Shown here: positions 1 through 64,000 of the stretch, piece by piece
Layout: every line of letters begins with the position of its first letter
Numbering within the stretch: the first letter of the stretch is position 1
Virus record (IMG/VR): IMGVR_UViG_3300034101_004588
Location: 62,001-126,000 of that record
Direction: 5' to 3' (one strand)
Length of the DNA stretch: 64,000 nt
Notes under the pieces: model-generated
The model's input: the letters and a program-made list of their open reading frames with translations, nothing else
Databases searched by the model: none
What the model was told of the DNA's origin: nothing
Program-made: the position numbers and the translations under genes

Positions 1-3000
1 ATTACAACTAATGGATTAGGTATTAACACAGCAAATCCAAATCAACCTTTAACAGTAGTTGGAAATGCTTCTGCTACAGGAGTTCTTACTGTTGATTCAA
101 ATATTAATACAAACGGTACTATTAATATAGCAGATGTTAATTTATACAGATCTGCAGCAGATACTCTTAAAACTGATGATAATTTAGTAGTAGGAGTGTT
201 AGCTACTAATGCTTCTTCAGATAGTTTGATAGTTGAAAATAGTGGTAAATTAGAAAAAAGATCAACTAATAGACAAATTTGGAATACCAATGCTCAATTG
301 CTGTCAGGTATTTTAATAAATTCTTACGTACCTAAAGCGGGAAATAATGGAGCTTTGAGTAATAGCGTTATTTATGAAAATGATTCTAACATAGGTGTTA
401 ACACAATAACTCCTCAAAATAAATTAACCGTAAAAGCAGCTACTGACAATACTACGGATTATCCTATTAGAGTTAATAATAGCGCAGATAATTATGCGTT
501 TGTAGTAGGTGCTTATGGAGCTTCAAATAGAGGAGGAAGTTCTCAAAACATAGATTATACTTTAGATGTAGGAAAAGATTTAATTGTTAAAAACAACAAT
601 ACAGATTCTTTAGTTGTTAAGTCTGGTGGTAATGTTGGTATAGGTACAGTAACCCCTAACAACAAATTGACTGTTATAGGAGGAATAAGTGCAGTTGGAA
701 ATTTAACAGTAGACGGAGATGTGATTTTAGGTTCTGATGCAGTTGATACTATAACCTTTAATGGAGGCCCTGTTAATTTTCCTAATGCTACTAGTAGTTC
801 TGATGCTATTGTTATAGGTTCTGATTCTCGAATTATTAGATCTACTACAAATACTCTTTCAACTAATTCAGATTTAATATTAGGACCTTTATCAACTAAT
901 TCTTCTACTAATAGTGTAGTTGTAGAAAGTAGTAATACATTAAGAAAAAGAAATATCAATCCTAGAGTTTGGGATACTACAGGTACTTTCTTAACCGGAT
1001 CTTCAAATTTTACAACAAATTATATTCCTAAAGCTACTAATTCAGCTGCTTTGGCTAACAGTCAAATATTTGATAATAATACTAATGTAGGTATAGGTAC
1101 TACAACTCCTAATCAAAAATTAACTGTCAATGGAGCTATTAGTTCTAACTCTTTTATAGATAGTAATACTCAATTTAGAGGTCAAGATAATGATACCTTT
1201 TTGGTTCCTTCTTATTCTTGGTCTGGAGATCAAAACACTGGAATGTGTCGACTAGCTGCAGATACTATTGGATTTTCTACAGCTGGAAATGAAAGAGTTA
1301 GAATATCATCAACTGGTAGTGTCGGAATAAGTGCAACTTCTTTTAGAAGCGGAGAAAGATTAATTGTTAGAGATAATAACACTAACGTTTCTTTTACTAA
1401 TGGATCAAATACTAAAGGTAATCTTTTAACTTTGGAAGGAAATAGTAATGAAGGTATATCTATTTTAACCCCTAATACTAATTCTGGTTGGTTGTTATTT
1501 GGAGATCCGGAAGACAATGATGTAGGTGCTTTAGAATATAGACATTCAGATAATACTTTAAGAATAACTGTAGGTGGAACTGAGAGATTTATTTTAGATT
1601 CTACGGGTAAGTTAAGCGTAGGAACTAGTAGTACCGCTTATGGATTAAATGTAGTTGGAGAAGCTTTAATAGATGATATTTTATTTGGTAATACTTGGGG
1701 TTCTGATAATATTCAAATAGGTCAAAACACTTTAGTAAGAAATTTACAAAAAGCAGGAACAACTGCAGCAACCAGGGCAGACGATAATATAGCTATTGGC
1801 CGTTATGCTTTATCTGGATTAGAAACAGGTAAACATAATATTGGTTTAGGGCAGTACAGTTTACAATATTCAACTTCAGCAGAAAATGATATTGCTATAG
1901 GATATCAAGCCGCAAGACATTATAATAAAACAGCTGGGTCTGCATCTGTTGTAGGATATAACGTAATAGTAGGACCTTATGCAATGCGTTATCATAACGG
2001 AAGATACAACGTAGCTATAGGAGCTGTGTCTTTGGGGGGTTCTAGCGGCACTGGAGCGCAATCTACTTCTGGATTTAATACTGGATCATTTAATAATGTA
2101 ATAGGTATAGAAGCTGGTACTAACATAACAACTGGAGATTATAATTTATGTTTAGGTTATCGAGCTGGATATAATTTAACAACTGGAAATAACAATGTTC
2201 TTTTAGGTAATGATGTGAGAGCAAATGATCCGACCGGATTTGCTCAATTAAGAATAGGTTGTGGATCTGCTTTACGTTGGATAGATGGTAATAGTTTAGG
2301 AAATGTTGCTATAGGAGGTAATACTTTACCTCTTAGTGAAGCTCAATTGTATCTAAGAAATACAACTACTATAACCAATGCTTTAGTAGTAGATTCAGAT
2401 TCGAGTGCTTCTACAAATGTACAATTTAGAAATAATAACGGAACTACTAATTACGGAGAAATCAATTTAGCATCTACTGCAGCATCATTTAATATCAGAT
2501 CAGTTGGTTCTACTCCTATTAATTTACAAACTGGTGGATCTAATAGTCGTTTAACTATAACTAACACCGGAAATGTTGGTATTGGTGTAACTACACCTGG
2601 ACAACTTTTAACAGTAAATGGAGCAATTAGTGCTAACGGAACATTTATAGCCAATACTTCTGTAACTGCTCCTAGAATGATAATGAATGTTGCCGGAGCA
2701 ACACCTGCTGACCTTACAAGTACAACTCATCCATTACAAATAGGTACTTCTGGAAGTATTATGGTTTTTAATGGAACCGATATACAATCAAGAAGTGGTT
2801 CTACGGCTGCTGGATTAAATCTTAACACAGCTGGAGGAGGAGTAAACTTAGGAAATTCAAGTAGCCAGGTTGTTGTAAATGGAAGATTGGCAATAGTTGG
2901 TGGTTCTGATGTAACCTTATCTAGTACTGCGCATTCATTTCGAATTGGTCTGGATAACGCAGAAAATTTGGCAATAGATGCAAATGAAATCCAAGCAAGA

Positions 3001-3819
3001 AATAATGGAGTGGCTAGTACTTTAAACTTAAATGCCGAAGGAGGTGATGTTGCTTTTGATGGTACTTCTAAATTAACATTTGGTTCTACAACTGGTGATA
3101 AACTTAATTTGTGGGCTGCTCAATATGGTATGGGAGTTGCTGGTAATGATTTTCAATTATATTCCGGTAATAGATTTAGTTTTAGGGACGGTGCTTATAA
3201 TGGCACTATTTTAGCAAATGTAAGAGGAAATGGAGAAATCTTAGCTAGACAGACTATAAGAGCCGGTGTAACGGATCTTTCTAACACTGCTACAGATAAT
3301 ACTACATATCAAACAGGAGAACATTTAGTTTTTGCTTATGGAGGAACTGCTACAGACTATACATATATATGTGGAAGAAATGTGGTAGATACCAACAGAA
3401 CAATTCAATCTGTAGTTGCTAATGATGAAAAGTTTAGAGTATTAGCAACTGGTATAATAGGAGCAAAATCCGGAACGATATCTGTATTATCAGATATAAG
3501 AAGAAAACAAGATATTACAGATGCTACATCACAATGGGAAGATATTAAAAATATAAAATTAGTAAATTATAGATATAAAAAAGATGTAGAAAAAGATCCT
3601 TCAACTCCAAAATTTTTAGGAGTTATAGCTCAACAAGTAGAAGCGATTTCTCCTGGTTTGGTTTTTGATGATTATCATTCTTTGGTAGACGGAACACCAG
3701 AAAAAAATGTAAAAATTTCTATAATATATCTTAAAGCGGTCAAAGCCCTTCAAGAAGCCATGGCTCGTATAGAAAATTTAGAAGCTAAAGTACAGGCTTT
3801 AGAATCTGTCAATAGTTGA
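1..3819 (+). CDS. Long tail fibre/adhesin with C-terminal peptidase S74 intramolecular chaperone (5' truncated)
   Basis: Frame is open from position 1 (ITTNGLGINTANPNQPLTV...). Repeated GNVGIGTxTP fibre motifs, NIAIGxxAL repeats, C-terminal SDIRRKQDI ... LGVIAQQVE ... terminal coiled coil. Confidence 0.9.
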   Translation: MTTNGLGINTANPNQPLTVVGNASATGVLTVDSNINTNGTINIADVNLYRSAADTLKTDDNLVVGVLATNASSDSLIVENSGKLEKRSTNRQIWNTNAQLLSGILINSYVPKAGNNGALSNSVIYENDSNIGVNTITPQNKLTVKAATDNTTDYPIRVNNSADNYAFVVGAYGASNRGGSSQNIDYTLDVGKDLIVKNNNTDSLVVKSGGNVGIGTVTPNNKLTVIGGISAVGNLTVDGDVILGSDAVDTITFNGGPVNFPNATSSSDAIVIGSDSRIIRSTTNTLSTNSDLILGPLSTNSSTNSVVVESSNTLRKRNINPRVWDTTGTFLTGSSNFTTNYIPKATNSAALANSQIFDNNTNVGIGTTTPNQKLTVNGAISSNSFIDSNTQFRGQDNDTFLVPSYSWSGDQNTGMCRLAADTIGFSTAGNERVRISSTGSVGISATSFRSGERLIVRDNNTNVSFTNGSNTKGNLLTLEGNSNEGISILTPNTNSGWLLFGDPEDNDVGALEYRHSDNTLRITVGGTERFILDSTGKLSVGTSSTAYGLNVVGEALIDDILFGNTWGSDNIQIGQNTLVRNLQKAGTTAATRADDNIAIGRYALSGLETGKHNIGLGQYSLQYSTSAENDIAIGYQAARHYNKTAGSASVVGYNVIVGPYAMRYHNGRYNVAIGAVSLGGSSGTGAQSTSGFNTGSFNNVIGIEAGTNITTGDYNLCLGYRAGYNLTTGNNNVLLGNDVRANDPTGFAQLRIGCGSALRWIDGNSLGNVAIGGNTLPLSEAQLYLRNTTTITNALVVDSDSSASTNVQFRNNNGTTNYGEINLASTAASFNIRSVGSTPINLQTGGSNSRLTITNTGNVGIGVTTPGQLLTVNGAISANGTFIANTSVTAPRMIMNVAGATPADLTSTTHPLQIGTSGSIMVFNGTDIQSRSGSTAAGLNLNTAGGGVNLGNSSSQVVVNGRLAIVGGSDVTLSSTAHSFRIGLDNAENLAIDANEIQARNNGVASTLNLNAEGGDVAFDGTSKLTFGSTTGDKLNLWAAQYGMGVAGNDFQLYSGNRFSFRDGAYNGTILANVRGNGEILARQTIRAGVTDLSNTATDNTTYQTGEHLVFAYGGTATDYTYICGRNVVDTNRTIQSVVANDEKFRVLATGIIGAKSGTISVLSDIRRKQDITDATSQWEDIKNIKLVNYRYKKDVEKDPSTPKFLGVIAQQVEAISPGLVFDDYHSLVDGTPEKNVKISIIYLKAVKALQEAMARIENLEAKVQALESVNS

Positions 3820-3850
3820 ATTTAGGTTTTTTATTGTAAATAATAAAAAT

Positions 3851-4045
3851 ATGGAACAAGAAAATCAAAATACATCAGAAAATTCTGAAATTCCTGCATC
3901 TACTTTTGATAGGCAATATGCAGAAATTTTAATTAAAAGATTAGAAACTCAACGCAATTCAGCCTTTAATCAAATTGCTATGTTAGAAGCAGAGCTAATT
4001 AAAGCTCAATCTTATATACAAGAATTGCAAAAAGACAAAAAATAA
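3851..4045 (+). CDS. Small coiled-coil protein, possibly tail-fibre associated
   Basis: 64-aa ORF with heptad pattern directly after the fibre gene; TAAATA upstream. Confidence 0.55.
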   Translation: MEQENQNTSENSEIPASTFDRQYAEILIKRLETQRNSAFNQIAMLEAELIKAQSYIQELQKDKK

Positions 4046-4067
4046 AAAGAATATAGATATTTTTAGA

Positions 4068-4073
4068 TAAATA
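4068..4073 (+). promoter_or_regulatory. T4-like late promoter core TAAATA upstream of the lysis cassette
   Basis: GATAAATA ending 5 nt before ATG 4079; the same motif recurs before structural genes; gp55 is encoded in the window. Confidence 0.6.
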
Positions 4074-4078
4074 TCTAT

Positions 4079-4348
4079 ATGAATAAACTTTTAATATTAA
4101 CAGTTTTTTTGACCGGATGTGTTTGTTTAAATCCAGCACATAAAAAAACTGCTCCTCCTATTGCTAATACAGGAGAGGTTATTGAGTCTTTAGAAAAGAC
4201 TAAAACCGAATTGGAAAAAGCTGGTGAATCTAATACTGTTGTCGGTGACAAAGTAGATAAAGCATTAACCTTGGCTGAAAGACTTGAAATTCTTTTAGAA
4301 CAAATTGAAGAAACTAGTTCTAAAAATGTAAAGGAACCAATAAAATGA
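4079..4348 (+). CDS. Lipoprotein, putative outer-membrane spanin subunit
   Basis: MNKLLILTVFLTGC lipobox signal, coiled coil, located in the lysis cassette. Confidence 0.6.
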   Translation: MNKLLILTVFLTGCVCLNPAHKKTAPPIANTGEVIESLEKTKTELEKAGESNTVVGDKVDKALTLAERLEILLEQIEETSSKNVKEPIK

Positions 4349-4860
4349 AAAAATTAATTCCCTTAATCATATTATTAACATTAAGCACTACAAGTTTTGG
4401 TCAGTTTTGGAAACCGAAACCAAAAGCAACACCTAAACCTGCACCTGTAGCTGTTGAAAAGTCTAAAACCCCTGTTCAAGATGCTAAATTAATTATTAAA
4501 GAATTAAAAAATGAATTAAATGTAGCAAAGACTGAAAATACTAAATTAAAAGACAATTTATCAAAAGCAAAAGAAGAGGTAAACAATAGTTTTATACAAA
4601 TAGATAAATTAAAAAAAGATATCAACACATTAAAAGAATGGGGTGTTATCCAACAAGCAGAAGCTCAAAAATGGTTAGAGAAATATAACAATGCAGTCAA
4701 AAGATATCATAGATTAAAATGGATTGCCGCTTTAGTAGCCGCTGCAGCTGGTGTGTTATTAGGTATGCAATTTATGAACTTAGTTCCACTGCCATATAAC
4801 TTTTTAGTACCGATTGGTGCTGCTGGTTTATTTGGTACTATAGTTTGGATTTTCTTATAA
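4345..4860 (+). CDS. Coiled-coil membrane protein, putative inner-membrane spanin-like subunit
   Basis: N-terminal signal peptide, Pro/Lys linker, long coiled coil, two C-terminal hydrophobic segments. Confidence 0.5.
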   Translation: MKKLIPLIILLTLSTTSFGQFWKPKPKATPKPAPVAVEKSKTPVQDAKLIIKELKNELNVAKTENTKLKDNLSKAKEEVNNSFIQIDKLKKDINTLKEWGVIQQAEAQKWLEKYNNAVKRYHRLKWIAALVAAAAGVLLGMQFMNLVPLPYNFLVPIGAAGLFGTIVWIFL

Positions 4861-5333
4861 TGATTACGGGAATTAATAATGCTATTAAAAGTGCCTTGGC
4901 TTTCTTAAGCAGCAGTAAAACTCCACCAAATACTTCCATTGCTATGAGAGAAGCAATGAAAAAAGAAAATCACTTTGCTTCCAAAAAGTTTTTTATAGCG
5001 GTAACATCATTTGTTGGTCTTTTATTTTTTTATTTTAGCAGTGTAAGTGTATTGTTTTTTCTTCCTCCAGATAATAGAGAAATAGTTGCTGGTTATGTAA
5101 CCATTTTTACCAAAACAATTGAAGTTTTGGCAATTATAATTGCAGCTTATTTAGGAGTTCAAGCGGCAGTAGATTTAAAATATAATAGTAGTTCTAACCA
5201 GTCATATGATATGTCTAAAAGTATAGAGCAGATAGATGAAAAGGTTATTACTGAACAAACTATAAAGTATGCTGAGATCTATAAAGACGATCCATCTTAT
5301 GCTCCTATAGATTGGGCTATGAGTTACGAATGA
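4860..5333 (+). CDS. Putative holin
   Basis: Two hydrophobic helices (FFIAVTSFVGLLFFYF; VLAIIIAAYLGVQA), directly upstream of the endolysin. ATG 4860 overlaps the preceding TAA. Confidence 0.55.
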   Translation: MITGINNAIKSALAFLSSSKTPPNTSIAMREAMKKENHFASKKFFIAVTSFVGLLFFYFSSVSVLFFLPPDNREIVAGYVTIFTKTIEVLAIIIAAYLGVQAAVDLKYNSSSNQSYDMSKSIEQIDEKVITEQTIKYAEIYKDDPSYAPIDWAMSYE

Positions 5334-5334
5334 T

Positions 5335-6033
5335 ATGAAAGAGCCATTAAAAAAAGGGAGTTTCGGAGAAGAAGTTAAACAGTGGCAACTTTTTTTACAA
5401 AGTGCTGGTTATAAGATTCCATATGTTGATGGTGCTTTTGGTCCGGAAACGGAAAGAGAAACATTAAAATTTCAAGCCAAAAACGGTTTAAAACCAGACG
5501 GAATAGTTGGACCTAAAACTTGGAATTTTGTAACTGCCGTAAGCAATAATACACCTTTGTCAGAAAAATGGCCTAAACAAAATTTTACATCTATGGTTAA
5601 TTTTTATGGTCCGGTTGGAGAAAATCAAACTAGACTAGAATTGCCATATAAACTAAAAATTGCATGGGATAAGGGTACTACATTAACTAAAATTACATGC
5701 CATCAAAAAGTAGCTAAATCATTATACACTATATTTGAAAACACTTTAAATACCTACGGAGAAAAAGAAATAACAAAACTAAGATTAGATGTATTTGGTG
5801 GTTGTTTAAATGTTCGTAAAATGCGGGGAGGTTCTGCATGGTCTATTCATTCATGGGGAGCTGCAATAGATTTAGATCCGGATAACAATCAATTAAAATG
5901 GGGCAAAGATAAAGCTTCTTTTGGTAAAAAAGAATATAATGAATTTTGGAACATTGTTCAATCAGAAGGATGGATAAGTTTAGGAAAAGCTAGAAACTAT
6001 GATTGGATGCATTTCCAAGCAGCTTTACTTTAA
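5335..6033 (+). CDS. Endolysin: PG_binding_1 domain plus M15 zinc peptidase
   Basis: LKKGSFGEEVKQWQ...DGAFGPET...DGIVGPKT binding domain; RKMRGGSAWSIHSWGAAIDLD and DWMHFQ M15 motifs. Confidence 0.9.
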   Translation: MKEPLKKGSFGEEVKQWQLFLQSAGYKIPYVDGAFGPETERETLKFQAKNGLKPDGIVGPKTWNFVTAVSNNTPLSEKWPKQNFTSMVNFYGPVGENQTRLELPYKLKIAWDKGTTLTKITCHQKVAKSLYTIFENTLNTYGEKEITKLRLDVFGGCLNVRKMRGGSAWSIHSWGAAIDLDPDNNQLKWGKDKASFGKKEYNEFWNIVQSEGWISLGKARNYDWMHFQAALL

Positions 6034-6374
6034 TGAGTCTGACAAATATATATAACAATCAAGTTAAAGGAAAACAAAGTGTATCTAATCTCAGTTTCGG
6101 AAGTAAATTTCCTTTTATAGAAAGAGACCCTAAATTTAAAAAATTAGAAACTGATGTTTTTAGTAAATTGATAGATATTTCTGAAAAAGATAACAAAGAA
6201 AGAAATGTTGTTATTAATACAAATAATAATATTAATTTACAAAATTATTCTTTTGAAGATGCTATTAGGGAATTAAGTAATTTTTATAAAAAGGCTCCGC
6301 AACTTCTTATTCTAATTATTTTCAACCTTGTATTTGTCAAGAGCTTTTATCAAAAATTCTTTCTCTTCTCCTGA
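6033..6374 (+). CDS. Hypothetical protein
   Basis: ATG overlaps the endolysin stop (TAATG); 3' end overlaps a convergent ORF. Confidence 0.45.
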   Translation: MSLTNIYNNQVKGKQSVSNLSFGSKFPFIERDPKFKKLETDVFSKLIDISEKDNKERNVVINTNNNINLQNYSFEDAIRELSNFYKKAPQLLILIIFNLVFVKSFYQKFFLFS

Positions 6375-6797
6375 TAAATTTAAACAATTGTAAGATTTAT
6401 AAAACCCTTCTGTTTTATTAAATGTATTAAAAGATTCAAAAGAATTTTTATAATTCTTTAAAAATAAACGTTTTATACTTTTTACAATTTTTTCTTTATT
6501 TAAAAAATAAGATTCCCACGGCATATTATTTTCTAAAAAATTTAACACTATCAAACCTTTAAAATGTAATGTTTTATATTTTTCTTTAAAGGTTTTTATT
6601 TCTTCTAAAACTTTTTTTTCTATAAAATATTTTAAAGTTTTTTCTGTGCCTTTAATTTGACTTTCTTTTATCAGACCCCACTCATTTAAGTAATCTACAA
6701 TATCTGGCATTATAGAATTTAAATAAATATTAAAATTTAATATTAAAATCCTATTTTTTAAATCTATTTGCAAATAATCAGTTTTTGGCTTATTCAC
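6312..6797 (-). CDS. Hypothetical protein
   Basis: 161-aa ORF coupled to the upstream minus-strand gene. Confidence 0.55.
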   Translation of the reverse strand: MNKPKTDYLQIDLKNRILILNFNIYLNSIMPDIVDYLNEWGLIKESQIKGTEKTLKYFIEKKVLEEIKTFKEKYKTLHFKGLIVLNFLENNMPWESYFLNKEKIVKSIKRLFLKNYKNSFESFNTFNKTEGFYKSYNCLNLSGEEKEFLIKALDKYKVENN

Positions 6798-7335
6798 CGT
6801 TAGAGGACATTATAGCATCTACTATAATTTCTTCCACTAATTCCGGTGGTAGCTGATAATTGGCTTTTTCTACTATATCTTTAATATTTTTTAAATTTTT
6901 TGATATGTTTTGTTTATGCTCTATGACCTGGATTAACTGCTCTTTATCTAAATTTTTATAAGTGGGTTTTTCCTGTAATTGTAAAGTTTCTAAAAGTGGT
7001 TCTCCGAATCGCGAAATAATAGAAACAACTCTTTTATAAAATCTATCTAAAGGAGAAGAATATACTAGATCTTCTTTTATTTTTAATTTTTCTAAAAGAT
7101 AATTTAAAATAACACATTTTTCAGTTTGTTCTTGAACTCTATTTAAAAATTCTACCCCTCTTATATGTTGTTTACCGTAAGGATTAAACAAACACCCACC
7201 ACCCAAATATTTAGACCCGCAGTATATACATTTTTCTGGGTCTCCCATAATAACGTGAGTATTGGTAGGAGAAAATAAACAAGGTCTTCCATAACTGTAA
7301 GACCCGCAATATATACAACTGTGACGTTTGCTCAT
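6790..7335 (-). CDS. Protein with two tandem CxxC-x8-C...H zinc-binding repeats
   Basis: CIYCGSYSYGRPCLFSPTNTH and CIYCGSKYLGGGCLFNPYGKQH. Confidence 0.65.
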   Translation of the reverse strand: MSKRHSCIYCGSYSYGRPCLFSPTNTHVIMGDPEKCIYCGSKYLGGGCLFNPYGKQHIRGVEFLNRVQEQTEKCVILNYLLEKLKIKEDLVYSSPLDRFYKRVVSIISRFGEPLLETLQLQEKPTYKNLDKEQLIQVIEHKQNISKNLKNIKDIVEKANYQLPPELVEEIIVDAIMSSNGE

Positions 7336-7823
7336 GGGGATATTAAATAATCTTTGTTATTAGATAAAAAAGATTCTGCTTCTTCTATTATATACTTATT
7401 TTTATAGATCATTTTATTGTCAGAATTGTCAGTTTTTGGTAATAATAAGAAATCATAAACTACATATACACCTTTGTTATTGATTTTAAAAAACAATAAC
7501 CAATGGGGTTTTTGTGTACTGGAAGCTTGTTTTATCCATTCATCTAACAATTTATTTTTACCAGAATATAAAGAATGAAAAGCAAAATCTTGATAAGATT
7601 TACATTCTATAGAAAAATGAGACAGAAAAGAAGGCACTATAACATCTCCATCTGCCAATAATTTTTGTTCATTAGTTAATGATTGATATCTACTTGCATT
7701 TAAACCACCTACAAATGCTCCAGAATTAGGTACTCTTTGAAAATTTGATCCAAATACTTTTGATAAAATACTACAAATTTGTCTTTCAAAATTTTTGCCT
7801 TTTATTTTACTTTTATTACCCAT
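7332..7823 (-). CDS. Holliday junction resolvase-like PD-(D/E)XK nuclease
   Basis: SKIKGKNFERQI, RVPNSGA, GDVI, SIECKSY, W..QA motifs. Confidence 0.8.
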   Translation of the reverse strand: MGNKSKIKGKNFERQICSILSKVFGSNFQRVPNSGAFVGGLNASRYQSLTNEQKLLADGDVIVPSFLSHFSIECKSYQDFAFHSLYSGKNKLLDEWIKQASSTQKPHWLLFFKINNKGVYVVYDFLLLPKTDNSDNKMIYKNKYIIEEAESFLSNNKDYLISP

Positions 7824-8065
7824 TATTTTTTCTTTCTTCTTTTTTTAATTTTGTATTTTCTTTTTTTACCGGTTATTGTTTCTGGGAAATTACGGCGATA
7901 AATTCCTAAACCAAAAATATTTCTGTTATCTCCCGGAGCATATTTATCTCCACTTTTAATATCGCCAGGAGGATTATATATTGGAGTTTCTGGAATTCCT
8001 AAAGCTCCATCTCCTACAGAAGTATCTTCTAATATAGAAATTATAAATTGTTGAAATTTATTCAT
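7823..8065 (-). CDS. Small late protein with basic C-terminus, possible internal head protein
   Basis: N-terminus MNKFQQFIISILE; poly-K/R tail; TAAGTA motifs upstream (8081-8093). Confidence 0.55.
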   Translation of the reverse strand: MNKFQQFIISILEDTSVGDGALGIPETPIYNPPGDIKSGDKYAPGDNRNIFGLGIYRRNFPETITGKKRKYKIKKRRKKK

Positions 8066-8078
8066 AAATGGTTATAAT
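8051..8078 (+). promoter_or_regulatory. Sigma70-type promoter for the uvsY-uvsW-55-47-GT operon
   Basis: TTGAAA-N16-TATAAT. Confidence 0.65.
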
Positions 8079-8092
8079 CTTACTTAATACTT

Positions 8093-8494
8093 ATGGATAA
8101 AGTTTTTACAGATTATAAAAATGAAATATCTAACGATGTTAAAGTTGATGAAATTAATCTTTTACAGAAACAATTACAACTTCCCACTATTAAACATAAA
8201 TGGGCAGCCAGACAAATAGAACAAAAAAGACACCGAAATAATCTTTATAAAAAGAAAAAAGAAATTAAAGCAGCTACTTTGATAAAATTAGAAAAAGAAG
8301 GTATTCCACCTGGTATGCCTAAAAAAAGTATAACAGAAAAAATAGAATCTTCAGAAATAATGGAACAAATTAATGAAGAAATAGAACACACAGATTTGTT
8401 GATAGAATATTTAGAAAAGGTGGAAAATATTTTAAAAACTATGACCTATGATATGAAAAATATCATAGATATTAATAAACTAGAAACCACATGA
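8093..8494 (+). CDS. uvsY: Recombination mediator UvsY
   Basis: Helical 133-aa protein ending YLEKVENILKTMTYDMKNIIDINKLE, adjacent to UvsW as in T4-like phages. Confidence 0.75.
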   Translation: MDKVFTDYKNEISNDVKVDEINLLQKQLQLPTIKHKWAARQIEQKRHRNNLYKKKKEIKAATLIKLEKEGIPPGMPKKSITEKIESSEIMEQINEEIEHTDLLIEYLEKVENILKTMTYDMKNIIDINKLETT

Positions 8495-9915
8495 TAGAAA
8501 TAAATTTTAATGGAAAATCTAAAAGTTTATTACAAATAAGCGGTGATATTATAATCATTTCTTTGATTAGAGAATATTTTTCAATACCAAATCCAGCTTA
8601 TAGATCAAACACTTCTTATGTATCTTCCCGTTTATATAGTATCACACCTTCTGGAAAGTTTGAAATAGGTTTATTAGGTGAAGTAATAAAGTTTTTAACA
8701 GAAAAAAACTATTCGTTTAAAGTAAATGAAGATGTTAAAAAAGCTTATAAACCAGGCATTCTTCCAAAAAATTTAACAGAATTAAAAATAGAGTACAGAG
8801 ATTATCAAAAAAAGGCTATAGTATCTAGTATATTACAAGGAAGAGGCGTTGTGGTTTTACCTACAGCTAGTGGAAAAACCTTAGTTATGGCAGGTTTAAT
8901 AGAAACCTTAAGAGAAAATATAAACAATAAAAATGCCTTAACATTAGTTTTAGTGCCTTCTATACAATTAATAGAACAAACCTATAAAGACTTTATAGAT
9001 TATGGTTTAAAAAATGTTACAAAATGGTCTGGCAATAACAAACCAGATCCATCAGCTAATATTATTATAGCTGGAACCCAAATATTATTAAGCAAACAAA
9101 CAGATTTATCAATATTAGCAAATGTAGATATTTTTTTATGTGATGAATGCCACGGTATCCGTAAAGGAAATAATATTAATAAAATTTTTAATTATATTCC
9201 AACCTTATACAAATACGGTTTTACAGGCACAATGCCTCCTTCAAAAATAGATCAATGGAACATAATTGGTAAATTTGGTCCAGTTAACTACGAAGAAAAA
9301 ACTATTACTTTAAAAAAACAAACCTATGTATCTAATTTTCGTATAGTAATTTTAAAAATAATTCATCAAAACATGCCAAAAGTTTTTATGAATTATTCAA
9401 AACCAGCACAGGTTTATCAAGAAGAGCTAGAATTTTTAATAAATAATGAAAGGCGCAATTTAGTTATATCTAATTTAGCTTTAAAATTAGATCAAAACAC
9501 TTTAATAATGGTTGACAGAATTAATCATGGTTTAATATTAGAAAAATTACTATATAATTTAAATGATTTGAACAAATCTATTTATTTTATCAGGGGTTCT
9601 ACAGATATAGAAGAAAGAGAACAAATAAGAGAACTATTGAATAATAGTAGTTCTTCTATTATCATAGCTATATCAAAAATATTTAGTACCGGTATTAATA
9701 TTCCAAATTTACATAATATAATATTCGGATCTGCGGGTAAAGCTAAAATTAAAATAATGCAATCTATAGGTAGAGCATTAAGACTGCATCCGACTAAAAA
9801 AATAGCTACTATATTTGACATTGCAGATAATACAAAATACGGCAAAGTACATCTCCAAGAACGAAAAAAACTTTATGAAAATGAAAAATATGAATATCAA
9901 GAAAAAGAAATTTAA
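8491..9915 (+). CDS. uvsW: SF2 DNA helicase UvsW
   Basis: RDYQ, LPTASGKT, DECH, GFTGT, FSTGINIPNLHN, QSIGRALR motifs. Confidence 0.92.
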   Translation: MIEINFNGKSKSLLQISGDIIIISLIREYFSIPNPAYRSNTSYVSSRLYSITPSGKFEIGLLGEVIKFLTEKNYSFKVNEDVKKAYKPGILPKNLTELKIEYRDYQKKAIVSSILQGRGVVVLPTASGKTLVMAGLIETLRENINNKNALTLVLVPSIQLIEQTYKDFIDYGLKNVTKWSGNNKPDPSANIIIAGTQILLSKQTDLSILANVDIFLCDECHGIRKGNNINKIFNYIPTLYKYGFTGTMPPSKIDQWNIIGKFGPVNYEEKTITLKKQTYVSNFRIVILKIIHQNMPKVFMNYSKPAQVYQEELEFLINNERRNLVISNLALKLDQNTLIMVDRINHGLILEKLLYNLNDLNKSIYFIRGSTDIEEREQIRELLNNSSSSIIIAISKIFSTGINIPNLHNIIFGSAGKAKIKIMQSIGRALRLHPTKKIATIFDIADNTKYGKVHLQERKKLYENEKYEYQEKEI

Positions 9916-10552
9916 CAAAGAATTTAAAGATGAAATTGAAGAAGATCCTTTAGAGGAAATTATATATGAAGATGAGGACGACTTAGAAATAAGAGGTCCA
10001 TTAGCTTCTTTATTAGACAATGAAGAAGATATTTTAGGTGAAGAGCAAGATTCTTTAGAAGAAGAAGAAGAGGACGAAGAGGAAGTAAAAGAAGTTGTAG
10101 TTGATCTTGTTAAAATTAAAAAAGCCAGTAAAGAAAAGTATTATGTAGATCCTAAACAGTTTGATGAAGAAATAGTTAAATATTATGATTCTGGGCATAT
10201 GTCAGATGAATTGGCTTTGATGGTGAGCAAGATAGCTAATAAATTGAGCTACGCTCCCAATTTTATTAACTATACATACAGAGAAGAAATGGTTGGAGAT
10301 GGTATCATAAGAATGTTTAAAGCCTTGACTTCAAAAAAATATGACAGAGTCAAGGGAACTAATCCATTTTCTTACTTTACGCGTATAGCATTTAATGCTT
10401 TTCGTAACCGTATTAAAAGAGAAAAACATATGAGAGAGACCCATGAAAAATATCAAAGAGAGTTTATGATTATGTCTGATGGGTATAACAATTTATTAAA
10501 AAACAATCAAATAAGAATCATGAAAGAAAGAGAAAGAAAATTTCATGAATAA
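9875..10552 (+). CDS. gp55: T4 gp55-like late-transcription sigma factor
   Basis: KYYVD...IANKLSYAPNFINYTYREEMVGDG...NPFSYFTRIAFNAFRNRIKREK. Start is ATG 9875, 9881 or 9890. Confidence 0.9.
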   Translation: MKMKNMNIKKKKFNKEFKDEIEEDPLEEIIYEDEDDLEIRGPLASLLDNEEDILGEEQDSLEEEEEDEEEVKEVVVDLVKIKKASKEKYYVDPKQFDEEIVKYYDSGHMSDELALMVSKIANKLSYAPNFINYTYREEMVGDGIIRMFKALTSKKYDRVKGTNPFSYFTRIAFNAFRNRIKREKHMRETHEKYQREFMIMSDGYNNLLKNNQIRIMKERERKFHE

Positions 10553-11597
10553 AATAAACAGTGTAGAAATAGGTTGTTTTTCAGATATACACATAGGATT
10601 AGCTCAAGACAACCCATTATGGCATGATGAAATATTAAAAATAGGAAAATGGGCATCAAATTTATATAAACAACAAAATATAACTGAAATAGTTATACCC
10701 GGAGACATTTTTCATAATCGATCAGAAATTTCTGTAAAAACTCTTTCTATAGCAAAAGAATTTTTTTCTTATTTTAAAGATTTCAAAGTTTATATTTTAG
10801 TAGGCAACCACGATGCCTATTTTAAAGATCGGAGTGACGTAAATTCTGTATCTTTGTTAGATGGTTGGTCAAATATAGTAGTAGTTGATAAAACTCCTAA
10901 AATATTTGAAACCAATTTTAATAAAAAAATATCTTTAGTTCCGTGGGGAGTAGATGTAGAAAATATTCCTCAAAGTGATATATGTTTTGGTCATTTTGAA
11001 ATTAATAGTTTTTACATGAATTCTTATAAAGTTTGTGATAAAGGAGAAGATTCTCAAAATCTTTTATCAAAAAGTCCTTTTATTATATCTGGACATTTTC
11101 ATCGTAAAGAAATCAGAGAGTATTCTAATGGTCAAATATTATATGTAGGAAGTCCATACCAACAAAATTTTGGAGATGCAGGAGACGAAAGAGGAATTTA
11201 TATTTTAAATTTAAAAGACAATTCTTATAGATTTTATAAAAATAACATTTCTCCTAAACACATAAAAATTAGTATTCAAAAATTAATTGAAAAAAAGATA
11301 GATGCAAATTTTTTAAAAGAAAATGTCTCAAACAATTTAATAAGTCTCAATGTAGACACGATTATAGACCCTCAAAACATTTCTCTACTATCAAATAAAA
11401 TACAAAAATTATCTCCTAAACTTTTTCGTATAGATTATAAAGAAGGTTCTAAATCATTAATAACAACCCAAAATTTTAACATAGATTCGGTTAATATGTT
11501 GCAAAATATTGAAGATTTTGTATTATCTTTAAATATAGACCATAAACCAAATTTATTAGAATATCTAACAAATTTATACAATAAAAATTTAAAATGA
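10545..11597 (+). CDS. gp47: gp47 (Mre11/SbcD-like) recombination nuclease
   Basis: SDIHIG, GDIFHNR, GNHD, GHFE, SGHFH, YVGSPYQ metallophosphoesterase motifs. Confidence 0.9.
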   Translation: MNKINSVEIGCFSDIHIGLAQDNPLWHDEILKIGKWASNLYKQQNITEIVIPGDIFHNRSEISVKTLSIAKEFFSYFKDFKVYILVGNHDAYFKDRSDVNSVSLLDGWSNIVVVDKTPKIFETNFNKKISLVPWGVDVENIPQSDICFGHFEINSFYMNSYKVCDKGEDSQNLLSKSPFIISGHFHRKEIREYSNGQILYVGSPYQQNFGDAGDERGIYILNLKDNSYRFYKNNISPKHIKISIQKLIEKKIDANFLKENVSNNLISLNVDTIIDPQNISLLSNKIQKLSPKLFRIDYKEGSKSLITTQNFNIDSVNMLQNIEDFVLSLNIDHKPNLLEYLTNLYNKNLK

Positions 11598-12310
11598 AAA
11601 CAGAAATAGGAATAGGAATATTAGACTTATATACACCAGAAGCTTTAGAAAACTGTTTAAAATCAGTTCCAGAAGGTATATATACAACCATAGTAGGTAA
11701 AGATACTAATCAAGAAAATTTATCCGTATCTGCCCTTAAAAATTTATTAATACACGATTTTAGGAAAAAAGGTTTAAAATACTTTTTTTTGGTACATTCA
11801 AATCAAATATTTCCGGATTCAGAAATATTTGAAAGAATTGTTAGAAGAGCAGCCGTTTTTGGAACTTGGTTTTTAACAGGCCCTTCAGACAAAAATATAG
11901 AAACAGAAGACGATAAAGGTAACATTTTAAAAATTAGCACAGAATTAAACACCGAATTTTTATTTTTATTTTATGGTATTGTTAATAACAATAAATTTTT
12001 TGATGAAAGGTTTTATGCTACTAAAAATCTAGATGTTTTAGATTATATTATCAAACTAAGAAGCCTGAATCTTTATTTACCAGAAAATTATTATGCTACT
12101 ATTACAGAAAATATAAACAAAACTGTTACTTCTTTTTCTTATATTAAAGATGCTCCAGAACATATTAAAGAAAAAACAGTACAAATTTCTTATGGTTATT
12201 TTTACCACAAATACAAATACATTCCAGGTCAAAATGATCCTCAGAATAAATCTCAAGAAGAATTAACAAATCAATTAGAATATCTTCAAAAAAATTATGC
12301 AAAAACCTAA
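11594..12310 (+). CDS. Degenerate GT2-like glycosyltransferase paralogue
   Basis: IGIGILD start and overall pattern resembling the next two genes; the EDD position reads HSN. Confidence 0.5.
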   Translation: MKTEIGIGILDLYTPEALENCLKSVPEGIYTTIVGKDTNQENLSVSALKNLLIHDFRKKGLKYFFLVHSNQIFPDSEIFERIVRRAAVFGTWFLTGPSDKNIETEDDKGNILKISTELNTEFLFLFYGIVNNNKFFDERFYATKNLDVLDYIIKLRSLNLYLPENYYATITENINKTVTSFSYIKDAPEHIKEKTVQISYGYFYHKYKYIPGQNDPQNKSQEELTNQLEYLQKNYAKT

Positions 12311-13106
12311 AACAGGCTTAGGAATTATAACATGCAATAGAGAAAATTTTTTAATTAAATGTTTAAAATCTATACCTCTAGAAAAACTAGATGTTATAAC
12401 AATAGTAAATGATGGTAACCCTTTGTCTTTTGAAATTTACGATAAAGACATACACTTAATCCAACATACCACTAATAAAAACGTAGGAGAAAGCAAAAAT
12501 GATGCTATGACATTTTTGTTAGATTCTGGTTGTGATTATATTTTTACCATGGAAGATGATATAATCATTAAAGATTCAGAAATTTTTAACAAATATATAG
12601 AAGCAAGTAAAATCACAGGATTACAACATTTTAATTTTGGGTTTTCTCAAAGAGAAAATTTAGACCAAAATTTAAAACCTATATTTAGAAAAATTATTGA
12701 TTATGGTAAAACTAAAATAGTTTTAACAAAACATATCCTAGGAGCTTTTACCTTTTACACACGTAAAACTTTACAAAATATAGGGTTACACCATTTAGAA
12801 TTTAATAAAGGACATGGTGATCATTTAGAATTAACCTATCGTGCTGGATTGTATGGACATACAACACCTTTTTGGTGGTTTGCAGATTTATATGATAGTT
12901 GGAATATGATAGAAAACCAAAGCAATTTTACAACAGATTCAGTAGTTAGAGATCCACAAACATTTATGCAAAATTTTAATGAAGCTCGTTCTATTTTTAA
13001 AAGATTGCACGGTTTTGATATATACCAAATACCAGACCCAGACGAAAAAACCATCATTGAAATTTTAAAACAAATTAAAAATAAAAATGGAATTTGTACC
13101 AAATAA
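12297..13106 (+). CDS. GT2 family glycosyltransferase
   Basis: GIITCNR, IVNDG, KNVGESKN, FTMEDD motifs. Confidence 0.85.
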   Translation: MQKPKTGLGIITCNRENFLIKCLKSIPLEKLDVITIVNDGNPLSFEIYDKDIHLIQHTTNKNVGESKNDAMTFLLDSGCDYIFTMEDDIIIKDSEIFNKYIEASKITGLQHFNFGFSQRENLDQNLKPIFRKIIDYGKTKIVLTKHILGAFTFYTRKTLQNIGLHHLEFNKGHGDHLELTYRAGLYGHTTPFWWFADLYDSWNMIENQSNFTTDSVVRDPQTFMQNFNEARSIFKRLHGFDIYQIPDPDEKTIIEILKQIKNKNGICTK

Positions 13107-13896
13107 AATAGGAGTAGGCATTGTCACCTATAACTCAGAAAATTATTTTAAAAAATTATATCAAAGTATAGATAAAAATTATTTAAATGAATTGGTAGTT
13201 GTTAATGGTGGTGAAAATTATAAAGAAAAATATGATTGTGATTGGGTACAACATAATAAAAATCAATATCCAGCTCAATGCCGAAATGATTGTATAGGAT
13301 TTTTACTTGCTAGAAAATGTGAACATATTTTTCTTATAGAAGATGATATGATCATTAAAAATTCCAATATTTTTAATGAATATGTTAAAGCTTATAAAGA
13401 AAGTGGTTTAAAGTATTTTTCTTTTGTAAGTACAAGCCCAGATGCAGGTGAACCGAGCAAAAGAAACCCAAGAATAGTGATAGAATATAAAAATAATGTA
13501 AAAATATCCTTATACAGAAATATGTGTAATGAATTTACATATCATCACAATACAACTTTTGATATTAATGGTTTTTATGATCCAGATCCATTAATTCGCA
13601 ATGCTTTTGATGTAGATATGGCTTATAGAGAAAGCCAAATAGGACAATGGACCCCACCTTTTTGGTGGTTTCCTGATATATTTAATTCTGATGAATACAT
13701 AGAAAATAATCCAGAAGCACTTAGTCGATTACAAAATGCAAGACCAGATGGTTCAAGAGAAGAGGTTATTATGAAAACCTGGGAATATTTTTATAACAAA
13801 CATAAAAAATATGTTCAACAAATTCCAGATACCTCATTACAAGACACTTTAAAAAGATTAAAAGATATAAATCATGAATTTAGCAATAGGAATTAA
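13087..13896 (+). CDS. GT2 family glycosyltransferase
   Basis: GIVTYNS, VVNGG, FLIEDD; shares PFWWFxD with the preceding gene. Confidence 0.85.
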   Translation: MEFVPNKIGVGIVTYNSENYFKKLYQSIDKNYLNELVVVNGGENYKEKYDCDWVQHNKNQYPAQCRNDCIGFLLARKCEHIFLIEDDMIIKNSNIFNEYVKAYKESGLKYFSFVSTSPDAGEPSKRNPRIVIEYKNNVKISLYRNMCNEFTYHHNTTFDINGFYDPDPLIRNAFDVDMAYRESQIGQWTPPFWWFPDIFNSDEYIENNPEALSRLQNARPDGSREEVIMKTWEYFYNKHKKYVQQIPDTSLQDTLKRLKDINHEFSNRN

Positions 13897-14653
13897 TATA
13901 TTTTCAGAATATAAAAGACAAACCCTAGCAATAGAGGTTTTAAAAAAAGTAACAAACAAATATAAAGAAATAAAACTATATAATATTACATTTAAAGACG
14001 AACCAAACCAAGATGGATTTATTCATTTACCTTTATTGAAAAGAAATTGTCAAAATGTATTACCTTCTTCTTTGAAGAAGAAACCAATAGTTAAAGATTT
14101 TTTTGAAATTTTAGAAAATGTAGATTGTGATTATTTTTTGTTTATTAATAGTGATATTTTTTTAACAGATAAATGTTTAAAATTAATTTTTAAACAAGAA
14201 TATGATTCTTATATTTTTTCTCGTATAGATACGTATGATATTAATAGTATTTCAGATCCTATAATTCCAATGCGTATGGAAATAGCTGGGTTTGATGCTT
14301 GGTGTATTAAAAAAAGTTGGTGGATAAAAAACAAAGACAAATTTCCAGATTACATATATGCTGAACCTTTATGGGATATACATTACGCTTTAACCCTTTA
14401 TTATAATAGTCATTGTTTTATGGGGAATAAAGATTATTATATAGCCCATATTAAACATCCTTTACAATGGAATGATGAATCTTTGGAAAGCAAATATAAT
14501 GCACAATTTTGGGAAAGTTCACCTTTTCATAAAATATGGCATGATTATGTATACAAAACCTTAATTAATCGCCAGCCGCAAGGTCAATTTTTATATCCAT
14601 TACCCAATGAAACAGAATTAGAAGAAAAATTATTAAAAAATGCAATTAAATAG
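13874..14653 (+). CDS. Putative GT-A fold glycosyltransferase
   Basis: FLFINSDI DxD-like motif, GFDAW, WD and HIKH motifs; lies within the GT array. Confidence 0.6.
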   Translation: MNLAIGINIFSEYKRQTLAIEVLKKVTNKYKEIKLYNITFKDEPNQDGFIHLPLLKRNCQNVLPSSLKKKPIVKDFFEILENVDCDYFLFINSDIFLTDKCLKLIFKQEYDSYIFSRIDTYDINSISDPIIPMRMEIAGFDAWCIKKSWWIKNKDKFPDYIYAEPLWDIHYALTLYYNSHCFMGNKDYYIAHIKHPLQWNDESLESKYNAQFWESSPFHKIWHDYVYKTLINRQPQGQFLYPLPNETELEEKLLKNAIK

Positions 14654-15290
14654 CTTCTATAATAAAATATATATAATTCACTACAAACCTTTAATTGATA
14701 GAAAAGATTATTTGTTAAATAAATTAAATCAGTTTAATTTGAATTCTTTAGTAGAATGGGTTGATCAATTTGATCCTAAAATATATTCTAAAAATGTTTT
14801 CAATTTACACAATAGAATAATGGCAGCCAATGAGGCTCATTGTTATTGTTATGAACAACAATTAAAAAATAATTATCAAAATATTTTAATATTAGAAGAT
14901 GATGTGGATTTTGAAAATTTAAATATAATTTCTTATTTAAATAAAGCAGCAGAAGATTTTATTAAATTAGATGGAGATATAGCTTTTTTGGGTACTTGTT
15001 GCGGTTTAACTGTTCGTAATATTAATGATTCTCAATTATTATATTATGACCCAAATTATGGTTCCCGGTCTACTGGAGCCTATATAGTCAATATAAGATG
15101 CACTTTAAAAATATTAGAATGTAGTAAATTAAATTGTCATGCAGTTGATAGAATATTAGGTGTTTTAATACCTATAATAAACATAAGATGTCTGTGGGCT
15201 GGATTGCCTTTAAAACAAGGTTCTGAAACAGGCAAATATAAAAGTAGTATCGTAGAAATAAGGGATCAAAAAGGTAATTACCCATTATGA
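14640..15290 (+). CDS. GT25-like glycosyltransferase
   Basis: KIYIIH...DRK, conserved H, LILEDDV, STGAYIV, AVD motifs. Confidence 0.8.
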   Translation: MQLNSFYNKIYIIHYKPLIDRKDYLLNKLNQFNLNSLVEWVDQFDPKIYSKNVFNLHNRIMAANEAHCYCYEQQLKNNYQNILILEDDVDFENLNIISYLNKAAEDFIKLDGDIAFLGTCCGLTVRNINDSQLLYYDPNYGSRSTGAYIVNIRCTLKILECSKLNCHAVDRILGVLIPIINIRCLWAGLPLKQGSETGKYKSSIVEIRDQKGNYPL

Positions 15291-15997
15291 AACTGTACAC
15301 AGTTTTTACAGAATCTCATCGTTCTTTTTTCGAAAATTATTTTTTTAAAACATTGCCTTTTGAGCCGCGTTTAGAATTAAGGATTTTATTTAAACCTCAA
15401 ATATGTAGTGGAGAATTTTTAAGTAAAGGTTGGAATCAAACGATGGCTTATAAAGTAGATTGTTTTATACAAGCTGCAAAAGAAACTCCAGATAATGAAA
15501 TTTTTATGTTTTCTGACCCTGATATTCAATTTTTTAAACCTTTTTATGATGATATATTAAACCATATGCGAAATTATGAAGCAGTTTTTCAAAATGATTA
15601 TTTTGGGGGTATTAATACAGGCTTTTTTGCTATGAGATCAAATCCAAATATTCGAGGATTTTTAAATACAGTTAAACATAATTTAGCAAATTTTAATGAA
15701 GAACAACATGCTTTTAATTCTTTAGTACAACATTTTGATAAATTACCTAAAATAAAATTTAATTGGAAAAAATTACCTTTAGAATATTGGACGTATGGGG
15801 AAAAAGTAAAAGAATTGGATACAAATCCAGTTACATACAGTATATGGAACGGTGATAAAACCTTTGATATACCTGATAATATTATTATGCATCATGCTAA
15901 TTGGACGAAAACTTTTTACCAAAAAAAAGAAATATTAGATTTAGTCAGAAAAAAACATTGCCTTAAAAATAAAGTAACAAAATTATTTGATATATGA
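15287..15997 (+). CDS. Nucleotide-diphospho-sugar transferase (GT77-like)
   Basis: FSDPDI, INTGFF, EQHAFN, HHANW motifs. Confidence 0.75.
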   Translation: MKLYTVFTESHRSFFENYFFKTLPFEPRLELRILFKPQICSGEFLSKGWNQTMAYKVDCFIQAAKETPDNEIFMFSDPDIQFFKPFYDDILNHMRNYEAVFQNDYFGGINTGFFAMRSNPNIRGFLNTVKHNLANFNEEQHAFNSLVQHFDKLPKIKFNWKKLPLEYWTYGEKVKELDTNPVTYSIWNGDKTFDIPDNIIMHHANWTKTFYQKKEILDLVRKKHCLKNKVTKLFDI

Positions 15998-16647
15998 AAA
16001 TTAAACATTATACCTTTTTTACAGATTCTCATAAAGTTTTTTTAAAATACTTTTTAAATACATTTCCGTTTGATCCGGATATAGATTTAAACATTCGTTA
16101 TATGCCTCAGGAATGTGAATCTGGAGAGTTTGTTTCAGAAGGATGGAATAATACCATGAAACGAAAAGTTCAATATATTTTAGACAGTTTAAAAGAAATG
16201 GATGACAACGATATTTTTATCCATACAGATGCCGATATAGTTTTTATTAAACCTTACAAAAAAATTTTATTAGAAGAATTAGGAGATGCAGATTTAATAT
16301 TTCAATCAGATATTGGTACAGCTTGTATGGGAGTTTTTGCTTGTAAAGTTAATGACAGAACTAAATCTTTATTTAATAAATTATACAATGATTTAAGTAA
16401 ACATTACCATGATCAAGAAGGCATAAATCACATAATTCGCAATAAAGACCATCACCCAGATTTAAAAATTAGATTATTTTCTTACAAATTTTTTAACCAT
16501 GGCTTTTTAGGCAAACATTATGAAGAACAAAATGATGATGTTATTTTTCCACAAGACATGGTTTTGTTACATGCCAATTTTACAGTCGGTATTGAAAGAA
16601 AAGTAAAACTAATTCAATTAGCTTTACAGCGGTTTAATTTAAAATGA
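15994..16647 (+). CDS. Nucleotide-diphospho-sugar transferase (GT77-like), paralogue of the preceding gene
   Basis: HTDADI, CMGVF, DQEGIN, LHANF; shares Q.CxSGEF.S.GWN.TM with 15287..15997. Confidence 0.75.
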   Translation: MKIKHYTFFTDSHKVFLKYFLNTFPFDPDIDLNIRYMPQECESGEFVSEGWNNTMKRKVQYILDSLKEMDDNDIFIHTDADIVFIKPYKKILLEELGDADLIFQSDIGTACMGVFACKVNDRTKSLFNKLYNDLSKHYHDQEGINHIIRNKDHHPDLKIRLFSYKFFNHGFLGKHYEEQNDDVIFPQDMVLLHANFTVGIERKVKLIQLALQRFNLK

Positions 16648-17531
16648 ATTTATTTGAAAAATATTATACTATAGAAAGTAATAATCCTCCGTATCCTTTT
16701 TATCATGAAGGGGACGATTTGGAAAAATATTTTATAAATTTTTATTTTAAAAACAAACAAGAGTTTGATAAAACCGGGTATGAATTTATACCAGTAAGAT
16801 GGACTATTATATATAATGAATCAGGACATTTAATACCCCAACTGCAACAAGATTTATATTCTTTAGATTCTAATAAAAAATATTTTACTATATCACAACA
16901 TGATGATGCACCACATCAAGTATTACCTCCTAATACTTTAAATTTTGCAGCCGGAGGCAATATGAGCAACACTATTCCTATACCTTTAATATGCAGTCCT
17001 ATTAAAAAACAATTAAAAAATGAAAAAGACATTTATTGTAGCTTTGTTGGAAGTGTATCACAAAATTTAGGAGGATTTTCTACTATAGCTCATCAGATAC
17101 GCATGCGTATGCTAGAGACTTTAGTTGAAAATTCAAATTATATATTAAAACCCAAATATTGGTCTCATGAAATAAACGAAAATAGGCAAGAATTATTTTT
17201 AAATTTAACCTCAAGAAGTAAATTTACCTTATGTCCAAGAGGATATGGGGCATCTAGTTTTCGATTGTATGAAGCTATGCAATTAAACAGTATTCCGGTT
17301 TATATATATTATAAACAACCCTATTTACCTTTTTCAGAAAAAATAAAATGGGATGAAATATGTGTTTTAATAGAGCATGAAGATACATTTAATTTAGATG
17401 AAAAATTAAAAAATATAACAGAAGATACACAAAAACAAATGCTTTTAAAAATAAACCAAGTGTATAAAGAATATTTTACTTTAGAAAAAATGTGTGAAAA
17501 TATATTAAAAAAATTACAAAATTATGTTTAA
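16644..17531 (+). CDS. Exostosin-like (GT47) glycosyltransferase
   Basis: SFVGS...R; SKFTLCPRGYGASSFRLYEAMQLNSIPVYI...LPF...W. Confidence 0.85.
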   Translation: MNLFEKYYTIESNNPPYPFYHEGDDLEKYFINFYFKNKQEFDKTGYEFIPVRWTIIYNESGHLIPQLQQDLYSLDSNKKYFTISQHDDAPHQVLPPNTLNFAAGGNMSNTIPIPLICSPIKKQLKNEKDIYCSFVGSVSQNLGGFSTIAHQIRMRMLETLVENSNYILKPKYWSHEINENRQELFLNLTSRSKFTLCPRGYGASSFRLYEAMQLNSIPVYIYYKQPYLPFSEKIKWDEICVLIEHEDTFNLDEKLKNITEDTQKQMLLKINQVYKEYFTLEKMCENILKKLQNYV

Positions 17532-18201
17532 AAAATGTGCTATATGTTTTTCTGGACAAGTTAGAACAGCAGAAAGATCTTCAGTTAAAGACAATTTAGA
17601 AATAAATTTAATAGAACCTTTATTAAGAGAAGGTTATCAAATTTATTATTTTGCATGTGCAGAAAGATATTACGGCAATTATATATGGCATGGTTTTAAA
17701 GAAGCAGAAGATAAAAATTATTGGGGTTATGATATAGATTTATATGACGCAAGATTGGGTCCGGGAGTCAAAGGAGGATCTTTTAATGTAATGAATCAAT
17801 GGAAAAAATGCCAAGAAGTAGCTTTTTTAAAACAGCGTTTTGAAAAGGAAAATAATTTAAAATTTGATTTAGTGTTTCGAATTCGTCCGGATATGGTATT
17901 ACAAAATAAATTAGAATATTCTTCTTTAGATTTAACAAAATATAATATACCCAATCACGACAATTGGTATGGATATAATGATAGAGCAGGCGCTGGCAAT
18001 AGTAAAAATATGGATTATTATATGATAAATTTTGTGAACAACATAGAAAAATACTTTAAAAAAGATGGAATAATTTTTCATTCTGAAACATTATTAAAAC
18101 ATCATTTAGATCAAAAAAATATAGAAATAAACCGTCCAAATTTTAATGTTTTATTTGAAAGAGAAGAAGGAACAGATTATGGCAATATCTACTTTAATTG
18201 A
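17524..18201 (+). CDS. Putative glycosyltransferase (AICFSGQxR / RxRxD family)
   Basis: CAICFSGQVRT, FDLVFRIRPD, YNDR, HSETLL motifs typical of viral glycan loci. Confidence 0.55.
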   Translation: MFKKCAICFSGQVRTAERSSVKDNLEINLIEPLLREGYQIYYFACAERYYGNYIWHGFKEAEDKNYWGYDIDLYDARLGPGVKGGSFNVMNQWKKCQEVAFLKQRFEKENNLKFDLVFRIRPDMVLQNKLEYSSLDLTKYNIPNHDNWYGYNDRAGAGNSKNMDYYMINFVNNIEKYFKKDGIIFHSETLLKHHLDQKNIEINRPNFNVLFEREEGTDYGNIYFN

Positions 18202-18772
18202 TTTGACTCTTAACGAAGGCAAAGATTCTTCACAACATTACATTACACTTTTTGCTTTGATATTATCTTTAAAAGCAAAAAACGTATTAGAATTAGGTGT
18301 AAGAAACGGCAATACAACTAAACCTTTTCTATTGGGATTGGATTATGTAAAAGGTAATTTGACTAGCGTAGATATAGAAGATAACCCTTATCTTAGAAAT
18401 AAATTAAAAGATTTTACAAACTGGAATTTTATAGTGTCTGATTCCATAAAATTTTTAGAATCTGTAAAACCTGGAACAATTTATGATTTAGTATTTGTAG
18501 ATGATTGGCATGATGGATTGCATGTCAAAAAACAATTAGAATTGATAGAAAAAATGATTACACCTTCTTCATTAGTTGTATTACATGATTGTATGTGCTT
18601 AAACACCCAACCAAATTATCATTATTATCAGGATAAAGAAGGAGAGTTTGCCAATGGCGGACCTTGGAGAGCTATTAAAGAATTAGACAAATCTGTTTGG
18701 GAATATGTTACAATTCCAGTTAATAACGGATTGACTATTTTACGCAAATTAGGAGAAGAATTGGTTTTTTAA
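18179..18772 (+). CDS. Class I SAM-dependent methyltransferase (Methyltransf_24-like)
   Basis: VLELGVRNGNTT, SVDI, DLVFVDDWH, VVLHD motifs; ATG at 18179. Confidence 0.85.
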   Translation: MAISTLIDLTLNEGKDSSQHYITLFALILSLKAKNVLELGVRNGNTTKPFLLGLDYVKGNLTSVDIEDNPYLRNKLKDFTNWNFIVSDSIKFLESVKPGTIYDLVFVDDWHDGLHVKKQLELIEKMITPSSLVVLHDCMCLNTQPNYHYYQDKEGEFANGGPWRAIKELDKSVWEYVTIPVNNGLTILRKLGEELVF

Positions 18773-19692
18773 TGTTATACGATTTCTTTAAAAAAGACAA
18801 ATATCTTGTAGGAGATATTGAATTCGGAGGTTTCGGGGCAATGTATGCCCGCAGAAAATTTATTTTACAATTATCTCAAGCTTTTAATCGTACACCAATT
18901 TTTAGATTTAAACATTACGTGTACGATGATCCCTTTGAATCTTTTCCAGTAGATTTAAACACTTTAAAACAAAAAAATATTAACGAAATTAAAATTTTTG
19001 ATTACACTGAAAACGAAGAGCAAGCAGTTTATTTTGATTTTAATAGTTATTGGAATTCACCAAACATGATTAAATATCAAAATCGGGCACCAAAAAATGC
19101 AGATTATTTAAAATATTCTGGATATTTATATGATCAATTAAAAATCAATCAAGAATACACAGATTTGATAGATAAAAAAATACAAGAAATAAAAGAAAAG
19201 TTTAATATTAAAAATTTTAATTCAGTTATTGGAGTACATTTGCGCCGCGGTGATAAAATAGTAGAAATACCATATCTTTCAGAAAAAACTGTTTTCGATT
19301 TAGTAGATAAATTAAAAACAGAAGACAATATTAAAGATTGTGCTATTTTTATAACTAGTGATGAATTACAATACATAGAAGAAATTATTGAGAAATATCC
19401 TCAATATAATTTTATATACGATAAAGAAGAACCCAGATATGGTTCACAACACATGTCAAATCTTCAATTAGTTGCTTCTCATCCTTTTTTAAAAAAACAA
19501 GAAACCTTAACCTTTATGAAAAATGTAGAAATTCTAAAACAATGCGCTTATGTTATAGGACCTCATGGAGCGCAAATGAGTAAAATTGCCGGCGCTATTA
19601 ATTCATATCATAACAATTCTAAAAAATTATTTTTAATCAATTCAGAAACAGATAAACTAGAAGAAATGGGAGCCACCACTGCTTCTTGTTGA
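18772..19692 (+). CDS. Alpha-1,6-fucosyltransferase-like (GT23/NodZ/FUT8-type) glycosyltransferase
   Basis: GGFGA, IGVHLRRGDK, IFITSDE motifs. Confidence 0.75.
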   Translation: MLYDFFKKDKYLVGDIEFGGFGAMYARRKFILQLSQAFNRTPIFRFKHYVYDDPFESFPVDLNTLKQKNINEIKIFDYTENEEQAVYFDFNSYWNSPNMIKYQNRAPKNADYLKYSGYLYDQLKINQEYTDLIDKKIQEIKEKFNIKNFNSVIGVHLRRGDKIVEIPYLSEKTVFDLVDKLKTEDNIKDCAIFITSDELQYIEEIIEKYPQYNFIYDKEEPRYGSQHMSNLQLVASHPFLKKQETLTFMKNVEILKQCAYVIGPHGAQMSKIAGAINSYHNNSKKLFLINSETDKLEEMGATTASC

Positions 19693-19716
19693 AGTTATTT
19701 TAAATAAAACTATAAT
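19689..19716 (+). promoter_or_regulatory. Sigma70-type promoter for gp46
   Basis: TTGAAG-N16-TATAAT, 8 nt before the GTG. Confidence 0.65.
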
Positions 19717-19724
19717 AAATTAAG

Positions 19725-21515
19725 GTGAGAAGAATAGTATTTAATAAAATACATATACAAAATTTTCTATCAATAGGTGAAGTCCCGGTTATTATAAATT
19801 TTAATAAAGGTATTTCATTAATAACAGGGAATAATAAAGATAAAGATAGTAAAAATGGTTGTGGAAAGACAGCTATATTAGATGCGTTTTATTGGAGCTT
19901 GTTCGGAGAAACCATCAGAGATCTTAAAAAAGAAAAAATAATTCACAATCAAACTTCTAAAAATTGTTTAGTAGTTTTAGATTTTGAAATTATATCTAAT
20001 AATGAAATTAATAGATATAAAATATCTAGAACCTTAAATCCTAATACAGTCAGTATTTTTCAAGATGATCAAGACATTACTTTATCTTCCATACCCAAAA
20101 ATGACGAATTTATAAAAGAATTAATAGGAGCTAATGAAGAGGTTTTTAAAAATGTTATTTTGATGTCTTTAGACAATACATTACCTTTCATGGCACAAAA
20201 AAAGGTAGATAAAAGAAAGTTTGTAGAAGGAATATTACAGCTTAATATTTTTAGTGATATGCTTTTAGAAATAAGAGCAGATTACAATGAAACTAAAAAA
20301 GAATACGAAATAATATCTTCAAAATTTTTAGAAAAACAAAAATATTATCAAATACAAGAAAATCAACAAAACAAACAAGAGGAAATTAAAAACAATAAAA
20401 TAACAGAATTAAAAAATAAAATAATAAACAATAATAACCATATCAAAAATTTAGAAAAATCAAACATTTCTTTGGAAGACATTCAAAATAAAATACTTAC
20501 AACTGAAAAAAGTATAGAAAAATTAGAAAAAGAGAAAGAAAATGTTAATAAAAAAATATCTAACCAAATTAATTTACAGACTAATACACAACAGCTTATT
20601 AAAGAATTACAATCTCAAAAACAACAATTTTTAAATAAAAATGGTATTTGTCCTACATGCAAACAAAAAATGTCAGAGTTATCTGAACATGAAATAAACG
20701 AACATTCTAAAATTATTAGTGATAAAATAGAAATTAGTAAAAAAGAACTCAACTCGATCGAAGAAAATAAAAACAAAGAACAAAATTTAGAAAATAAAAT
20801 TTCTGAAAAAATAAAAGAATTTAAGAACTCTTTAAAAAATTATTACACAGAATCAACTAACATTTCCAACAGAGACAAAGAAATTTTATCTTTACAAGAA
20901 AGAAATGAGGAATACTTAAAAAATATAAAAGAACTAGAGAATCAACAAGATGAATATACAGAAATTTTGAATAATCTTAAAATAGAAATAAATGAAACAG
21001 AAAATTTTCTTAAGGAACTTCAAAAAAAATTACAGATACTAGAAACTGCTAAATTTGTGGTTTCTGAAGAAGGGGTTAAAACTTCTATTATACATAAAAT
21101 GTTAGCACTGTTAAACCAAAAATTTAATTTGTATCTCCAATGGTTAGAAGCCCCATGTCAAGGAATTTTTAGCGAAACCTTTGAAGAAACCTTAATAAAT
21201 GAACACAAAAAAGAATGTTCTTATTTTAATTTTAGTAGTGGAGAAAGAAAAAGAATAGATTTAGCCATACTTTTTATGTTTCAAGATTTATTAAAAGATC
21301 AAAACGGGGTATGTTATTCTGTGAATATGTATGATGAATTATTTGATTCAGCGTTAGACGAAAACGGAATTAATAAAGTATTAGAAATATTAAAATCTAA
21401 AGAGGATTGCAGTGTTTACATTATTTCTCACAATAAAAATACACAGAAAATAGAGTTTGATAATGTTATAAATTTAGAAAAAAAAGACGGTAAAACAAGC
21501 CTTTTACTTGAATAA
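19725..21515 (+). CDS. gp46: gp46 (Rad50/SbcC-like) ATPase
   Basis: NFLSIG, NGCGKT Walker A, CPTC zinc hook, FSSGERKRIDLA signature, DELFD, ISH. Confidence 0.93.
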   Translation: MRRIVFNKIHIQNFLSIGEVPVIINFNKGISLITGNNKDKDSKNGCGKTAILDAFYWSLFGETIRDLKKEKIIHNQTSKNCLVVLDFEIISNNEINRYKISRTLNPNTVSIFQDDQDITLSSIPKNDEFIKELIGANEEVFKNVILMSLDNTLPFMAQKKVDKRKFVEGILQLNIFSDMLLEIRADYNETKKEYEIISSKFLEKQKYYQIQENQQNKQEEIKNNKITELKNKIINNNNHIKNLEKSNISLEDIQNKILTTEKSIEKLEKEKENVNKKISNQINLQTNTQQLIKELQSQKQQFLNKNGICPTCKQKMSELSEHEINEHSKIISDKIEISKKELNSIEENKNKEQNLENKISEKIKEFKNSLKNYYTESTNISNRDKEILSLQERNEEYLKNIKELENQQDEYTEILNNLKIEINETENFLKELQKKLQILETAKFVVSEEGVKTSIIHKMLALLNQKFNLYLQWLEAPCQGIFSETFEETLINEHKKECSYFNFSSGERKRIDLAILFMFQDLLKDQNGVCYSVNMYDELFDSALDENGINKVLEILKSKEDCSVYIISHNKNTQKIEFDNVINLEKKDGKTSLLLE

Positions 21516-21544
21516 TTTAACAATTCAGTTAAATTTAACATAAT

Positions 21545-22297
21545 ATGAGCGAAGAACAATATCTTTATTTAAGTGACGATAAAGTTTTCTATACAATAGA
21601 AGGGGAAGGAGAGCATGTCGGCAAACCTTCAGTTTTTATGAGATTGGCCATGTGCAATTTGACATGCAATGCCTGGGCTTCAGAAGATTCTCCACATGGT
21701 TGTGATTCTTTTGTTTCTTGGTCAGTTAAAAATAAAATGTCTTTTGATGAAATTTTTGAGATGATGGAAAAAAATAATTACATCACACATTTAGAAAACA
21801 AAGCAATTCTTAAGCTCACTGGTGGTGAACCTCTTATTCAACAAAAACAACTTTTAAAATTTATAAGAGCATTTGTAGAAAAATACGGTTTTACACCAGT
21901 TATAGATTTTGAAACTAATGCAACTTTATTACCAGATCCAAAATGGATTACAACATGGGGTGCAACTTTTACTACGTCTCCTAAATTAACCACAAATGGA
22001 GATCCAGAAGAAAAGACATATAAACCAGAAGTATTAAAGTGGCATGTATTTAATTATTCTGGTTTTAAATTTGTTATTACTTCAGACAGAGACATTGAAG
22101 AAATTTGGCGGAAATATGTAGAAGACAAGGAAGGTATAAATGTTCCTTTAAATCGTATTTGGTTCATGCCATGTTGCGGTTCTAGACAAGAACATGCAGA
22201 TAATGCTGCTGCAGTAGCGGAATACGCAAAAGCTATGCATGTAAATTTTTCGCCTAGATTACAATTGGTAATTTGGGATAAAGCTTTGAAAGTTTAA
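21545..22297 (+). CDS. queE: 7-carboxy-7-deazaguanine synthase, radical SAM
   Basis: FYTIEGEG...FMRLAMCNLTC...CDS, LTGGEPL, ETN, SPKL, KFV, FSPRLQ. Confidence 0.92.
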   Translation: MSEEQYLYLSDDKVFYTIEGEGEHVGKPSVFMRLAMCNLTCNAWASEDSPHGCDSFVSWSVKNKMSFDEIFEMMEKNNYITHLENKAILKLTGGEPLIQQKQLLKFIRAFVEKYGFTPVIDFETNATLLPDPKWITTWGATFTTSPKLTTNGDPEEKTYKPEVLKWHVFNYSGFKFVITSDRDIEEIWRKYVEDKEGINVPLNRIWFMPCCGSRQEHADNAAAVAEYAKAMHVNFSPRLQLVIWDKALKV

Positions 22298-22300
22298 AAT

Positions 22301-23608
22301 ATGGCAATAAAAATTAAAAACTCTAACAATCAACCTAATCAAGCAGTTTTTCAGTATAGTCAAGTTTCTACAGGTTTACCAATGGCTCCAATGGGGATGC
22401 CTTCTAATTTACCTATTCATTATTCCTACGTTACATCTAAACCAGTATATATACCACCCCCACCACCTATAGAAATGGCTGAAGCTCATCTGCCTAGAGT
22501 CTTGAATTATTTTGCAGATTATGGTGGTTGTGGGCATTGGAGAATGATCTGGCCTGAATTTTTATTAAATTTCGGACAAAAGTTAGTTTCTTCCGGAATG
22601 ACGCAGATGATTTTAGATATTAGATTTTATTCAACTTTAAAAGCTGTAAGATTTCAAAGACAGGCAACACCTCATCAAAATGCTTTTATTAAAGAATTAC
22701 AAAAAATCAGACAGCAAACCAAATTGCGTTTAATCTATGAAATAGATGATATTGTTTTTAAAGATGATATTCCAGATTACAACAGATGTAAAGATGCATT
22801 TGTAGATCAAACTATTGTAGATAGTATTTTAGAAATAATGTCAGCAATGGATGAAATAACAGTTACCTGTGATTACATGAAACAATACTATATTAATAAA
22901 ACAGGTAACAAAAATATTACAAAAATACCCAATTATGCACCAAAATTTTGGTTAGACAGATATTATGATCAAGAAAAAATACAAAAGAATTTTGAAAAAA
23001 ATAAAAAGAGACCAAGAATATTATATGCCGGATCTGGTACTCATGTTGATGTATTAAATAGAACAGGTTTTAATGATGATTTCCATCATGTAGTTGATTC
23101 CATTATTAAAGCTCGTAAAAAGTTTAAATTTGTATGGAAAGGGTGTTATCCATTAGCAGTTAAACAATTTATAGAAAATGGAGAAATGGAGTATTTAGAT
23201 TGGTCGCCTTTACCCAGCTATCCTCAAGGTTTAGTTGATGCTAATTGTAATGTTACCTTTGCTTCATTAACTGATAACGTGTTTAACAGATCAAAAAGCA
23301 ATATCAAAATGATAGAAGCAGGAGCATTGGGTTTACCAGGAGCTTATCAAGATATGTGTACTTATGAAGAGGCTCCTGTAAGATTTAAAAGCGGAGATGA
23401 TTTAATAGATCAATTAGAATACATTACTTCGGATGTTTCTCGTTATATGAGATTATCAAAACAAGCCAGAGAGTTTACAGAGAAATTATGGTTAGAAGAT
23501 CATTTAGATGAATATCTAGCCATGTATTTAACTCCGTGGGGATCAAAAGAAAGAAAAGAAATGAGTCCTCTTTTAATTGATAATAACCCCGACCAGAATA
23601 TAAATTGA
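22301..23608 (+). CDS. GT-B fold glycosyltransferase
   Basis: GGCGHWR, YEIDD, YAGSGTH, FNRSKSNIKMIEAGALGLP. Confidence 0.8.
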   Translation: MAIKIKNSNNQPNQAVFQYSQVSTGLPMAPMGMPSNLPIHYSYVTSKPVYIPPPPPIEMAEAHLPRVLNYFADYGGCGHWRMIWPEFLLNFGQKLVSSGMTQMILDIRFYSTLKAVRFQRQATPHQNAFIKELQKIRQQTKLRLIYEIDDIVFKDDIPDYNRCKDAFVDQTIVDSILEIMSAMDEITVTCDYMKQYYINKTGNKNITKIPNYAPKFWLDRYYDQEKIQKNFEKNKKRPRILYAGSGTHVDVLNRTGFNDDFHHVVDSIIKARKKFKFVWKGCYPLAVKQFIENGEMEYLDWSPLPSYPQGLVDANCNVTFASLTDNVFNRSKSNIKMIEAGALGLPGAYQDMCTYEEAPVRFKSGDDLIDQLEYITSDVSRYMRLSKQAREFTEKLWLEDHLDEYLAMYLTPWGSKERKEMSPLLIDNNPDQNIN

Positions 23609-23632
23609 TTAATTTATTTAAAATCGTATAAT
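23605..23632 (+). promoter_or_regulatory. Sigma70-type promoter for the DNA polymerase (leaderless geometry)
   Basis: TTGATT-N16-TATAAT, 7 nt before the ATG. Confidence 0.65.
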
Positions 23633-23639
23633 ATAAAAC

Positions 23640-26201
23640 ATGGCTTGGCGTAATGTTTTTTATGATAATCGTAGTCAGTCGATTCATTTATGGACATGGG
23701 ACGAGAATGGTAATCGCCAGAAATTGATCTCGTCTTATGAACCTAACATTTATATAGAATCTAATAATGGTGAAGATGGTGTATCTATTTTTAATACACC
23801 TTTAAAAAAGATAACTTTTAAAAATCAATTTGAAAGAAATAAATTTGTTAATGAGACACCAATTAAACGTTTGTTTAATAATTTGTCTTGTGAGCAAGAT
23901 TTCTTATTAAGCACTTTTAAAGATGAAGTAAATAAAGACAATTTTGGTAAATATCCTTTAAAAATATATTTTTTAGATATTGAAACCTATAGTCCAAATG
24001 CATTTCCAGTACCAGAAAAAGCAGAAGATCCTATAAATCTTATAACTTTATATGACACTTTATCAAAAAAATATTACACTTGGGGCACAAAAAAATATCA
24101 AAATCAATCAGAAGATGTAGTTTATTTTTATTGTAAAAGTGAAACTACTTTATTAGAAAACTTTTTAAATTTTTTTGAAAAAGATCATCCAGATATTTTA
24201 AGCTCTTGGAATGGTGAAGGATTTGATATACCTTACATAATAAATCGTATTAAAAACATATTAGGCGATGAAGAAAGTAATAGACTGTCTCCAGTACAAA
24301 ACATTTTTTACAGAGAAAATGTAGCTTTAAATAAATTCGGCAAGGTTATTAATAGATATTATATAAGAGGTTTAAGTTGTGTTGACTACATGGAATTGTA
24401 CAAAACCTTTTCTAGAGGAGATAGAGAATCCTATTCTTTAGGATATATAGGACAGTATGAATTGGGAGAGAGTAAAATAGATTATGGAACAATGTCTTTA
24501 CATGAATTAGCAGATAAAGATTGGCAAAAATTTGTAGATTATAACATACAAGACGTAAAATTATTAGTAAAATTAGAAAGTAAATTAAAATTTTTAAAAT
24601 TGATCAGAACTTTATCTTATAAAGGATTTATACCATTTGAACAGTCTTTAGGTAAAGTTTCCATGATTACAGGAGCTGTTGCCCATCAGGCATATAAACA
24701 AGGATATATTATTCCAACATTTAAAAATGATATTGTCAGAGAAGCTTATGAGGGCGGTTATGTGCATGAACCAGAAAGAGGTTTAAGTAAAGCTGTAGTT
24801 GGATATGATGCAAACAGTCTATATCCAAACACTATAATTTCATTAAATCTTTCTCCGGAAACCAAAATAGGTAAAATAGTAAAAATAGAAAACGACGAAT
24901 ATTTTATTAAACTTAATAATGAAAAATTAATATCTTTGCATAAAGAAAAATTTCAGAAACTAGTAGAAAAAGAAAAATTATCAATTTCAAAAGCAAATGT
25001 GTTGTATACTCAAAAATTTAAAGGAGTAATACCCAATTTGATTGATAGGTTATATCAAGAAAGAGTAGAAACCCGTAAAGAGATGTTAGCAAAAGAAAGA
25101 GAATATAAGAAGACCAAAGACATCTCAATTAAAGCTCAAATTGAAAGTTTAGATACACTACAAAACGTATTTAAGTTGACTTTAAATTCTATATATGGTG
25201 TATTTGCACAAAAATTTTCACCATTGTTTGATATTGACCATTCTGCAAGTATTACATTAACAGGCCAAGCAGTTGTTAAACAAGCCTCTGAAATTGTCTA
25301 TCAACAAGCAATTTCTCAGAATGTAAACTGTACTAAAGAAGACATTTACAAATATGGAGACACAGATAGTTGTTATTTTTCTGTATTACCGATATTAAAC
25401 CATTTTAATTTAAATTTATTAAGTGACAATGAAATTAATAAAGATGCTTATAGTCTTATAGAAAAATTAGGAGAACATTTAAACGAAAAAATTACAGAAT
25501 GGGCAAAAAAAGAATTGCATTCAACAGATCCTCGATTTGTTTTTAAAAGAGAATCTATATGTGATGTAGCTTTGTTCATGGAGAAAAAAAGATATATTCT
25601 TCATGTTTTAGACAAAGAAGGAGTTGCAACTAATAAATTTAAATATGTTGGTGTGGAAATAGCTCGTTCTACTATGTCAGAATCAGTCAAAAAAATTATT
25701 AAAAAGATTATAGAATCTGCAATGTTATACAATGACAGAAAAAAATCTAATAATTTATTGCAAGAAGGATATGAAGAATTTAAAAAACTAAGCATAGAAG
25801 ACTTAGCGTTTAGATGTAAAATATCTGATTATGAAAAATACGAATCAAAAATAAAAGAAGATGGAACTTTAGGCAAAGGAACACCTATTCATATTAAAAG
25901 TGCAATTCTTTTTAATAAAATGTTAAAAAAACTTAATATAGACACAGTTTATATGTCTATAGGAAGTGGAACTAAAATTAAATACTTTTATGCAGCTAAA
26001 AATTTATATAATTATAAATCAATGGCTTTTTTAGATGTTTATCCCAAAGAACTTGAAGAAATTATAAAAATTGATTATAAAATGATGTTTAGTAAATTAG
26101 TAGAACCACCTATAAAAAGGCTTTATGAAAGTATAGGATGGCCTCCACCGACAATTGAATCAGAAACTCAAACAGATTTATTTGATTTGTTTGCAATTTA
26201 G
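23640..26201 (+). CDS. gp43: Family B DNA polymerase (gp43-like)
   Basis: DIET, WNGEGFDIPY, YNIQD exonuclease motifs; DANSLYP, KLTLNSIYG, YGDTDS, KKRY polymerase motifs. Confidence 0.97.
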   Translation: MAWRNVFYDNRSQSIHLWTWDENGNRQKLISSYEPNIYIESNNGEDGVSIFNTPLKKITFKNQFERNKFVNETPIKRLFNNLSCEQDFLLSTFKDEVNKDNFGKYPLKIYFLDIETYSPNAFPVPEKAEDPINLITLYDTLSKKYYTWGTKKYQNQSEDVVYFYCKSETTLLENFLNFFEKDHPDILSSWNGEGFDIPYIINRIKNILGDEESNRLSPVQNIFYRENVALNKFGKVINRYYIRGLSCVDYMELYKTFSRGDRESYSLGYIGQYELGESKIDYGTMSLHELADKDWQKFVDYNIQDVKLLVKLESKLKFLKLIRTLSYKGFIPFEQSLGKVSMITGAVAHQAYKQGYIIPTFKNDIVREAYEGGYVHEPERGLSKAVVGYDANSLYPNTIISLNLSPETKIGKIVKIENDEYFIKLNNEKLISLHKEKFQKLVEKEKLSISKANVLYTQKFKGVIPNLIDRLYQERVETRKEMLAKEREYKKTKDISIKAQIESLDTLQNVFKLTLNSIYGVFAQKFSPLFDIDHSASITLTGQAVVKQASEIVYQQAISQNVNCTKEDIYKYGDTDSCYFSVLPILNHFNLNLLSDNEINKDAYSLIEKLGEHLNEKITEWAKKELHSTDPRFVFKRESICDVALFMEKKRYILHVLDKEGVATNKFKYVGVEIARSTMSESVKKIIKKIIESAMLYNDRKKSNNLLQEGYEEFKKLSIEDLAFRCKISDYEKYESKIKEDGTLGKGTPIHIKSAILFNKMLKKLNIDTVYMSIGSGTKIKYFYAAKNLYNYKSMAFLDVYPKELEEIIKIDYKMMFSKLVEPPIKRLYESIGWPPPTIESETQTDLFDLFAI

Positions 26202-26215
26202 AATATATTTTTAAT

Positions 26216-27076
26216 ATGAAAATTTCTCATGAAGCTCCTTTATGTTTAATGGAAACATTAAGACCTTTGGTGGACTATGATTATTGCTTAGTACATTTGT
26301 TAGATGATCCAAATGTAGGAGAAGAATACCTACAATACTTTTTAAATTCAAGAACTATAAACCCAAACAGAGAAATTATATTGGATAACAGCATTTATGA
26401 ATTAGGAGAAGCTTATAATTCAGAAAGATATGCTTATTGGATCACACAAATAAATCCTACGCATTATATTATTCCGGATGTTTTTGGAGATGCGGAAAAA
26501 ACTATAGAAAGTTTAGAAAATTGGTACAAAAATTACGGCAAAGAGCTTAAAAAATATAAAACTATAGGTGTTTTACAAGGTTCAAATTATAAAGATTTTA
26601 AAAAATGCTATCAAAAAATACAAAAAAAAGTAGATAAAATAGCAATAAGTTTTGGGTATCCCTATTTTATAAATTTTTGTGAAGAAATTTTAGGATTTTT
26701 AGATTCAGATTGGAGGGATCCCCAGGAAAATTACAGGGCCATTTGTTATGGACATGGCAGACATTTTTTAATCAACGATCTTTTAAAAGACGATATCATA
26801 GATAAAAATAAACCGCACCATCTTTTGGGATGTGGAATTCCTCAAGAATTTTCCAATTACGCATGGAAAAATTATGATTTTATTGAATCTTTAGACACTT
26901 CTCATCCAATTTTAACCGGTCTTGATGAGGTAAAATATGATGAAGAAAATGTATCTTTTTATAAACCTTATTATAAAATGATTGAAAAATTTGAAAACAA
27001 GTTTGATCAAAAACAAATAAAAACAGCTTTAGAAAATGTCAAATACTTTAGATCTCGTATATGTCAGTTGAATTAA
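26216..27076 (+). CDS. dpdA: DpdA-like (TGT fold) 7-deazaguanine DNA transglycosylase
   Basis: ILDNS, IIPDV, GVLQG, HHLLGCG, SLDTS motifs of the TGT/DpdA fold; co-occurs with queE, queD and folE2. Confidence 0.72.
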   Translation: MKISHEAPLCLMETLRPLVDYDYCLVHLLDDPNVGEEYLQYFLNSRTINPNREIILDNSIYELGEAYNSERYAYWITQINPTHYIIPDVFGDAEKTIESLENWYKNYGKELKKYKTIGVLQGSNYKDFKKCYQKIQKKVDKIAISFGYPYFINFCEEILGFLDSDWRDPQENYRAICYGHGRHFLINDLLKDDIIDKNKPHHLLGCGIPQEFSNYAWKNYDFIESLDTSHPILTGLDEVKYDEENVSFYKPYYKMIEKFENKFDQKQIKTALENVKYFRSRICQLN

Positions 27077-27711
27077 TATCCATAACCAAACCAGAAATAG
27101 AAGGAATAAATTCTGCAGAAGATTTAATAACCTATTGTGCCAGAGTTAGTAATCCAGATAATCAATTAAATGTTTCTACTAGTTCAAACTTGTTAAAGTA
27201 TCTTATAAAGCATAAACATTGGAGCCCGTTTGAAATGGTTTCAATGTGCGTAAAAATAAAAACCAGCAGAGCTATAGCAGCTCAAATATTACGCCATAGA
27301 AGTTTTAGCTTTCAAGAATTCAGCCAACGATATTCAACAGCAACTGAATTAGAAGAATTACATTTTAGAAAACAAGGTAAAACCAACCGTCAAGTAGGAG
27401 ATGAAGAATTTCCATTAACACAACATTGGGATACTCTTGTACATATTAAAGAAGCTCAAAGAAAGTGTTTAGAAGTTTATAATGAACTTATTAAATGTGG
27501 AGTTGCAAGAGAATGTGCTCGTATGGTTCTTCCTTTAAATACAAGTACAACATTATATATGTCGGGTACTATAAGATCATGGATACATTATTTAGATCTT
27601 AGAACCTCAAAAGACACTCAAAAAGAACATCAAATAATAGCCAATGATATTAAAAAAATTTTTATAGAAAAATTTCCAGCAATTTCTGAGGCTTTGTATG
27701 TTGACAAATAA
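27061..27711 (+). CDS. thyX: Flavin-dependent thymidylate synthase
   Basis: HWSPFE, QILRHRSFSFQEFSQRY, ARMVLP, TQKEH. Confidence 0.96.
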   Translation: MSVELISITKPEIEGINSAEDLITYCARVSNPDNQLNVSTSSNLLKYLIKHKHWSPFEMVSMCVKIKTSRAIAAQILRHRSFSFQEFSQRYSTATELEELHFRKQGKTNRQVGDEEFPLTQHWDTLVHIKEAQRKCLEVYNELIKCGVARECARMVLPLNTSTTLYMSGTIRSWIHYLDLRTSKDTQKEHQIIANDIKKIFIEKFPAISEALYVDK

Positions 27712-27728
27712 CTCTTATTGTATATAAT
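27701..27728 (+). promoter_or_regulatory. Consensus sigma70-type promoter (leaderless geometry)
   Basis: TTGACA-N16-TATAAT, 7 nt before ATG 27736. Confidence 0.75.
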
Positions 27729-27735
27729 ATAAAAT

Positions 27736-28146
27736 ATGAATGAAGAAAACAAAAATAACGTTGTAGTTTTTTTAGACTACGTAGGCAGAACCATCCTCGG
27801 TGAAAAAGTAGAAAATAAAAATGAAAATTTAATTTGTGTAAAAAACCCAGTTATTTTGCATGTAGTTCCAGTTGATCAAGGTGGACGCATGTCAATTCAA
27901 TTGTTACCTCTATTTTTTAGAGAATTTTTGGCAGAAAAAACTGGTGACGTAGTTTTTAATTACAACAAAAATACTATTGTTGAAACAGATATTGAAGCTT
28001 TAGATTTTAGATTATTAGCACAATATTCCCAACTTTTTAATAAAAATAATATATTTGTTCCGCCTAATGCCGGTAATATCATCACTCCAGATCAAACTGC
28101 ATCTGCTCAACCTTCTCCTGGTGTAGTCAAATTGTTTGATGAATAA
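27736..28146 (+). CDS. Hypothetical protein, possible Sm-like fold
   Basis: GRTILG...VKNPVIL pattern; has its own promoter. Confidence 0.55.
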   Translation: MNEENKNNVVVFLDYVGRTILGEKVENKNENLICVKNPVILHVVPVDQGGRMSIQLLPLFFREFLAEKTGDVVFNYNKNTIVETDIEALDFRLLAQYSQLFNKNNIFVPPNAGNIITPDQTASAQPSPGVVKLFDE

Positions 28147-28149
28147 TTT

Positions 28150-29277
28150 ATGGCTAAAAACAAATTGTTAGATACAGAAGTCGTAGAAGCTTTTAAAGTT
28201 TTAGATGATTTAAATCCGGATGCGGCTTTTCTAAATGAAAATACTTTGTCTCAAGTTGATTCTTGGATAGACACTGGATGCTTAGCTTTAAATACTATTA
28301 TTAGCGGTTCCTTATATAAAGGAATACCTTCAGGCAGAATAATTGGTTTTAGTGGTCCACAAGCTTGTGGTAAAACTTATATTATTAATAAGATAATAGC
28401 AAATGCTCAAAAAGCTGGAAGGCATGCGGTAGTATTTGACACAGAAAATGCAGTAGATAAAGATACAGCAGAAGCATTAGGATGTGATCCTTCTAAGATT
28501 AAATATTGTCCGATTGAAACAGTCGAACAATGTCGAAATCAAGTTTCTGCTTTTTTAGATTCTGTAATAGAAAAGGGATTAAAAGGAAAATTTATTATAG
28601 CTATTGATTCTTTAGGCAATTTAGTTTCAACTAAAGAAATGAATGATGTAGCCGCAGGTAAAGAAGCAATGGACATGGGAACTAGAGCTAAAGGTTTAAA
28701 AAGCATGTTAAGAGTATTGACTCTTAAGGCAGCAAAAGCAGATGTTCCTGTAATTTTTTCTAATCACATTTATGCAAATCCTGGAGATATGTATCCTTCG
28801 TTGGTTAAACAACAGTCTGGAGGATCAGGTCCTCTGTACCTAGCTTCAGTTTTAGTACAAATGGCAGTTAAAAATGAAAAATCATCCGGAGGTCAAAATT
28901 CTCATAAAGATGCTATAGAAGATGTTTCACCTATTGCTAAAGATATTAACGGAGTAACATTAAGAGCTTTAACCATTAAAAACCGATTTGCTCCACCGTA
29001 TTTAGAAACAGAAATGTATTTAAACTTTAAATCTGGTTTAGCAAAATATTCAGGTTTACTAGAAATGGCTTTGGGTTATAATATTGTGATTCAAAACGGA
29101 CCTACTTTTGCTTTGCCAGATGGAACTAAATTAGGTTATTATAAAAATTGGCGTAATGATGAAACTATATGGGAAACTAAAATTTTACCAGAATTAGAAA
29201 AAAAGCTTAAAACAGAATTAACCTATAAAAAAGAAATTAACAATTTCAATGATGTTTCAATCGACGAAAATAATTGA
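28150..29277 (+). CDS. uvsX: RecA-like recombinase UvsX
   Basis: WIDTGCLALN, GPQACGKT, FDTENA, IDSLGNL, DMGTRAK, SGG, KNRF. Confidence 0.93.
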   Translation: MAKNKLLDTEVVEAFKVLDDLNPDAAFLNENTLSQVDSWIDTGCLALNTIISGSLYKGIPSGRIIGFSGPQACGKTYIINKIIANAQKAGRHAVVFDTENAVDKDTAEALGCDPSKIKYCPIETVEQCRNQVSAFLDSVIEKGLKGKFIIAIDSLGNLVSTKEMNDVAAGKEAMDMGTRAKGLKSMLRVLTLKAAKADVPVIFSNHIYANPGDMYPSLVKQQSGGSGPLYLASVLVQMAVKNEKSSGGQNSHKDAIEDVSPIAKDINGVTLRALTIKNRFAPPYLETEMYLNFKSGLAKYSGLLEMALGYNIVIQNGPTFALPDGTKLGYYKNWRNDETIWETKILPELEKKLKTELTYKKEINNFNDVSIDENN

Positions 29278-29686
29278 ACTAGGTTCATGTGCTTTTAGAC
29301 AATGGAAAGCAGAAAATACTCATTGTAAATATGTACATGGTTATCGTTTAATGGCTAAATTTTGGTTTGGCTGTTCTGAACTAGATAATAAAAATTGGGT
29401 TGTTAATTTTGGTGGTTTAAAAGAGGTTAAAAAAGTTTTACAAAATCAATTTGATCATACTCTTTGCATAGCTCAAGACGATCCGTTATTGAATATGTTT
29501 AAAGAATTAAACGAATCGAATGGCTGTCAGCTTCGTATTATGGATGGAGTTGGTATAGAAAAAACAGCAGAATGGTGTTTTAAAACAGTTAATCCCATGA
29601 TTAAAGAAATGTCTAATAATCGCTGCTGGTTGGAAAAAGTAGAAGTTTGGGAACATGATTTAAATTCTGCAATTTACAAAGAGTAA
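29249..29686 (+). CDS. queD: 6-carboxy-5,6,7,8-tetrahydropterin synthase
   Basis: CAFRQW...HCKYVHGY, WVVNFGGLK, FDH, EVWEHDLNSA. Confidence 0.9.
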   Translation: MMFQSTKIIELGSCAFRQWKAENTHCKYVHGYRLMAKFWFGCSELDNKNWVVNFGGLKEVKKVLQNQFDHTLCIAQDDPLLNMFKELNESNGCQLRIMDGVGIEKTAEWCFKTVNPMIKEMSNNRCWLEKVEVWEHDLNSAIYKE

Positions 29687-29689
29687 ATT

Positions 29690-29717
29690 TTGATTTTTAT
29701 AAAATTTTTGCTATAAT
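29690..29717 (+). promoter_or_regulatory. Sigma70-type promoter for the helicase (extended -10)
   Basis: TTGATT-N16-TATAAT with TGn, 6 nt before the GTG. Confidence 0.65.
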
Positions 29718-29723
29718 ATAGTA

Positions 29724-31106
29724 GTGAAATCTTTGTCTTTAGATTATCAACTTTTTGAAAAAGTTATAATATATAATGCTATTTTTGATAATTCTTATCT
29801 TGATTCTATAATCAATTATATCAAACCGTCTTATTTTTTAGACGCTAATATTAAAAAATTGTTTGAAAGTTTAATAGAATATTATAAACAACACAATAAG
29901 AGTCCAAATGTTACAGAATTAAAAATACATTTATCTACTCAAGATAAACGCAATGCTTTAAAAGAGGTTTTATTATCTTTTCAGCATATAGATAAAAAAT
30001 ATGACAAAGAGGTATTATTATCAAATACAGAAAAGTTTTTAAAAGAGAAAACCATATATGATACAGTTTTAAAGACATCTGTAGATATACAAACGGGAAC
30101 TATAGATCCAGGAAAAATTTTAGAAGAATTTGAACAAGCTTGTAGTATATCTTTAGTAGATTCCTACGGTTTTGATTATTTAGAATCCATAGATTCTCAT
30201 TGTGAAGATTTACAAAAAGTATTCAAGACCTTGCCTACCAAATGGAAATGGTTGGATGATAAAATAGGTGGGGGTTTAATGGCAGAAGGTAGAGCTTTAT
30301 ATGTATTTTATGGTGCAACAAATGTAGGTAAATCTATTTTTCTCGGAAATCTTGCCACGAACATTTTAAGTCAAAATAAAAGTGTAGTTCTTATATCATT
30401 AGAAATGCCAGAACAGATATATGCCAAACGAATTAGTGCTCAATTATCCCAAATTCCTTTTAATGATTTACCTCATCAAATTACTCCTTTGAAGAGTTTT
30501 TTAGGTGAATATAAATTAAAACACAAAGATGCGAAACTTATTATTAAAGAGTTTCCACCCAAATCTGTATCTCCTAGTCATATAAGATCTTACTTAGAAA
30601 AATTAAAAAGAAGACACGTTAATCCGGATGTTATTATAGTAGATTATATAAATTTGTTAGCACCACCAGAAAGAGGTTTAAATTCGTATGAATCTGTAAA
30701 ACAAATTACAGAGTCACTAAGAGCATTGTCTTATTATTTTAATTGCCCAGTAGTATCAGCAACACAAATCAATAGATCTGGATATGATCAAGCTAATCCT
30801 GGACTAGAATCGACTAGTGAATCCATGGGACTAGCTCATACAGCAGACGCTCAGATATCGATTTGGACAGAAGAAGAAGATTTTGAATTAGGCATTATAC
30901 ACATGGGTATAACCAAAAACCGTTTTGGTCCGAGGGAATGTTCAACAGTTTTGGAAATAGATTATCCTACATTAGCTCTTAAAGATCCTGATGATGTTTC
31001 AAAAAGCTTTACTGTAAAAAGAAACCATCTTCCTGGTAGTCTACAAAATAATATATCAGATACTTTAAAGACTATCGAGAGTATAGGGGAAGCGGTTGAA
31101 GAATAA
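29724..31106 (+). CDS. gp41: Replicative DnaB-like helicase (gp41)
   Basis: GATNVGKS, ISLEM, IKEFP, VDYINL, ATQINR, SESMG, KNRFG. Confidence 0.93.
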   Translation: MKSLSLDYQLFEKVIIYNAIFDNSYLDSIINYIKPSYFLDANIKKLFESLIEYYKQHNKSPNVTELKIHLSTQDKRNALKEVLLSFQHIDKKYDKEVLLSNTEKFLKEKTIYDTVLKTSVDIQTGTIDPGKILEEFEQACSISLVDSYGFDYLESIDSHCEDLQKVFKTLPTKWKWLDDKIGGGLMAEGRALYVFYGATNVGKSIFLGNLATNILSQNKSVVLISLEMPEQIYAKRISAQLSQIPFNDLPHQITPLKSFLGEYKLKHKDAKLIIKEFPPKSVSPSHIRSYLEKLKRRHVNPDVIIVDYINLLAPPERGLNSYESVKQITESLRALSYYFNCPVVSATQINRSGYDQANPGLESTSESMGLAHTADAQISIWTEEEDFELGIIHMGITKNRFGPRECSTVLEIDYPTLALKDPDDVSKSFTVKRNHLPGSLQNNISDTLKTIESIGEAVEE

Positions 31107-31129
31107 CCCTTTATGATTAAATATAAGAT

Positions 31130-32017
31130 ATGCACACAAAAACATATCAAGTATTTACCCATAAAGATTTTGATGGGGCTGTAAGCTTGTTGGTTTTTTT
31201 GTGGGCTCGTTCTAAATCTCCAGTACATTTTCAAGAACTTAATAATTTAAATGTAACTGAAAAATTAAACCAATACGCCAATAATACAGCTAACCCTTTT
31301 CCAACTTTAGTATTGGATTTTGCACTTAGACCTGAATTTAAAAATTGTGATCAATCTCATTTTACATTTATAGATCACCACAAATCATCTGAAAATTATT
31401 TAAATACATTTAAAAATTGTAAGGTTTTATACAAAGAATTTTCGTCTAATGCCCGTTGGATGTATAAACTTTTTGAAAAAGATTTAACTCATCTTACTCA
31501 ATCTCAAAAGTATCTTATAGCTTTGGCAGATGATTTTGATTGTTATAAATTACAATTACCACATTCTTATGATTTAAACATATTATTTTGGTCTGAATAT
31601 CGACAAGAGTTTGGAAGATTCATTAAAGATTTTAAAGAAGGTTTTAAAAATTTTTCATCTAGTCAAATTAAAAGAATAGAATCTATTAAAAAGGCAGCAA
31701 AAGCAGAAGCTCAAAAAATTCAAAAGTTTGAAGGAACTATTAAAATAGGTGATACAAATAAATACACTGTAGCAGCCTTAACAGACAATACCACTAATTT
31801 AGTAATGGATGAAATTATAAATGAATATAATCCAGAATTATTCTTTTTTATTAATACTAAATCAGAAAAAGTAAGTTTAAGACAATCTAGAAACAATCCT
31901 ATAGATTTAGGAGCATTTGCAGAAAAAATATGTGAAGGCGGAGGGCATTTTCATTCTGCAGGTGGTAAAATAACGCCTTTATTTTTAGAAATAACTAAAA
32001 ATTTAAAACCTTTATGA
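31130..32017 (+). CDS. DHH/DHHA1 family phosphoesterase
   Basis: THKDFDG, LDF, IDHH, SLR, GGGHFHSAGG. Confidence 0.85.
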   Translation: MHTKTYQVFTHKDFDGAVSLLVFLWARSKSPVHFQELNNLNVTEKLNQYANNTANPFPTLVLDFALRPEFKNCDQSHFTFIDHHKSSENYLNTFKNCKVLYKEFSSNARWMYKLFEKDLTHLTQSQKYLIALADDFDCYKLQLPHSYDLNILFWSEYRQEFGRFIKDFKEGFKNFSSSQIKRIESIKKAAKAEAQKIQKFEGTIKIGDTNKYTVAALTDNTTNLVMDEIINEYNPELFFFINTKSEKVSLRQSRNNPIDLGAFAEKICEGGGHFHSAGGKITPLFLEITKNLKPL

Positions 32018-32316
32018 TTATTACATCAACCCATCAGTTAGAAAATTTAGTTAATCCTACTATGGGATTAGATGAAAAAGAATTTGAAGAAATAACATTA
32101 AAATTTGGATCTTTTGTATGTATAGCCAAAAACAAAAAAATGAATTTTTTAAATTTTTTAAAATTTATAATCATAGATAAAAAAACTCAAAAAATATATG
32201 CAGAATTACTTGGAGAATCTAATTTTCAGCTTATAATAAGAACATATTTAACTAGTACACCTAACTTCTATAAAAAAATATTCCGATCCAAACACAACCT
32301 TAAAAAACCTCTTTGA
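32014..32316 (+). CDS. Hypothetical protein
   Basis: 100-aa ORF coupled to both neighbours. Confidence 0.6.
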   Translation: MIITSTHQLENLVNPTMGLDEKEFEEITLKFGSFVCIAKNKKMNFLNFLKFIIIDKKTQKIYAELLGESNFQLIIRTYLTSTPNFYKKIFRSKHNLKKPL

Positions 32317-32990
32317 AAATTTCAACCATAGAACAAAACATTTACAACTGTTATTTAAAAGCATTGCGCAAAGGACAACCTTGGCAACCAAGAAAAAATT
32401 TTGACAATATTGATGATAAAACCGCAATATGTCTTTTTAAAATTAAAAATTTTTTATTAAAGTTTAAACACATTCCTTGGGATGATTATTTCAATGCTTA
32501 TTATTACGTTTATCCAGAAGATAAACTTCCGCCTTTAAATTTTTTTACGACTAGAAAAGCTATAAAGTGTTACAATCTTTTTAAAACATCACAAGAAAAT
32601 CAATCTCCTGATTTACAGTTAGATTCAATAAAAGATGGTTTGAAATTTATAGCTCTGTTTTGTTTGCAAAATAATTTGCCGTTAGAAAACTATTTTAAAC
32701 ATAAATCTTGCAGTATGCCAACTTGGTCGCAACATTATAGAGAGAATAAAGTTAATATTTATAGCTTATTGGCTTTGGACAATTTAAATGAATTTTACAA
32801 GCTATCAGAAGAAGAAAAAAATTATTGGGCTCCTAACCTTTTAAACAATTTAGAAGCGTTTAAAACCCGTTTACATAATTGTAAATCAAAACCAACAATT
32901 TTAGAAATGGTAGCTCGCATTAAAAAATTTGTCAATACAGAGTTGACAAAACACAAAATAGATATTAATATTAAACAACAAACCTTATGA
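32313..32990 (+). CDS. Hypothetical protein, possibly gp59-like helicase loader
   Basis: About 225 aa, helical and aromatic-rich, immediately upstream of gp32 as gp59 is in T4. The function call rests on synteny and size only. Confidence 0.4.
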   Translation: MKISTIEQNIYNCYLKALRKGQPWQPRKNFDNIDDKTAICLFKIKNFLLKFKHIPWDDYFNAYYYVYPEDKLPPLNFFTTRKAIKCYNLFKTSQENQSPDLQLDSIKDGLKFIALFCLQNNLPLENYFKHKSCSMPTWSQHYRENKVNIYSLLALDNLNEFYKLSEEEKNYWAPNLLNNLEAFKTRLHNCKSKPTILEMVARIKKFVNTELTKHKIDINIKQQTL

Positions 32991-33838
32991 ATAAATATAC
33001 CTCAACCTTATTTGAATCCATTAAAGAAGCCTTAAACAAAAAAAATAACACAGAAAGCGGTTTTAGAGATTTCATGAAATTGGAAATCGGTAAAACTTAT
33101 GTAGTTCGCTTTATTCCAAATATTGAAGCACCGGAAAGAACTTTCTTCCACTATTACCATCACTTGTGGAAAAGTGCTATTACTAATCAAAATGTATCAG
33201 TTTTATGTCCGGCAACTTACGGAGAAAGATGCCCTATTGATGAATATAGAGCCAAGATTTACCGCACTAACAACGAAGCAGAGATTAAAAGAATTCAACC
33301 TATTAGACGTAATGAAAATTGGTTGGCTAATGTTTATGTTATTAAAGACCCTACAACACCAGAAAATGAAGGACAGATTAAAATTATACGCTTTGGTAAA
33401 CAACTTAACAAAATTGTTACCGATGCAATAAGCGGTGATGAATCAGAAGAGTTTGGTGCTCGTATTTTTGATTTATCAGAAAAGGGATGTAATTTAAAGA
33501 TTAAAGTCGAAGAAAATGAAGGAGGTTATCCAACCTATGTTGCTTCTCGTTTTATGGCAGCTTCTAAAATAGAAGGATTAGAAAATGAGAATGAAATTTA
33601 TAGTGCATTTAAACCTATGGATACCATATTTGAACACAAATCATATGATGCTATTAAAAAGGATTTAAATGTTCACTTTTTAGGACAAGAAGAAACAGAA
33701 GAACCTAAACAAGAAGAGGAAGAATATGTTTCTCCTAAACAAGAAAATGTACAACCAGCAATTGAATCCTCTTCAGAAAATAGTAGTGAAGATTTCAACG
33801 CTGATGATAAAATTCAAGAAATTCTTAAAGATTTGTAA
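32987..33838 (+). CDS. gp32: Single-stranded DNA-binding protein (gp32-like)
   Basis: VRFIP, CP...CPI, NVYVIKDPTTPENEG, GCNLKIK, acidic C-tail ending ILKDL. Confidence 0.9.
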   Translation: MNKYTSTLFESIKEALNKKNNTESGFRDFMKLEIGKTYVVRFIPNIEAPERTFFHYYHHLWKSAITNQNVSVLCPATYGERCPIDEYRAKIYRTNNEAEIKRIQPIRRNENWLANVYVIKDPTTPENEGQIKIIRFGKQLNKIVTDAISGDESEEFGARIFDLSEKGCNLKIKVEENEGGYPTYVASRFMAASKIEGLENENEIYSAFKPMDTIFEHKSYDAIKKDLNVHFLGQEETEEPKQEEEEYVSPKQENVQPAIESSSENSSEDFNADDKIQEILKDL

Positions 33839-33842
33839 TTTT

Positions 33843-34685
33843 ATGCCTAGAATAAAAACCAATAATGATATACCAGACATCCAAAACACTTTGGATGGAT
33901 TTCCTAAGAAATACATTCCTAAAGTAGGATCTCGCAATATTGTAGTACCTATTGAAATAGTTAGAAGAGATGGATCTGTTAATCCTTCTAAAGCAGTTAT
34001 CAGTATGTATACAGATTTAACACCAGAAGTTAAAGGTACTAATATGAGCAGGTATAGAATATTAGTTGAAGAGGTCTTAGCTAATAAAACACATCGTATA
34101 GATGAAGTTATGAAAACTTTATTAGATGAATGTAAAGACCGTCTTAAGTCTAACAATGCTTATGTCAAAATTAAATTTGACTACTTTGTAATGAAAGAAG
34201 CTCCAGTTTCTAAAGTTAAATCTCATATGGATTATAAAGGATCTTTAGAGGGAAGATTAATTAATGGAGAGAAAAGATATTATCTACATGCAAATGTTTT
34301 ATATGCTTCTTTATGCCCATGCTCTAAAGAAATCAGTGATTATGGTGCACATAATCAACAGTCTTATGCCGATGTTACAGTTGAATTGTCAGATGTCGGC
34401 ACCAAAGATAATGTTTATTGGTTTGAAGAGATTGTAGAAGCTGTAGAACGCAGTTGTTCAGCTCCTATAGTAAATGCTTTGAAACGAGTAGATGAAGCTT
34501 ATCAAACTGAATTAATGTATGAAAATCCAGTATTTGTTGAAGACATGGTAAGAAAAGTTGCTGTAGAACTTGATAAAGATTTGGATAAAAGAATTAATGA
34601 TTATCTAGTAATAGTTAATCATTATGAAAGTATTCACAGTTCAGTTGCAGTGAGTGTTATTAACGCTGGAAGAGATTTAAAATAA
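33843..34685 (+). CDS. folE2: GTP cyclohydrolase I type B (FolE2)
   Basis: IPDIQ, IPKVG, KGTNMSR, SLCPCSKEISDYGAHNQ, LKRVDE, NPVFVEDMVR, ESIH; ATG at 33843. Confidence 0.92.
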   Translation: MPRIKTNNDIPDIQNTLDGFPKKYIPKVGSRNIVVPIEIVRRDGSVNPSKAVISMYTDLTPEVKGTNMSRYRILVEEVLANKTHRIDEVMKTLLDECKDRLKSNNAYVKIKFDYFVMKEAPVSKVKSHMDYKGSLEGRLINGEKRYYLHANVLYASLCPCSKEISDYGAHNQQSYADVTVELSDVGTKDNVYWFEEIVEAVERSCSAPIVNALKRVDEAYQTELMYENPVFVEDMVRKVAVELDKDLDKRINDYLVIVNHYESIHSSVAVSVINAGRDLK

Positions 34686-34686
34686 T

Positions 34687-35130
34687 ATGAATAAAACTGA
34701 TGTTATAGAAGCGGCTTTATTAGCTAAAATGGTAGGCACAGAACTTAATAAAGTAGATAAATCTTTTATGGATAGACCTAACATTCCAGCCAATAAAATT
34801 AATATCAATCAGTTTATATCTCAATCAAATTTAACATCTCCTTCAAAAAGAAAAATATCTCCAGCTTATTTATCAGAAGCAGAAGTACAAAATTTAGTAC
34901 CAGAACCTGTTTCACAATTACCTAATTTAATAACAGAACCGGCACCAGTACAACCATTAGCCAATATTAATCCAATTCAACAAAAGGTTTTGGTTAATAA
35001 TGATTATAATATAGTAGAAGATATCCAAGAGATAAAAAGTGTTTTAATTAAAATTAACAACAATCTACAAAAGATTTCTGGCATGGCTGGTAAATTGTTT
35101 TGTGGTTTAAATAACAAAACAAATGGATAA
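34687..35130 (+). CDS. Hypothetical protein
   Basis: 147-aa ORF with a Pro-rich linker and C-terminal coiled coil. Confidence 0.6.
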   Translation: MNKTDVIEAALLAKMVGTELNKVDKSFMDRPNIPANKININQFISQSNLTSPSKRKISPAYLSEAEVQNLVPEPVSQLPNLITEPAPVQPLANINPIQQKVLVNNDYNIVEDIQEIKSVLIKINNNLQKISGMAGKLFCGLNNKTNG

Positions 35131-35878
35131 CAACCTAAAGTTATCTAAAAATCTTTTAGAAAACTTTTTACGCCCTATTAACAGGTTGACTGAAAGTTGC
35201 GTTTTAAAATTAGATAAAACTCGAATTTACAGTGTTTGTTCTTCATCAGACAACACAGTAATATTATATGTCAATTGTGGTTTAAAAGAAGAAGTAAAAG
35301 ATCAATTAAGGTTTAACATAATTAATATTAAAAAATTTTTATCCGGTTTAGAATGTTTAGAAACTTCAGAAAACGGCGATATAAACATACAATACCATCA
35401 GAATTATATAAAATGTGAATCCTCAGGAAATCAAAATAAAACGTTTTTTAAATATTATCTAGTTGATGATAGTATTGTTAAAGAAGCACCAGTTAATTTG
35501 GAAAAAATAGCAAAATTAAAATTTGATACAGAATTTACTATAAATTTAGAAAATATTAAAAAAATAATGTCTGGATATGCATTTGCAACAGATGTATCTA
35601 AGATATATTTTTATTCAGACAATAGCTCCGTTTATGCTGAGATAAATGATCAAACATTACAAAATGTAGATAATATAACATTAAAAATATCAAATTCTTT
35701 TGAAGGAGAACCTATCAACAATCCTCTTCCAGTAAATATAGAAATCTTTAAAAATTTAACACTTACTAAAAACGGAATTAAGGTTAAAATTAACAATCAA
35801 TATAAAGTTTTAATATTTCAAAATTTAAACAACGAAAATATAGAAGCTAAATACATAGTTTCTGCCCTTGTTAAATGA
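35123..35878 (+). CDS. gp45: DNA polymerase sliding clamp (gp45-like)
   Basis: About 250 aa two-domain alpha/beta pattern (FNIINIKKFL...; KYYLVD; C-terminal KYIVSALV) in the replication block. Confidence 0.65.
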   Translation: MDNNLKLSKNLLENFLRPINRLTESCVLKLDKTRIYSVCSSSDNTVILYVNCGLKEEVKDQLRFNIINIKKFLSGLECLETSENGDINIQYHQNYIKCESSGNQNKTFFKYYLVDDSIVKEAPVNLEKIAKLKFDTEFTINLENIKKIMSGYAFATDVSKIYFYSDNSSVYAEINDQTLQNVDNITLKISNSFEGEPINNPLPVNIEIFKNLTLTKNGIKVKINNQYKVLIFQNLNNENIEAKYIVSALVK

Positions 35879-35905
35879 ATTTAAAAGGATAAAATATATA
35901 AATAT

Positions 35906-36226
35906 ATGGCTAAAAACAAAATAACCACGTTAAGCTATTTCTTAAAAAGATTAAGAGATAGCGGATATGTAACAGACAAATTGTTTACAGATTACGGAAA
36001 ACATGATCCAAGATCATGGACAGTAGTCATAGATCCAAGAGTTGCTTCCGTACTTGTTACTTGTTATAACAATCACAATGAACTTGGCGAAGAGTATTTT
36101 GAAATATATGACGGTGGACAGTTTGTACCAGATAATTTTAAGATTAAAACTTCTTCTATAGAGGTTTTAATAGAGTATTTGGTAAAATTTGGAATTAACA
36201 ATAAATCCTTAACTTATAAAGATTAA
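35906..36226 (+). CDS. Hypothetical protein
   Basis: 106-aa ORF; TTGTTA-N16-TAAAAT upstream. Confidence 0.65.
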   Translation: MAKNKITTLSYFLKRLRDSGYVTDKLFTDYGKHDPRSWTVVIDPRVASVLVTCYNNHNELGEEYFEIYDGGQFVPDNFKIKTSSIEVLIEYLVKFGINNKSLTYKD

Positions 36227-36238
36227 ACATAAGTATGT

Positions 36239-36631
36239 ATGTCGTTCAAATCTGTGAATAAAAAAAAGAAAATCATACAGCATTCAGAATCTTTTGTCCC
36301 TAATTTATCTGGAATATCACCAAAACCTTTGGATAAAGAATACATAAAACAAAAAATAGAAGAATCTTTGAATAATGAAGAACTTCAAAAAAGCTTAGAT
36401 AAGTGGTTAAAAGAAAATGAAAATCGCCATAAAATTGTATTAAGAGATTTAAATTTATTAAAATCAATTATAACTGAATATTTAGAAGGATTTTTATTGA
36501 TAGGTTATAATTTAGAAGGAGAAAGAGTTATTTTACAAAATTATTCTTCTCCTAAGGATAGAGACGCTTTAATGGAATTTTTAAAAAACGTATTTATTCA
36601 ACAACAAAGTAATAATTTATTAGATAATTAG
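36239..36631 (+). CDS. Hypothetical protein
   Basis: 130-aa ORF. Confidence 0.6.
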   Translation: MSFKSVNKKKKIIQHSESFVPNLSGISPKPLDKEYIKQKIEESLNNEELQKSLDKWLKENENRHKIVLRDLNLLKSIITEYLEGFLLIGYNLEGERVILQNYSSPKDRDALMEFLKNVFIQQQSNNLLDN

Positions 36632-36636
36632 TAAAT

Positions 36637-37473
36637 ATGGCTATACAAGGACAAGATCAAGAATGTTGCGATAGACCGTTATTTACTAACATACAACTTC
36701 CTAGTCCCACTGCATCAGACATTACAGCTTTTTTATGTGATGTTCTAGCAGCTTCAAGATCTGAAAATCCAGATCCGGTAATTAGACCAGCTGTTCCTTT
36801 TAATGAAAGTGTTGTATGGCATTCTTTAACAGGTCAAGTTGATGTCGGAGATCCTAGGATTTCTAATGGTTTTATTTTTAGACAAATGTATGATACTTTT
36901 ATTAAAAGAGCAGAATTACAAATAGAAGTATTGCAAGCAGGTGGGTGTCAAATTATAGATAATTGTATTTGTGGTACGGATGATATACCTATAGTTAAAT
37001 TAGAAAGAACTTGTACGGATGAAGAAGCTAAAGAGCTTTTAAAACCTATAACTTTTAATGAAATTGAAACTTTTGTAACAGATTTGTGGAATAAAAAAAT
37101 AAAAGAAACCGCAAATGATTTTGTAGATTATTTAAGAAAAAATTACATAAGCAAAGGTTGGGAAGCTCACTTATATCAATACAAAGAAGTTCCAGTTTTT
37201 TATGTAGAATTAAGAGATCCTACTAAACTTTTACCAAACGGTAAAACAAATCCTTCAAAATATAAATTTTATAGATATTATAGTGATTCCAAACAATATG
37301 TTTCAGAAGGTTTAGGTGTTTCTATAAAATATAAAACTAGCTTTTTGTCAGATGCTAGTTTAGACGATTGGCAAAATGAAAATAGTAGATTAGCCATGCA
37401 AAATCTAATGAATAGTTTGGCAGCTCCTATATGGCCTCAAAAATCTATTTTTAGTTCAAAAGTTTCTTTTTAA
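36637..37473 (+). CDS. Hypothetical protein
   Basis: 278-aa ORF with several Cys, convergent with gp5. Confidence 0.65.
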   Translation: MAIQGQDQECCDRPLFTNIQLPSPTASDITAFLCDVLAASRSENPDPVIRPAVPFNESVVWHSLTGQVDVGDPRISNGFIFRQMYDTFIKRAELQIEVLQAGGCQIIDNCICGTDDIPIVKLERTCTDEEAKELLKPITFNEIETFVTDLWNKKIKETANDFVDYLRKNYISKGWEAHLYQYKEVPVFYVELRDPTKLLPNGKTNPSKYKFYRYYSDSKQYVSEGLGVSIKYKTSFLSDASLDDWQNENSRLAMQNLMNSLAAPIWPQKSIFSSKVSF

Positions 37474-40400
37474 CAATCTATTCCAAGATCTTGGAATAAT
37501 TTTCTGTTAACTATTAAAGGCTCAACATTTCCATCTGGAGTGTATGTAAATTTAATATTAGGATTATTCAATCTAATATTATTAAACCCTGGTACTAATT
37601 TAGTTAACCCGAAAGAATTAAGATTACCAAATCTAGGAGGTCCTCCTCCAGTATTTGGCGTTCCAAAACCAAAACCACCACCACCACAACCTGCCAATGT
37701 TTTAGGTCCTCCATCAGGAGCAGTACCATTTTTTCTTGCTGGTGTAGGAACCGGATTAGCATTAACTCTACTACCAGCTAAACCTGCGTCATCATCATAA
37801 TAGGTTCCTCGAGGTTGAGTAAAATCATGATGGTGATCTTGAGGGGTTTGATTATGATTATGTCTCCAATTCCATATAAATCCCCAAGACACTCCAGGAC
37901 CAGCTGCATTTAAACATCCTCCAAAATAAATACCAGTTGCTACAGGTTCTATAACTGAGTTCAGGGTGATGGTTTCTAAAACATCCATAACCGCTTTGAC
38001 AATATTAGTAGGCATAATTATAGCACCTAAAAATGCATAATGAGTTACAGCGGTTCTAAAAAGATTTAAAACATTTATAGCTTGTGCAGGACCTACCGCC
38101 CAGTTTGCTTGTGGTACTCTTTGATCCGGTGTACCAGATCCAGAAGTTTGAACCCTTTGACCAACTGTGTTAATGTATTTGACTGATAATTCACCATCCA
38201 TTCCTAAACCACCTTTAATAACAGCATCTCCAGCAACACTAAAACCTCCTTTAATTATAGTTTGTGGAGTATATATTTGTACACTTCCCTTTCCAGATCT
38301 GTCATCAGCTTCTAAAGTTAAAGATTTTCCTTTAACTATTGTTTTATTTTTTGAGCTTAATACGACTTCTCCTTCAGAACCAACTACATTAACTCCACCA
38401 CCAGTTATTGAAATTTTGCCTTTAGTTACCATGTCTAGACCTGGAGATCCGGAAACTATTTTTACTTTATTACCTCCTTTTAAAACTATATTACCTCCAG
38501 GAAATTGATCTGGTTCAGAATGTACCATTCTTTCATGATTTTTTCCACCTCTCATAACATAGGTTGGAGTATTTTTTCCATCAACAAATCCGCCCATATC
38601 TGTGTTATGACCTGCTTGTGTATAAGCTTCAGCATCATTTGTGGTTAATCCAGCATTAATAACAAAATCTTTAGCTGCAGCCATAGTTATAGTACCACCA
38701 GCACCCATACGAGTTTCTGCTTCTTGAATTTTTGTAGAATTTTTTGCCATTTCTTCTCCAGCTTTTTTATTAGCATCTTCTATGGGTTTTTGTGGAGAAG
38801 GAATCATTCCATCTTTACAACCTTCATTACCACAGGTTCCGTCTTTAAGCAAAGTTTTGGCTGGAACTATAGATAAAAAAGGCACTAATAAAAGAGAAGT
38901 AACAAAAGATAAAAATTCTATTGCATATGAACCCCAAGGTAAATCCCATTTTTTAATAAAATTCCAAAATCTTTTTGCTAGATTTTTTGCTGCGTCTGAT
39001 ACGTATGTTGTTGAACATATTGGACAAGGTACCATATCTCCTTTAGGTGCATTATTTTTGATCTCTTCTAATTTTTTATTGTGAGTAGATTTGATCATGT
39101 TGTTTATCTCTTCAGCTGCTTTTCTACGTTCATCCGGGTTAGTACCTAAACCAGCTCTCAAAGTAATATCACCGTCTGTTCCTTGTTCTATAAAACCACC
39201 AGACCATAAATTCATTGGACCAACAGAATTAAGAAACATATCTCCTCTAGCATTAACACTAGCATTAGTTGGACTTGCCAGGCTTATAGATTCCGCTAAA
39301 AAAGCATCTGCTCCTTGATCACTAGTTAGTCTTATAAAAGTTTTTTCTGGAGGTTGAGATGATGTTCTTGCCGCATATCCTATAGAAATTTGTCCACCAG
39401 GAGCAGCCATACTAGTTGTTTGATTTATTTGATTTTGATTAACTCTTTCTACAGTTGAACTGTCTGGGCCATTTGCAGTTTGTAAAAAATTCTGCATAGC
39501 ACTAGGTTCTGGGGCACAGGCAAAATATATAGGCTTTTGTACATCTCCATTTAAAAAGAAAACAAACACTTTTGCTCCGGGTTGAGGCAAAGCAAACATT
39601 CCATTGCCATGATTTAAACTATTAGGGTAAGGTGGTGTTCCTGCAAAATTTAAAGATCCATAAGTTCTTCCGTCACCAGCAGAAGCAAACCCTTTTGAAT
39701 CTTCTATTAAGTTATTTTTACCAACAGAAGCAAATTCTTCTGTTGCAGAAGGTCCTGGTGGCACTTGTCCATATTTTGATAATTGTTGTCTAACCTCTCC
39801 TGCACTTCTTCCTATAGTTGATTCTCTGCCTAATATTTCAAAAGTTACATTATTTTGAGTATTGTTAATATTATACTGAGAAGTTGGTACATATACATCA
39901 ATTGCATTTTGATTTTGATTTCCGTGATTATCTGCTATTATATAAACAAAATTAGTTGAAGTATCTCTTATAACCGTGCCATAAGGTAGATTAGCAGTGC
40001 CTCCTTCTCTTGCTCTAGCTACTACACCTGGAGTTAAATTTTGAGCAAAAGCTGATTTACCATTATTTGTATTAACATCTTGAGTTTCATCTCCTTGATT
40101 GCCAATTACTCCTTTGCCTAAACTATAATTAAAAACTGTAGTAGTAAAAGTGCCTTGAGGTACATATTCTGTTTTTGCTGGTTCTTGAGCATATAAATCT
40201 TTTCCAGCAACCATAGTATCTGCCCCTTCTACCCCAGCAGTTCTAGCTGGAGATTGACTTGGAGGATCTTCTAAGCTACCTGCTAATCCAGAAGGAGCTA
40301 CTCCTTTAGAACCATTTGCAAAAGCCTGGCTAACGTCTGAATTTGATAATCCGTTGTAAGTCCAAAAGCGACCACCTCCTAATTGATTTCCCACTAAATC

Positions 40401-41069
40401 TAAATGTAAACCTGAACCACCACTCATTCCATAACCTATACCCGTATTCCCTAAAGAAGCCCAATATTGAACAAAGGGTGCTAATTCACTTCCAGATAAA
40501 AGTTTTCCGTCTTTTTCTATATAAACATCTGCTGCTAATCCACCATCATGTCTTCCAGTATTAGAAACTTGTTCTCTGTCCGGATTTTGTGTACCAGAAT
40601 AAATAATAACTTTAGCATCTTTTCCATACACTTTTGTCGCTGCATCTGATAAATTGTTTACTAATTCATCTGCAACTGGCAAATTTCGATTTGTACCAGA
40701 ACCATAAGCGTAATTAACATTTGGTCTACTTGCTCCGGTTGTTTTTCCGGAAAATGTTCTTAAAGGATTTGAACTGGTAGATCCTGTGCCAGGATTAAAT
40801 AAAGCAGAAGTACCTCCACCAAAAACCGGAGCAGCACATTCAGACCAGGGTAAAACTGTTTTTAAATGTATTAACAATTCTGGACTAAAGGCTCCTAAAG
40901 TGTCTATATGACTAAAACTAAAATCTTTTAATTCTGAATTCCAACCACTATATATAGTGTTAGAAAGATAAGGAATAAAAACTTGTACTCTTCCTCTATT
41001 TTCTGGATCGTTATTATTAACTACTATTCCTAAATGATTACCGTAAACTTTTTTTAATTTTTTTGCCAT
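37470..41069 (-). CDS. gp5: Baseplate central spike (gp5/VgrG-like) with inserted peptidoglycan-hydrolase domains
   Basis: GIVVNNNDPENRGRVQV...PWSECAAP and P.PGAKVFVFFLNGD..KPIYF OB-fold motifs; beta-helix repeats; HxH tip motifs. Confidence 0.85.
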   Translation of the reverse strand: MAKKLKKVYGNHLGIVVNNNDPENRGRVQVFIPYLSNTIYSGWNSELKDFSFSHIDTLGAFSPELLIHLKTVLPWSECAAPVFGGGTSALFNPGTGSTSSNPLRTFSGKTTGASRPNVNYAYGSGTNRNLPVADELVNNLSDAATKVYGKDAKVIIYSGTQNPDREQVSNTGRHDGGLAADVYIEKDGKLLSGSELAPFVQYWASLGNTGIGYGMSGGSGLHLDLVGNQLGGGRFWTYNGLSNSDVSQAFANGSKGVAPSGLAGSLEDPPSQSPARTAGVEGADTMVAGKDLYAQEPAKTEYVPQGTFTTTVFNYSLGKGVIGNQGDETQDVNTNNGKSAFAQNLTPGVVARAREGGTANLPYGTVIRDTSTNFVYIIADNHGNQNQNAIDVYVPTSQYNINNTQNNVTFEILGRESTIGRSAGEVRQQLSKYGQVPPGPSATEEFASVGKNNLIEDSKGFASAGDGRTYGSLNFAGTPPYPNSLNHGNGMFALPQPGAKVFVFFLNGDVQKPIYFACAPEPSAMQNFLQTANGPDSSTVERVNQNQINQTTSMAAPGGQISIGYAARTSSQPPEKTFIRLTSDQGADAFLAESISLASPTNASVNARGDMFLNSVGPMNLWSGGFIEQGTDGDITLRAGLGTNPDERRKAAEEINNMIKSTHNKKLEEIKNNAPKGDMVPCPICSTTYVSDAAKNLAKRFWNFIKKWDLPWGSYAIEFLSFVTSLLLVPFLSIVPAKTLLKDGTCGNEGCKDGMIPSPQKPIEDANKKAGEEMAKNSTKIQEAETRMGAGGTITMAAAKDFVINAGLTTNDAEAYTQAGHNTDMGGFVDGKNTPTYVMRGGKNHERMVHSEPDQFPGGNIVLKGGNKVKIVSGSPGLDMVTKGKISITGGGVNVVGSEGEVVLSSKNKTIVKGKSLTLEADDRSGKGSVQIYTPQTIIKGGFSVAGDAVIKGGLGMDGELSVKYINTVGQRVQTSGSGTPDQRVPQANWAVGPAQAINVLNLFRTAVTHYAFLGAIIMPTNIVKAVMDVLETITLNSVIEPVATGIYFGGCLNAAGPGVSWGFIWNWRHNHNQTPQDHHHDFTQPRGTYYDDDAGLAGSRVNANPVPTPARKNGTAPDGGPKTLAGCGGGGFGFGTPNTGGGPPRFGNLNSFGLTKLVPGFNNIRLNNPNIKFTYTPDGNVEPLIVNRKLFQDLGIDC

Positions 41070-41070
41070 A

Positions 41071-42792
41071 TTATATAGTTATATTTGCTATTGATGTTCT
41101 TAAATTAAAAAATTTGTCATCAATATCTGTTTGTAATTTATTTAAATTATTACCTACATTGTCAGTAAAAAATCCTTGAACATCCTGATATATTCTAGGT
41201 CCAATTATAGCTGGAGTTGAAGGTATAAAAGCTAAAGGGGCTGGCAATTGATCTCCAAAACGAGTCATAATTTCAGATATGATAGGTAACGCTCCTGCTT
41301 GAGGCATAAATTGATTTACCAAACCAGCCACAATATTCCCTTGCAGATAATTTAAAACATAAGAATATCCATAATTACCTAACATATCTGCCAAAAATCC
41401 GTTGGGATCACTGCCAATTTGATTTACAGTATCTATAACTTGTTGAACTTCTGGTGGAATAAATTGCTGTAAAAAAGAAAAAGGATTTGCTAAAGCATTA
41501 CTACCTATATTAACAAAGTTTTGAACTATATTTAAGAAATCAAAAAAAGATCCATTTTGTCCGAATATACCAGAAATAAAATTAATATCATCCAAAATAA
41601 CTTGTATAGTAGCCAATATTAAGCACAATAAATCTAAAGGTATAATCTTTTCTATTAAACTTAAAATTAATTGTTGTATCTGCACCATAATTCCATTAAT
41701 AAATGCATAAAATTCTTGTATAGCCCTAACAACTCCTTGATAAACTTCATTAATTAAAATTTGAAAAGCGGTTACTACTCTATTAATAAAGCTAACGACT
41801 TGTTGCAAAGCTCCAAAAGCTAAAGCTGGTAAAGCCAAATATGCTCTAGACCTAATTAAATTTAAATAATTTTCTAATTCTTCTGTAAATTTAGGATGAA
41901 TTTTATTTAAAGCTTGTTCTACTAATGAAGGAGTTTGTCTTTGTGGTCCGGTAACTGGATTATTTTCAACTCTAGTAGAATTTGCTACTGTGGTTGTACC
42001 TGCATTGCCAAAATCTTTAAAAAAACCACTTTGATAAGCTGGAGTTTTTTTAAAAATTGATTCTAATCCTTTAAAAATATAACCCTTTATTGCTTGGTTT
42101 CCTTTTAACCACATATAATATAATATATCCCCATTAATAACCACACTTGATTCATTTTTAATTGGATTATTGGCAGCAGTAATAGTTGCTCCTAAAGCTC
42201 CGCTTCCATTTTTTAAAACATATAACCAAGCTGCTAAGTAATTGTAATTGTCTGGTGTTGTTATATAAGTTCTGAATGCTAATAAATCATTTGAATCAAA
42301 TCCAATTTCAGAAGCCATTTTGTCTATGTCTACTACTTGATCTTTTCCCGGAGTTAATAATTTGGTTTTGTCTCCTGGAGATATTTTAGAAACAGTTTTA
42401 GCTGGATCTTGCCTTGGACTATAAGCTTCAGAAGTTGGATCATTTGGATTAGCGTCTCCTGTACCGTTTACTAATTCATTTAACCAATCTGGATAAGAAG
42501 CATCCGTAGGACTTACACTAGGTGTAGAAGCAGAAGATGTTGCTCCTGTAGTAGCTCCAGCTGGTGCTCCTATTGTATCTGGTGTTACAGAAACTGATAC
42601 AGCTGGACCACCAGAATAAACAGAATAAACAGAACCAGTATCTAATGGTGAAACTGGTAAATTATTTTGTTCCGGAACAGGTTGCCTTGTTCTAGAATCA
42701 ACTATTTGTAAAGTATTTGGATCTGTTGTAAAATATGTATCTGGAGCCGCTGGAGGTCCTTCATACGGAGTGATTTGATTTTCATTGCCCAT
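41071..42792 (-). CDS. Putative virion protein with S/T/P-rich N-terminus and hydrophobic helical C-terminus
   Basis: 573-aa ORF directly upstream of gp5. Confidence 0.6.
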   Translation of the reverse strand: MGNENQITPYEGPPAAPDTYFTTDPNTLQIVDSRTRQPVPEQNNLPVSPLDTGSVYSVYSGGPAVSVSVTPDTIGAPAGATTGATSSASTPSVSPTDASYPDWLNELVNGTGDANPNDPTSEAYSPRQDPAKTVSKISPGDKTKLLTPGKDQVVDIDKMASEIGFDSNDLLAFRTYITTPDNYNYLAAWLYVLKNGSGALGATITAANNPIKNESSVVINGDILYYMWLKGNQAIKGYIFKGLESIFKKTPAYQSGFFKDFGNAGTTTVANSTRVENNPVTGPQRQTPSLVEQALNKIHPKFTEELENYLNLIRSRAYLALPALAFGALQQVVSFINRVVTAFQILINEVYQGVVRAIQEFYAFINGIMVQIQQLILSLIEKIIPLDLLCLILATIQVILDDINFISGIFGQNGSFFDFLNIVQNFVNIGSNALANPFSFLQQFIPPEVQQVIDTVNQIGSDPNGFLADMLGNYGYSYVLNYLQGNIVAGLVNQFMPQAGALPIISEIMTRFGDQLPAPLAFIPSTPAIIGPRIYQDVQGFFTDNVGNNLNKLQTDIDDKFFNLRTSIANITI

Positions 42793-42847
42793 AATTTAAT
42801 CGTGTATTTTTTCTTTTATAAAATATTATATTAAATAACTTATTCAT

Positions 42848-43471
42848 ATGACCCTAAAATACCCTCCCATAGGCATTGCTGGAGCAGCCCGTAGTGGTAA
42901 AGATACTTTATGTCAACTATTGATATACTTATTTCAAAAACATAATATAGAATCATATAGACAATCAATGGCGGGGGATATTATTCGTAAAGATTTGGAA
43001 GAATCTTTTATTAAAAAAATACAACCTTATTCATTTTTTACAGAAGACTTAAAAGAAAAGGAAATTTTAAGACCAATTATGGTTGAATATGGTAGATTAT
43101 TAAGAAAAACAACAGAAGGTAGATATTTTATAGAAAAAGCTCAAAATATTATTTTAGAAAATAATTCTAAAATAGCTATTATACCTGATATAAGATATGC
43201 AGAATATAAAAAAGATGAATTGTTTTGGATCAAAAACGAAATAAAAGGATATTTAATTTTTATCAAAAAAGAAAGTAATAATGACGCTAATGTTTTTGAA
43301 CAAATGAATAATAAAATTTTAGAAAAAAATGCAGATTTTGTATTAGAATGGCCAGTTTTAGGGGATTTGAAAGAAAATTTAGAGGAATATGAACAATATG
43401 CGTCAAAAATTGTAGATATATATACAAAGAATCACCATTTACCTATAGGACACCTTTCAGCTCTTAAATAG
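42848..43471 (+). CDS. Deoxynucleoside monophosphate kinase (gp1-like)
   Basis: IGIAGAARSGKDT P-loop, R..MVEYG...R, IIPDIRY. Confidence 0.8.
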   Translation: MTLKYPPIGIAGAARSGKDTLCQLLIYLFQKHNIESYRQSMAGDIIRKDLEESFIKKIQPYSFFTEDLKEKEILRPIMVEYGRLLRKTTEGRYFIEKAQNIILENNSKIAIIPDIRYAEYKKDELFWIKNEIKGYLIFIKKESNNDANVFEQMNNKILEKNADFVLEWPVLGDLKENLEEYEQYASKIVDIYTKNHHLPIGHLSALK

Positions 43472-43746
43472 GTTTTAACCGCCATATAACATCCACATTT
43501 TTGACATCTTTGCCGAGCTTTGTCAAAAAAAGGACAAGATTCACATATATTTAATCTTTTAGTTGCTTCTTCCCCATCAACCTTTAAAGGGTTTCCTTGT
43601 AAAACACTAGAAGCATTATTATATACACTACCAGCAACATTTTTTAACATCTGAGCACTTGATGGGTATGAAGTATTTTTCTTAGATGACATTAATTGTT
43701 GTATTTTAGTTTGTTGTAATCTTCTTTTTAAAAAATTTTTATCCAT
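43432..43746 (-). CDS. Small Cys-rich zinc-binding protein
   Basis: RLNICESCP...CQKCGCYMAVKT...CPIGKW. Confidence 0.7.
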   Translation of the reverse strand: MDKNFLKRRLQQTKIQQLMSSKKNTSYPSSAQMLKNVAGSVYNNASSVLQGNPLKVDGEEATKRLNICESCPFFDKARQRCQKCGCYMAVKTYLRAERCPIGKW

Positions 43747-43747
43747 A

Positions 43748-45373
43748 TTAAATTGTGTCTTCTCCTTTTACTTTCCATAGAGGAACTGCAGAGTCTACTT
43801 TAGTAGCAACTACATCTGTTAAATAGGTTTGAGGACTAAAATAATGGGTTACTTTAATCATCAACCATTGTCCTAAAAATCTGTCATCAAAATAATTTGA
43901 ATGAGCAGAATCTTTTCTAGTAACATATAAAAATCTACCAGGTGCTCTTAAAGTTAAACCTGGACCTCTAAAATACAAAGCTTCGTTTAAAAATAATAAA
44001 TCTTTTAACATATGTACTAAAGGAGTATGAGACGCAGCAAAAGGTTGTGTTGAACCGAAATAATTTTCCATCGATAATCCTTTAAATTTGGTTTGATTAA
44101 TATTATAAAGTATTTGTCCTTTGTTGCTCTGTTGAAAATTAAATAAACCAGCTTTAGCAGTTTCTTCCATTTTAGACAAAACATTTTCTGCTTTGTTGAG
44201 ACTCATGTATATATTATAAGAACCTGTGGAAAAATCATAACTGTGTACTGCTTTGTTATTTATTAAATTATCATCCATTGCAGTCATTGGAACAAATTTA
44301 TAATTGGAAATTTTAGAAGCTTTACCAGACATGAAATTTTTTACCAAATCACTTTTACCTTCGTAGGACCGAGCTTTGTTTATGGTACCAAGTAAACCAT
44401 CATCCAATACTAATTTCTCCACTTGTTCATTTTCTGAAGAAGAAAACAAAGTCTTCAATGAGCGTAACTTCCACCTTTTATCTTCTGTATGTCTACCCAA
44501 AGTTAAAAATATTGGACTATCATCCCCGCCTTTACAGTAATCTAAAATATAATCCATATCATCTAAAACTGTATTGTTAGCTGGAGAAGTATAAATTATA
44601 CTAGAACCATCAACTGATGGATATTGTAATATTTTTTCTAAAGAAGGGTTTTGATTTACATTCAAAGTTCCCAATTCCCAATTTTGATCATCAAAACTAT
44701 TCAGTTTTATTGTAGGATTTGCAATATTTGACGGAACGCCTGTAAATCCTACTTTGGTAGGAGTTCCTAAACCTACTCCATTTAAATCAAAATTATTATT
44801 AGAAGCAGTATCTATAACAGAAGCAAGAGCTACATTGGCATTCATTGCTTTTTGAGAATCTGGTAACAACCAAGCTGGTGTATTAGAAAATATTTTAGAA
44901 GCAGGACCGTGAGTTGAAGTAGACCATGAAATGTTTCTTTCTGAAAATATTTGATACCTTTCATCATAAAAATAATATTTTCTTATTTTTCTAATGGCTG
45001 AATCTGTTGGAAGGTCTTCTATATCATAAATAACACAATCAAAATTCATTTCCCATTTATCTTTAGGCAAAGATTCTGGTCCTATAGTATAAATTCTTAT
45101 ATTAAGTTTATTTCTTCCATCCGTTCGAAACACAAATAAAGGATTTCTCCCATTAGGTTCGTCTCTTGTTGGAGGAACCCCTCTTTCTATAACTTCATAA
45201 TCACTTTGAATAGTTATATAACCTTTTACATTCCAATTCATTAAAGACTCCTCTATTACTAATTCTCTTACAGTTTTAAAGGGAACGTAAAAAGGAGCTT
45301 TAATACTAGGATTGAACATAGTAAGTTCAATTTCGTATCTTTGATCTTCTATTTGAAAAACGGAATCTAGCAT
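43748..45373 (-). CDS. Baseplate hub protein (gp27-like)
   Basis: IEESL...KGYI N-terminus; C-terminal PG...PG...GQWLMIKVTHYF; located near gp5. Confidence 0.65.
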   Translation of the reverse strand: MLDSVFQIEDQRYEIELTMFNPSIKAPFYVPFKTVRELVIEESLMNWNVKGYITIQSDYEVIERGVPPTRDEPNGRNPLFVFRTDGRNKLNIRIYTIGPESLPKDKWEMNFDCVIYDIEDLPTDSAIRKIRKYYFYDERYQIFSERNISWSTSTHGPASKIFSNTPAWLLPDSQKAMNANVALASVIDTASNNNFDLNGVGLGTPTKVGFTGVPSNIANPTIKLNSFDDQNWELGTLNVNQNPSLEKILQYPSVDGSSIIYTSPANNTVLDDMDYILDYCKGGDDSPIFLTLGRHTEDKRWKLRSLKTLFSSSENEQVEKLVLDDGLLGTINKARSYEGKSDLVKNFMSGKASKISNYKFVPMTAMDDNLINNKAVHSYDFSTGSYNIYMSLNKAENVLSKMEETAKAGLFNFQQSNKGQILYNINQTKFKGLSMENYFGSTQPFAASHTPLVHMLKDLLFLNEALYFRGPGLTLRAPGRFLYVTRKDSAHSNYFDDRFLGQWLMIKVTHYFSPQTYLTDVVATKVDSAVPLWKVKGEDTI

Positions 45374-45978
45374 ACGTTACATATATTACAATCATTAACA
45401 TTAGTAATCATTTTAATTTCTAATTGATTAAAAATAAAAGAAGCATTGCAAGTAATTTCTGAAGGATCTTGATAATTAAAATTAATTTCAGATAAACCTG
45501 TAATAAAAGCATTTGTATATTCAAAATTAATGATTTTATTATTATATTCATCTAAACCAAAAACATTTAACATAGTAACATAATCTGATGTTGGATTAGA
45601 TAGTAATTGACTTTCTGGTTCTCTTGTGTTTAATAAAGAAGTAGATTTTTTTGAATCATTAAAAAGATTTAACCAATACCATAAAATATAGTAGTTATGA
45701 TATCCATTATCTATTAAAAATCTTAAATTGAGTGGTGGATAAGGTGGACGAGCTTTTGAACTAACCTGATAATTTTGACCATCAAAAGGAATTGTTATAG
45801 GAGGAACTGAAATGTTAGGTACAGGAGATCCAAAAACTGTAAATTCTATTTTATCTTCTTTAAATTCTTTAGATAAAATAGTATCCAAAAATTGTCTATT
45901 TTGCCTTATAACTTTAGGCAAATTAAAAACAAATAAAAATTTATCACTTCTTGATCTGTTTAAAGCTGATTGATTCAT
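45367..45978 (-). CDS. Tail tube terminator/completion protein (gp3-like)
   Basis: PLNLRFLIDNGYHNY..L.YW, FEYTNAFITGLSEINF tube-fold motifs. Confidence 0.7.
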   Translation of the reverse strand: MNQSALNRSRSDKFLFVFNLPKVIRQNRQFLDTILSKEFKEDKIEFTVFGSPVPNISVPPITIPFDGQNYQVSSKARPPYPPLNLRFLIDNGYHNYYILWYWLNLFNDSKKSTSLLNTREPESQLLSNPTSDYVTMLNVFGLDEYNNKIINFEYTNAFITGLSEINFNYQDPSEITCNASFIFNQLEIKMITNVNDCNICNVC

Positions 45979-45981
45979 AAA

Positions 45982-47796
45982 CTAAAATAATATAATAGGA
46001 CTATTATTGTCTTCTTTTAAAAACTTATCATCTTTTACAGCTTTTTGATCCAGTAATTGATCTGATTTTTTACCCCATTGATTAAGCCAAGACATTAAAT
46101 TTTGAGCTTCTAGATCCAAATCAAGAGTTTCTAAAGATTTATCTCCTACAAAAAATAAAGGATCTTTAGAAGAATTAATTTTCTTATAAATGGTAGACGA
46201 TCCGGAAAATAATGGACTTTTTTTAATTATATCATTATTGTCATTTAAAGGTCTCATTTCTAAAGGTTTACCTTGATCGTCTGTTTCTGTTATATAAAAA
46301 TATCTTTCTGCTATCGTAGGATCTAAAATAAACAAAGCCCAAATTAAAGCAAACACTCGATCATCCAAATCATTTTTAGTTCTTTTACTATAGGTTAAAT
46401 TTGGATGTCTTACGAATGTAGCAATCTCTAATAAAGTGTCTAAATCATAAAATTTTACAGCTTTTAAACTATTGGTCCAGTAACGAAAATTATTAATTCC
46501 TTTATACTTTGTATTAGTATGATTATGTATACCCAGTCTAGCATCATTTTTATAATGTTTGCTCATACCGTCTAATTGATAAGAAACAACATTTTCATAA
46601 TCATGCGTTCTGACCAAAACATCTAAAACTTGTTGTCCAGCATTATTATTTTCTACTAACACTGGAGGACGTCCCCAATCATTTAAAATACCCATTAAAC
46701 GGGTACCAAATAAATAAGGATTAATAGAATTGTTTGCATAAACGGCTACTTGTTCTATGTTTTTTAAATCTGTAACATCTAATATTTGTACAGTAGAATT
46801 TGTTCTTCCTATACCTTCCCCTACATCAACTCCTACAACATAAAAATGATTTTCTTTAGGTAATTCATATATCTTATAATGTCCATCTTCCATTACTAAA
46901 ACAGGTTCTTTACATTGTGCCTTTAAACCTTCCATTAAAGCTGAATCTAAAACACTTTTTCCGGATACATGAAATTCATTTCCAAATTCTTGATCAAAAT
47001 CCTCTTGAGATCCTAATTGTGCTATGGTACTTTTTTTCCAATCATCATCCCTTCCAGGCACTTCCCACCAATCAACTCTTTCTAAATTCCAAGAACTGTT
47101 TTCTTTTTGTGATTCTTCATACAATTCATAAAATTTATTATCAGTACCATTTGGAGTGCTAATAACTATAATTTGGGATTTTTTAGAAGAAGAAATAATA
47201 GGTATAGCACTTTTCCACAATTCCATCATAATTTCATTCGGACAATGTGCCATTTCATCTATTAAAAGAAGATTACTAGTTGAACCTCTTGGACCAGCTG
47301 ATGAGGTAGTACTTACTTGTATAGCAGATCCATTAGCTAATTCAAATCCGTTTTTTCTCCATGACTTAACACTAGGCTTTAAATAAATAGCCAATTCTTC
47401 AAAAGCCATTTTAATACGAGAAAATATTTCAACAGCAGTCTCTGCTTTATTGGCTACTATAGTAATTCTTTTATCATCAAAAAAACAAGTTAACCATAAA
47501 GCATATATTGTAATTGTAGTAGTTTTTCCACTTTGTCTACTTGCTAAAACAACATTAAATCGTTCCGCTTTAAAGGCTTTCAATAATCTTTTTTGATATT
47601 TGTATAATTCTATTTTTCTCTTTCCTTCATCTAGAGTTTTGATAAAAAAATGATTTTCAGCAAAGTGTAATATACTTTTTTTACAAAGTTTTAAATCTTC
47701 CAACATCTCGTCGGTCCATTTAAAAGTTGCGTTAGTTCTTAACAGATTCTCATTACCTTTATAAAAAGAACCGTCAACTAAAAAATCATTAGACAT
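45982..47796 (-). CDS. terL: Terminase large subunit (gp17-like)
   Basis: YKGNENL, LYKYQ, SRQSGKTT, IDEMAH, ISTPNG, QEF, GVDVGEG, DDRVFA. Confidence 0.95.
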   Translation of the reverse strand: MSNDFLVDGSFYKGNENLLRTNATFKWTDEMLEDLKLCKKSILHFAENHFFIKTLDEGKRKIELYKYQKRLLKAFKAERFNVVLASRQSGKTTTITIYALWLTCFFDDKRITIVANKAETAVEIFSRIKMAFEELAIYLKPSVKSWRKNGFELANGSAIQVSTTSSAGPRGSTSNLLLIDEMAHCPNEIMMELWKSAIPIISSSKKSQIIVISTPNGTDNKFYELYEESQKENSSWNLERVDWWEVPGRDDDWKKSTIAQLGSQEDFDQEFGNEFHVSGKSVLDSALMEGLKAQCKEPVLVMEDGHYKIYELPKENHFYVVGVDVGEGIGRTNSTVQILDVTDLKNIEQVAVYANNSINPYLFGTRLMGILNDWGRPPVLVENNNAGQQVLDVLVRTHDYENVVSYQLDGMSKHYKNDARLGIHNHTNTKYKGINNFRYWTNSLKAVKFYDLDTLLEIATFVRHPNLTYSKRTKNDLDDRVFALIWALFILDPTIAERYFYITETDDQGKPLEMRPLNDNNDIIKKSPLFSGSSTIYKKINSSKDPLFFVGDKSLETLDLDLEAQNLMSWLNQWGKKSDQLLDQKAVKDDKFLKEDNNSPIILF

Positions 47797-47801
47797 ATAA
47801 T

Positions 47802-48155
47802 TTAAGTGTTTTGTTTATCTAATTCTTGTAATACTAAAGATACATAGTCAGGTTTTAGTATTTTAAGAGTAGTCCCGGGCTCTGGCATAATCACTGGATT
47901 TTCTAATTGATTATATAAAAATATAACCCACCACAAATTCATATTTCCATAAAATTTAAAAGACATATTATACCAATTATCCGATTCTGTAGTTGTATAA
48001 GATATTTCTGCTTCACTATCAGAAGAAGGAAAAATGTTAATATTTTTTAATAAATTATAAAAATATTGTCCGTTAGAATCAGAATAAACATTGAAATAAT
48101 TTTCATAAGAAAAAACATTTAATCTGTCTAATTCATTTATATCATTTCTTTTCAT
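47802..48155 (-). CDS. Baseplate wedge LysM protein (gp53-like)
   Basis: SFKFYGNMNLWWVIFLYN...PGTTLKI. Confidence 0.75.
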   Translation of the reverse strand: MKRNDINELDRLNVFSYENYFNVYSDSNGQYFYNLLKNINIFPSSDSEAEISYTTTESDNWYNMSFKFYGNMNLWWVIFLYNQLENPVIMPEPGTTLKILKPDYVSLVLQELDKQNT

Positions 48156-48160
48156 ACTGA

Positions 48161-49174
48161 TTAAGGTTCTCTTGGAGTAAATGTAGATCTGGCAGGATCT
48201 GATACTATTTCAACCTTTTTCCCTCCCATAGTTGCCAAGAAAATATTAGAGCTTTGAGGAATTAATTCTTTTAGTGATATACTAACTCTATAAGCTTCTG
48301 GAACTAAAATTTCAGCTCCAACATTAACAATTTCTTTTAAAGATCTAGTGGTTCCTATGCTGTCTACTTTATAATTAGATACATAAGCTAAAGGCATATA
48401 CACACCTCCTCCACCTAAAGTTTCCACCGTGTATACTTTGGGTGGAATAAAGGTTACTAAAGAAGTGCGAGTTTTTAAATTTTGAAAAGCGAATAAAGTT
48501 ACAAAGGCGTAATTTTGAAAAGCGCTTTGCACACTTATGGTATTATATAAAGGAAAGCTTATAGTAACAGTTTGTTTTTCTGTACTATCATATGACATTA
48601 TAGGTTCATAACCTATACCAGGAGTGACAACTCCAACTCCTGCGGCTGCTATCATACCAGCCATTTGTCCTAATAAACTACTATTTTGTCCCCCTGTAGC
48701 TGCTTTTTTAATAGCATCAAAAACTCCTTCTTGATCTTTCCATTGATTTGTAATATCTCTTAAATTGCTTCCATCGTTTAATAAATGAGGAAATACATAA
48801 GAAAAACAATTTGACCTATCCGTACTAACTTTATACAAAGCCATGTAAGGATCTAATTTTTGTCCAGCAGTTGCCAAATTATTTAAAGAATCTTGCACAT
48901 AACCAAATGCATTATAAGCATTGGAAGCCCATTGGCCTAATTCTATTTCATATTCAGTTAGACGTATTCTTGGTACTTCATCAGCTAATCCGTAATTTTT
49001 CCAATCATATTTGTCTACTATATTAATAATTCCTCCACCGTTTCTATTAAGAACTACTCTATCTTGATTTATCCCTAATTTATCAGGCTTTGAACCAACT
49101 GTAAAAGACCCCCCTCCAAAGTGGCTTTGGACGGCATTTGTAGTTGTAGGATTATTAACAGTGTTATTAGCCAT
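48161..49174 (-). CDS. Baseplate tail-tube cap (gp48-like)
   Basis: ISFPL, PPKVYTV, VPEAYRVSISLKEL tube-fold C-terminus. Confidence 0.55.
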   Translation of the reverse strand: MANNTVNNPTTTNAVQSHFGGGSFTVGSKPDKLGINQDRVVLNRNGGGIINIVDKYDWKNYGLADEVPRIRLTEYEIELGQWASNAYNAFGYVQDSLNNLATAGQKLDPYMALYKVSTDRSNCFSYVFPHLLNDGSNLRDITNQWKDQEGVFDAIKKAATGGQNSSLLGQMAGMIAAAGVGVVTPGIGYEPIMSYDSTEKQTVTISFPLYNTISVQSAFQNYAFVTLFAFQNLKTRTSLVTFIPPKVYTVETLGGGGVYMPLAYVSNYKVDSIGTTRSLKEIVNVGAEILVPEAYRVSISLKELIPQSSNIFLATMGGKKVEIVSDPARSTFTPREP

Positions 49175-49187
49175 AATTCTTTTATAC

Positions 49188-52001
49188 TTATGAGCTTATC
49201 CATTGATCACGGGTCAATCTTATATGATCTCGATCCGGTAACATAGATAATGAATTTTTATTATTGTTTTGAGTAATTTGATTGCTATTAGCTACATTTA
49301 CAATCATAGGCTCTGCAAATTTTTGTTCTAATAGTCTAGTTAATCTATCCATAGAATTGTTTTTAACCATTAAATTTACTGCTTCTTTTATAGATTTTAA
49401 TTCTTGATCTAAAAAACCATTTTTTTGAAAGGCCATTACAGTATCATTAGGATTTAAAGAAAATTTAGTACCAGTACGAGGTTCGTATATAAATCGATCT
49501 TGATTTGAAATAATGTCATCTACAGGTACTGTTTGAGATCTTTGAGATGCTTCTTTTTGTTGTTTAATTCTATCTTTTCTTCTTTGTACAGAAGCTTCGG
49601 CTTCTTCTCTAGAAATTCTTCCTGAGGTTTCTATATTTTCTTCGTTTCCGTTTTGTTTTAAAAATTCATCTTGTTTATATTTAATTAACAATAAATCTTC
49701 TTGCGTTTCTTCTATATATTTTTTTAATTCTAATTTTTTATTTTGACGCATTCTTTGTTCTTCTTGATCTAAAGAATCTTTTGTTTGTTCTAATAAACGC
49801 AATTCTTCTTCTAACATTTTTCTTTTATCTATTATTTCTCGAGCATTTGTTTTACTACTTTCAAATTCTTCTTCGCTTTTAAATTCTACTGCTTCTTCTT
49901 TTAATTTTTGAAGTCTTGCAGATTCTTTAGGAGCTTTGATTTCTTGTTCTGGTCCAGTATAATCTGGAATTGACAGTATCTCTTCGTAATTATCATAACC
50001 GAATAATCCCGCTACAAAACTTCTAATACCAAAACCTTCTGGAAATATTTTGACTACATTTTTAAACATCATTCTTTTTAAATTATCCAGTAACTTAGTT
50101 AAAGAAAATGTTGTTTGACCAGTTTCTGGATTAGTTTCTTGAGCATTCATAAATGAAAGAATTATTCCAGCAAAAGATCCTAAGATCGGCATTTCATTCA
50201 TTAATGAAAGTCCTTCTTTTACATTACCAGCTACTAATGCTCCTATACCTTCACTAAATTTTATCAAACCTCCAATGACCGGTGTTTTAGTTAAAAATTC
50301 ATAAATAGCAGATCCCCAATTTTTAAATACATTTAATTTTGCTTCTGTTTTATTTTCTGTTCCTGCTGTTTGGTAATCTAAAATTGCATTTAAAGCTGCA
50401 GCTCCTAAAGTTAAAGGTAATGCAACAGGAGCAGCTGGTGTGTATGCTAAAAGATTAGCTAATCCTCCAATTAGATCTATAGTACCTCCAACAGGATCAT
50501 TATCTCTAAAGCGACTATAAGCATAACCAAAGCTAATTAAACTACCAATTAACGGAAGAGCCTTAAGAGTAACTATAGATACACCTTTTAAAACACTACC
50601 AGCAGCTCTTAATAAAAACCCCTTAGCTCCTGCTCCACCAGCAACTAAAGTACCTCCTACAGCACCACCACCTCCTTTTGTAAAAGATTGAAATATTTCA
50701 TCTATAGAATTAGTCAACAATTCTCCTAGAGTTGAAAACATTCTTCCAGCAAATCCCGCTACTCTAGCTCCTAAGTTAATACCACCAGTAAATAAAAATT
50801 TACTTAATCCGGTTATAGAACCCCTCAAAGAATCAAAAGTAGTTGCCCAGTCTTTACCGAAACGTTCTTCTATATATTTTCTAATTTCTGGCCAATAAAA
50901 ACCAGCTAAAACTCCTAATCCTCCGATAGCGGCTATGGCTCCTGGAATTATTATTGCTATTTTTCCTAATAAACTTTCTGTTAATCCACTAACTAAACCT
51001 TCAAAAAAACCTTGTTTAACACTTGAATCTTGAGGTCTTTCATTTTCATTTTCTAAAGATTCTTCCGAAATTTCTTTTATATCTTCTAAAGATTTTTTAA
51101 CTGGATCTAAATGTAATCCAAAGGCATTATCCAATTTATCAGTTAATTCTAACAAAAACCTTTTACCGTCATCTGAAAAAGTTATTAGGTTTTCTTTAGG
51201 TCCTAATGTAGCTTGTTCTCCAGCTAACTCTTCTTCTTGTATTTGTTTTGTATTTAAAGGTAATAATAAACTTTCAGAAATAGGTTCAAAGGTTTTAAAA
51301 ATTAAATTTTCTAAATTCCCTAAAAAGTCAATTTTTTCTGGTTGATCTTGAATTGTTTCTTGAGGTTGATCTTTTATTACAGGTTCTAATTCTATTATTT
51401 GAGGAGCTGGTAAAAGAGGTTGGGGTATCTGTAAATTTTTAAAAGCGCTTTGTAAATTTATAAAACCTTCTTTTAAATAAGAAATAAAATCAAAGGAATC
51501 AAAATATTTTTTTAATAAATCATTTAAATAAAGTTTTGTTTCATTGGTAAAAGAAACATTAAGATTATCAATTTTTTGTAAACTAGTTTCGTTATTAAAT
51601 TGTTGATTTTGATTTAAATTGTTAAAATTGTTTTGAAATTGATTAATAAAATCGTTTAAATTTGGACTGTCTGTGTAACTTGGTTGGTTTGGTTTATTGT
51701 TTAAATTTTCTTCTTGTTTGTTATTTGTTATTTGAACTTCGTTTATTTTTTTATTTAAACTTTTTATTTTTTTACTAGTTTCATCTATTTCTTTAGAAAT
51801 AGATTCTACACTTGATACAAATTTGGGTAGTTTATTTAAGAGGGGATTTAAAAAATTATCTTTAAAATTTTGTCTTAGAGAATCAACATTTTGAGATTGA
51901 TCTCCAATTAACAATTTAATTAAAAATTCATCCCATTTTACGGGTTCTCCTACTAGAGCAAATTTTTGCAGAATATTTTCTAATTCTTGCGCTGTTACCA
52001 T
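49188..52001 (-). CDS. Tape-measure-like protein
   Basis: 937 aa; coiled coils flanking a G/A/L-rich hydrophobic core (LKALPLIGSLISFG); located in the tail module. Confidence 0.6.
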   Translation of the reverse strand: MVTAQELENILQKFALVGEPVKWDEFLIKLLIGDQSQNVDSLRQNFKDNFLNPLLNKLPKFVSSVESISKEIDETSKKIKSLNKKINEVQITNNKQEENLNNKPNQPSYTDSPNLNDFINQFQNNFNNLNQNQQFNNETSLQKIDNLNVSFTNETKLYLNDLLKKYFDSFDFISYLKEGFINLQSAFKNLQIPQPLLPAPQIIELEPVIKDQPQETIQDQPEKIDFLGNLENLIFKTFEPISESLLLPLNTKQIQEEELAGEQATLGPKENLITFSDDGKRFLLELTDKLDNAFGLHLDPVKKSLEDIKEISEESLENENERPQDSSVKQGFFEGLVSGLTESLLGKIAIIIPGAIAAIGGLGVLAGFYWPEIRKYIEERFGKDWATTFDSLRGSITGLSKFLFTGGINLGARVAGFAGRMFSTLGELLTNSIDEIFQSFTKGGGGAVGGTLVAGGAGAKGFLLRAAGSVLKGVSIVTLKALPLIGSLISFGYAYSRFRDNDPVGGTIDLIGGLANLLAYTPAAPVALPLTLGAAALNAILDYQTAGTENKTEAKLNVFKNWGSAIYEFLTKTPVIGGLIKFSEGIGALVAGNVKEGLSLMNEMPILGSFAGIILSFMNAQETNPETGQTTFSLTKLLDNLKRMMFKNVVKIFPEGFGIRSFVAGLFGYDNYEEILSIPDYTGPEQEIKAPKESARLQKLKEEAVEFKSEEEFESSKTNAREIIDKRKMLEEELRLLEQTKDSLDQEEQRMRQNKKLELKKYIEETQEDLLLIKYKQDEFLKQNGNEENIETSGRISREEAEASVQRRKDRIKQQKEASQRSQTVPVDDIISNQDRFIYEPRTGTKFSLNPNDTVMAFQKNGFLDQELKSIKEAVNLMVKNNSMDRLTRLLEQKFAEPMIVNVANSNQITQNNNKNSLSMLPDRDHIRLTRDQWISS

Positions 52002-52032
52002 AATAATATTTATGGTAAGAAGTAAGTTTGAA

Positions 52033-52845
52033 TTACATCAAAAATAACAAATTATCTATAGTCAGTACCTTAGCTAATTTATTCTCACTGTGTTTTACTG
52101 TCAAAAATTTATCTAAATTCTGACGCCATTCAGATACCTTTTCTAAAACTTTTTGAATTATATCTGCTGTCAATTTTTCTGTAACTTTAATTCTTTGTTT
52201 TGGTGTTAATGTATCTAAATTTATTTCTGTATTTCCGAATCGAATATAAGATATGTATTTTGAAATTTCTCCAATGAAAGCATCAGATACTATAGATCCA
52301 ATTTCATTTACATTTTTAATATCATCTGCTTTTTTGTAATTTTTGTACAGCTCTTCTTCATACTCTAATTCCAATTTTATAATTGGTACAGATATTTTAA
52401 TTTCCAAATCTATATTATTTTTAATCTCTTTTAATATAAATTCTGTGGGATGATTATAATTGCTTATGTTATTTATAATTTTTTGTAAATCAATTACTTC
52501 TGTAATGATTGGATTGTCTTGAAAAATTACATTTAACTTTGAAGAAATTTTACTTCTTAAATATAAACCTACAATAATTTTATCAAATATAGTTAATTGA
52601 TCTATATTAAATGATTGGATTAATAAATTCTCTTTTAAAATGGTATAAAACAATTTAGTAAAAGCTACTTTATACAAAGATGTATCTGTTATTGATTGTA
52701 TTAATTCTTTTTGTTGTTTAGCATTAATTTCTTTAAATTCTAAAACTTGTGGAGTTGAAAAGATAGGTACTGAAACTGTAAAATTGTTCGATAAATTAGA
52801 AAGAGCTTCTAATGCTGTATCAAAATTGGTTGAAGTGTTTTCCAT
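52033..52845 (-). CDS. Baseplate hub assembly protein (gp26-like)
   Basis: FKEINAKQQKEL, LTIFD...LRSK motifs. Confidence 0.6.
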   Translation of the reverse strand: MENTSTNFDTALEALSNLSNNFTVSVPIFSTPQVLEFKEINAKQQKELIQSITDTSLYKVAFTKLFYTILKENLLIQSFNIDQLTIFDKIIVGLYLRSKISSKLNVIFQDNPIITEVIDLQKIINNISNYNHPTEFILKEIKNNIDLEIKISVPIIKLELEYEEELYKNYKKADDIKNVNEIGSIVSDAFIGEISKYISYIRFGNTEINLDTLTPKQRIKVTEKLTADIIQKVLEKVSEWRQNLDKFLTVKHSENKLAKVLTIDNLLFLM

Positions 52846-52862
52846 TTTATAAATTAATTACT

Positions 52863-53825
52863 TTAAATCTGACCAAATTCACGGGCTAAATCTGATACCG
52901 CATCCGAAAAAGAAGCCTCATTGGGTTGTTGTTCATTTTGTTTGTGTTTAGTAAGTAAATTAATATAATTTTGTTTTTCTAAAGGTGTCATTTTATTAAT
53001 AGATTCTAAATCAAACCCTTTACTTATTAAAAATACATTTTCTGCTTGTAAATTTGTAAGGTTATTTGCATATAATAAACGTATTAAATCCTGAATAGAA
53101 TCATTATATAAATTAAGTTTATATTCATTTAAATATGCCATATTGTCAAATAACGATATAGTAGTGGTTTCATTTAAAAAAGAAAAAATTTGGGTTTGTA
53201 GTATATTTTTAATTGAAACCGGCAATTTACCAAAAATAATTTCTTTTTGTTCTTTTGTATATTTTGTAAAATTTATTTCTGTTTTATTAATATATAATAT
53301 TTTTACAAATTCATATAAAGTATCATTGATCTTTTCATAAACATTTTCTTGTTTACTTTTTATAAAATTATTTAGGGAATTTATGTTAGGCCAATCAATA
53401 TGAATTTCTACATCCTTTTCTTTAATAATATTATATTTTTCTATTATCATAGAAATATTATAAACACTTGACATTAAATTTGATAAATTGATTTCTATTT
53501 TTATTTTTTTATTTTTTTGCGTTTTTTCGTCTAATTCTTTAGACTCCATATACATTTCTAAAACATTCCCAATGGAGACTGAGCGTAAATGTATTGCAAA
53601 CATTAAAAATTCTATACAATTTAAATCATATAAAGAATTTTTTTCTTTAAGAACTTGTTTAAAAATTTCTATTAAGGTTTGATTATAATCTTTTCTATAC
53701 TCTTCTGTCGGAGGTAAAGAAGCATTTATCTTAGTTAATATTTCTTGACATTTACAATTTAATTCTTTAAAATTTAAAACAGTTTTAGTAAATGGAAATT
53801 GAATAGACCAATGATATAAATCCAT
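52863..53825 (-). CDS. Baseplate hub assembly protein (gp26/gp51-like)
   Basis: LRSVSIGNVL, WP, and C-terminal INKMTPLEKQNYINLL. Confidence 0.6.
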   Translation of the reverse strand: MDLYHWSIQFPFTKTVLNFKELNCKCQEILTKINASLPPTEEYRKDYNQTLIEIFKQVLKEKNSLYDLNCIEFLMFAIHLRSVSIGNVLEMYMESKELDEKTQKNKKIKIEINLSNLMSSVYNISMIIEKYNIIKEKDVEIHIDWPNINSLNNFIKSKQENVYEKINDTLYEFVKILYINKTEINFTKYTKEQKEIIFGKLPVSIKNILQTQIFSFLNETTTISLFDNMAYLNEYKLNLYNDSIQDLIRLLYANNLTNLQAENVFLISKGFDLESINKMTPLEKQNYINLLTKHKQNEQQPNEASFSDAVSDLAREFGQI

Positions 53826-53843
53826 AATCTATTATATAAAATC

Positions 53844-54566
53844 TTAAGCAAATGTCCCTGGAGTATTGTTTGTGATAAAAGGTTCAGCTTTGGAAGGAGA
53901 TACAACATAATAACCATCATAAGCAAAATCTACAGCTGTATATTTCATATCATCCGTCATATAAGAATACTGTTCTCCGGAAAAACCAATAGGTACTACA
54001 TTATAAAATCTTAAAATTTTGCGTATAATCATAGATTTTCCTTCTCCGGTTTTAGCTAACATACACACATCACAGTAACTTGCTTTTGTATTTTTAGCAC
54101 TTCCTCGTGGTCTAGCAACTAAACCGTTATAGCTAGCAGCAACTAACCAAGGTCGAATAATTAAATCTAAAAAAGAAGCATTTGTTTCTAAAAATGTTAT
54201 TTTTAAAGGAAGATATTTTTGTCGAGTATTGGATGTAGTAGGAGATTGATATCCTCCATAGTCTAAACCGTTATGTTTTGCGTCGAACGCATCTCCAGGC
54301 AAATCAACCTGTCGCGCAAAAACACAACCCATACTAGATGTTTGCAAGGCAGAATCTATAAGATACCGCACAGAGCCATTGCTTATCATCCAACCAGAAG
54401 AACCAAAATAAGATTCTTTTTGTCTTAAGGTTTCTTCAATGCCATTCCATAATACACCCACATCATTAAGATCAAAGTACATAAACCACTGACTAGCCAT
54501 AGCAAGACCAGTAGGCCATTGACCTAAAAGGTTTAAATACTTACTGTATGGAGAAGATTCTGCCAT
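53844..54566 (-). CDS. Tail tube-fold baseplate protein (gp54-like)
   Basis: VDLPG, LKITFLET, FYNVVP, VDFAY; adjacent to the tube gene. Confidence 0.6.
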   Translation of the reverse strand: MAESSPYSKYLNLLGQWPTGLAMASQWFMYFDLNDVGVLWNGIEETLRQKESYFGSSGWMISNGSVRYLIDSALQTSSMGCVFARQVDLPGDAFDAKHNGLDYGGYQSPTTSNTRQKYLPLKITFLETNASFLDLIIRPWLVAASYNGLVARPRGSAKNTKASYCDVCMLAKTGEGKSMIIRKILRFYNVVPIGFSGEQYSYMTDDMKYTAVDFAYDGYYVVSPSKAEPFITNNTPGTFA

Positions 54567-54594
54567 AACAATACTTATTATGGCTGCGATTAAA

Positions 54595-55137
54595 TTATGA
54601 AGTTAAGCGCCAGTATTGATAAGCTATAGTGGCTTGAATTTCTGATATTTCACCAGCTGAAGTAATGTTTAATTGCATTTCTCCAACCGTGACACAGTAG
54701 CAACCATAAAGAGTATAAGTTCTGATTATACCGCCTTGTTTATCTAATAAAGACAATACTGCAATATTGGATGAAGTATTGTTTGGTATACTGTATTCAC
54801 CTGTACTGTTAATATCATTAAAGGTTGAATATGTCCAGTCTTCCAATTTACGTCTTATAGATAAGTTTTGAGGTACTCTGAAAGTAACATTCCATCCAGC
54901 ACTATTAGGATACTGAGCAGCACCAGGAACATTGAATTGCAATCCCATAAATGGAACTGGAATATTGTTAATTGCTCTTTGCGGAAGAGTTGTTGATGTT
55001 GCGTATAGTAATTCATCTTGAGTAAATCTAGTTCCTCCTAATTGAGTAATTCTAAATAGATTTTGTCTGAAGAAATCGTTTCTTGCTGCTGCATCATAAA
55101 AATTCATGATGCCCAATGAGTTAAAGAGTGTTGCCAT
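54595..55137 (-). CDS. gp19: Tail tube protein
   Basis: RQNLFR, LP...IPVPFMG..FNVPG, WNVTF, YTLYGCY, IAYQYW; follows the sheath gene. Confidence 0.88.
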   Translation of the reverse strand: MATLFNSLGIMNFYDAAARNDFFRQNLFRITQLGGTRFTQDELLYATSTTLPQRAINNIPVPFMGLQFNVPGAAQYPNSAGWNVTFRVPQNLSIRRKLEDWTYSTFNDINSTGEYSIPNNTSSNIAVLSLLDKQGGIIRTYTLYGCYCVTVGEMQLNITSAGEISEIQATIAYQYWRLTS

Positions 55138-55146
55138 ATGTATTAA

Positions 55147-55152
55147 TATTTA
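55147..55152 (-). promoter_or_regulatory. Late promoter core for the tail tube gene
   Basis: GGATAAATA on the minus strand, 9 nt before the ATG. Confidence 0.65.
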
Positions 55153-55155
55153 TCC

Positions 55156-57702
55156 TTAGTTTTCAAATAATTCATCTAAATCAACACCAGAACTTGTAGC
55201 AATGAAATCTACTAATATAAATTCTGCAGTTCTTACTGGTTGTATATAGATAGCGACTCTTAATTCATTGTTATCAATGGATTGAGGAGTATTGTTTCTT
55301 TCGTCGCATATGATTTTGTAATCTATTAAACCTTCATTGATTCTAGCGTTTTCAAAAAGAGGTGTTAATGAAGCTACCACTCTTTGACGAGTTAGATCTG
55401 TGTTGGGTTCAAAAACAAATGGACGTAAGGTTTGAACTGTTTGTTTTTCGAGATGCAAGAACAATAATCTTACATTCAATCTATCAAAAGCAGAAGGTCT
55501 ACGTAAGAAGGTTTTCTGTCCGAATATAGCTGTTCCGTCTGCAGGGAAATAAGCTATAGGATTGAAAGAGCTTCTGTACAACATATCTCTTTGTCTTTGT
55601 GTTGGGTTAATTGCAAGTGAATCTGCACCTCCTCTTGAAATCAATCCATAATTAAATCCGGCTGGAGCTGTCCATGGTTGATTTATTCTAGCAGTACTTA
55701 AAAATTGTTTTGCTGCTTTTGTTGAAGGTGGCAACCAAACAAATTCATTAGCAAACACATTGTCGATAACTTTAAACCAGTTAGCATAAACAGCCATATA
55801 ACTACTAGCAATGCCCTCAAATTGAGTTGCTAATGGTCTGAATATGTCTGTTGCATATATGTATGCTTTTCTTGAATTTGTTGGTTTATTTCCGTTGACA
55901 AATATATATCTTAAAGGATCTGCAATAAATACGTGATTTTTCTTTTGATTTGCAAAAGCTCTGAATTTATTTGCAACTTCTTGATATTCATCTCTTAGTA
56001 AATTACCATTTTCAATTAAAACTCTTTCTTTTGGTTTTAATTTTAATGTATCCATCTTAACTGGATAAGAATCATCAAATATTTGTTGATTTGGGTCAAA
56101 ATTATAATCTCTATATCTTTGTTGAGATCCTACATAAATGCTACCTAAACCAGCTTCAACACTAACATCTATGTCTAGATTTTCATTTTCATTAGTGTCA
56201 AATAATTTAAATACTTGTTCTAATTTGCCGGGTACATATCCAATTACTTTTTGAATATTTTGATAGTAAGGAGCATATCTTCCAAAGGAATATAAAGCTT
56301 TGGCTGTATCTGCCATTCTAACAGTTTTGATGGGTCTTCCGTTTATATCAATCCAATCTTGAGAATTTGATATAGCAGGATTTATTAACAAGTCTATTTT
56401 TGAATTACCGTTACGATTTACTCTATTTTCCAAAGAGAAATTAGTTGCTGGGCCACCATTTGGATTGTTTTGTGTTCTATTAACATACAACGACCCAACA
56501 TAAGATTCTCTAGTAGCATAACTTAAAGTTATTGTATCTTGGTTGTATAAAGATTTATTTAAACGGAAGACCATCAGTTTTAATGAATCATTAAATGAGT
56601 CATCAGAGAAATCATATCCAGGAAATCTAGCTACTTGTTCTGAAATACTAGCTCTATCTACAGATGAAAAGTCTTGAGTTAGAGTAAATGCTAATCTAGA
56701 ACTTGGGATTTCTGTAAATGTCTGTAACGAATTGCCAGCAGAGGTAACCGTATAAATAGAACGAATTTCTTGGAAGTTTGTATCTGGACTATCGTCTGAA
56801 TTATCCATTAAACCTAAATAGAACCCTTCAAACAGTTCATTAACTCCTGTTTTGTCTGCATTAATTGCTATAATTCCAGCATATCCTCTGTCGTCTACGC
56901 TATCGAATTCTAAAGAAGAACTAAGATTATTCCAATAAGAATAACCCAAAGAAACTCCACCTGTTAATTGATATACATTTGTAATATTAGCAGTTGACAA
57001 CAAGAAAGCTGCATTTGAACCATTATAAACTGAGAAATTTTCTACAGAAGGTCTTAAAAAGCTATCTAAGAAAACGCTAGATAAAACAAATACTGATGAA
57101 GTTGCTAAGCTTACTGAGCTTAAAGTATTAACACTAATATTTTGATTTACAGCTATTGACGTTAAAGTTGCATATGAAATCGCATATGAAGATCCAGCTT
57201 CTACAAAAGAAGTGTTTTGGCTGGAAGATAAAGTTGAAGACCAATTAGTATAACCTTCTTGAATTTCTTCATACTTTTGATTTGAAATTAAAATTGATTT
57301 AGGGGGTAATATTCTATATTCTGTAGACTCTGAATATGTTGGTTTGTTATGCAGTACAGGGAAAAATAAAGCACTATACTCATCTGCATAACCTTCTCCA
57401 TAACCAGAACCATAAGGAATTCTGGTAGTATAAATGTCTATAGGACCTCCAGCAGTAACTAAATCTCTAACTCCATAGTAAAAATAACGTTCTGCGTCAT
57501 TAGTAGGGGTTCCATACACATTAACAAACTGAGACAGGTTTCTAACTCTGACCATTTCTTCTGTTGGTCCTTGATTTGCAAAACCTGCAATTAAAGCGGT
57601 TGGTCTGTCTGTTATAACTTGACTTGTAGGTCTTAGTTCAGACTCTGTAATTTGAATGCCAGGGGATTGTATTCTTCTAGGTGATGTAGTTACTCGTGCC
57701 AT
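55156..57702 (-). CDS. gp18: Contractile tail sheath protein
   Basis: SPGIQITE, GFANQGP, PWTAPAGFNYG, FGQKT, AFDRLNVRLL, FEPN, CDERNNT, QPVRTAEFI. Confidence 0.95.
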   Translation of the reverse strand: MARVTTSPRRIQSPGIQITESELRPTSQVITDRPTALIAGFANQGPTEEMVRVRNLSQFVNVYGTPTNDAERYFYYGVRDLVTAGGPIDIYTTRIPYGSGYGEGYADEYSALFFPVLHNKPTYSESTEYRILPPKSILISNQKYEEIQEGYTNWSSTLSSSQNTSFVEAGSSYAISYATLTSIAVNQNISVNTLSSVSLATSSVFVLSSVFLDSFLRPSVENFSVYNGSNAAFLLSTANITNVYQLTGGVSLGYSYWNNLSSSLEFDSVDDRGYAGIIAINADKTGVNELFEGFYLGLMDNSDDSPDTNFQEIRSIYTVTSAGNSLQTFTEIPSSRLAFTLTQDFSSVDRASISEQVARFPGYDFSDDSFNDSLKLMVFRLNKSLYNQDTITLSYATRESYVGSLYVNRTQNNPNGGPATNFSLENRVNRNGNSKIDLLINPAISNSQDWIDINGRPIKTVRMADTAKALYSFGRYAPYYQNIQKVIGYVPGKLEQVFKLFDTNENENLDIDVSVEAGLGSIYVGSQQRYRDYNFDPNQQIFDDSYPVKMDTLKLKPKERVLIENGNLLRDEYQEVANKFRAFANQKKNHVFIADPLRYIFVNGNKPTNSRKAYIYATDIFRPLATQFEGIASSYMAVYANWFKVIDNVFANEFVWLPPSTKAAKQFLSTARINQPWTAPAGFNYGLISRGGADSLAINPTQRQRDMLYRSSFNPIAYFPADGTAIFGQKTFLRRPSAFDRLNVRLLFLHLEKQTVQTLRPFVFEPNTDLTRQRVVASLTPLFENARINEGLIDYKIICDERNNTPQSIDNNELRVAIYIQPVRTAEFILVDFIATSSGVDLDELFEN

Positions 57703-57717
57703 ATTTTTATTCTCAAA

Positions 57718-57723
57718 TATTTA
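57718..57723 (-). promoter_or_regulatory. Late promoter core for the sheath gene
   Basis: GGATAAATA on the minus strand, 15 nt before the ATG. Confidence 0.65.
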
Positions 57724-57789
57724 TCCTTTTCAAGACCAGGATTGAAAAAATATTTTAAATAATGTTCAAAAGAGTAAATATATAATAAT

Positions 57790-58095
57790 ATGAACAAATA
57801 CGATCAAGTTTATAATGAATATGCTTCTTCTATAGATCCTAATTTAATAAGAGCAGCTATAACAGATACAATAAATAAAACACAAGCGCCAGCAAATGCT
57901 AAAGAGGCTTTAAATAAAATTTTTAAAACAAATGATGCTACAGAAGATACTAACAAAGACTCTAATATTATTAAAGATGAAGACAAAAAAGAGTTAGAAA
58001 AAGCTTTAGAAACTATTCAAAAAATTTTAAACCCTTCTAAATCTCCTTCAAGTCCAATTTCAACATCAATTACATCGCAAAGTCCCAAAATGTAA
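57790..58095 (+). CDS. Hypothetical late protein
   Basis: 101-aa ORF; TAAATA at 57775-57780. Confidence 0.55.
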   Translation: MNKYDQVYNEYASSIDPNLIRAAITDTINKTQAPANAKEALNKIFKTNDATEDTNKDSNIIKDEDKKELEKALETIQKILNPSKSPSSPISTSITSQSPKM

Positions 58096-58101
58096 TTTAA
58101 C

Positions 58102-58881
58102 ATGGGAAAAAAAATTAATAAAAAAAATAAAAATTCTTTTGAAATTTCAAAAGATAATTCTCCTTATGTATATCAAAGAGAAAAAGTTGCTTTTGAATAT
58201 ATTATAAAAGAATTACCCTGGACTGAAAATCAAAAAAAATTAATAGAACTCATTTTAGATAAAAATACAAAATGTGTTTTTATTGACGGTCCAGCAGGTT
58301 CAAGCAAAACTTTAACAGCGGTATATTGTGCTTTGACTTTATTAAAGATTAAAAAAATATCTGATATAATTTTTGTAAGAAGTGCAGTGGAGAGTGCTGA
58401 TAGTAAAATAGGATATTTGCCAGGTAACATAGATGAAAAATTTGAAGCTTATATGGCTCCTTTTATGGAAAAGTTAGAAGAGTTATTAGACAAAGCAGCT
58501 TTAAATAGATTAAGGCATGATGAAAGATTTAGTGCAACCCCTGTCAATTATATTAGAGGTCTTCATTGGGCTTCTAAATGTGTTATAGTTGATGAATGCC
58601 AAAATATTACCTTTAGAGAATTAATTACAACCATAACACGTATGGGTGAATTTTCTAAAATTATTTTTTGTGGTGATCCAATGCAATCAGATTTAACAGA
58701 AAATAAATCTGGAGGTTTTGCTAAAATATGTGATATATTTTCAGATGAAGAGTCTCAAAAATTTGGTATCCATAGATTTCAATTTACAGAAGAAGATATA
58801 TTAAGATCCGAATTTACTAAATTCGTTATAAAAAAATTAGCAAAAGAAAAAGATACTTGGAAACCTAAGACAACTAAGTAA
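58102..58881 (+). CDS. phoH: PhoH-like ATPase
   Basis: TENQ, GPAGSSKT, RSAVE, IGYLPG, YIRG, VDECQN, TRMG, GDPMQSD. Confidence 0.93.
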   Translation: MGKKINKKNKNSFEISKDNSPYVYQREKVAFEYIIKELPWTENQKKLIELILDKNTKCVFIDGPAGSSKTLTAVYCALTLLKIKKISDIIFVRSAVESADSKIGYLPGNIDEKFEAYMAPFMEKLEELLDKAALNRLRHDERFSATPVNYIRGLHWASKCVIVDECQNITFRELITTITRMGEFSKIIFCGDPMQSDLTENKSGGFAKICDIFSDEESQKFGIHRFQFTEEDILRSEFTKFVIKKLAKEKDTWKPKTTK

Positions 58882-58888
58882 TTATTAC

Positions 58889-59071
58889 ATGAACAATTCT
58901 CCTCAATACCAATCCGTTACTAACCGTCCTATAGGTTGCACTTTTTGCGGTGCAACAGTTAACGGAAGAATAGTAGAAAAAAAAGTTCCTCAAATAGAAC
59001 AAACCATTAAAGAAATACATTGGATTTGTAATAGATGTGGTAATTTAGTAAGAGTTGGCCGTCAAGCGTAA
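58889..59071 (+). CDS. Small zinc-ribbon protein
   Basis: CTFC...WICNRCG; TAAGTA upstream. Confidence 0.65.
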   Translation: MNNSPQYQSVTNRPIGCTFCGATVNGRIVEKKVPQIEQTIKEIHWICNRCGNLVRVGRQA

Positions 59072-59072
59072 C

Positions 59073-59483
59073 ATGAAATTGGAAAAGGTTATTAATGAGA
59101 CTTTGACTTCTATATGGTCACCAAAACAATATCAAGCAACGAGCATGGCTCCAAGAAAAGATTTTGCACCTCTTAACACTCAAGACGGATACAACTATCC
59201 TTATCAGACCCAATCACCTTTACCAACACCAGATGTTCCTTCAAATAAAACAGCAAATATACCTTGGCCTTTACAAACCATAGATGATGATCTCGCGGAT
59301 AGTTATGTTTATTTATTAGCAGCTGGACAAAAAATTCAAACTGCTATAAAAAATAATCCTTCTCTTTCCAAACAGCAAAAGTTAAAAATGAAGGTGTTGT
59401 TAAAAAATTGTAAGTCAGCTCTCAATCTAATTAAAAAAATAGGATTCAATATAAAACCTATTATAGATCTTAATCAGAAATAA
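59073..59483 (+). CDS. Hypothetical protein
   Basis: ATG 59073 (MKLEKVINE...). Confidence 0.55.
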   Translation: MKLEKVINETLTSIWSPKQYQATSMAPRKDFAPLNTQDGYNYPYQTQSPLPTPDVPSNKTANIPWPLQTIDDDLADSYVYLLAAGQKIQTAIKNNPSLSKQQKLKMKVLLKNCKSALNLIKKIGFNIKPIIDLNQK

Positions 59484-59523
59484 TTTTCTTGCTTTTCCTT
59501 GTAAAATCAGGAAAAATTTATAA

Positions 59524-59925
59524 ATGATAAATTTTATAAAATCTACGTCTGTAGTTATATTTGTATCTGCTTTAGCAGGTTTAAGCGGTTACTTGTTAGG
59601 GTTCAATTTTTTGGGAATTTTTATATTGTTTTTTGTAATGCAATATATTCTTCTGAGCTTCATTAAAGAATGGATTGTTTCCTATTATCAAGAACAAACA
59701 CGACAAAAGCAATTAGACAAATTAGAAAACCTATCTACTATTTTAGAATGTGCTTATTGTCAAACACCAAACATTATGACGTTTGTTCCGGATCAAAATG
59801 AAAAATTAAATTTTGTTTGTGAAAAATGTCTTAAAAATAATTCTGTTAATTTGCAGTTTATAGTAGCTAGAACCACCGAACCCTTAGATTTGATTGCTCA
59901 AGACATAGAACAAGTCGAAAAATAA
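59524..59925 (+). CDS. Membrane protein with a zinc ribbon
   Basis: Two N-terminal hydrophobic helices; CAYC...CEKC. Confidence 0.65.
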   Translation: MINFIKSTSVVIFVSALAGLSGYLLGFNFLGIFILFFVMQYILLSFIKEWIVSYYQEQTRQKQLDKLENLSTILECAYCQTPNIMTFVPDQNEKLNFVCEKCLKNNSVNLQFIVARTTEPLDLIAQDIEQVEK

Positions 59926-59927
59926 TT

Positions 59928-60227
59928 ATGAATACCGAAGTTAAAAATAACATAGTAACACCAAATATAAACAACAAAGACATTTTCCAAGAATCTATGG
60001 AGCTATCTCGTTGGATAGCTTTATATGAAGCGGTTAATCTTATTGCAGATGCCGCAGAAGATAAAAATATACCTTTTGAAAAGGTTGAAATAAAACCTTT
60101 AGATGTCAGAGATTATATTGATAAAGTTGAAGACATCATTAACAGAGATGTTCTCAAAGAGATTTATGGTATAAATGTTTGTAAATTGAAAGAAGATAAC
60201 TTAGAGACAGAAATTTACAAGTATTAA
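59928..60227 (+). CDS. Hypothetical protein
   Basis: 99-aa ORF. Confidence 0.6.
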   Translation: MNTEVKNNIVTPNINNKDIFQESMELSRWIALYEAVNLIADAAEDKNIPFEKVEIKPLDVRDYIDKVEDIINRDVLKEIYGINVCKLKEDNLETEIYKY

Positions 60228-60862
60228 TAATCTCCATACACCAACGGATTGGAACATGGATTTTTATCATAATCAAAATTATTAACAGCTAATTGATCTG
60301 CTAAAGAATTGCTCTCCTCTGCAGTTTCAACAGAAGTGTTACCATCACCAGGTCCAGGACTACCTGGTTCATAACTGTAATCATAACGCTTAGCTTTAAA
60401 AAACCAAACATAATGCCCACCTAAAGGATTGATTTGAAATTCATCTATAACCTCTGTTAATTCATAGATAGTAGGACCTCTTTTTGGGTAGTTTAAACGA
60501 TCTATACCAAATTCAGTTAATTTCATTAAATCTCCAGCTTTAGGTTCGGCTGATACACCAAACACTTTAGTAAAATTGTCTGGATGTATTATGCCATTAA
60601 GATCACTATCTGCTATTATACCAAATTTTGACAATAGATATGAATCATTATTAAGATTTAACAAAACTGTAAGTTTTTGCGGGAGAGCATATCCAGAAGC
60701 TACGTTTTCTCCATAGGTAAAATTAAAACTAGAAAGAGTTGCTAGATTAGTATAAAAGTCAATTTCTTGACCGTAGATATTAATTTGTTCTTTTAACCAA
60801 TTATCAAAGTTTTGGCGTTCGTTTAAATTAGTATTTTTATTTAAATATCTTAAAGTTTCCAT
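60224..60862 (-). CDS. Neck/head-closure protein (gp14-like)
   Basis: EQINIYGQ, YGE, LSKFGI, PKAGDL, YELTEV, YDYSYE. Confidence 0.75.
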   Translation of the reverse strand: METLRYLNKNTNLNERQNFDNWLKEQINIYGQEIDFYTNLATLSSFNFTYGENVASGYALPQKLTVLLNLNNDSYLLSKFGIIADSDLNGIIHPDNFTKVFGVSAEPKAGDLMKLTEFGIDRLNYPKRGPTIYELTEVIDEFQINPLGGHYVWFFKAKRYDYSYEPGSPGPGDGNTSVETAEESNSLADQLAVNNFDYDKNPCSNPLVYGDY

Positions 60863-60864
60863 AA

Positions 60865-61185
60865 TTAAGGGTTATAAGTTACATAATAGTTATCATAATT
60901 CTTATGTAACTTAATGTTAGTTCTATTTAAAGATTTTGTAAAAGAAGGTTTGTTTTCTTTGTCTAAATTCAAATTATAAGTTTTTGCTAATTGCTCTGCT
61001 TTTAATTTATTTATTTTAATTTTTTGTGGTCTTTTATTTTTTAAAATTTTATCAACCAAAGGATCTTCTTTTCTTACACTTTTTGAATAAGGAACCCAAT
61101 TTAAATGTTTACGGGTCTGTGAACGGTTTTGAGATTGTTGGTGTTCTCTAGTATTTCGGGTTTTATAAAAATTAGAAAAAGACAT
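60865..61185 (-). CDS. Basic hypothetical late protein
   Basis: 106-aa ORF; TAAATA 6 nt before the ATG. Confidence 0.6.
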   Translation of the reverse strand: MSFSNFYKTRNTREHQQSQNRSQTRKHLNWVPYSKSVRKEDPLVDKILKNKRPQKIKINKLKAEQLAKTYNLNLDKENKPSFTKSLNRTNIKLHKNYDNYYVTYNP

Positions 61186-61200
61186 ATATTATATTTAGGC

Positions 61201-61232
61201 AAAAAAAAACTCCGCTTGCGGCGGAGTTTTTT
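61201..61232. terminator. Intrinsic terminator, potentially bidirectional
   Basis: A9-CTCCGC-ttgcg-GCGGAG-T6; on the minus strand the stem is followed by 9 U, just after the 61250 gene. Confidence 0.85.
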
Positions 61233-61249
61233 GTTTTAATTCAATTTTA

Positions 61250-62038
61250 TTATTTGTTATTGAACAGATCTCCTACTTTAACGGCATCTACTTTATTATC
61301 TTTGCCGGTTAAAGAATGACCTGCTGATTCTGGTTGTTTTTCTAATGTACCAGTACGAGCTTTACCTCCAGCTGCTGCGTCTGCTTTTTTCTTTTCTACT
61401 TTGAAAGCAGATACTTTATTGTCTGTTTTGCACATACCTGCTGACAATTTTTCTGAATCAACTAAGGCATGTCCTTTAACTTCTGCGTCTACAGCTTCTT
61501 TAACTTCTTCTTCTTCTTCTTCTGAACCCATTTCTTCTTCTGAATCCATTTCTTCTGATTCGTCAGAATCTGCTTCATCTAACATTTTTTCTAAAGCTGA
61601 TACAGCTGATTTGAGATGATCTAATACTGATGCTAAATCTCCTTCATCTTCGCTTTCTTCATCTTCTTCTGTTTCTACTTCTAGATCGCTATTCATTTCA
61701 ATTGGAGTTGAATCCATTTGTGAATCTAAGCTATCCATATCATTAGGATTAGCAGACCATGAAAAATTATCTTCTTTTAAAATTTTATTATAAAGAGCAT
61801 CAAAAGGATTTGTTGCTTCTACTTTAGTTGAAACCTTAGTTGGTTCTGATTCAACTGAATTATCTTTATCTTCTTTAGGATCTTCTAAACCTTCAACATT
61901 TTCTGTTGGGTCTGAAGGTTTTACTTCACTTGTTGGTCCTTCAAAAGTTTTTCCAGGAGTTACTGCACCGGTAACTACACCTGATGATAAAACGTTTTCG
62001 TTGATTAGTTGAGCGTATTTTTCTGCTAATGGGTCCAT
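61250..62038 (-). CDS. Highly acidic late protein, possible prohead core/scaffold
   Basis: ATG 62038 lies downstream of GGATAAATA (62058-62063); E/D-rich tracts; LINE and ILKE motifs; has its own terminator. Confidence 0.6.
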   Translation of the reverse strand: MDPLAEKYAQLINENVLSSGVVTGAVTPGKTFEGPTSEVKPSDPTENVEGLEDPKEDKDNSVESEPTKVSTKVEATNPFDALYNKILKEDNFSWSANPNDMDSLDSQMDSTPIEMNSDLEVETEEDEESEDEGDLASVLDHLKSAVSALEKMLDEADSDESEEMDSEEEMGSEEEEEEVKEAVDAEVKGHALVDSEKLSAGMCKTDNKVSAFKVEKKKADAAAGGKARTGTLEKQPESAGHSLTGKDNKVDAVKVGDLFNNK

Positions 62039-62081
62039 AATGTTTTGTATCTTGATATATTTATCCAATTAATGCCCACTT

Positions 62082-62885
62082 TCAATAATTTTTATTTAAA
62101 AGCTCTTCAGCTTCTCTTTTAACATTAAGGGTTTCTAACATCTGAAAATCGTTTTTATCTCCTATCCATACAATATGAGTATTATCAACGTCAAAACCTG
62201 TATTTTTTTCTATTATCAAACGGTATATCCAAAGTTGTAGGCTATATTTAATATGATCACAATAAGGCAAATGAGATATAGGTTCTAAGAAATGCTCGTC
62301 TCTGGGATTATTTTTTAAAATGGATTTATTAGTCTTATAATCAAAAATTTCTAACTTTTTGGTTTTTCTGTTCAATGACAAATTATCTATCGTGCCGCAT
62401 ATTAAATTTTTTGGATCTCCAACAACAAATTCGGATTTAATTAAAAAATAATTTTTCTTATACCATTTATAAAAATTTAAAAAGTTTTTAATAAGATGAG
62501 CTACTTCAGTATAATATTGACTGGTCAAATCTAAACTATTATTATTTTTTAAAAAGGTTTGTAAAGCTTCTTTATCTAAAACGTTTTGTTTTCTTTCTAT
62601 ATAATTTTCTGCAAAAAGGTGAAACTCTGAACCTTTATGAGAAGAATAATCTCGCTTAAAATCCCATAAAGCTAATACTTCATCAACTCTTAATCCATCC
62701 CTTTCAGAAATTATTCCAGCCATTTTTTCTCGAGGAAATTCTGGTGAATGATTTTTTAATAAACCGGTAACTGAACATTTAGCGTCTTTATTACCTATTT
62801 TGTAGGTATGATTTTTACTATAAAAAATTACGTCTTTAAAAGACTCTTCCAAAGTTATTAAATCTTCTACATTAAAACTTGACAT
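62082..62885 (-). CDS. PD-(D/E)XK exonuclease
   Basis: HTY, SVT, KGSEFH, SEF, CGTIDNL, IFDYKTN, YSLQLWIY. Confidence 0.85.
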   Translation of the reverse strand: MSSFNVEDLITLEESFKDVIFYSKNHTYKIGNKDAKCSVTGLLKNHSPEFPREKMAGIISERDGLRVDEVLALWDFKRDYSSHKGSEFHLFAENYIERKQNVLDKEALQTFLKNNNSLDLTSQYYTEVAHLIKNFLNFYKWYKKNYFLIKSEFVVGDPKNLICGTIDNLSLNRKTKKLEIFDYKTNKSILKNNPRDEHFLEPISHLPYCDHIKYSLQLWIYRLIIEKNTGFDVDNTHIVWIGDKNDFQMLETLNVKREAEELLNKNY

Positions 62886-63484
62886 TAAAGATATCTTACT
62901 ACAAAATTTTGTAGTTTTCCAGTAAATTGATGAATTTTATATACGAATTTGTAAATTATATTGCGCCTAATATAACGAACAATTTTAGTGTTTAAAAAAT
63001 ATTTGTTATACCAAAGCTTTGACTGCTCTTCGTATTTTTTAAAAATTTCTTGAGTTCTATGGTAATGTTCTGTAGTATCTTCTATACTTTGGTCGATCAA
63101 TTCCATAGAAGACAATTTACCATCTATAAATTTAGCTTCGTAATCTAAATTAATTGTAGTTTCTTTAACATTATTTTTTTCATCTTTTGAATGTATTACT
63201 TCATAGAAATAAAAAACTATTTTACCATGAAAGTTTTCGTTAATATTTTCTGAGCTGGTTTCTTTTAAATACCCTTTAAGAAACATTTCATCATTATCTT
63301 CCCATTCATACGTACATTTTTTTCTTAATAGATCTCCATCTTCTGTAATGGTATAAACTTTCATCAAATTTTCTAAAGATTTGGTTTGGAGTTCCAATTC
63401 ATAGACATCAAAGACTCCTAAGTCTAAAATGTCTTTGGTCACTGGCAACGGGTGGTTGCAAATTATATTATCAAACATTCCCAT
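62885..63484 (-). CDS. Hypothetical phage protein (MGMFD / QTK family)
   Basis: MGMFDNI...LP, QTKSL, FHG, AKFIDGKL. Confidence 0.65.
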   Translation of the reverse strand: MGMFDNIICNHPLPVTKDILDLGVFDVYELELQTKSLENLMKVYTITEDGDLLRKKCTYEWEDNDEMFLKGYLKETSSENINENFHGKIVFYFYEVIHSKDEKNNVKETTINLDYEAKFIDGKLSSMELIDQSIEDTTEHYHRTQEIFKKYEEQSKLWYNKYFLNTKIVRYIRRNIIYKFVYKIHQFTGKLQNFVVRYL

Positions 63485-63755
63485 ATTTTAAAGCTTCCTC
63501 TATAAGATTTACAATGATATCATTCACAGTTTTATTTTTTTCTAAAGACTCTTCAACTAAAAATTCAAAAATTTGTTTAGGCCATGAAGACGTATCTAGA
63601 TCAATGGTTACCCAAGGTTTAATAACAATATTTTTATTTTCATCAACATCTATTGATAATTTTTGTTGAGGTTTCCAACCCAGTTCTTGTATTTCTTCTT
63701 CTGAAAATTCTATATACAATTCTTTTTTTTCTTTAACTGTTTTGTATTTTTGCAT
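63471..63755 (-). CDS. AbrB/MazE-like DNA-binding protein
   Basis: YIEFSEEEIQELGWKPQQKLSI AbrB pattern; TTGATA-N16-TATCTT promoter at 63762-63789. Confidence 0.55.
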   Translation of the reverse strand: MQKYKTVKEKKELYIEFSEEEIQELGWKPQQKLSIDVDENKNIVIKPWVTIDLDTSSWPKQIFEFLVEESLEKNKTVNDIIVNLIEEALKYGNV

Positions 63756-63806
63756 TTTTTAAAGATAAATTGTTTTTTTAACTTATCAACAGTTTTTTAA
63801 ATGTTT

Positions 63807-63998
63807 TTAGGTTTTACTGTTGTTTTCATTATATAATTTTAAATATTTTGAATCTTTGTTGTAATATTCTTTTAAAGATAAAAATTTATCTGGAAGTTGT
63901 TTGTAAATTTCTGGTTTGTTGTAAGGAAACGGATACCATTTTTTATCTCTATAAGTTGCCCAATAAGATAATAAATAAGCGTTTGCTTTTTGAATATA
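63807..63998 (-). CDS. 3' end of a hypothetical gene that starts beyond the window
   Basis: Open frame YIQKANAYLLSYWATYRDKKWYPFPY...NNSKT* read by hand; not in the ORF track. Confidence 0.6.
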   Translation of the reverse strand, partial: YIQKANAYLLSYWATYRDKKWYPFPYNKPEIYKQLPDKFLSLKEYYNKDSKYLKLYNENNSKT

Positions 63999-64000
63999 TT

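What the first reader, a model, noticed from the sequence alone, without database searches (positions are those of the whole stretch)
8051..63789. Sigma70-type promoters with a uniform 16-bp spacer and leaderless geometry
Seen: nine TTGnnn-N16-TAnnnT elements, with -35 at 8051, 19689, 21508, 23605, 26182, 27701, 29690, 35868 and 63789 (minus). The gaps from -10 to the start codon are 14, 8, 9, 7, 6, 7, 6, 10 and 6 nt. No convincing Shine-Dalgarno sequences were seen; other genes are coupled by overlapping stop/start codons. Known: the canonical spacer is 17 bp and +1 lies about 7 nt after -10. Inference: the polymerase, dpdA, helicase and other genes are translated from leaderless mRNAs. The 16-bp preference may fingerprint the host RNAP, a phage-modified holoenzyme, or altered helical geometry of modified DNA.
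Basis: partly seen in the sequence, partly recalled or inferred. Interest (0 to 1): 0.6.

Follow-up and report, generated by a model that had tools for sequence, protein, structure and literature searches.

The report
Phage promoters butted against start codons
An uncultured freshwater T4-like phage places its promoters 6-8 bases in front of its start codons, so the first gene of most transcription units is probably read from an mRNA with no leader and no ribosome-binding site; this is known from Thermus phages and some bacteria but not from T4-like phages.

Summary
All nine sites exist with the stated spacers and gaps. The loose pattern is at chance level in the window (103 matches, 105 expected), but its placement before start codons is not. 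Genome-wide, TTGnnn-N16-TAnnnT lying 5-9 nt before a start occurs 16 times against 0.9 expected, and N17 10 times against 0.9; other spacers are at background. A complete relative repeats this (15 and 9). Orthologous promoters in 41 related contigs keep the layout: N16 in 36, N17 in 15, most often 6 nt to an ATG or GTG. So "uniform 16 bp" holds only inside the window. The clade uses 16 more than 17, both within the normal sigma-70 range.

Leaderless geometry is well supported but has no RNA evidence. Site 35868 is probably of this late type. Site 8051 has a conserved short leader. Shine-Dalgarno use is at background, except at the capsid gene (AGGAGG). The preference for 16 is not linked to the 7-deazaguanine genes. 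The host is unknown.

The parts
8051..8078 (+). Sigma-70-type promoter before uvsY (start 8093). -35 TTGAAA at 8051-8056, 16-bp spacer, -10 TATAAT at 8073-8078, gap 14 nt. Predicted short leader of about 7-8 nt, so not leaderless. It overlaps the start of the divergent gene 7823-8065.
   Evidence: UvsY Pfam. N16 is kept in 5 relatives; the gap is 11-12 nt in four of them, with ACTT directly before the ATG in most.
19689..19716 (+). Promoter before the gp46/Rad50-like gene (GTG start 19725). TTGAAG-N16-TATAAT, gap 8. The TGA stop of the upstream gene lies inside the -35 element (TTGA).
   Evidence: 12 unique relatives keep N16 here, with ATG or GTG at the same place.
21508..21535 (+). Promoter-like site before the QueE-like radical SAM gene (ATG 21545). 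TTGAAT-N16-TAAATT, gap 9. This is the weakest -10 of the set.
   Evidence: Its conservation in relatives is unclear (6 of 7 without a clean match).
23605..23632 (+). Promoter before family B DNA polymerase (ATG 23640). TTGATT-N16-TATAAT, gap 7. The TGA stop of the upstream glycosyltransferase gene lies inside the -35 element.
   Evidence: the position is conserved in relatives (N16 in 8, N17 in 8), mostly with a 6-nt gap to the ATG.
26182..26209 (+). Promoter before a 286-aa DpdA-like protein (ATG 26216). TTGATT-N16-TATATT, gap 6. The -35 element lies inside the last codons of the polymerase gene.
   Evidence: weak tgt hit, E 0.003. N16 in 5 relatives.
27701..27728 (+). Perfect consensus promoter, TTGACA-N16-TATAAT (12 of 12), before a 136-aa ORF (ATG 27736), gap 7.
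   Evidence: TTGACA is conserved in relatives, with N16 or N17 and gaps of 7-9.
29690..29717 (+). Promoter before the DnaB-like (gp41-type) helicase (GTG 29724). TTGATT-N16-TATAAT with TG at -15/-14, gap 6.
   Evidence: relatives have N16 (3) or N17 (7), a 6-nt gap and GTG or ATG. Nine others have no clean match; several of these show the helicase start lying right at the upstream stop.
35868..35904 (+). It is more likely a T4-type late promoter: ATAAAATA at 35889-35896 and TATAAATA at 35897-35904, before ATG 35906.
   Evidence: the TTG sits in conserved codons (L-V-K-stop) of the upstream gene, and relatives carry ATAAATA 5-12 nt before the ATG.
63762..63789 (-). Promoter on the minus strand before a 94-aa ORF (ATG at 63755). 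TTGATA-N16-TATCTT, gap 6.
   Evidence: The ortholog in G002 is too diverged to compare.
9877..10552 (+). gp55-like late sigma factor gene. The exact start is uncertain. It overlaps the end of the UvsW-like helicase gene and has an acidic N-terminal extension.
   Evidence: (Sigma70_r2, E 8e-5), (phrog_234 late sigma, E 4e-27).
4067..4073 (+). Late-type box ATAAATA, 5 nt before ATG 4079.
31117..31123 (+). Late-type box TTAAATA, 6 nt before ATG 31130 (DHH phosphoesterase-like gene).
52007..52013 (-). Late-type box ATAAATA, 5 nt before the ATG of the 937-aa structural-region gene 49188-52001.
54572..54578 (-). Late-type variant ATAAGTA, 5 nt before the ATG of gene 53844-54566.
55147..55153 (-). 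Late-type box ATAAATA, 9 nt before the tail tube gene (54595-55137).
57718..57724 (-). Late-type box ATAAATA, 15 nt before the tail sheath gene (55156-57702). Predicted short leader.
61192..61226 (-). Compact unit on the minus strand: terminator hairpin (stem 61226-61210, T-run 61209-61201), then late box CTAAATA (61198-61192), then 6 nt and ATG 61185. There is no room for a leader.
   Evidence: Read directly from the sequence.

Best explanation
The window is the replication and structural core of a distant T4-like myovirus: a 211-kb, 31% GC, about 99% complete record found in lake-water metagenomes.

Seven of the nine sites are genuine promoters of the sigma-70 (-35/-10) type: 19689, 21508 (weakest), 23605, 26182, 27701, 29690 and 63789. 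They are presumably read by the host primary-sigma holoenzyme. Each fills the short gap between two genes. The -10 hexamer ends 6-9 nt before an ATG or GTG, so the purine of the start codon (or a base 1-2 nt upstream of it) is the predicted transcription start.

The first gene of each unit would then be translated from a leaderless mRNA, by direct 70S/fMet-tRNA binding to a 5'-terminal AUG or GUG, with no Shine-Dalgarno help. Downstream genes would be translated by coupling across overlapping or abutting stop and start codons.

The same design is used by a second class: gp55-type late promoters (ATAAATA) 5-7 nt before the starts of late genes.

N16 goes with a TTGA -35 element. N17 goes with more varied TTGN -35 elements.

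Shown: the sequence geometry, its statistics, its conservation, and the presence of the late sigma gene. Inferred: promoter activity, the exact +1, and the mode of translation.
For: Position-specific enrichment:
- N16 gives 16 sites against 0.9 expected, N17 gives 10 against 0.9, and all other spacers are at background.
- TTG alone peaks 31-33 nt before starts, and TAnnnT peaks at 6 nt.

Replication in the complete relative G002 (PolB 64% identical): N16 15, N17 9, N15 and N18 one each, late box 21 against 2.7 expected.

Conservation at orthologous promoters of the gp46, polymerase, DpdA-like, orf136 and helicase genes in 41 loci:
- The hexamers and the distance to the start are kept while the spacer sequence changes.
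- N16 occurs 36 times and N17 15 times; the gap is 6 nt in 26 cases.
- The start codon is ATG or GTG at the same place.

Other points:
- A gap of 6-8 nt puts the start-codon purine at positions 7-9 after the -10 element, the usual start-site range of bacterial RNA polymerase (established knowledge). It matches the '6- to 8-nt distance' of leaderless genes in GeneMarkS-2 group C genomes (PMC6028130).
- There is no Shine-Dalgarno enrichment before 299 ORFs or in relatives. T4, Melnitz and HTVC008M show AGGA before 33-37% of genes.
- Promoters fill the intergenic gaps of 14-37 nt, with the -35 element overlapping the upstream stop codon.
- Precedent: in Thermus phages YS40 and Lalka most transcripts start at the A or G of the initiator codon.
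- Late class: TAAATA 5-7 nt before starts, 30 against 2.5 expected; gp55-like sigma gene.
Against: - No RNA data exist for this phage. All 13 runs that hold it are DNA. No transcription start, promoter activity or N-terminus has been observed.
- Gene starts come from a simple ORF caller, although the tblastn alignments to relatives mostly begin at residue 1.
- In AT-rich DNA the -10 register is ambiguous: TATAATAT can be read as N16 with gap 7 or N18 with gap 5.
- Gaps of 8-10 nt (sites 19689, 21508, 35868) and 14 nt (site 8051) allow leaders of 1-8 nt.
- Units are packed head to tail with few terminators (8 found, 6 expected). Much expression may come from read-through, with these sites acting only as internal boosters.
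- The capsid gene uses a 62-nt leader with AGGAGG, so SD-led initiation is available in the host.
- Counts across relatives are not phylogenetically independent.
Confidence: 0.72

Rival explanations
1. The promoters are real, but they are internal boosters inside long polycistronic transcripts. Most protein would be made from read-through mRNA by termination-reinitiation across the 14-37-nt gaps, so leaderless translation would contribute little.
For: - Genes are co-directional and tightly packed; 159 of 251 neighbour pairs overlap or lie less than 10 nt apart.
- Terminator-like hairpins are at chance level in 18500-38000 (8 against 6).
- In several relatives the helicase gene has no promoter and is simply coupled to the upstream gene.
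Against: - The distance from the -10 element to the start codon is held at 6-8 nt across relatives. Nothing would constrain this if the only job were to add transcripts.
- The late class shows the same fixed distance.
Confidence: 0.15
2. The TTGA-N16 sites are a separate, phage-controlled 'middle' promoter class for DNA-metabolism genes, read by a holoenzyme altered by an unknown phage factor. The N17 sites with varied -35 elements would be the true early, host-type promoters.
For: - The two spacings go with different -35 elements. The fourth base is A in 94% (this genome) and 84% (relatives) of N16 sites, against 30% and 44% of N17 sites (Fisher p 0.001 and 0.0003).
- In this genome N16 sites cluster in the replication module. 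N17 sites cluster in the 143-199-kb region of small ORFs.
Against: - At the orthologous polymerase and helicase promoters, relatives switch freely between N16 and N17.
- No AsiA, MotA or second sigma factor was found.
- Both spacings lie within the normal 17 +/- 1 range of a single sigma-70 holoenzyme.
Confidence: 0.2
3. The 16-bp preference reflects altered helical geometry of 7-deazaguanine-modified phage DNA.
For: The genome carries QueE-, QueD-, FolE2- and DpdA-like genes.
Against: - The complete relative G002 has none of these genes (tblastn E<=1) yet shows N16:N17 = 15:9.
- Related loci without the genes show 36:12; those with them show 15:14.
- N16 spacers average only 17% G+C, and the only G invariant in all sites is the one in TTG.
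Confidence: 0.04
4. The sites are not promoters. They are AT-rich sequence before start codons (chance, or an SD-independent translation enhancer).
For: The bare pattern is at chance level in the window, and consensus scans give background numbers. A strong match (11 of 12) lies inside the helicase gene at 29785 with no start codon after it.
Against: - A TTG placed exactly 19-20 nt before TAnnnT has no role in translation, yet only N16 and N17 are enriched, about 10- to 18-fold.
- Both hexamers are conserved across relatives while the spacer is not.
Confidence: 0.04

Closest known systems
Leaderless transcription units of Thermus phages phiYS40 and Lalka27a
   Same: These are lytic phages in which most transcripts begin at the A or G of the initiator codon, with a -10-type element a fixed few bases upstream and several temporal promoter classes (bioRxiv 10.64898/2026.04.20.719267).
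   Different: Their host phylum (Deinococcus-Thermus) is itself rich in leaderless genes. Those phages are not T4-like, and their late promoters have other motifs. Here the phage is T4-like with 31% GC, the promoters carry a strong -35 element, and the late class is gp55-type. The Thermus cases are measured; this one is only inferred.
[quoted passage not shown]
   Same: TAnnnT lies 6-8 nt before the start codon of the first gene of an operon, with no SD sequence (PMC6028130; PMC3160421; PMC12340547).
   Different: Those promoters usually lack a clear -35 element, and internal genes there use SD. Here -35 TTGA is near-invariant and internal genes lack SD. The phage encodes bS21, a ribosomal protein that those phyla lack (my own knowledge, not tested here).
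Phage T4 early, middle and late promoter scheme
   Same: The core gene set is shared: UvsY, UvsW, gp55, gp47, gp46, gp43, UvsX, gp41, gp32, sheath, tube and terminase. The phage has sigma-70-type promoters plus an A/T-rich late box of the TATAAATA kind read by a gp55 homologue (PMC2988020).
   Different: In T4 the late box lies 9-39 nt before starts, and 36% of genes have AGGA upstream. T4 middle promoters need MotA and AsiA and a TGCTT box 12 +/- 1 bp from the -10 element. Neither protein nor that spacing is found here.
Pelagibacter myophage HTVC008M
   Same: It has the same order of the uvsY, uvsW, gp55, gp47 and gp46 genes and also encodes bS21. At 10 or more late genes the box ATAAATAG sits 4 nt before the ATG (TAAATA at gap 5), which is leaderless-type late geometry.
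   Different: HTVC008M uses SD widely (AGGA before 37% of genes) and shows no sigma-70 promoters abutting starts. PolB is only about 30% identical to the window's over cyanophage, Methylophilales-phage and Caulobacter-phage records; no HTVC008M row was listed.

Membership tests
Sigma-70-type (-35/-10) bacterial promoter | A -35 hexamer resembling TTGACA | tested here: met
   TTG is invariant by construction. The fourth base is A in 15 of 16 N16 sites. Site 27701 is TTGACA.
Sigma-70-type (-35/-10) bacterial promoter | A -10 hexamer TAnnnT resembling TATAAT | tested here: met
   N16 sites match TATAAT at a mean of 5.06 of 6 positions. Five of the nine sites are exactly TATAAT.
Sigma-70-type (-35/-10) bacterial promoter | Spacer of 17 +/- 1 bp | tested here: met
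   Only N16 and N17 are enriched before starts; N15 and N18 are at background.
Sigma-70-type (-35/-10) bacterial promoter | Placed upstream of genes in the sense orientation and conserved among relatives | tested here: met
Sigma-70-type (-35/-10) bacterial promoter | Transcription starts about 7 nt after the -10 element and depends on the primary sigma holoenzyme | not testable with these tools
   No RNA run holds the sequence, and the host is unknown.
Leaderless mRNA | The 5' end of the primary transcript coincides with the start codon | not testable with these tools
   Only geometry is available. The gap is 6-8 nt in 20 of 26 genome sites and most often 6 nt in relatives.
Leaderless mRNA | No Shine-Dalgarno sequence, and no room for one | tested here: met
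   SD-like words are at background. The promoter occupies the whole intergenic gap.
Leaderless mRNA | AUG (or GUG) as the first codon at the predicted +1 | tested here: met
   21 ATG and 5 GTG in this genome. ATG and GTG interchange at the same position in relatives. GUG-initiated leaderless transcripts are reported in Thermus phages.
T4 middle (MotA/AsiA-dependent) promoter | MotA box (TGCTT) 12 +/- 1 bp upstream of the -10 element, and motA and asiA genes in the phage | tested here: not met
   There is no AsiA or MotA_activ hit at E<=1. TTGCTT occurs in some relatives, but at 16-17 bp from the -10 element, not about 14 (the T4 spacing is from my own knowledge).
Bacteroidota sigma-A promoter | A -7 element TAnnTTTG | tested here: not met
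   TAnnTTTG shows no positional peak before starts. The motif definition comes from PMC6847099 and PMC9723704.
T4-type late promoter (applies to site 35868 and the second class) | An A/T box of the TATAAATA kind at the -10 position with no -35 element, and a gp55 homologue encoded by the phage | tested here: met
   TAAATA lies 5-7 nt before starts 30 times against 2.5 expected. The gp55-like gene hits phrog_234 at E 4e-27. The T4 box spans -13 to -6 (PMC2988020). gp33 and gp45 homologues were not identified.

The most novel reading that the evidence does not exclude
This freshwater T4-like clade has made leaderless initiation its default for the first gene of almost every unit, under both host-sigma and gp55 promoters. 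It keeps SD for very few genes, such as the capsid gene. This could be a takeover strategy: the phage would bias ribosomes towards 5'-terminal AUG or GUG and away from SD-led host mRNAs, perhaps through its own bS21 or an unknown factor. The promoter would then double as the translation signal.
Probability: 0.15. Interest if true: 0.75.

Novelty: new member of a known kind. Interest (0 to 1): 0.5.

Why it matters
If 5'-end mapping confirms the layout, it would be the first T4-like phage group in which both sigma-70-type and gp55-type promoters deliver leaderless mRNAs.

Practical uses:
- It gives a rule for calling gene starts and operons in such metagenomic phages: -10 box, then 6-8 nt, then ATG or GTG.
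- It is a candidate signal for host prediction.
- It gives a compact promoter and start module to test.

It also shows that spacer length here is an ordinary 16/17 mix and not a mark of DNA modification.

Tried and rejected
- **RNA evidence.** The one sequencing-run search found 13 lake-water DNA runs and no RNA run. Read laying was therefore not used, since DNA contigs cannot show a start site.
- **Near-identical phages.** Megablast against cultured phages found nothing. The best PolB hits are about 30% identical.
- **Host.**
  - A genome-contig scan with PolB found nothing.
  - A scan with FolE2 gave one 85% hit, in a 'Melainabacteria' MAG. That MAG holds at least 6 different T4-like PolB contigs, so it is a phage-laden bin and not a host clue.
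  - The phage bS21 has only viral relatives. The word search sees only proteins of similar length, so this blank says little.
  - No WhiB was found.
- **Bacteroidota-type promoters.** Rejected.
- **T4 middle-promoter machinery (AsiA, MotA).** Absent.
- **Extra sigma region 4 or IF3.** Absent.
- **RegB-like avoidance of GGAG.** Rejected. GGAG is not depleted on sense strands (observed/expected 1.78).
- **Spacer G+C as the cause of 16 versus 17.** The trend is not significant (p about 0.1).
- **Rfam.** No known RNA element in the window.
- **TGT Pfam model.** It does not detect the DpdA-like gene, and PDB sequence search is uninformative. Only a weak NCBIfam tgt hit supports the 'dpdA' label.

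Full report
**What the window is.** The window is bases 62001-126000 of a single 210,956-bp IMG/VR virus record. The record is about 99% complete and has 31% GC. Its DNA is found only in lake-water metagenomes. The gene content is that of a distant T4-like myovirus:
- UvsY at 8093-8494
- a UvsW-like helicase at 8491-9915
- a gp55-like late sigma gene at about 9877-10552
- a gp47-like phosphoesterase at 10545-11597
- a gp46/Rad50-like protein at 19725-21515
- PolB at 23640-26201
- ThyX at 27061-27711
- UvsX at 28150-29277
- a DnaB-like helicase at 29724-31106
- a gp32-like SSB at 32987-33838
- on the minus strand, large terminase, tail tube and tail sheath.

PolB is only about 30% identical to that of any cultured phage. 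IMG/VR holds 41 related loci with 52-66% PolB identity.

**Checking the observation.** All nine sites exist with the stated spacers and gaps. The pattern by itself is worthless in such AT-rich DNA. The window has 103 matches against 105 expected. A stricter consensus scan gives 119 against 116.

Position is what matters. I called 299 ORFs genome-wide and asked how often TTGnnn-Nx-TAnnnT ends 5-9 nt before a start. N16 gives 16 sites and N17 gives 10. Shuffled upstream regions give about 0.9 for each. N13-15 and N18-20 give 1-4, which is background. TTG alone peaks 31-33 nt before starts.

The genome uses both 16 and 17.

**Conservation.** Upstream of the polymerase gene, relatives keep a TTG-type hexamer, a TAnnnT hexamer and, most often, exactly 6 nt to the ATG. 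The spacer sequence is free to change. Across the orthologous gp46, polymerase, DpdA-like, orf136 and helicase promoters I count N16 in 36 cases, N17 in 15 and other spacers in at most 3 each. The gap is 6 nt in 26 cases, and ATG and GTG alternate at the same position. All unique sites in the 41 loci give 62 N16 against 28 N17.

An independent complete relative, G002 (202,880 bp with terminal repeats), repeats the whole picture. It has 15 N16 and 9 N17 sites, with N15 and N18 at background. These counts are not phylogenetically independent, so the 16-over-17 preference is a clade tendency, not a measured optimum.

**Why the geometry means leaderless.** With the -10 hexamer at -12 to -7, a 6-nt gap makes the first base of the start codon +1. 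Gaps of 7-8 nt still put that purine within the normal start-site window (established knowledge). GeneMarkS-2 finds the same '6- to 8-nt distance' for leaderless genes in Mycobacterium (PMC6028130). Other groups describe the same layout in Actinobacteria and Deinococcus-Thermus (PMC3160421; PMC12340547).

The promoters fill intergenic gaps of 14-37 nt, and the -35 element often overlaps the upstream stop codon. SD-like words before starts are at background, for example GGAG at 3.3% against 3.1%. T4, Melnitz and HTVC008M have AGGA before 33-37% of genes. Thermus phages YS40 and Lalka give an experimental precedent, including 5'-terminal G of GUG codons.

No RNA run holds this phage. The transcription starts are therefore inferred, not observed.

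Late genes carry ATAAATA (variant ATAAGTA) just before their start codons. TAAATA ends 5-7 nt before a start 30 times against 2.5 expected, with the mode at 6 nt. G002 gives 21 against 2.7. The phage encodes a gp55-like late sigma factor. In T4 the late box spans -13 to -6 (PMC2988020). A 5-6-nt gap therefore again puts +1 on, or one base before, the ATG.

In T4 itself the box lies 9-39 nt upstream of starts. S-PM2 shows no such adjacency. HTVC008M does show it at 10 or more late genes, as ATAAATAG followed by 4 nt and the ATG.

**Corrections to individual sites.**
- Site 35868 is best read as a late promoter. Its TTG lies in conserved C-terminal codons of the upstream gene, and relatives have ATAAATA there.
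- Site 8051 (uvsY) keeps N16 in five relatives, but with an 11-12-nt gap in four of them and ACTT directly before the ATG in most. That is a short leader.
- Site 21508 has the weakest -10 element and unclear conservation.

**Exceptions.** The major capsid gene lies outside the window. It has a 62-nt leader with a hairpin and AGGAGG 8 nt before its ATG. G002 has a hairpin and AAGGA at the same gene. SD-led initiation is therefore available in the host and is used sparingly.

**What causes the 16-bp preference?**
- *Modified DNA.* This is disfavoured. G002 lacks QueE, the DpdA-like gene, QueD and FolE2, yet has the same ratio. Loci without these genes show 36:12 against 15:14 for loci with them.
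- *A T4-style modified holoenzyme.* This has no support. There is no AsiA or MotA, and the spacing is wrong for a MotA box.
- *Two sub-classes.* N16 sites have a TTGA -35 element in 84-94% of cases, N17 sites in only 30-44%. In this genome the two spacings also sit in different regions. Orthologous promoters nevertheless switch between them, so one holoenzyme reading both is the simpler view.
- *Host polymerase preference.* This remains open because the host is unknown.

**Host.** The promoters are not of the Bacteroidota TAnnTTTG type (PMC6847099 and PMC9723704). The phage encodes bS21 but no WhiB. The only bacterial-genome hit is a contig in a bin full of T4-like phage fragments. I leave the host unassigned.

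**Verdict.** It is weaker in another: the spacer is a 16/17 mix, one site is misclassified and one is leadered. The layout is a known kind of arrangement in a phage group where it has not been described. I found no paper linking T4-like phages with leaderless promoters. One paper reports that late-promoter prediction failed in pelagimyophages (PMC7029224).

Noticed in passing
window 11594-19692: About nine co-directional, mostly overlapping ORFs of 208-306 aa lie between the gp47-like and gp46-like genes. Several hit different glycosyltransferase families (GT2, GT25, GT47/exostosin, nucleotide-sugar transferase, fucosyltransferase-like). T4-like relatives have one or two small ORFs at this position.
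   Followed up: partly
window 21545-22297, 26216-27076, 29249-29686, 33726-34685: 7-deazaguanine pathway genes (QueE-like, DpdA-like with only a weak tgt hit, QueD-like, FolE2) are scattered through the replication module. The complete relative G002 lacks all four.
   Followed up: partly
genome 14917-16442 (outside the window; locus L152): The major capsid gene is the clear exception to the leaderless design. It has a 62-nt leader with a 9-bp hairpin and AGGAGG 8 nt before the ATG.
   Followed up: partly
genome 134185-134382, minus strand (L043:1453-1650): A phage-encoded ribosomal protein bS21 (65 aa). Its nearest Atlas clusters are almost all viral. HTVC008M and Melnitz also encode bS21.
   Followed up: partly
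genome about 148-186 kb (outside the window): A sub-class of N17 promoters has a C-rich block just after the -35 element and a TACACT -10 element (for example TTGAACTTCCCCC...TACACT, then 8 nt, then ATG). They sit before small ORFs in the tRNA-rich region and may be the earliest promoter class.
   Followed up: no
L044-L046 (Pelagibacter phage HTVC008M): At least 10 late genes have ATAAATAG followed by 4 nt and the ATG, which is leaderless-type late geometry. A published survey reported that late-promoter prediction failed in pelagimyophages.
   Followed up: partly
L048 and G001 (GTDB MAG labelled Candidatus Melainabacteria, contig CALBDR010000186.1): This 3.3-Mb bin contains at least six different T4-like PolB genes on small contigs, and a FolE2 85% identical to the window's. 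The bin appears to be loaded with phage fragments.
   Followed up: partly
window 8051-8092: The 27-nt gap between the divergent genes 7823-8065 and uvsY holds overlapping signals. The start codon of the minus-strand gene lies inside the spacer of the uvsY promoter. The conserved ACTT run before the uvsY ATG is the reverse complement of part of an AAGTA late-type variant box.
   Followed up: no
window 9877-10100: The gp55-like sigma factor has a roughly 100-residue, highly acidic (E/D-rich) N-terminal extension that T4 gp55 lacks. Its gene overlaps the end of the helicase gene.
   Followed up: no
window 29785-29812: A near-perfect TTGATA-N16-TATAAT lies inside the helicase gene with no start codon downstream. 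It shows that even 11-of-12 matches occur by chance here.
   Followed up: yes
genome 139-186 kb: There are 19 tRNA genes, all on the minus strand and none in the window.
   Followed up: no
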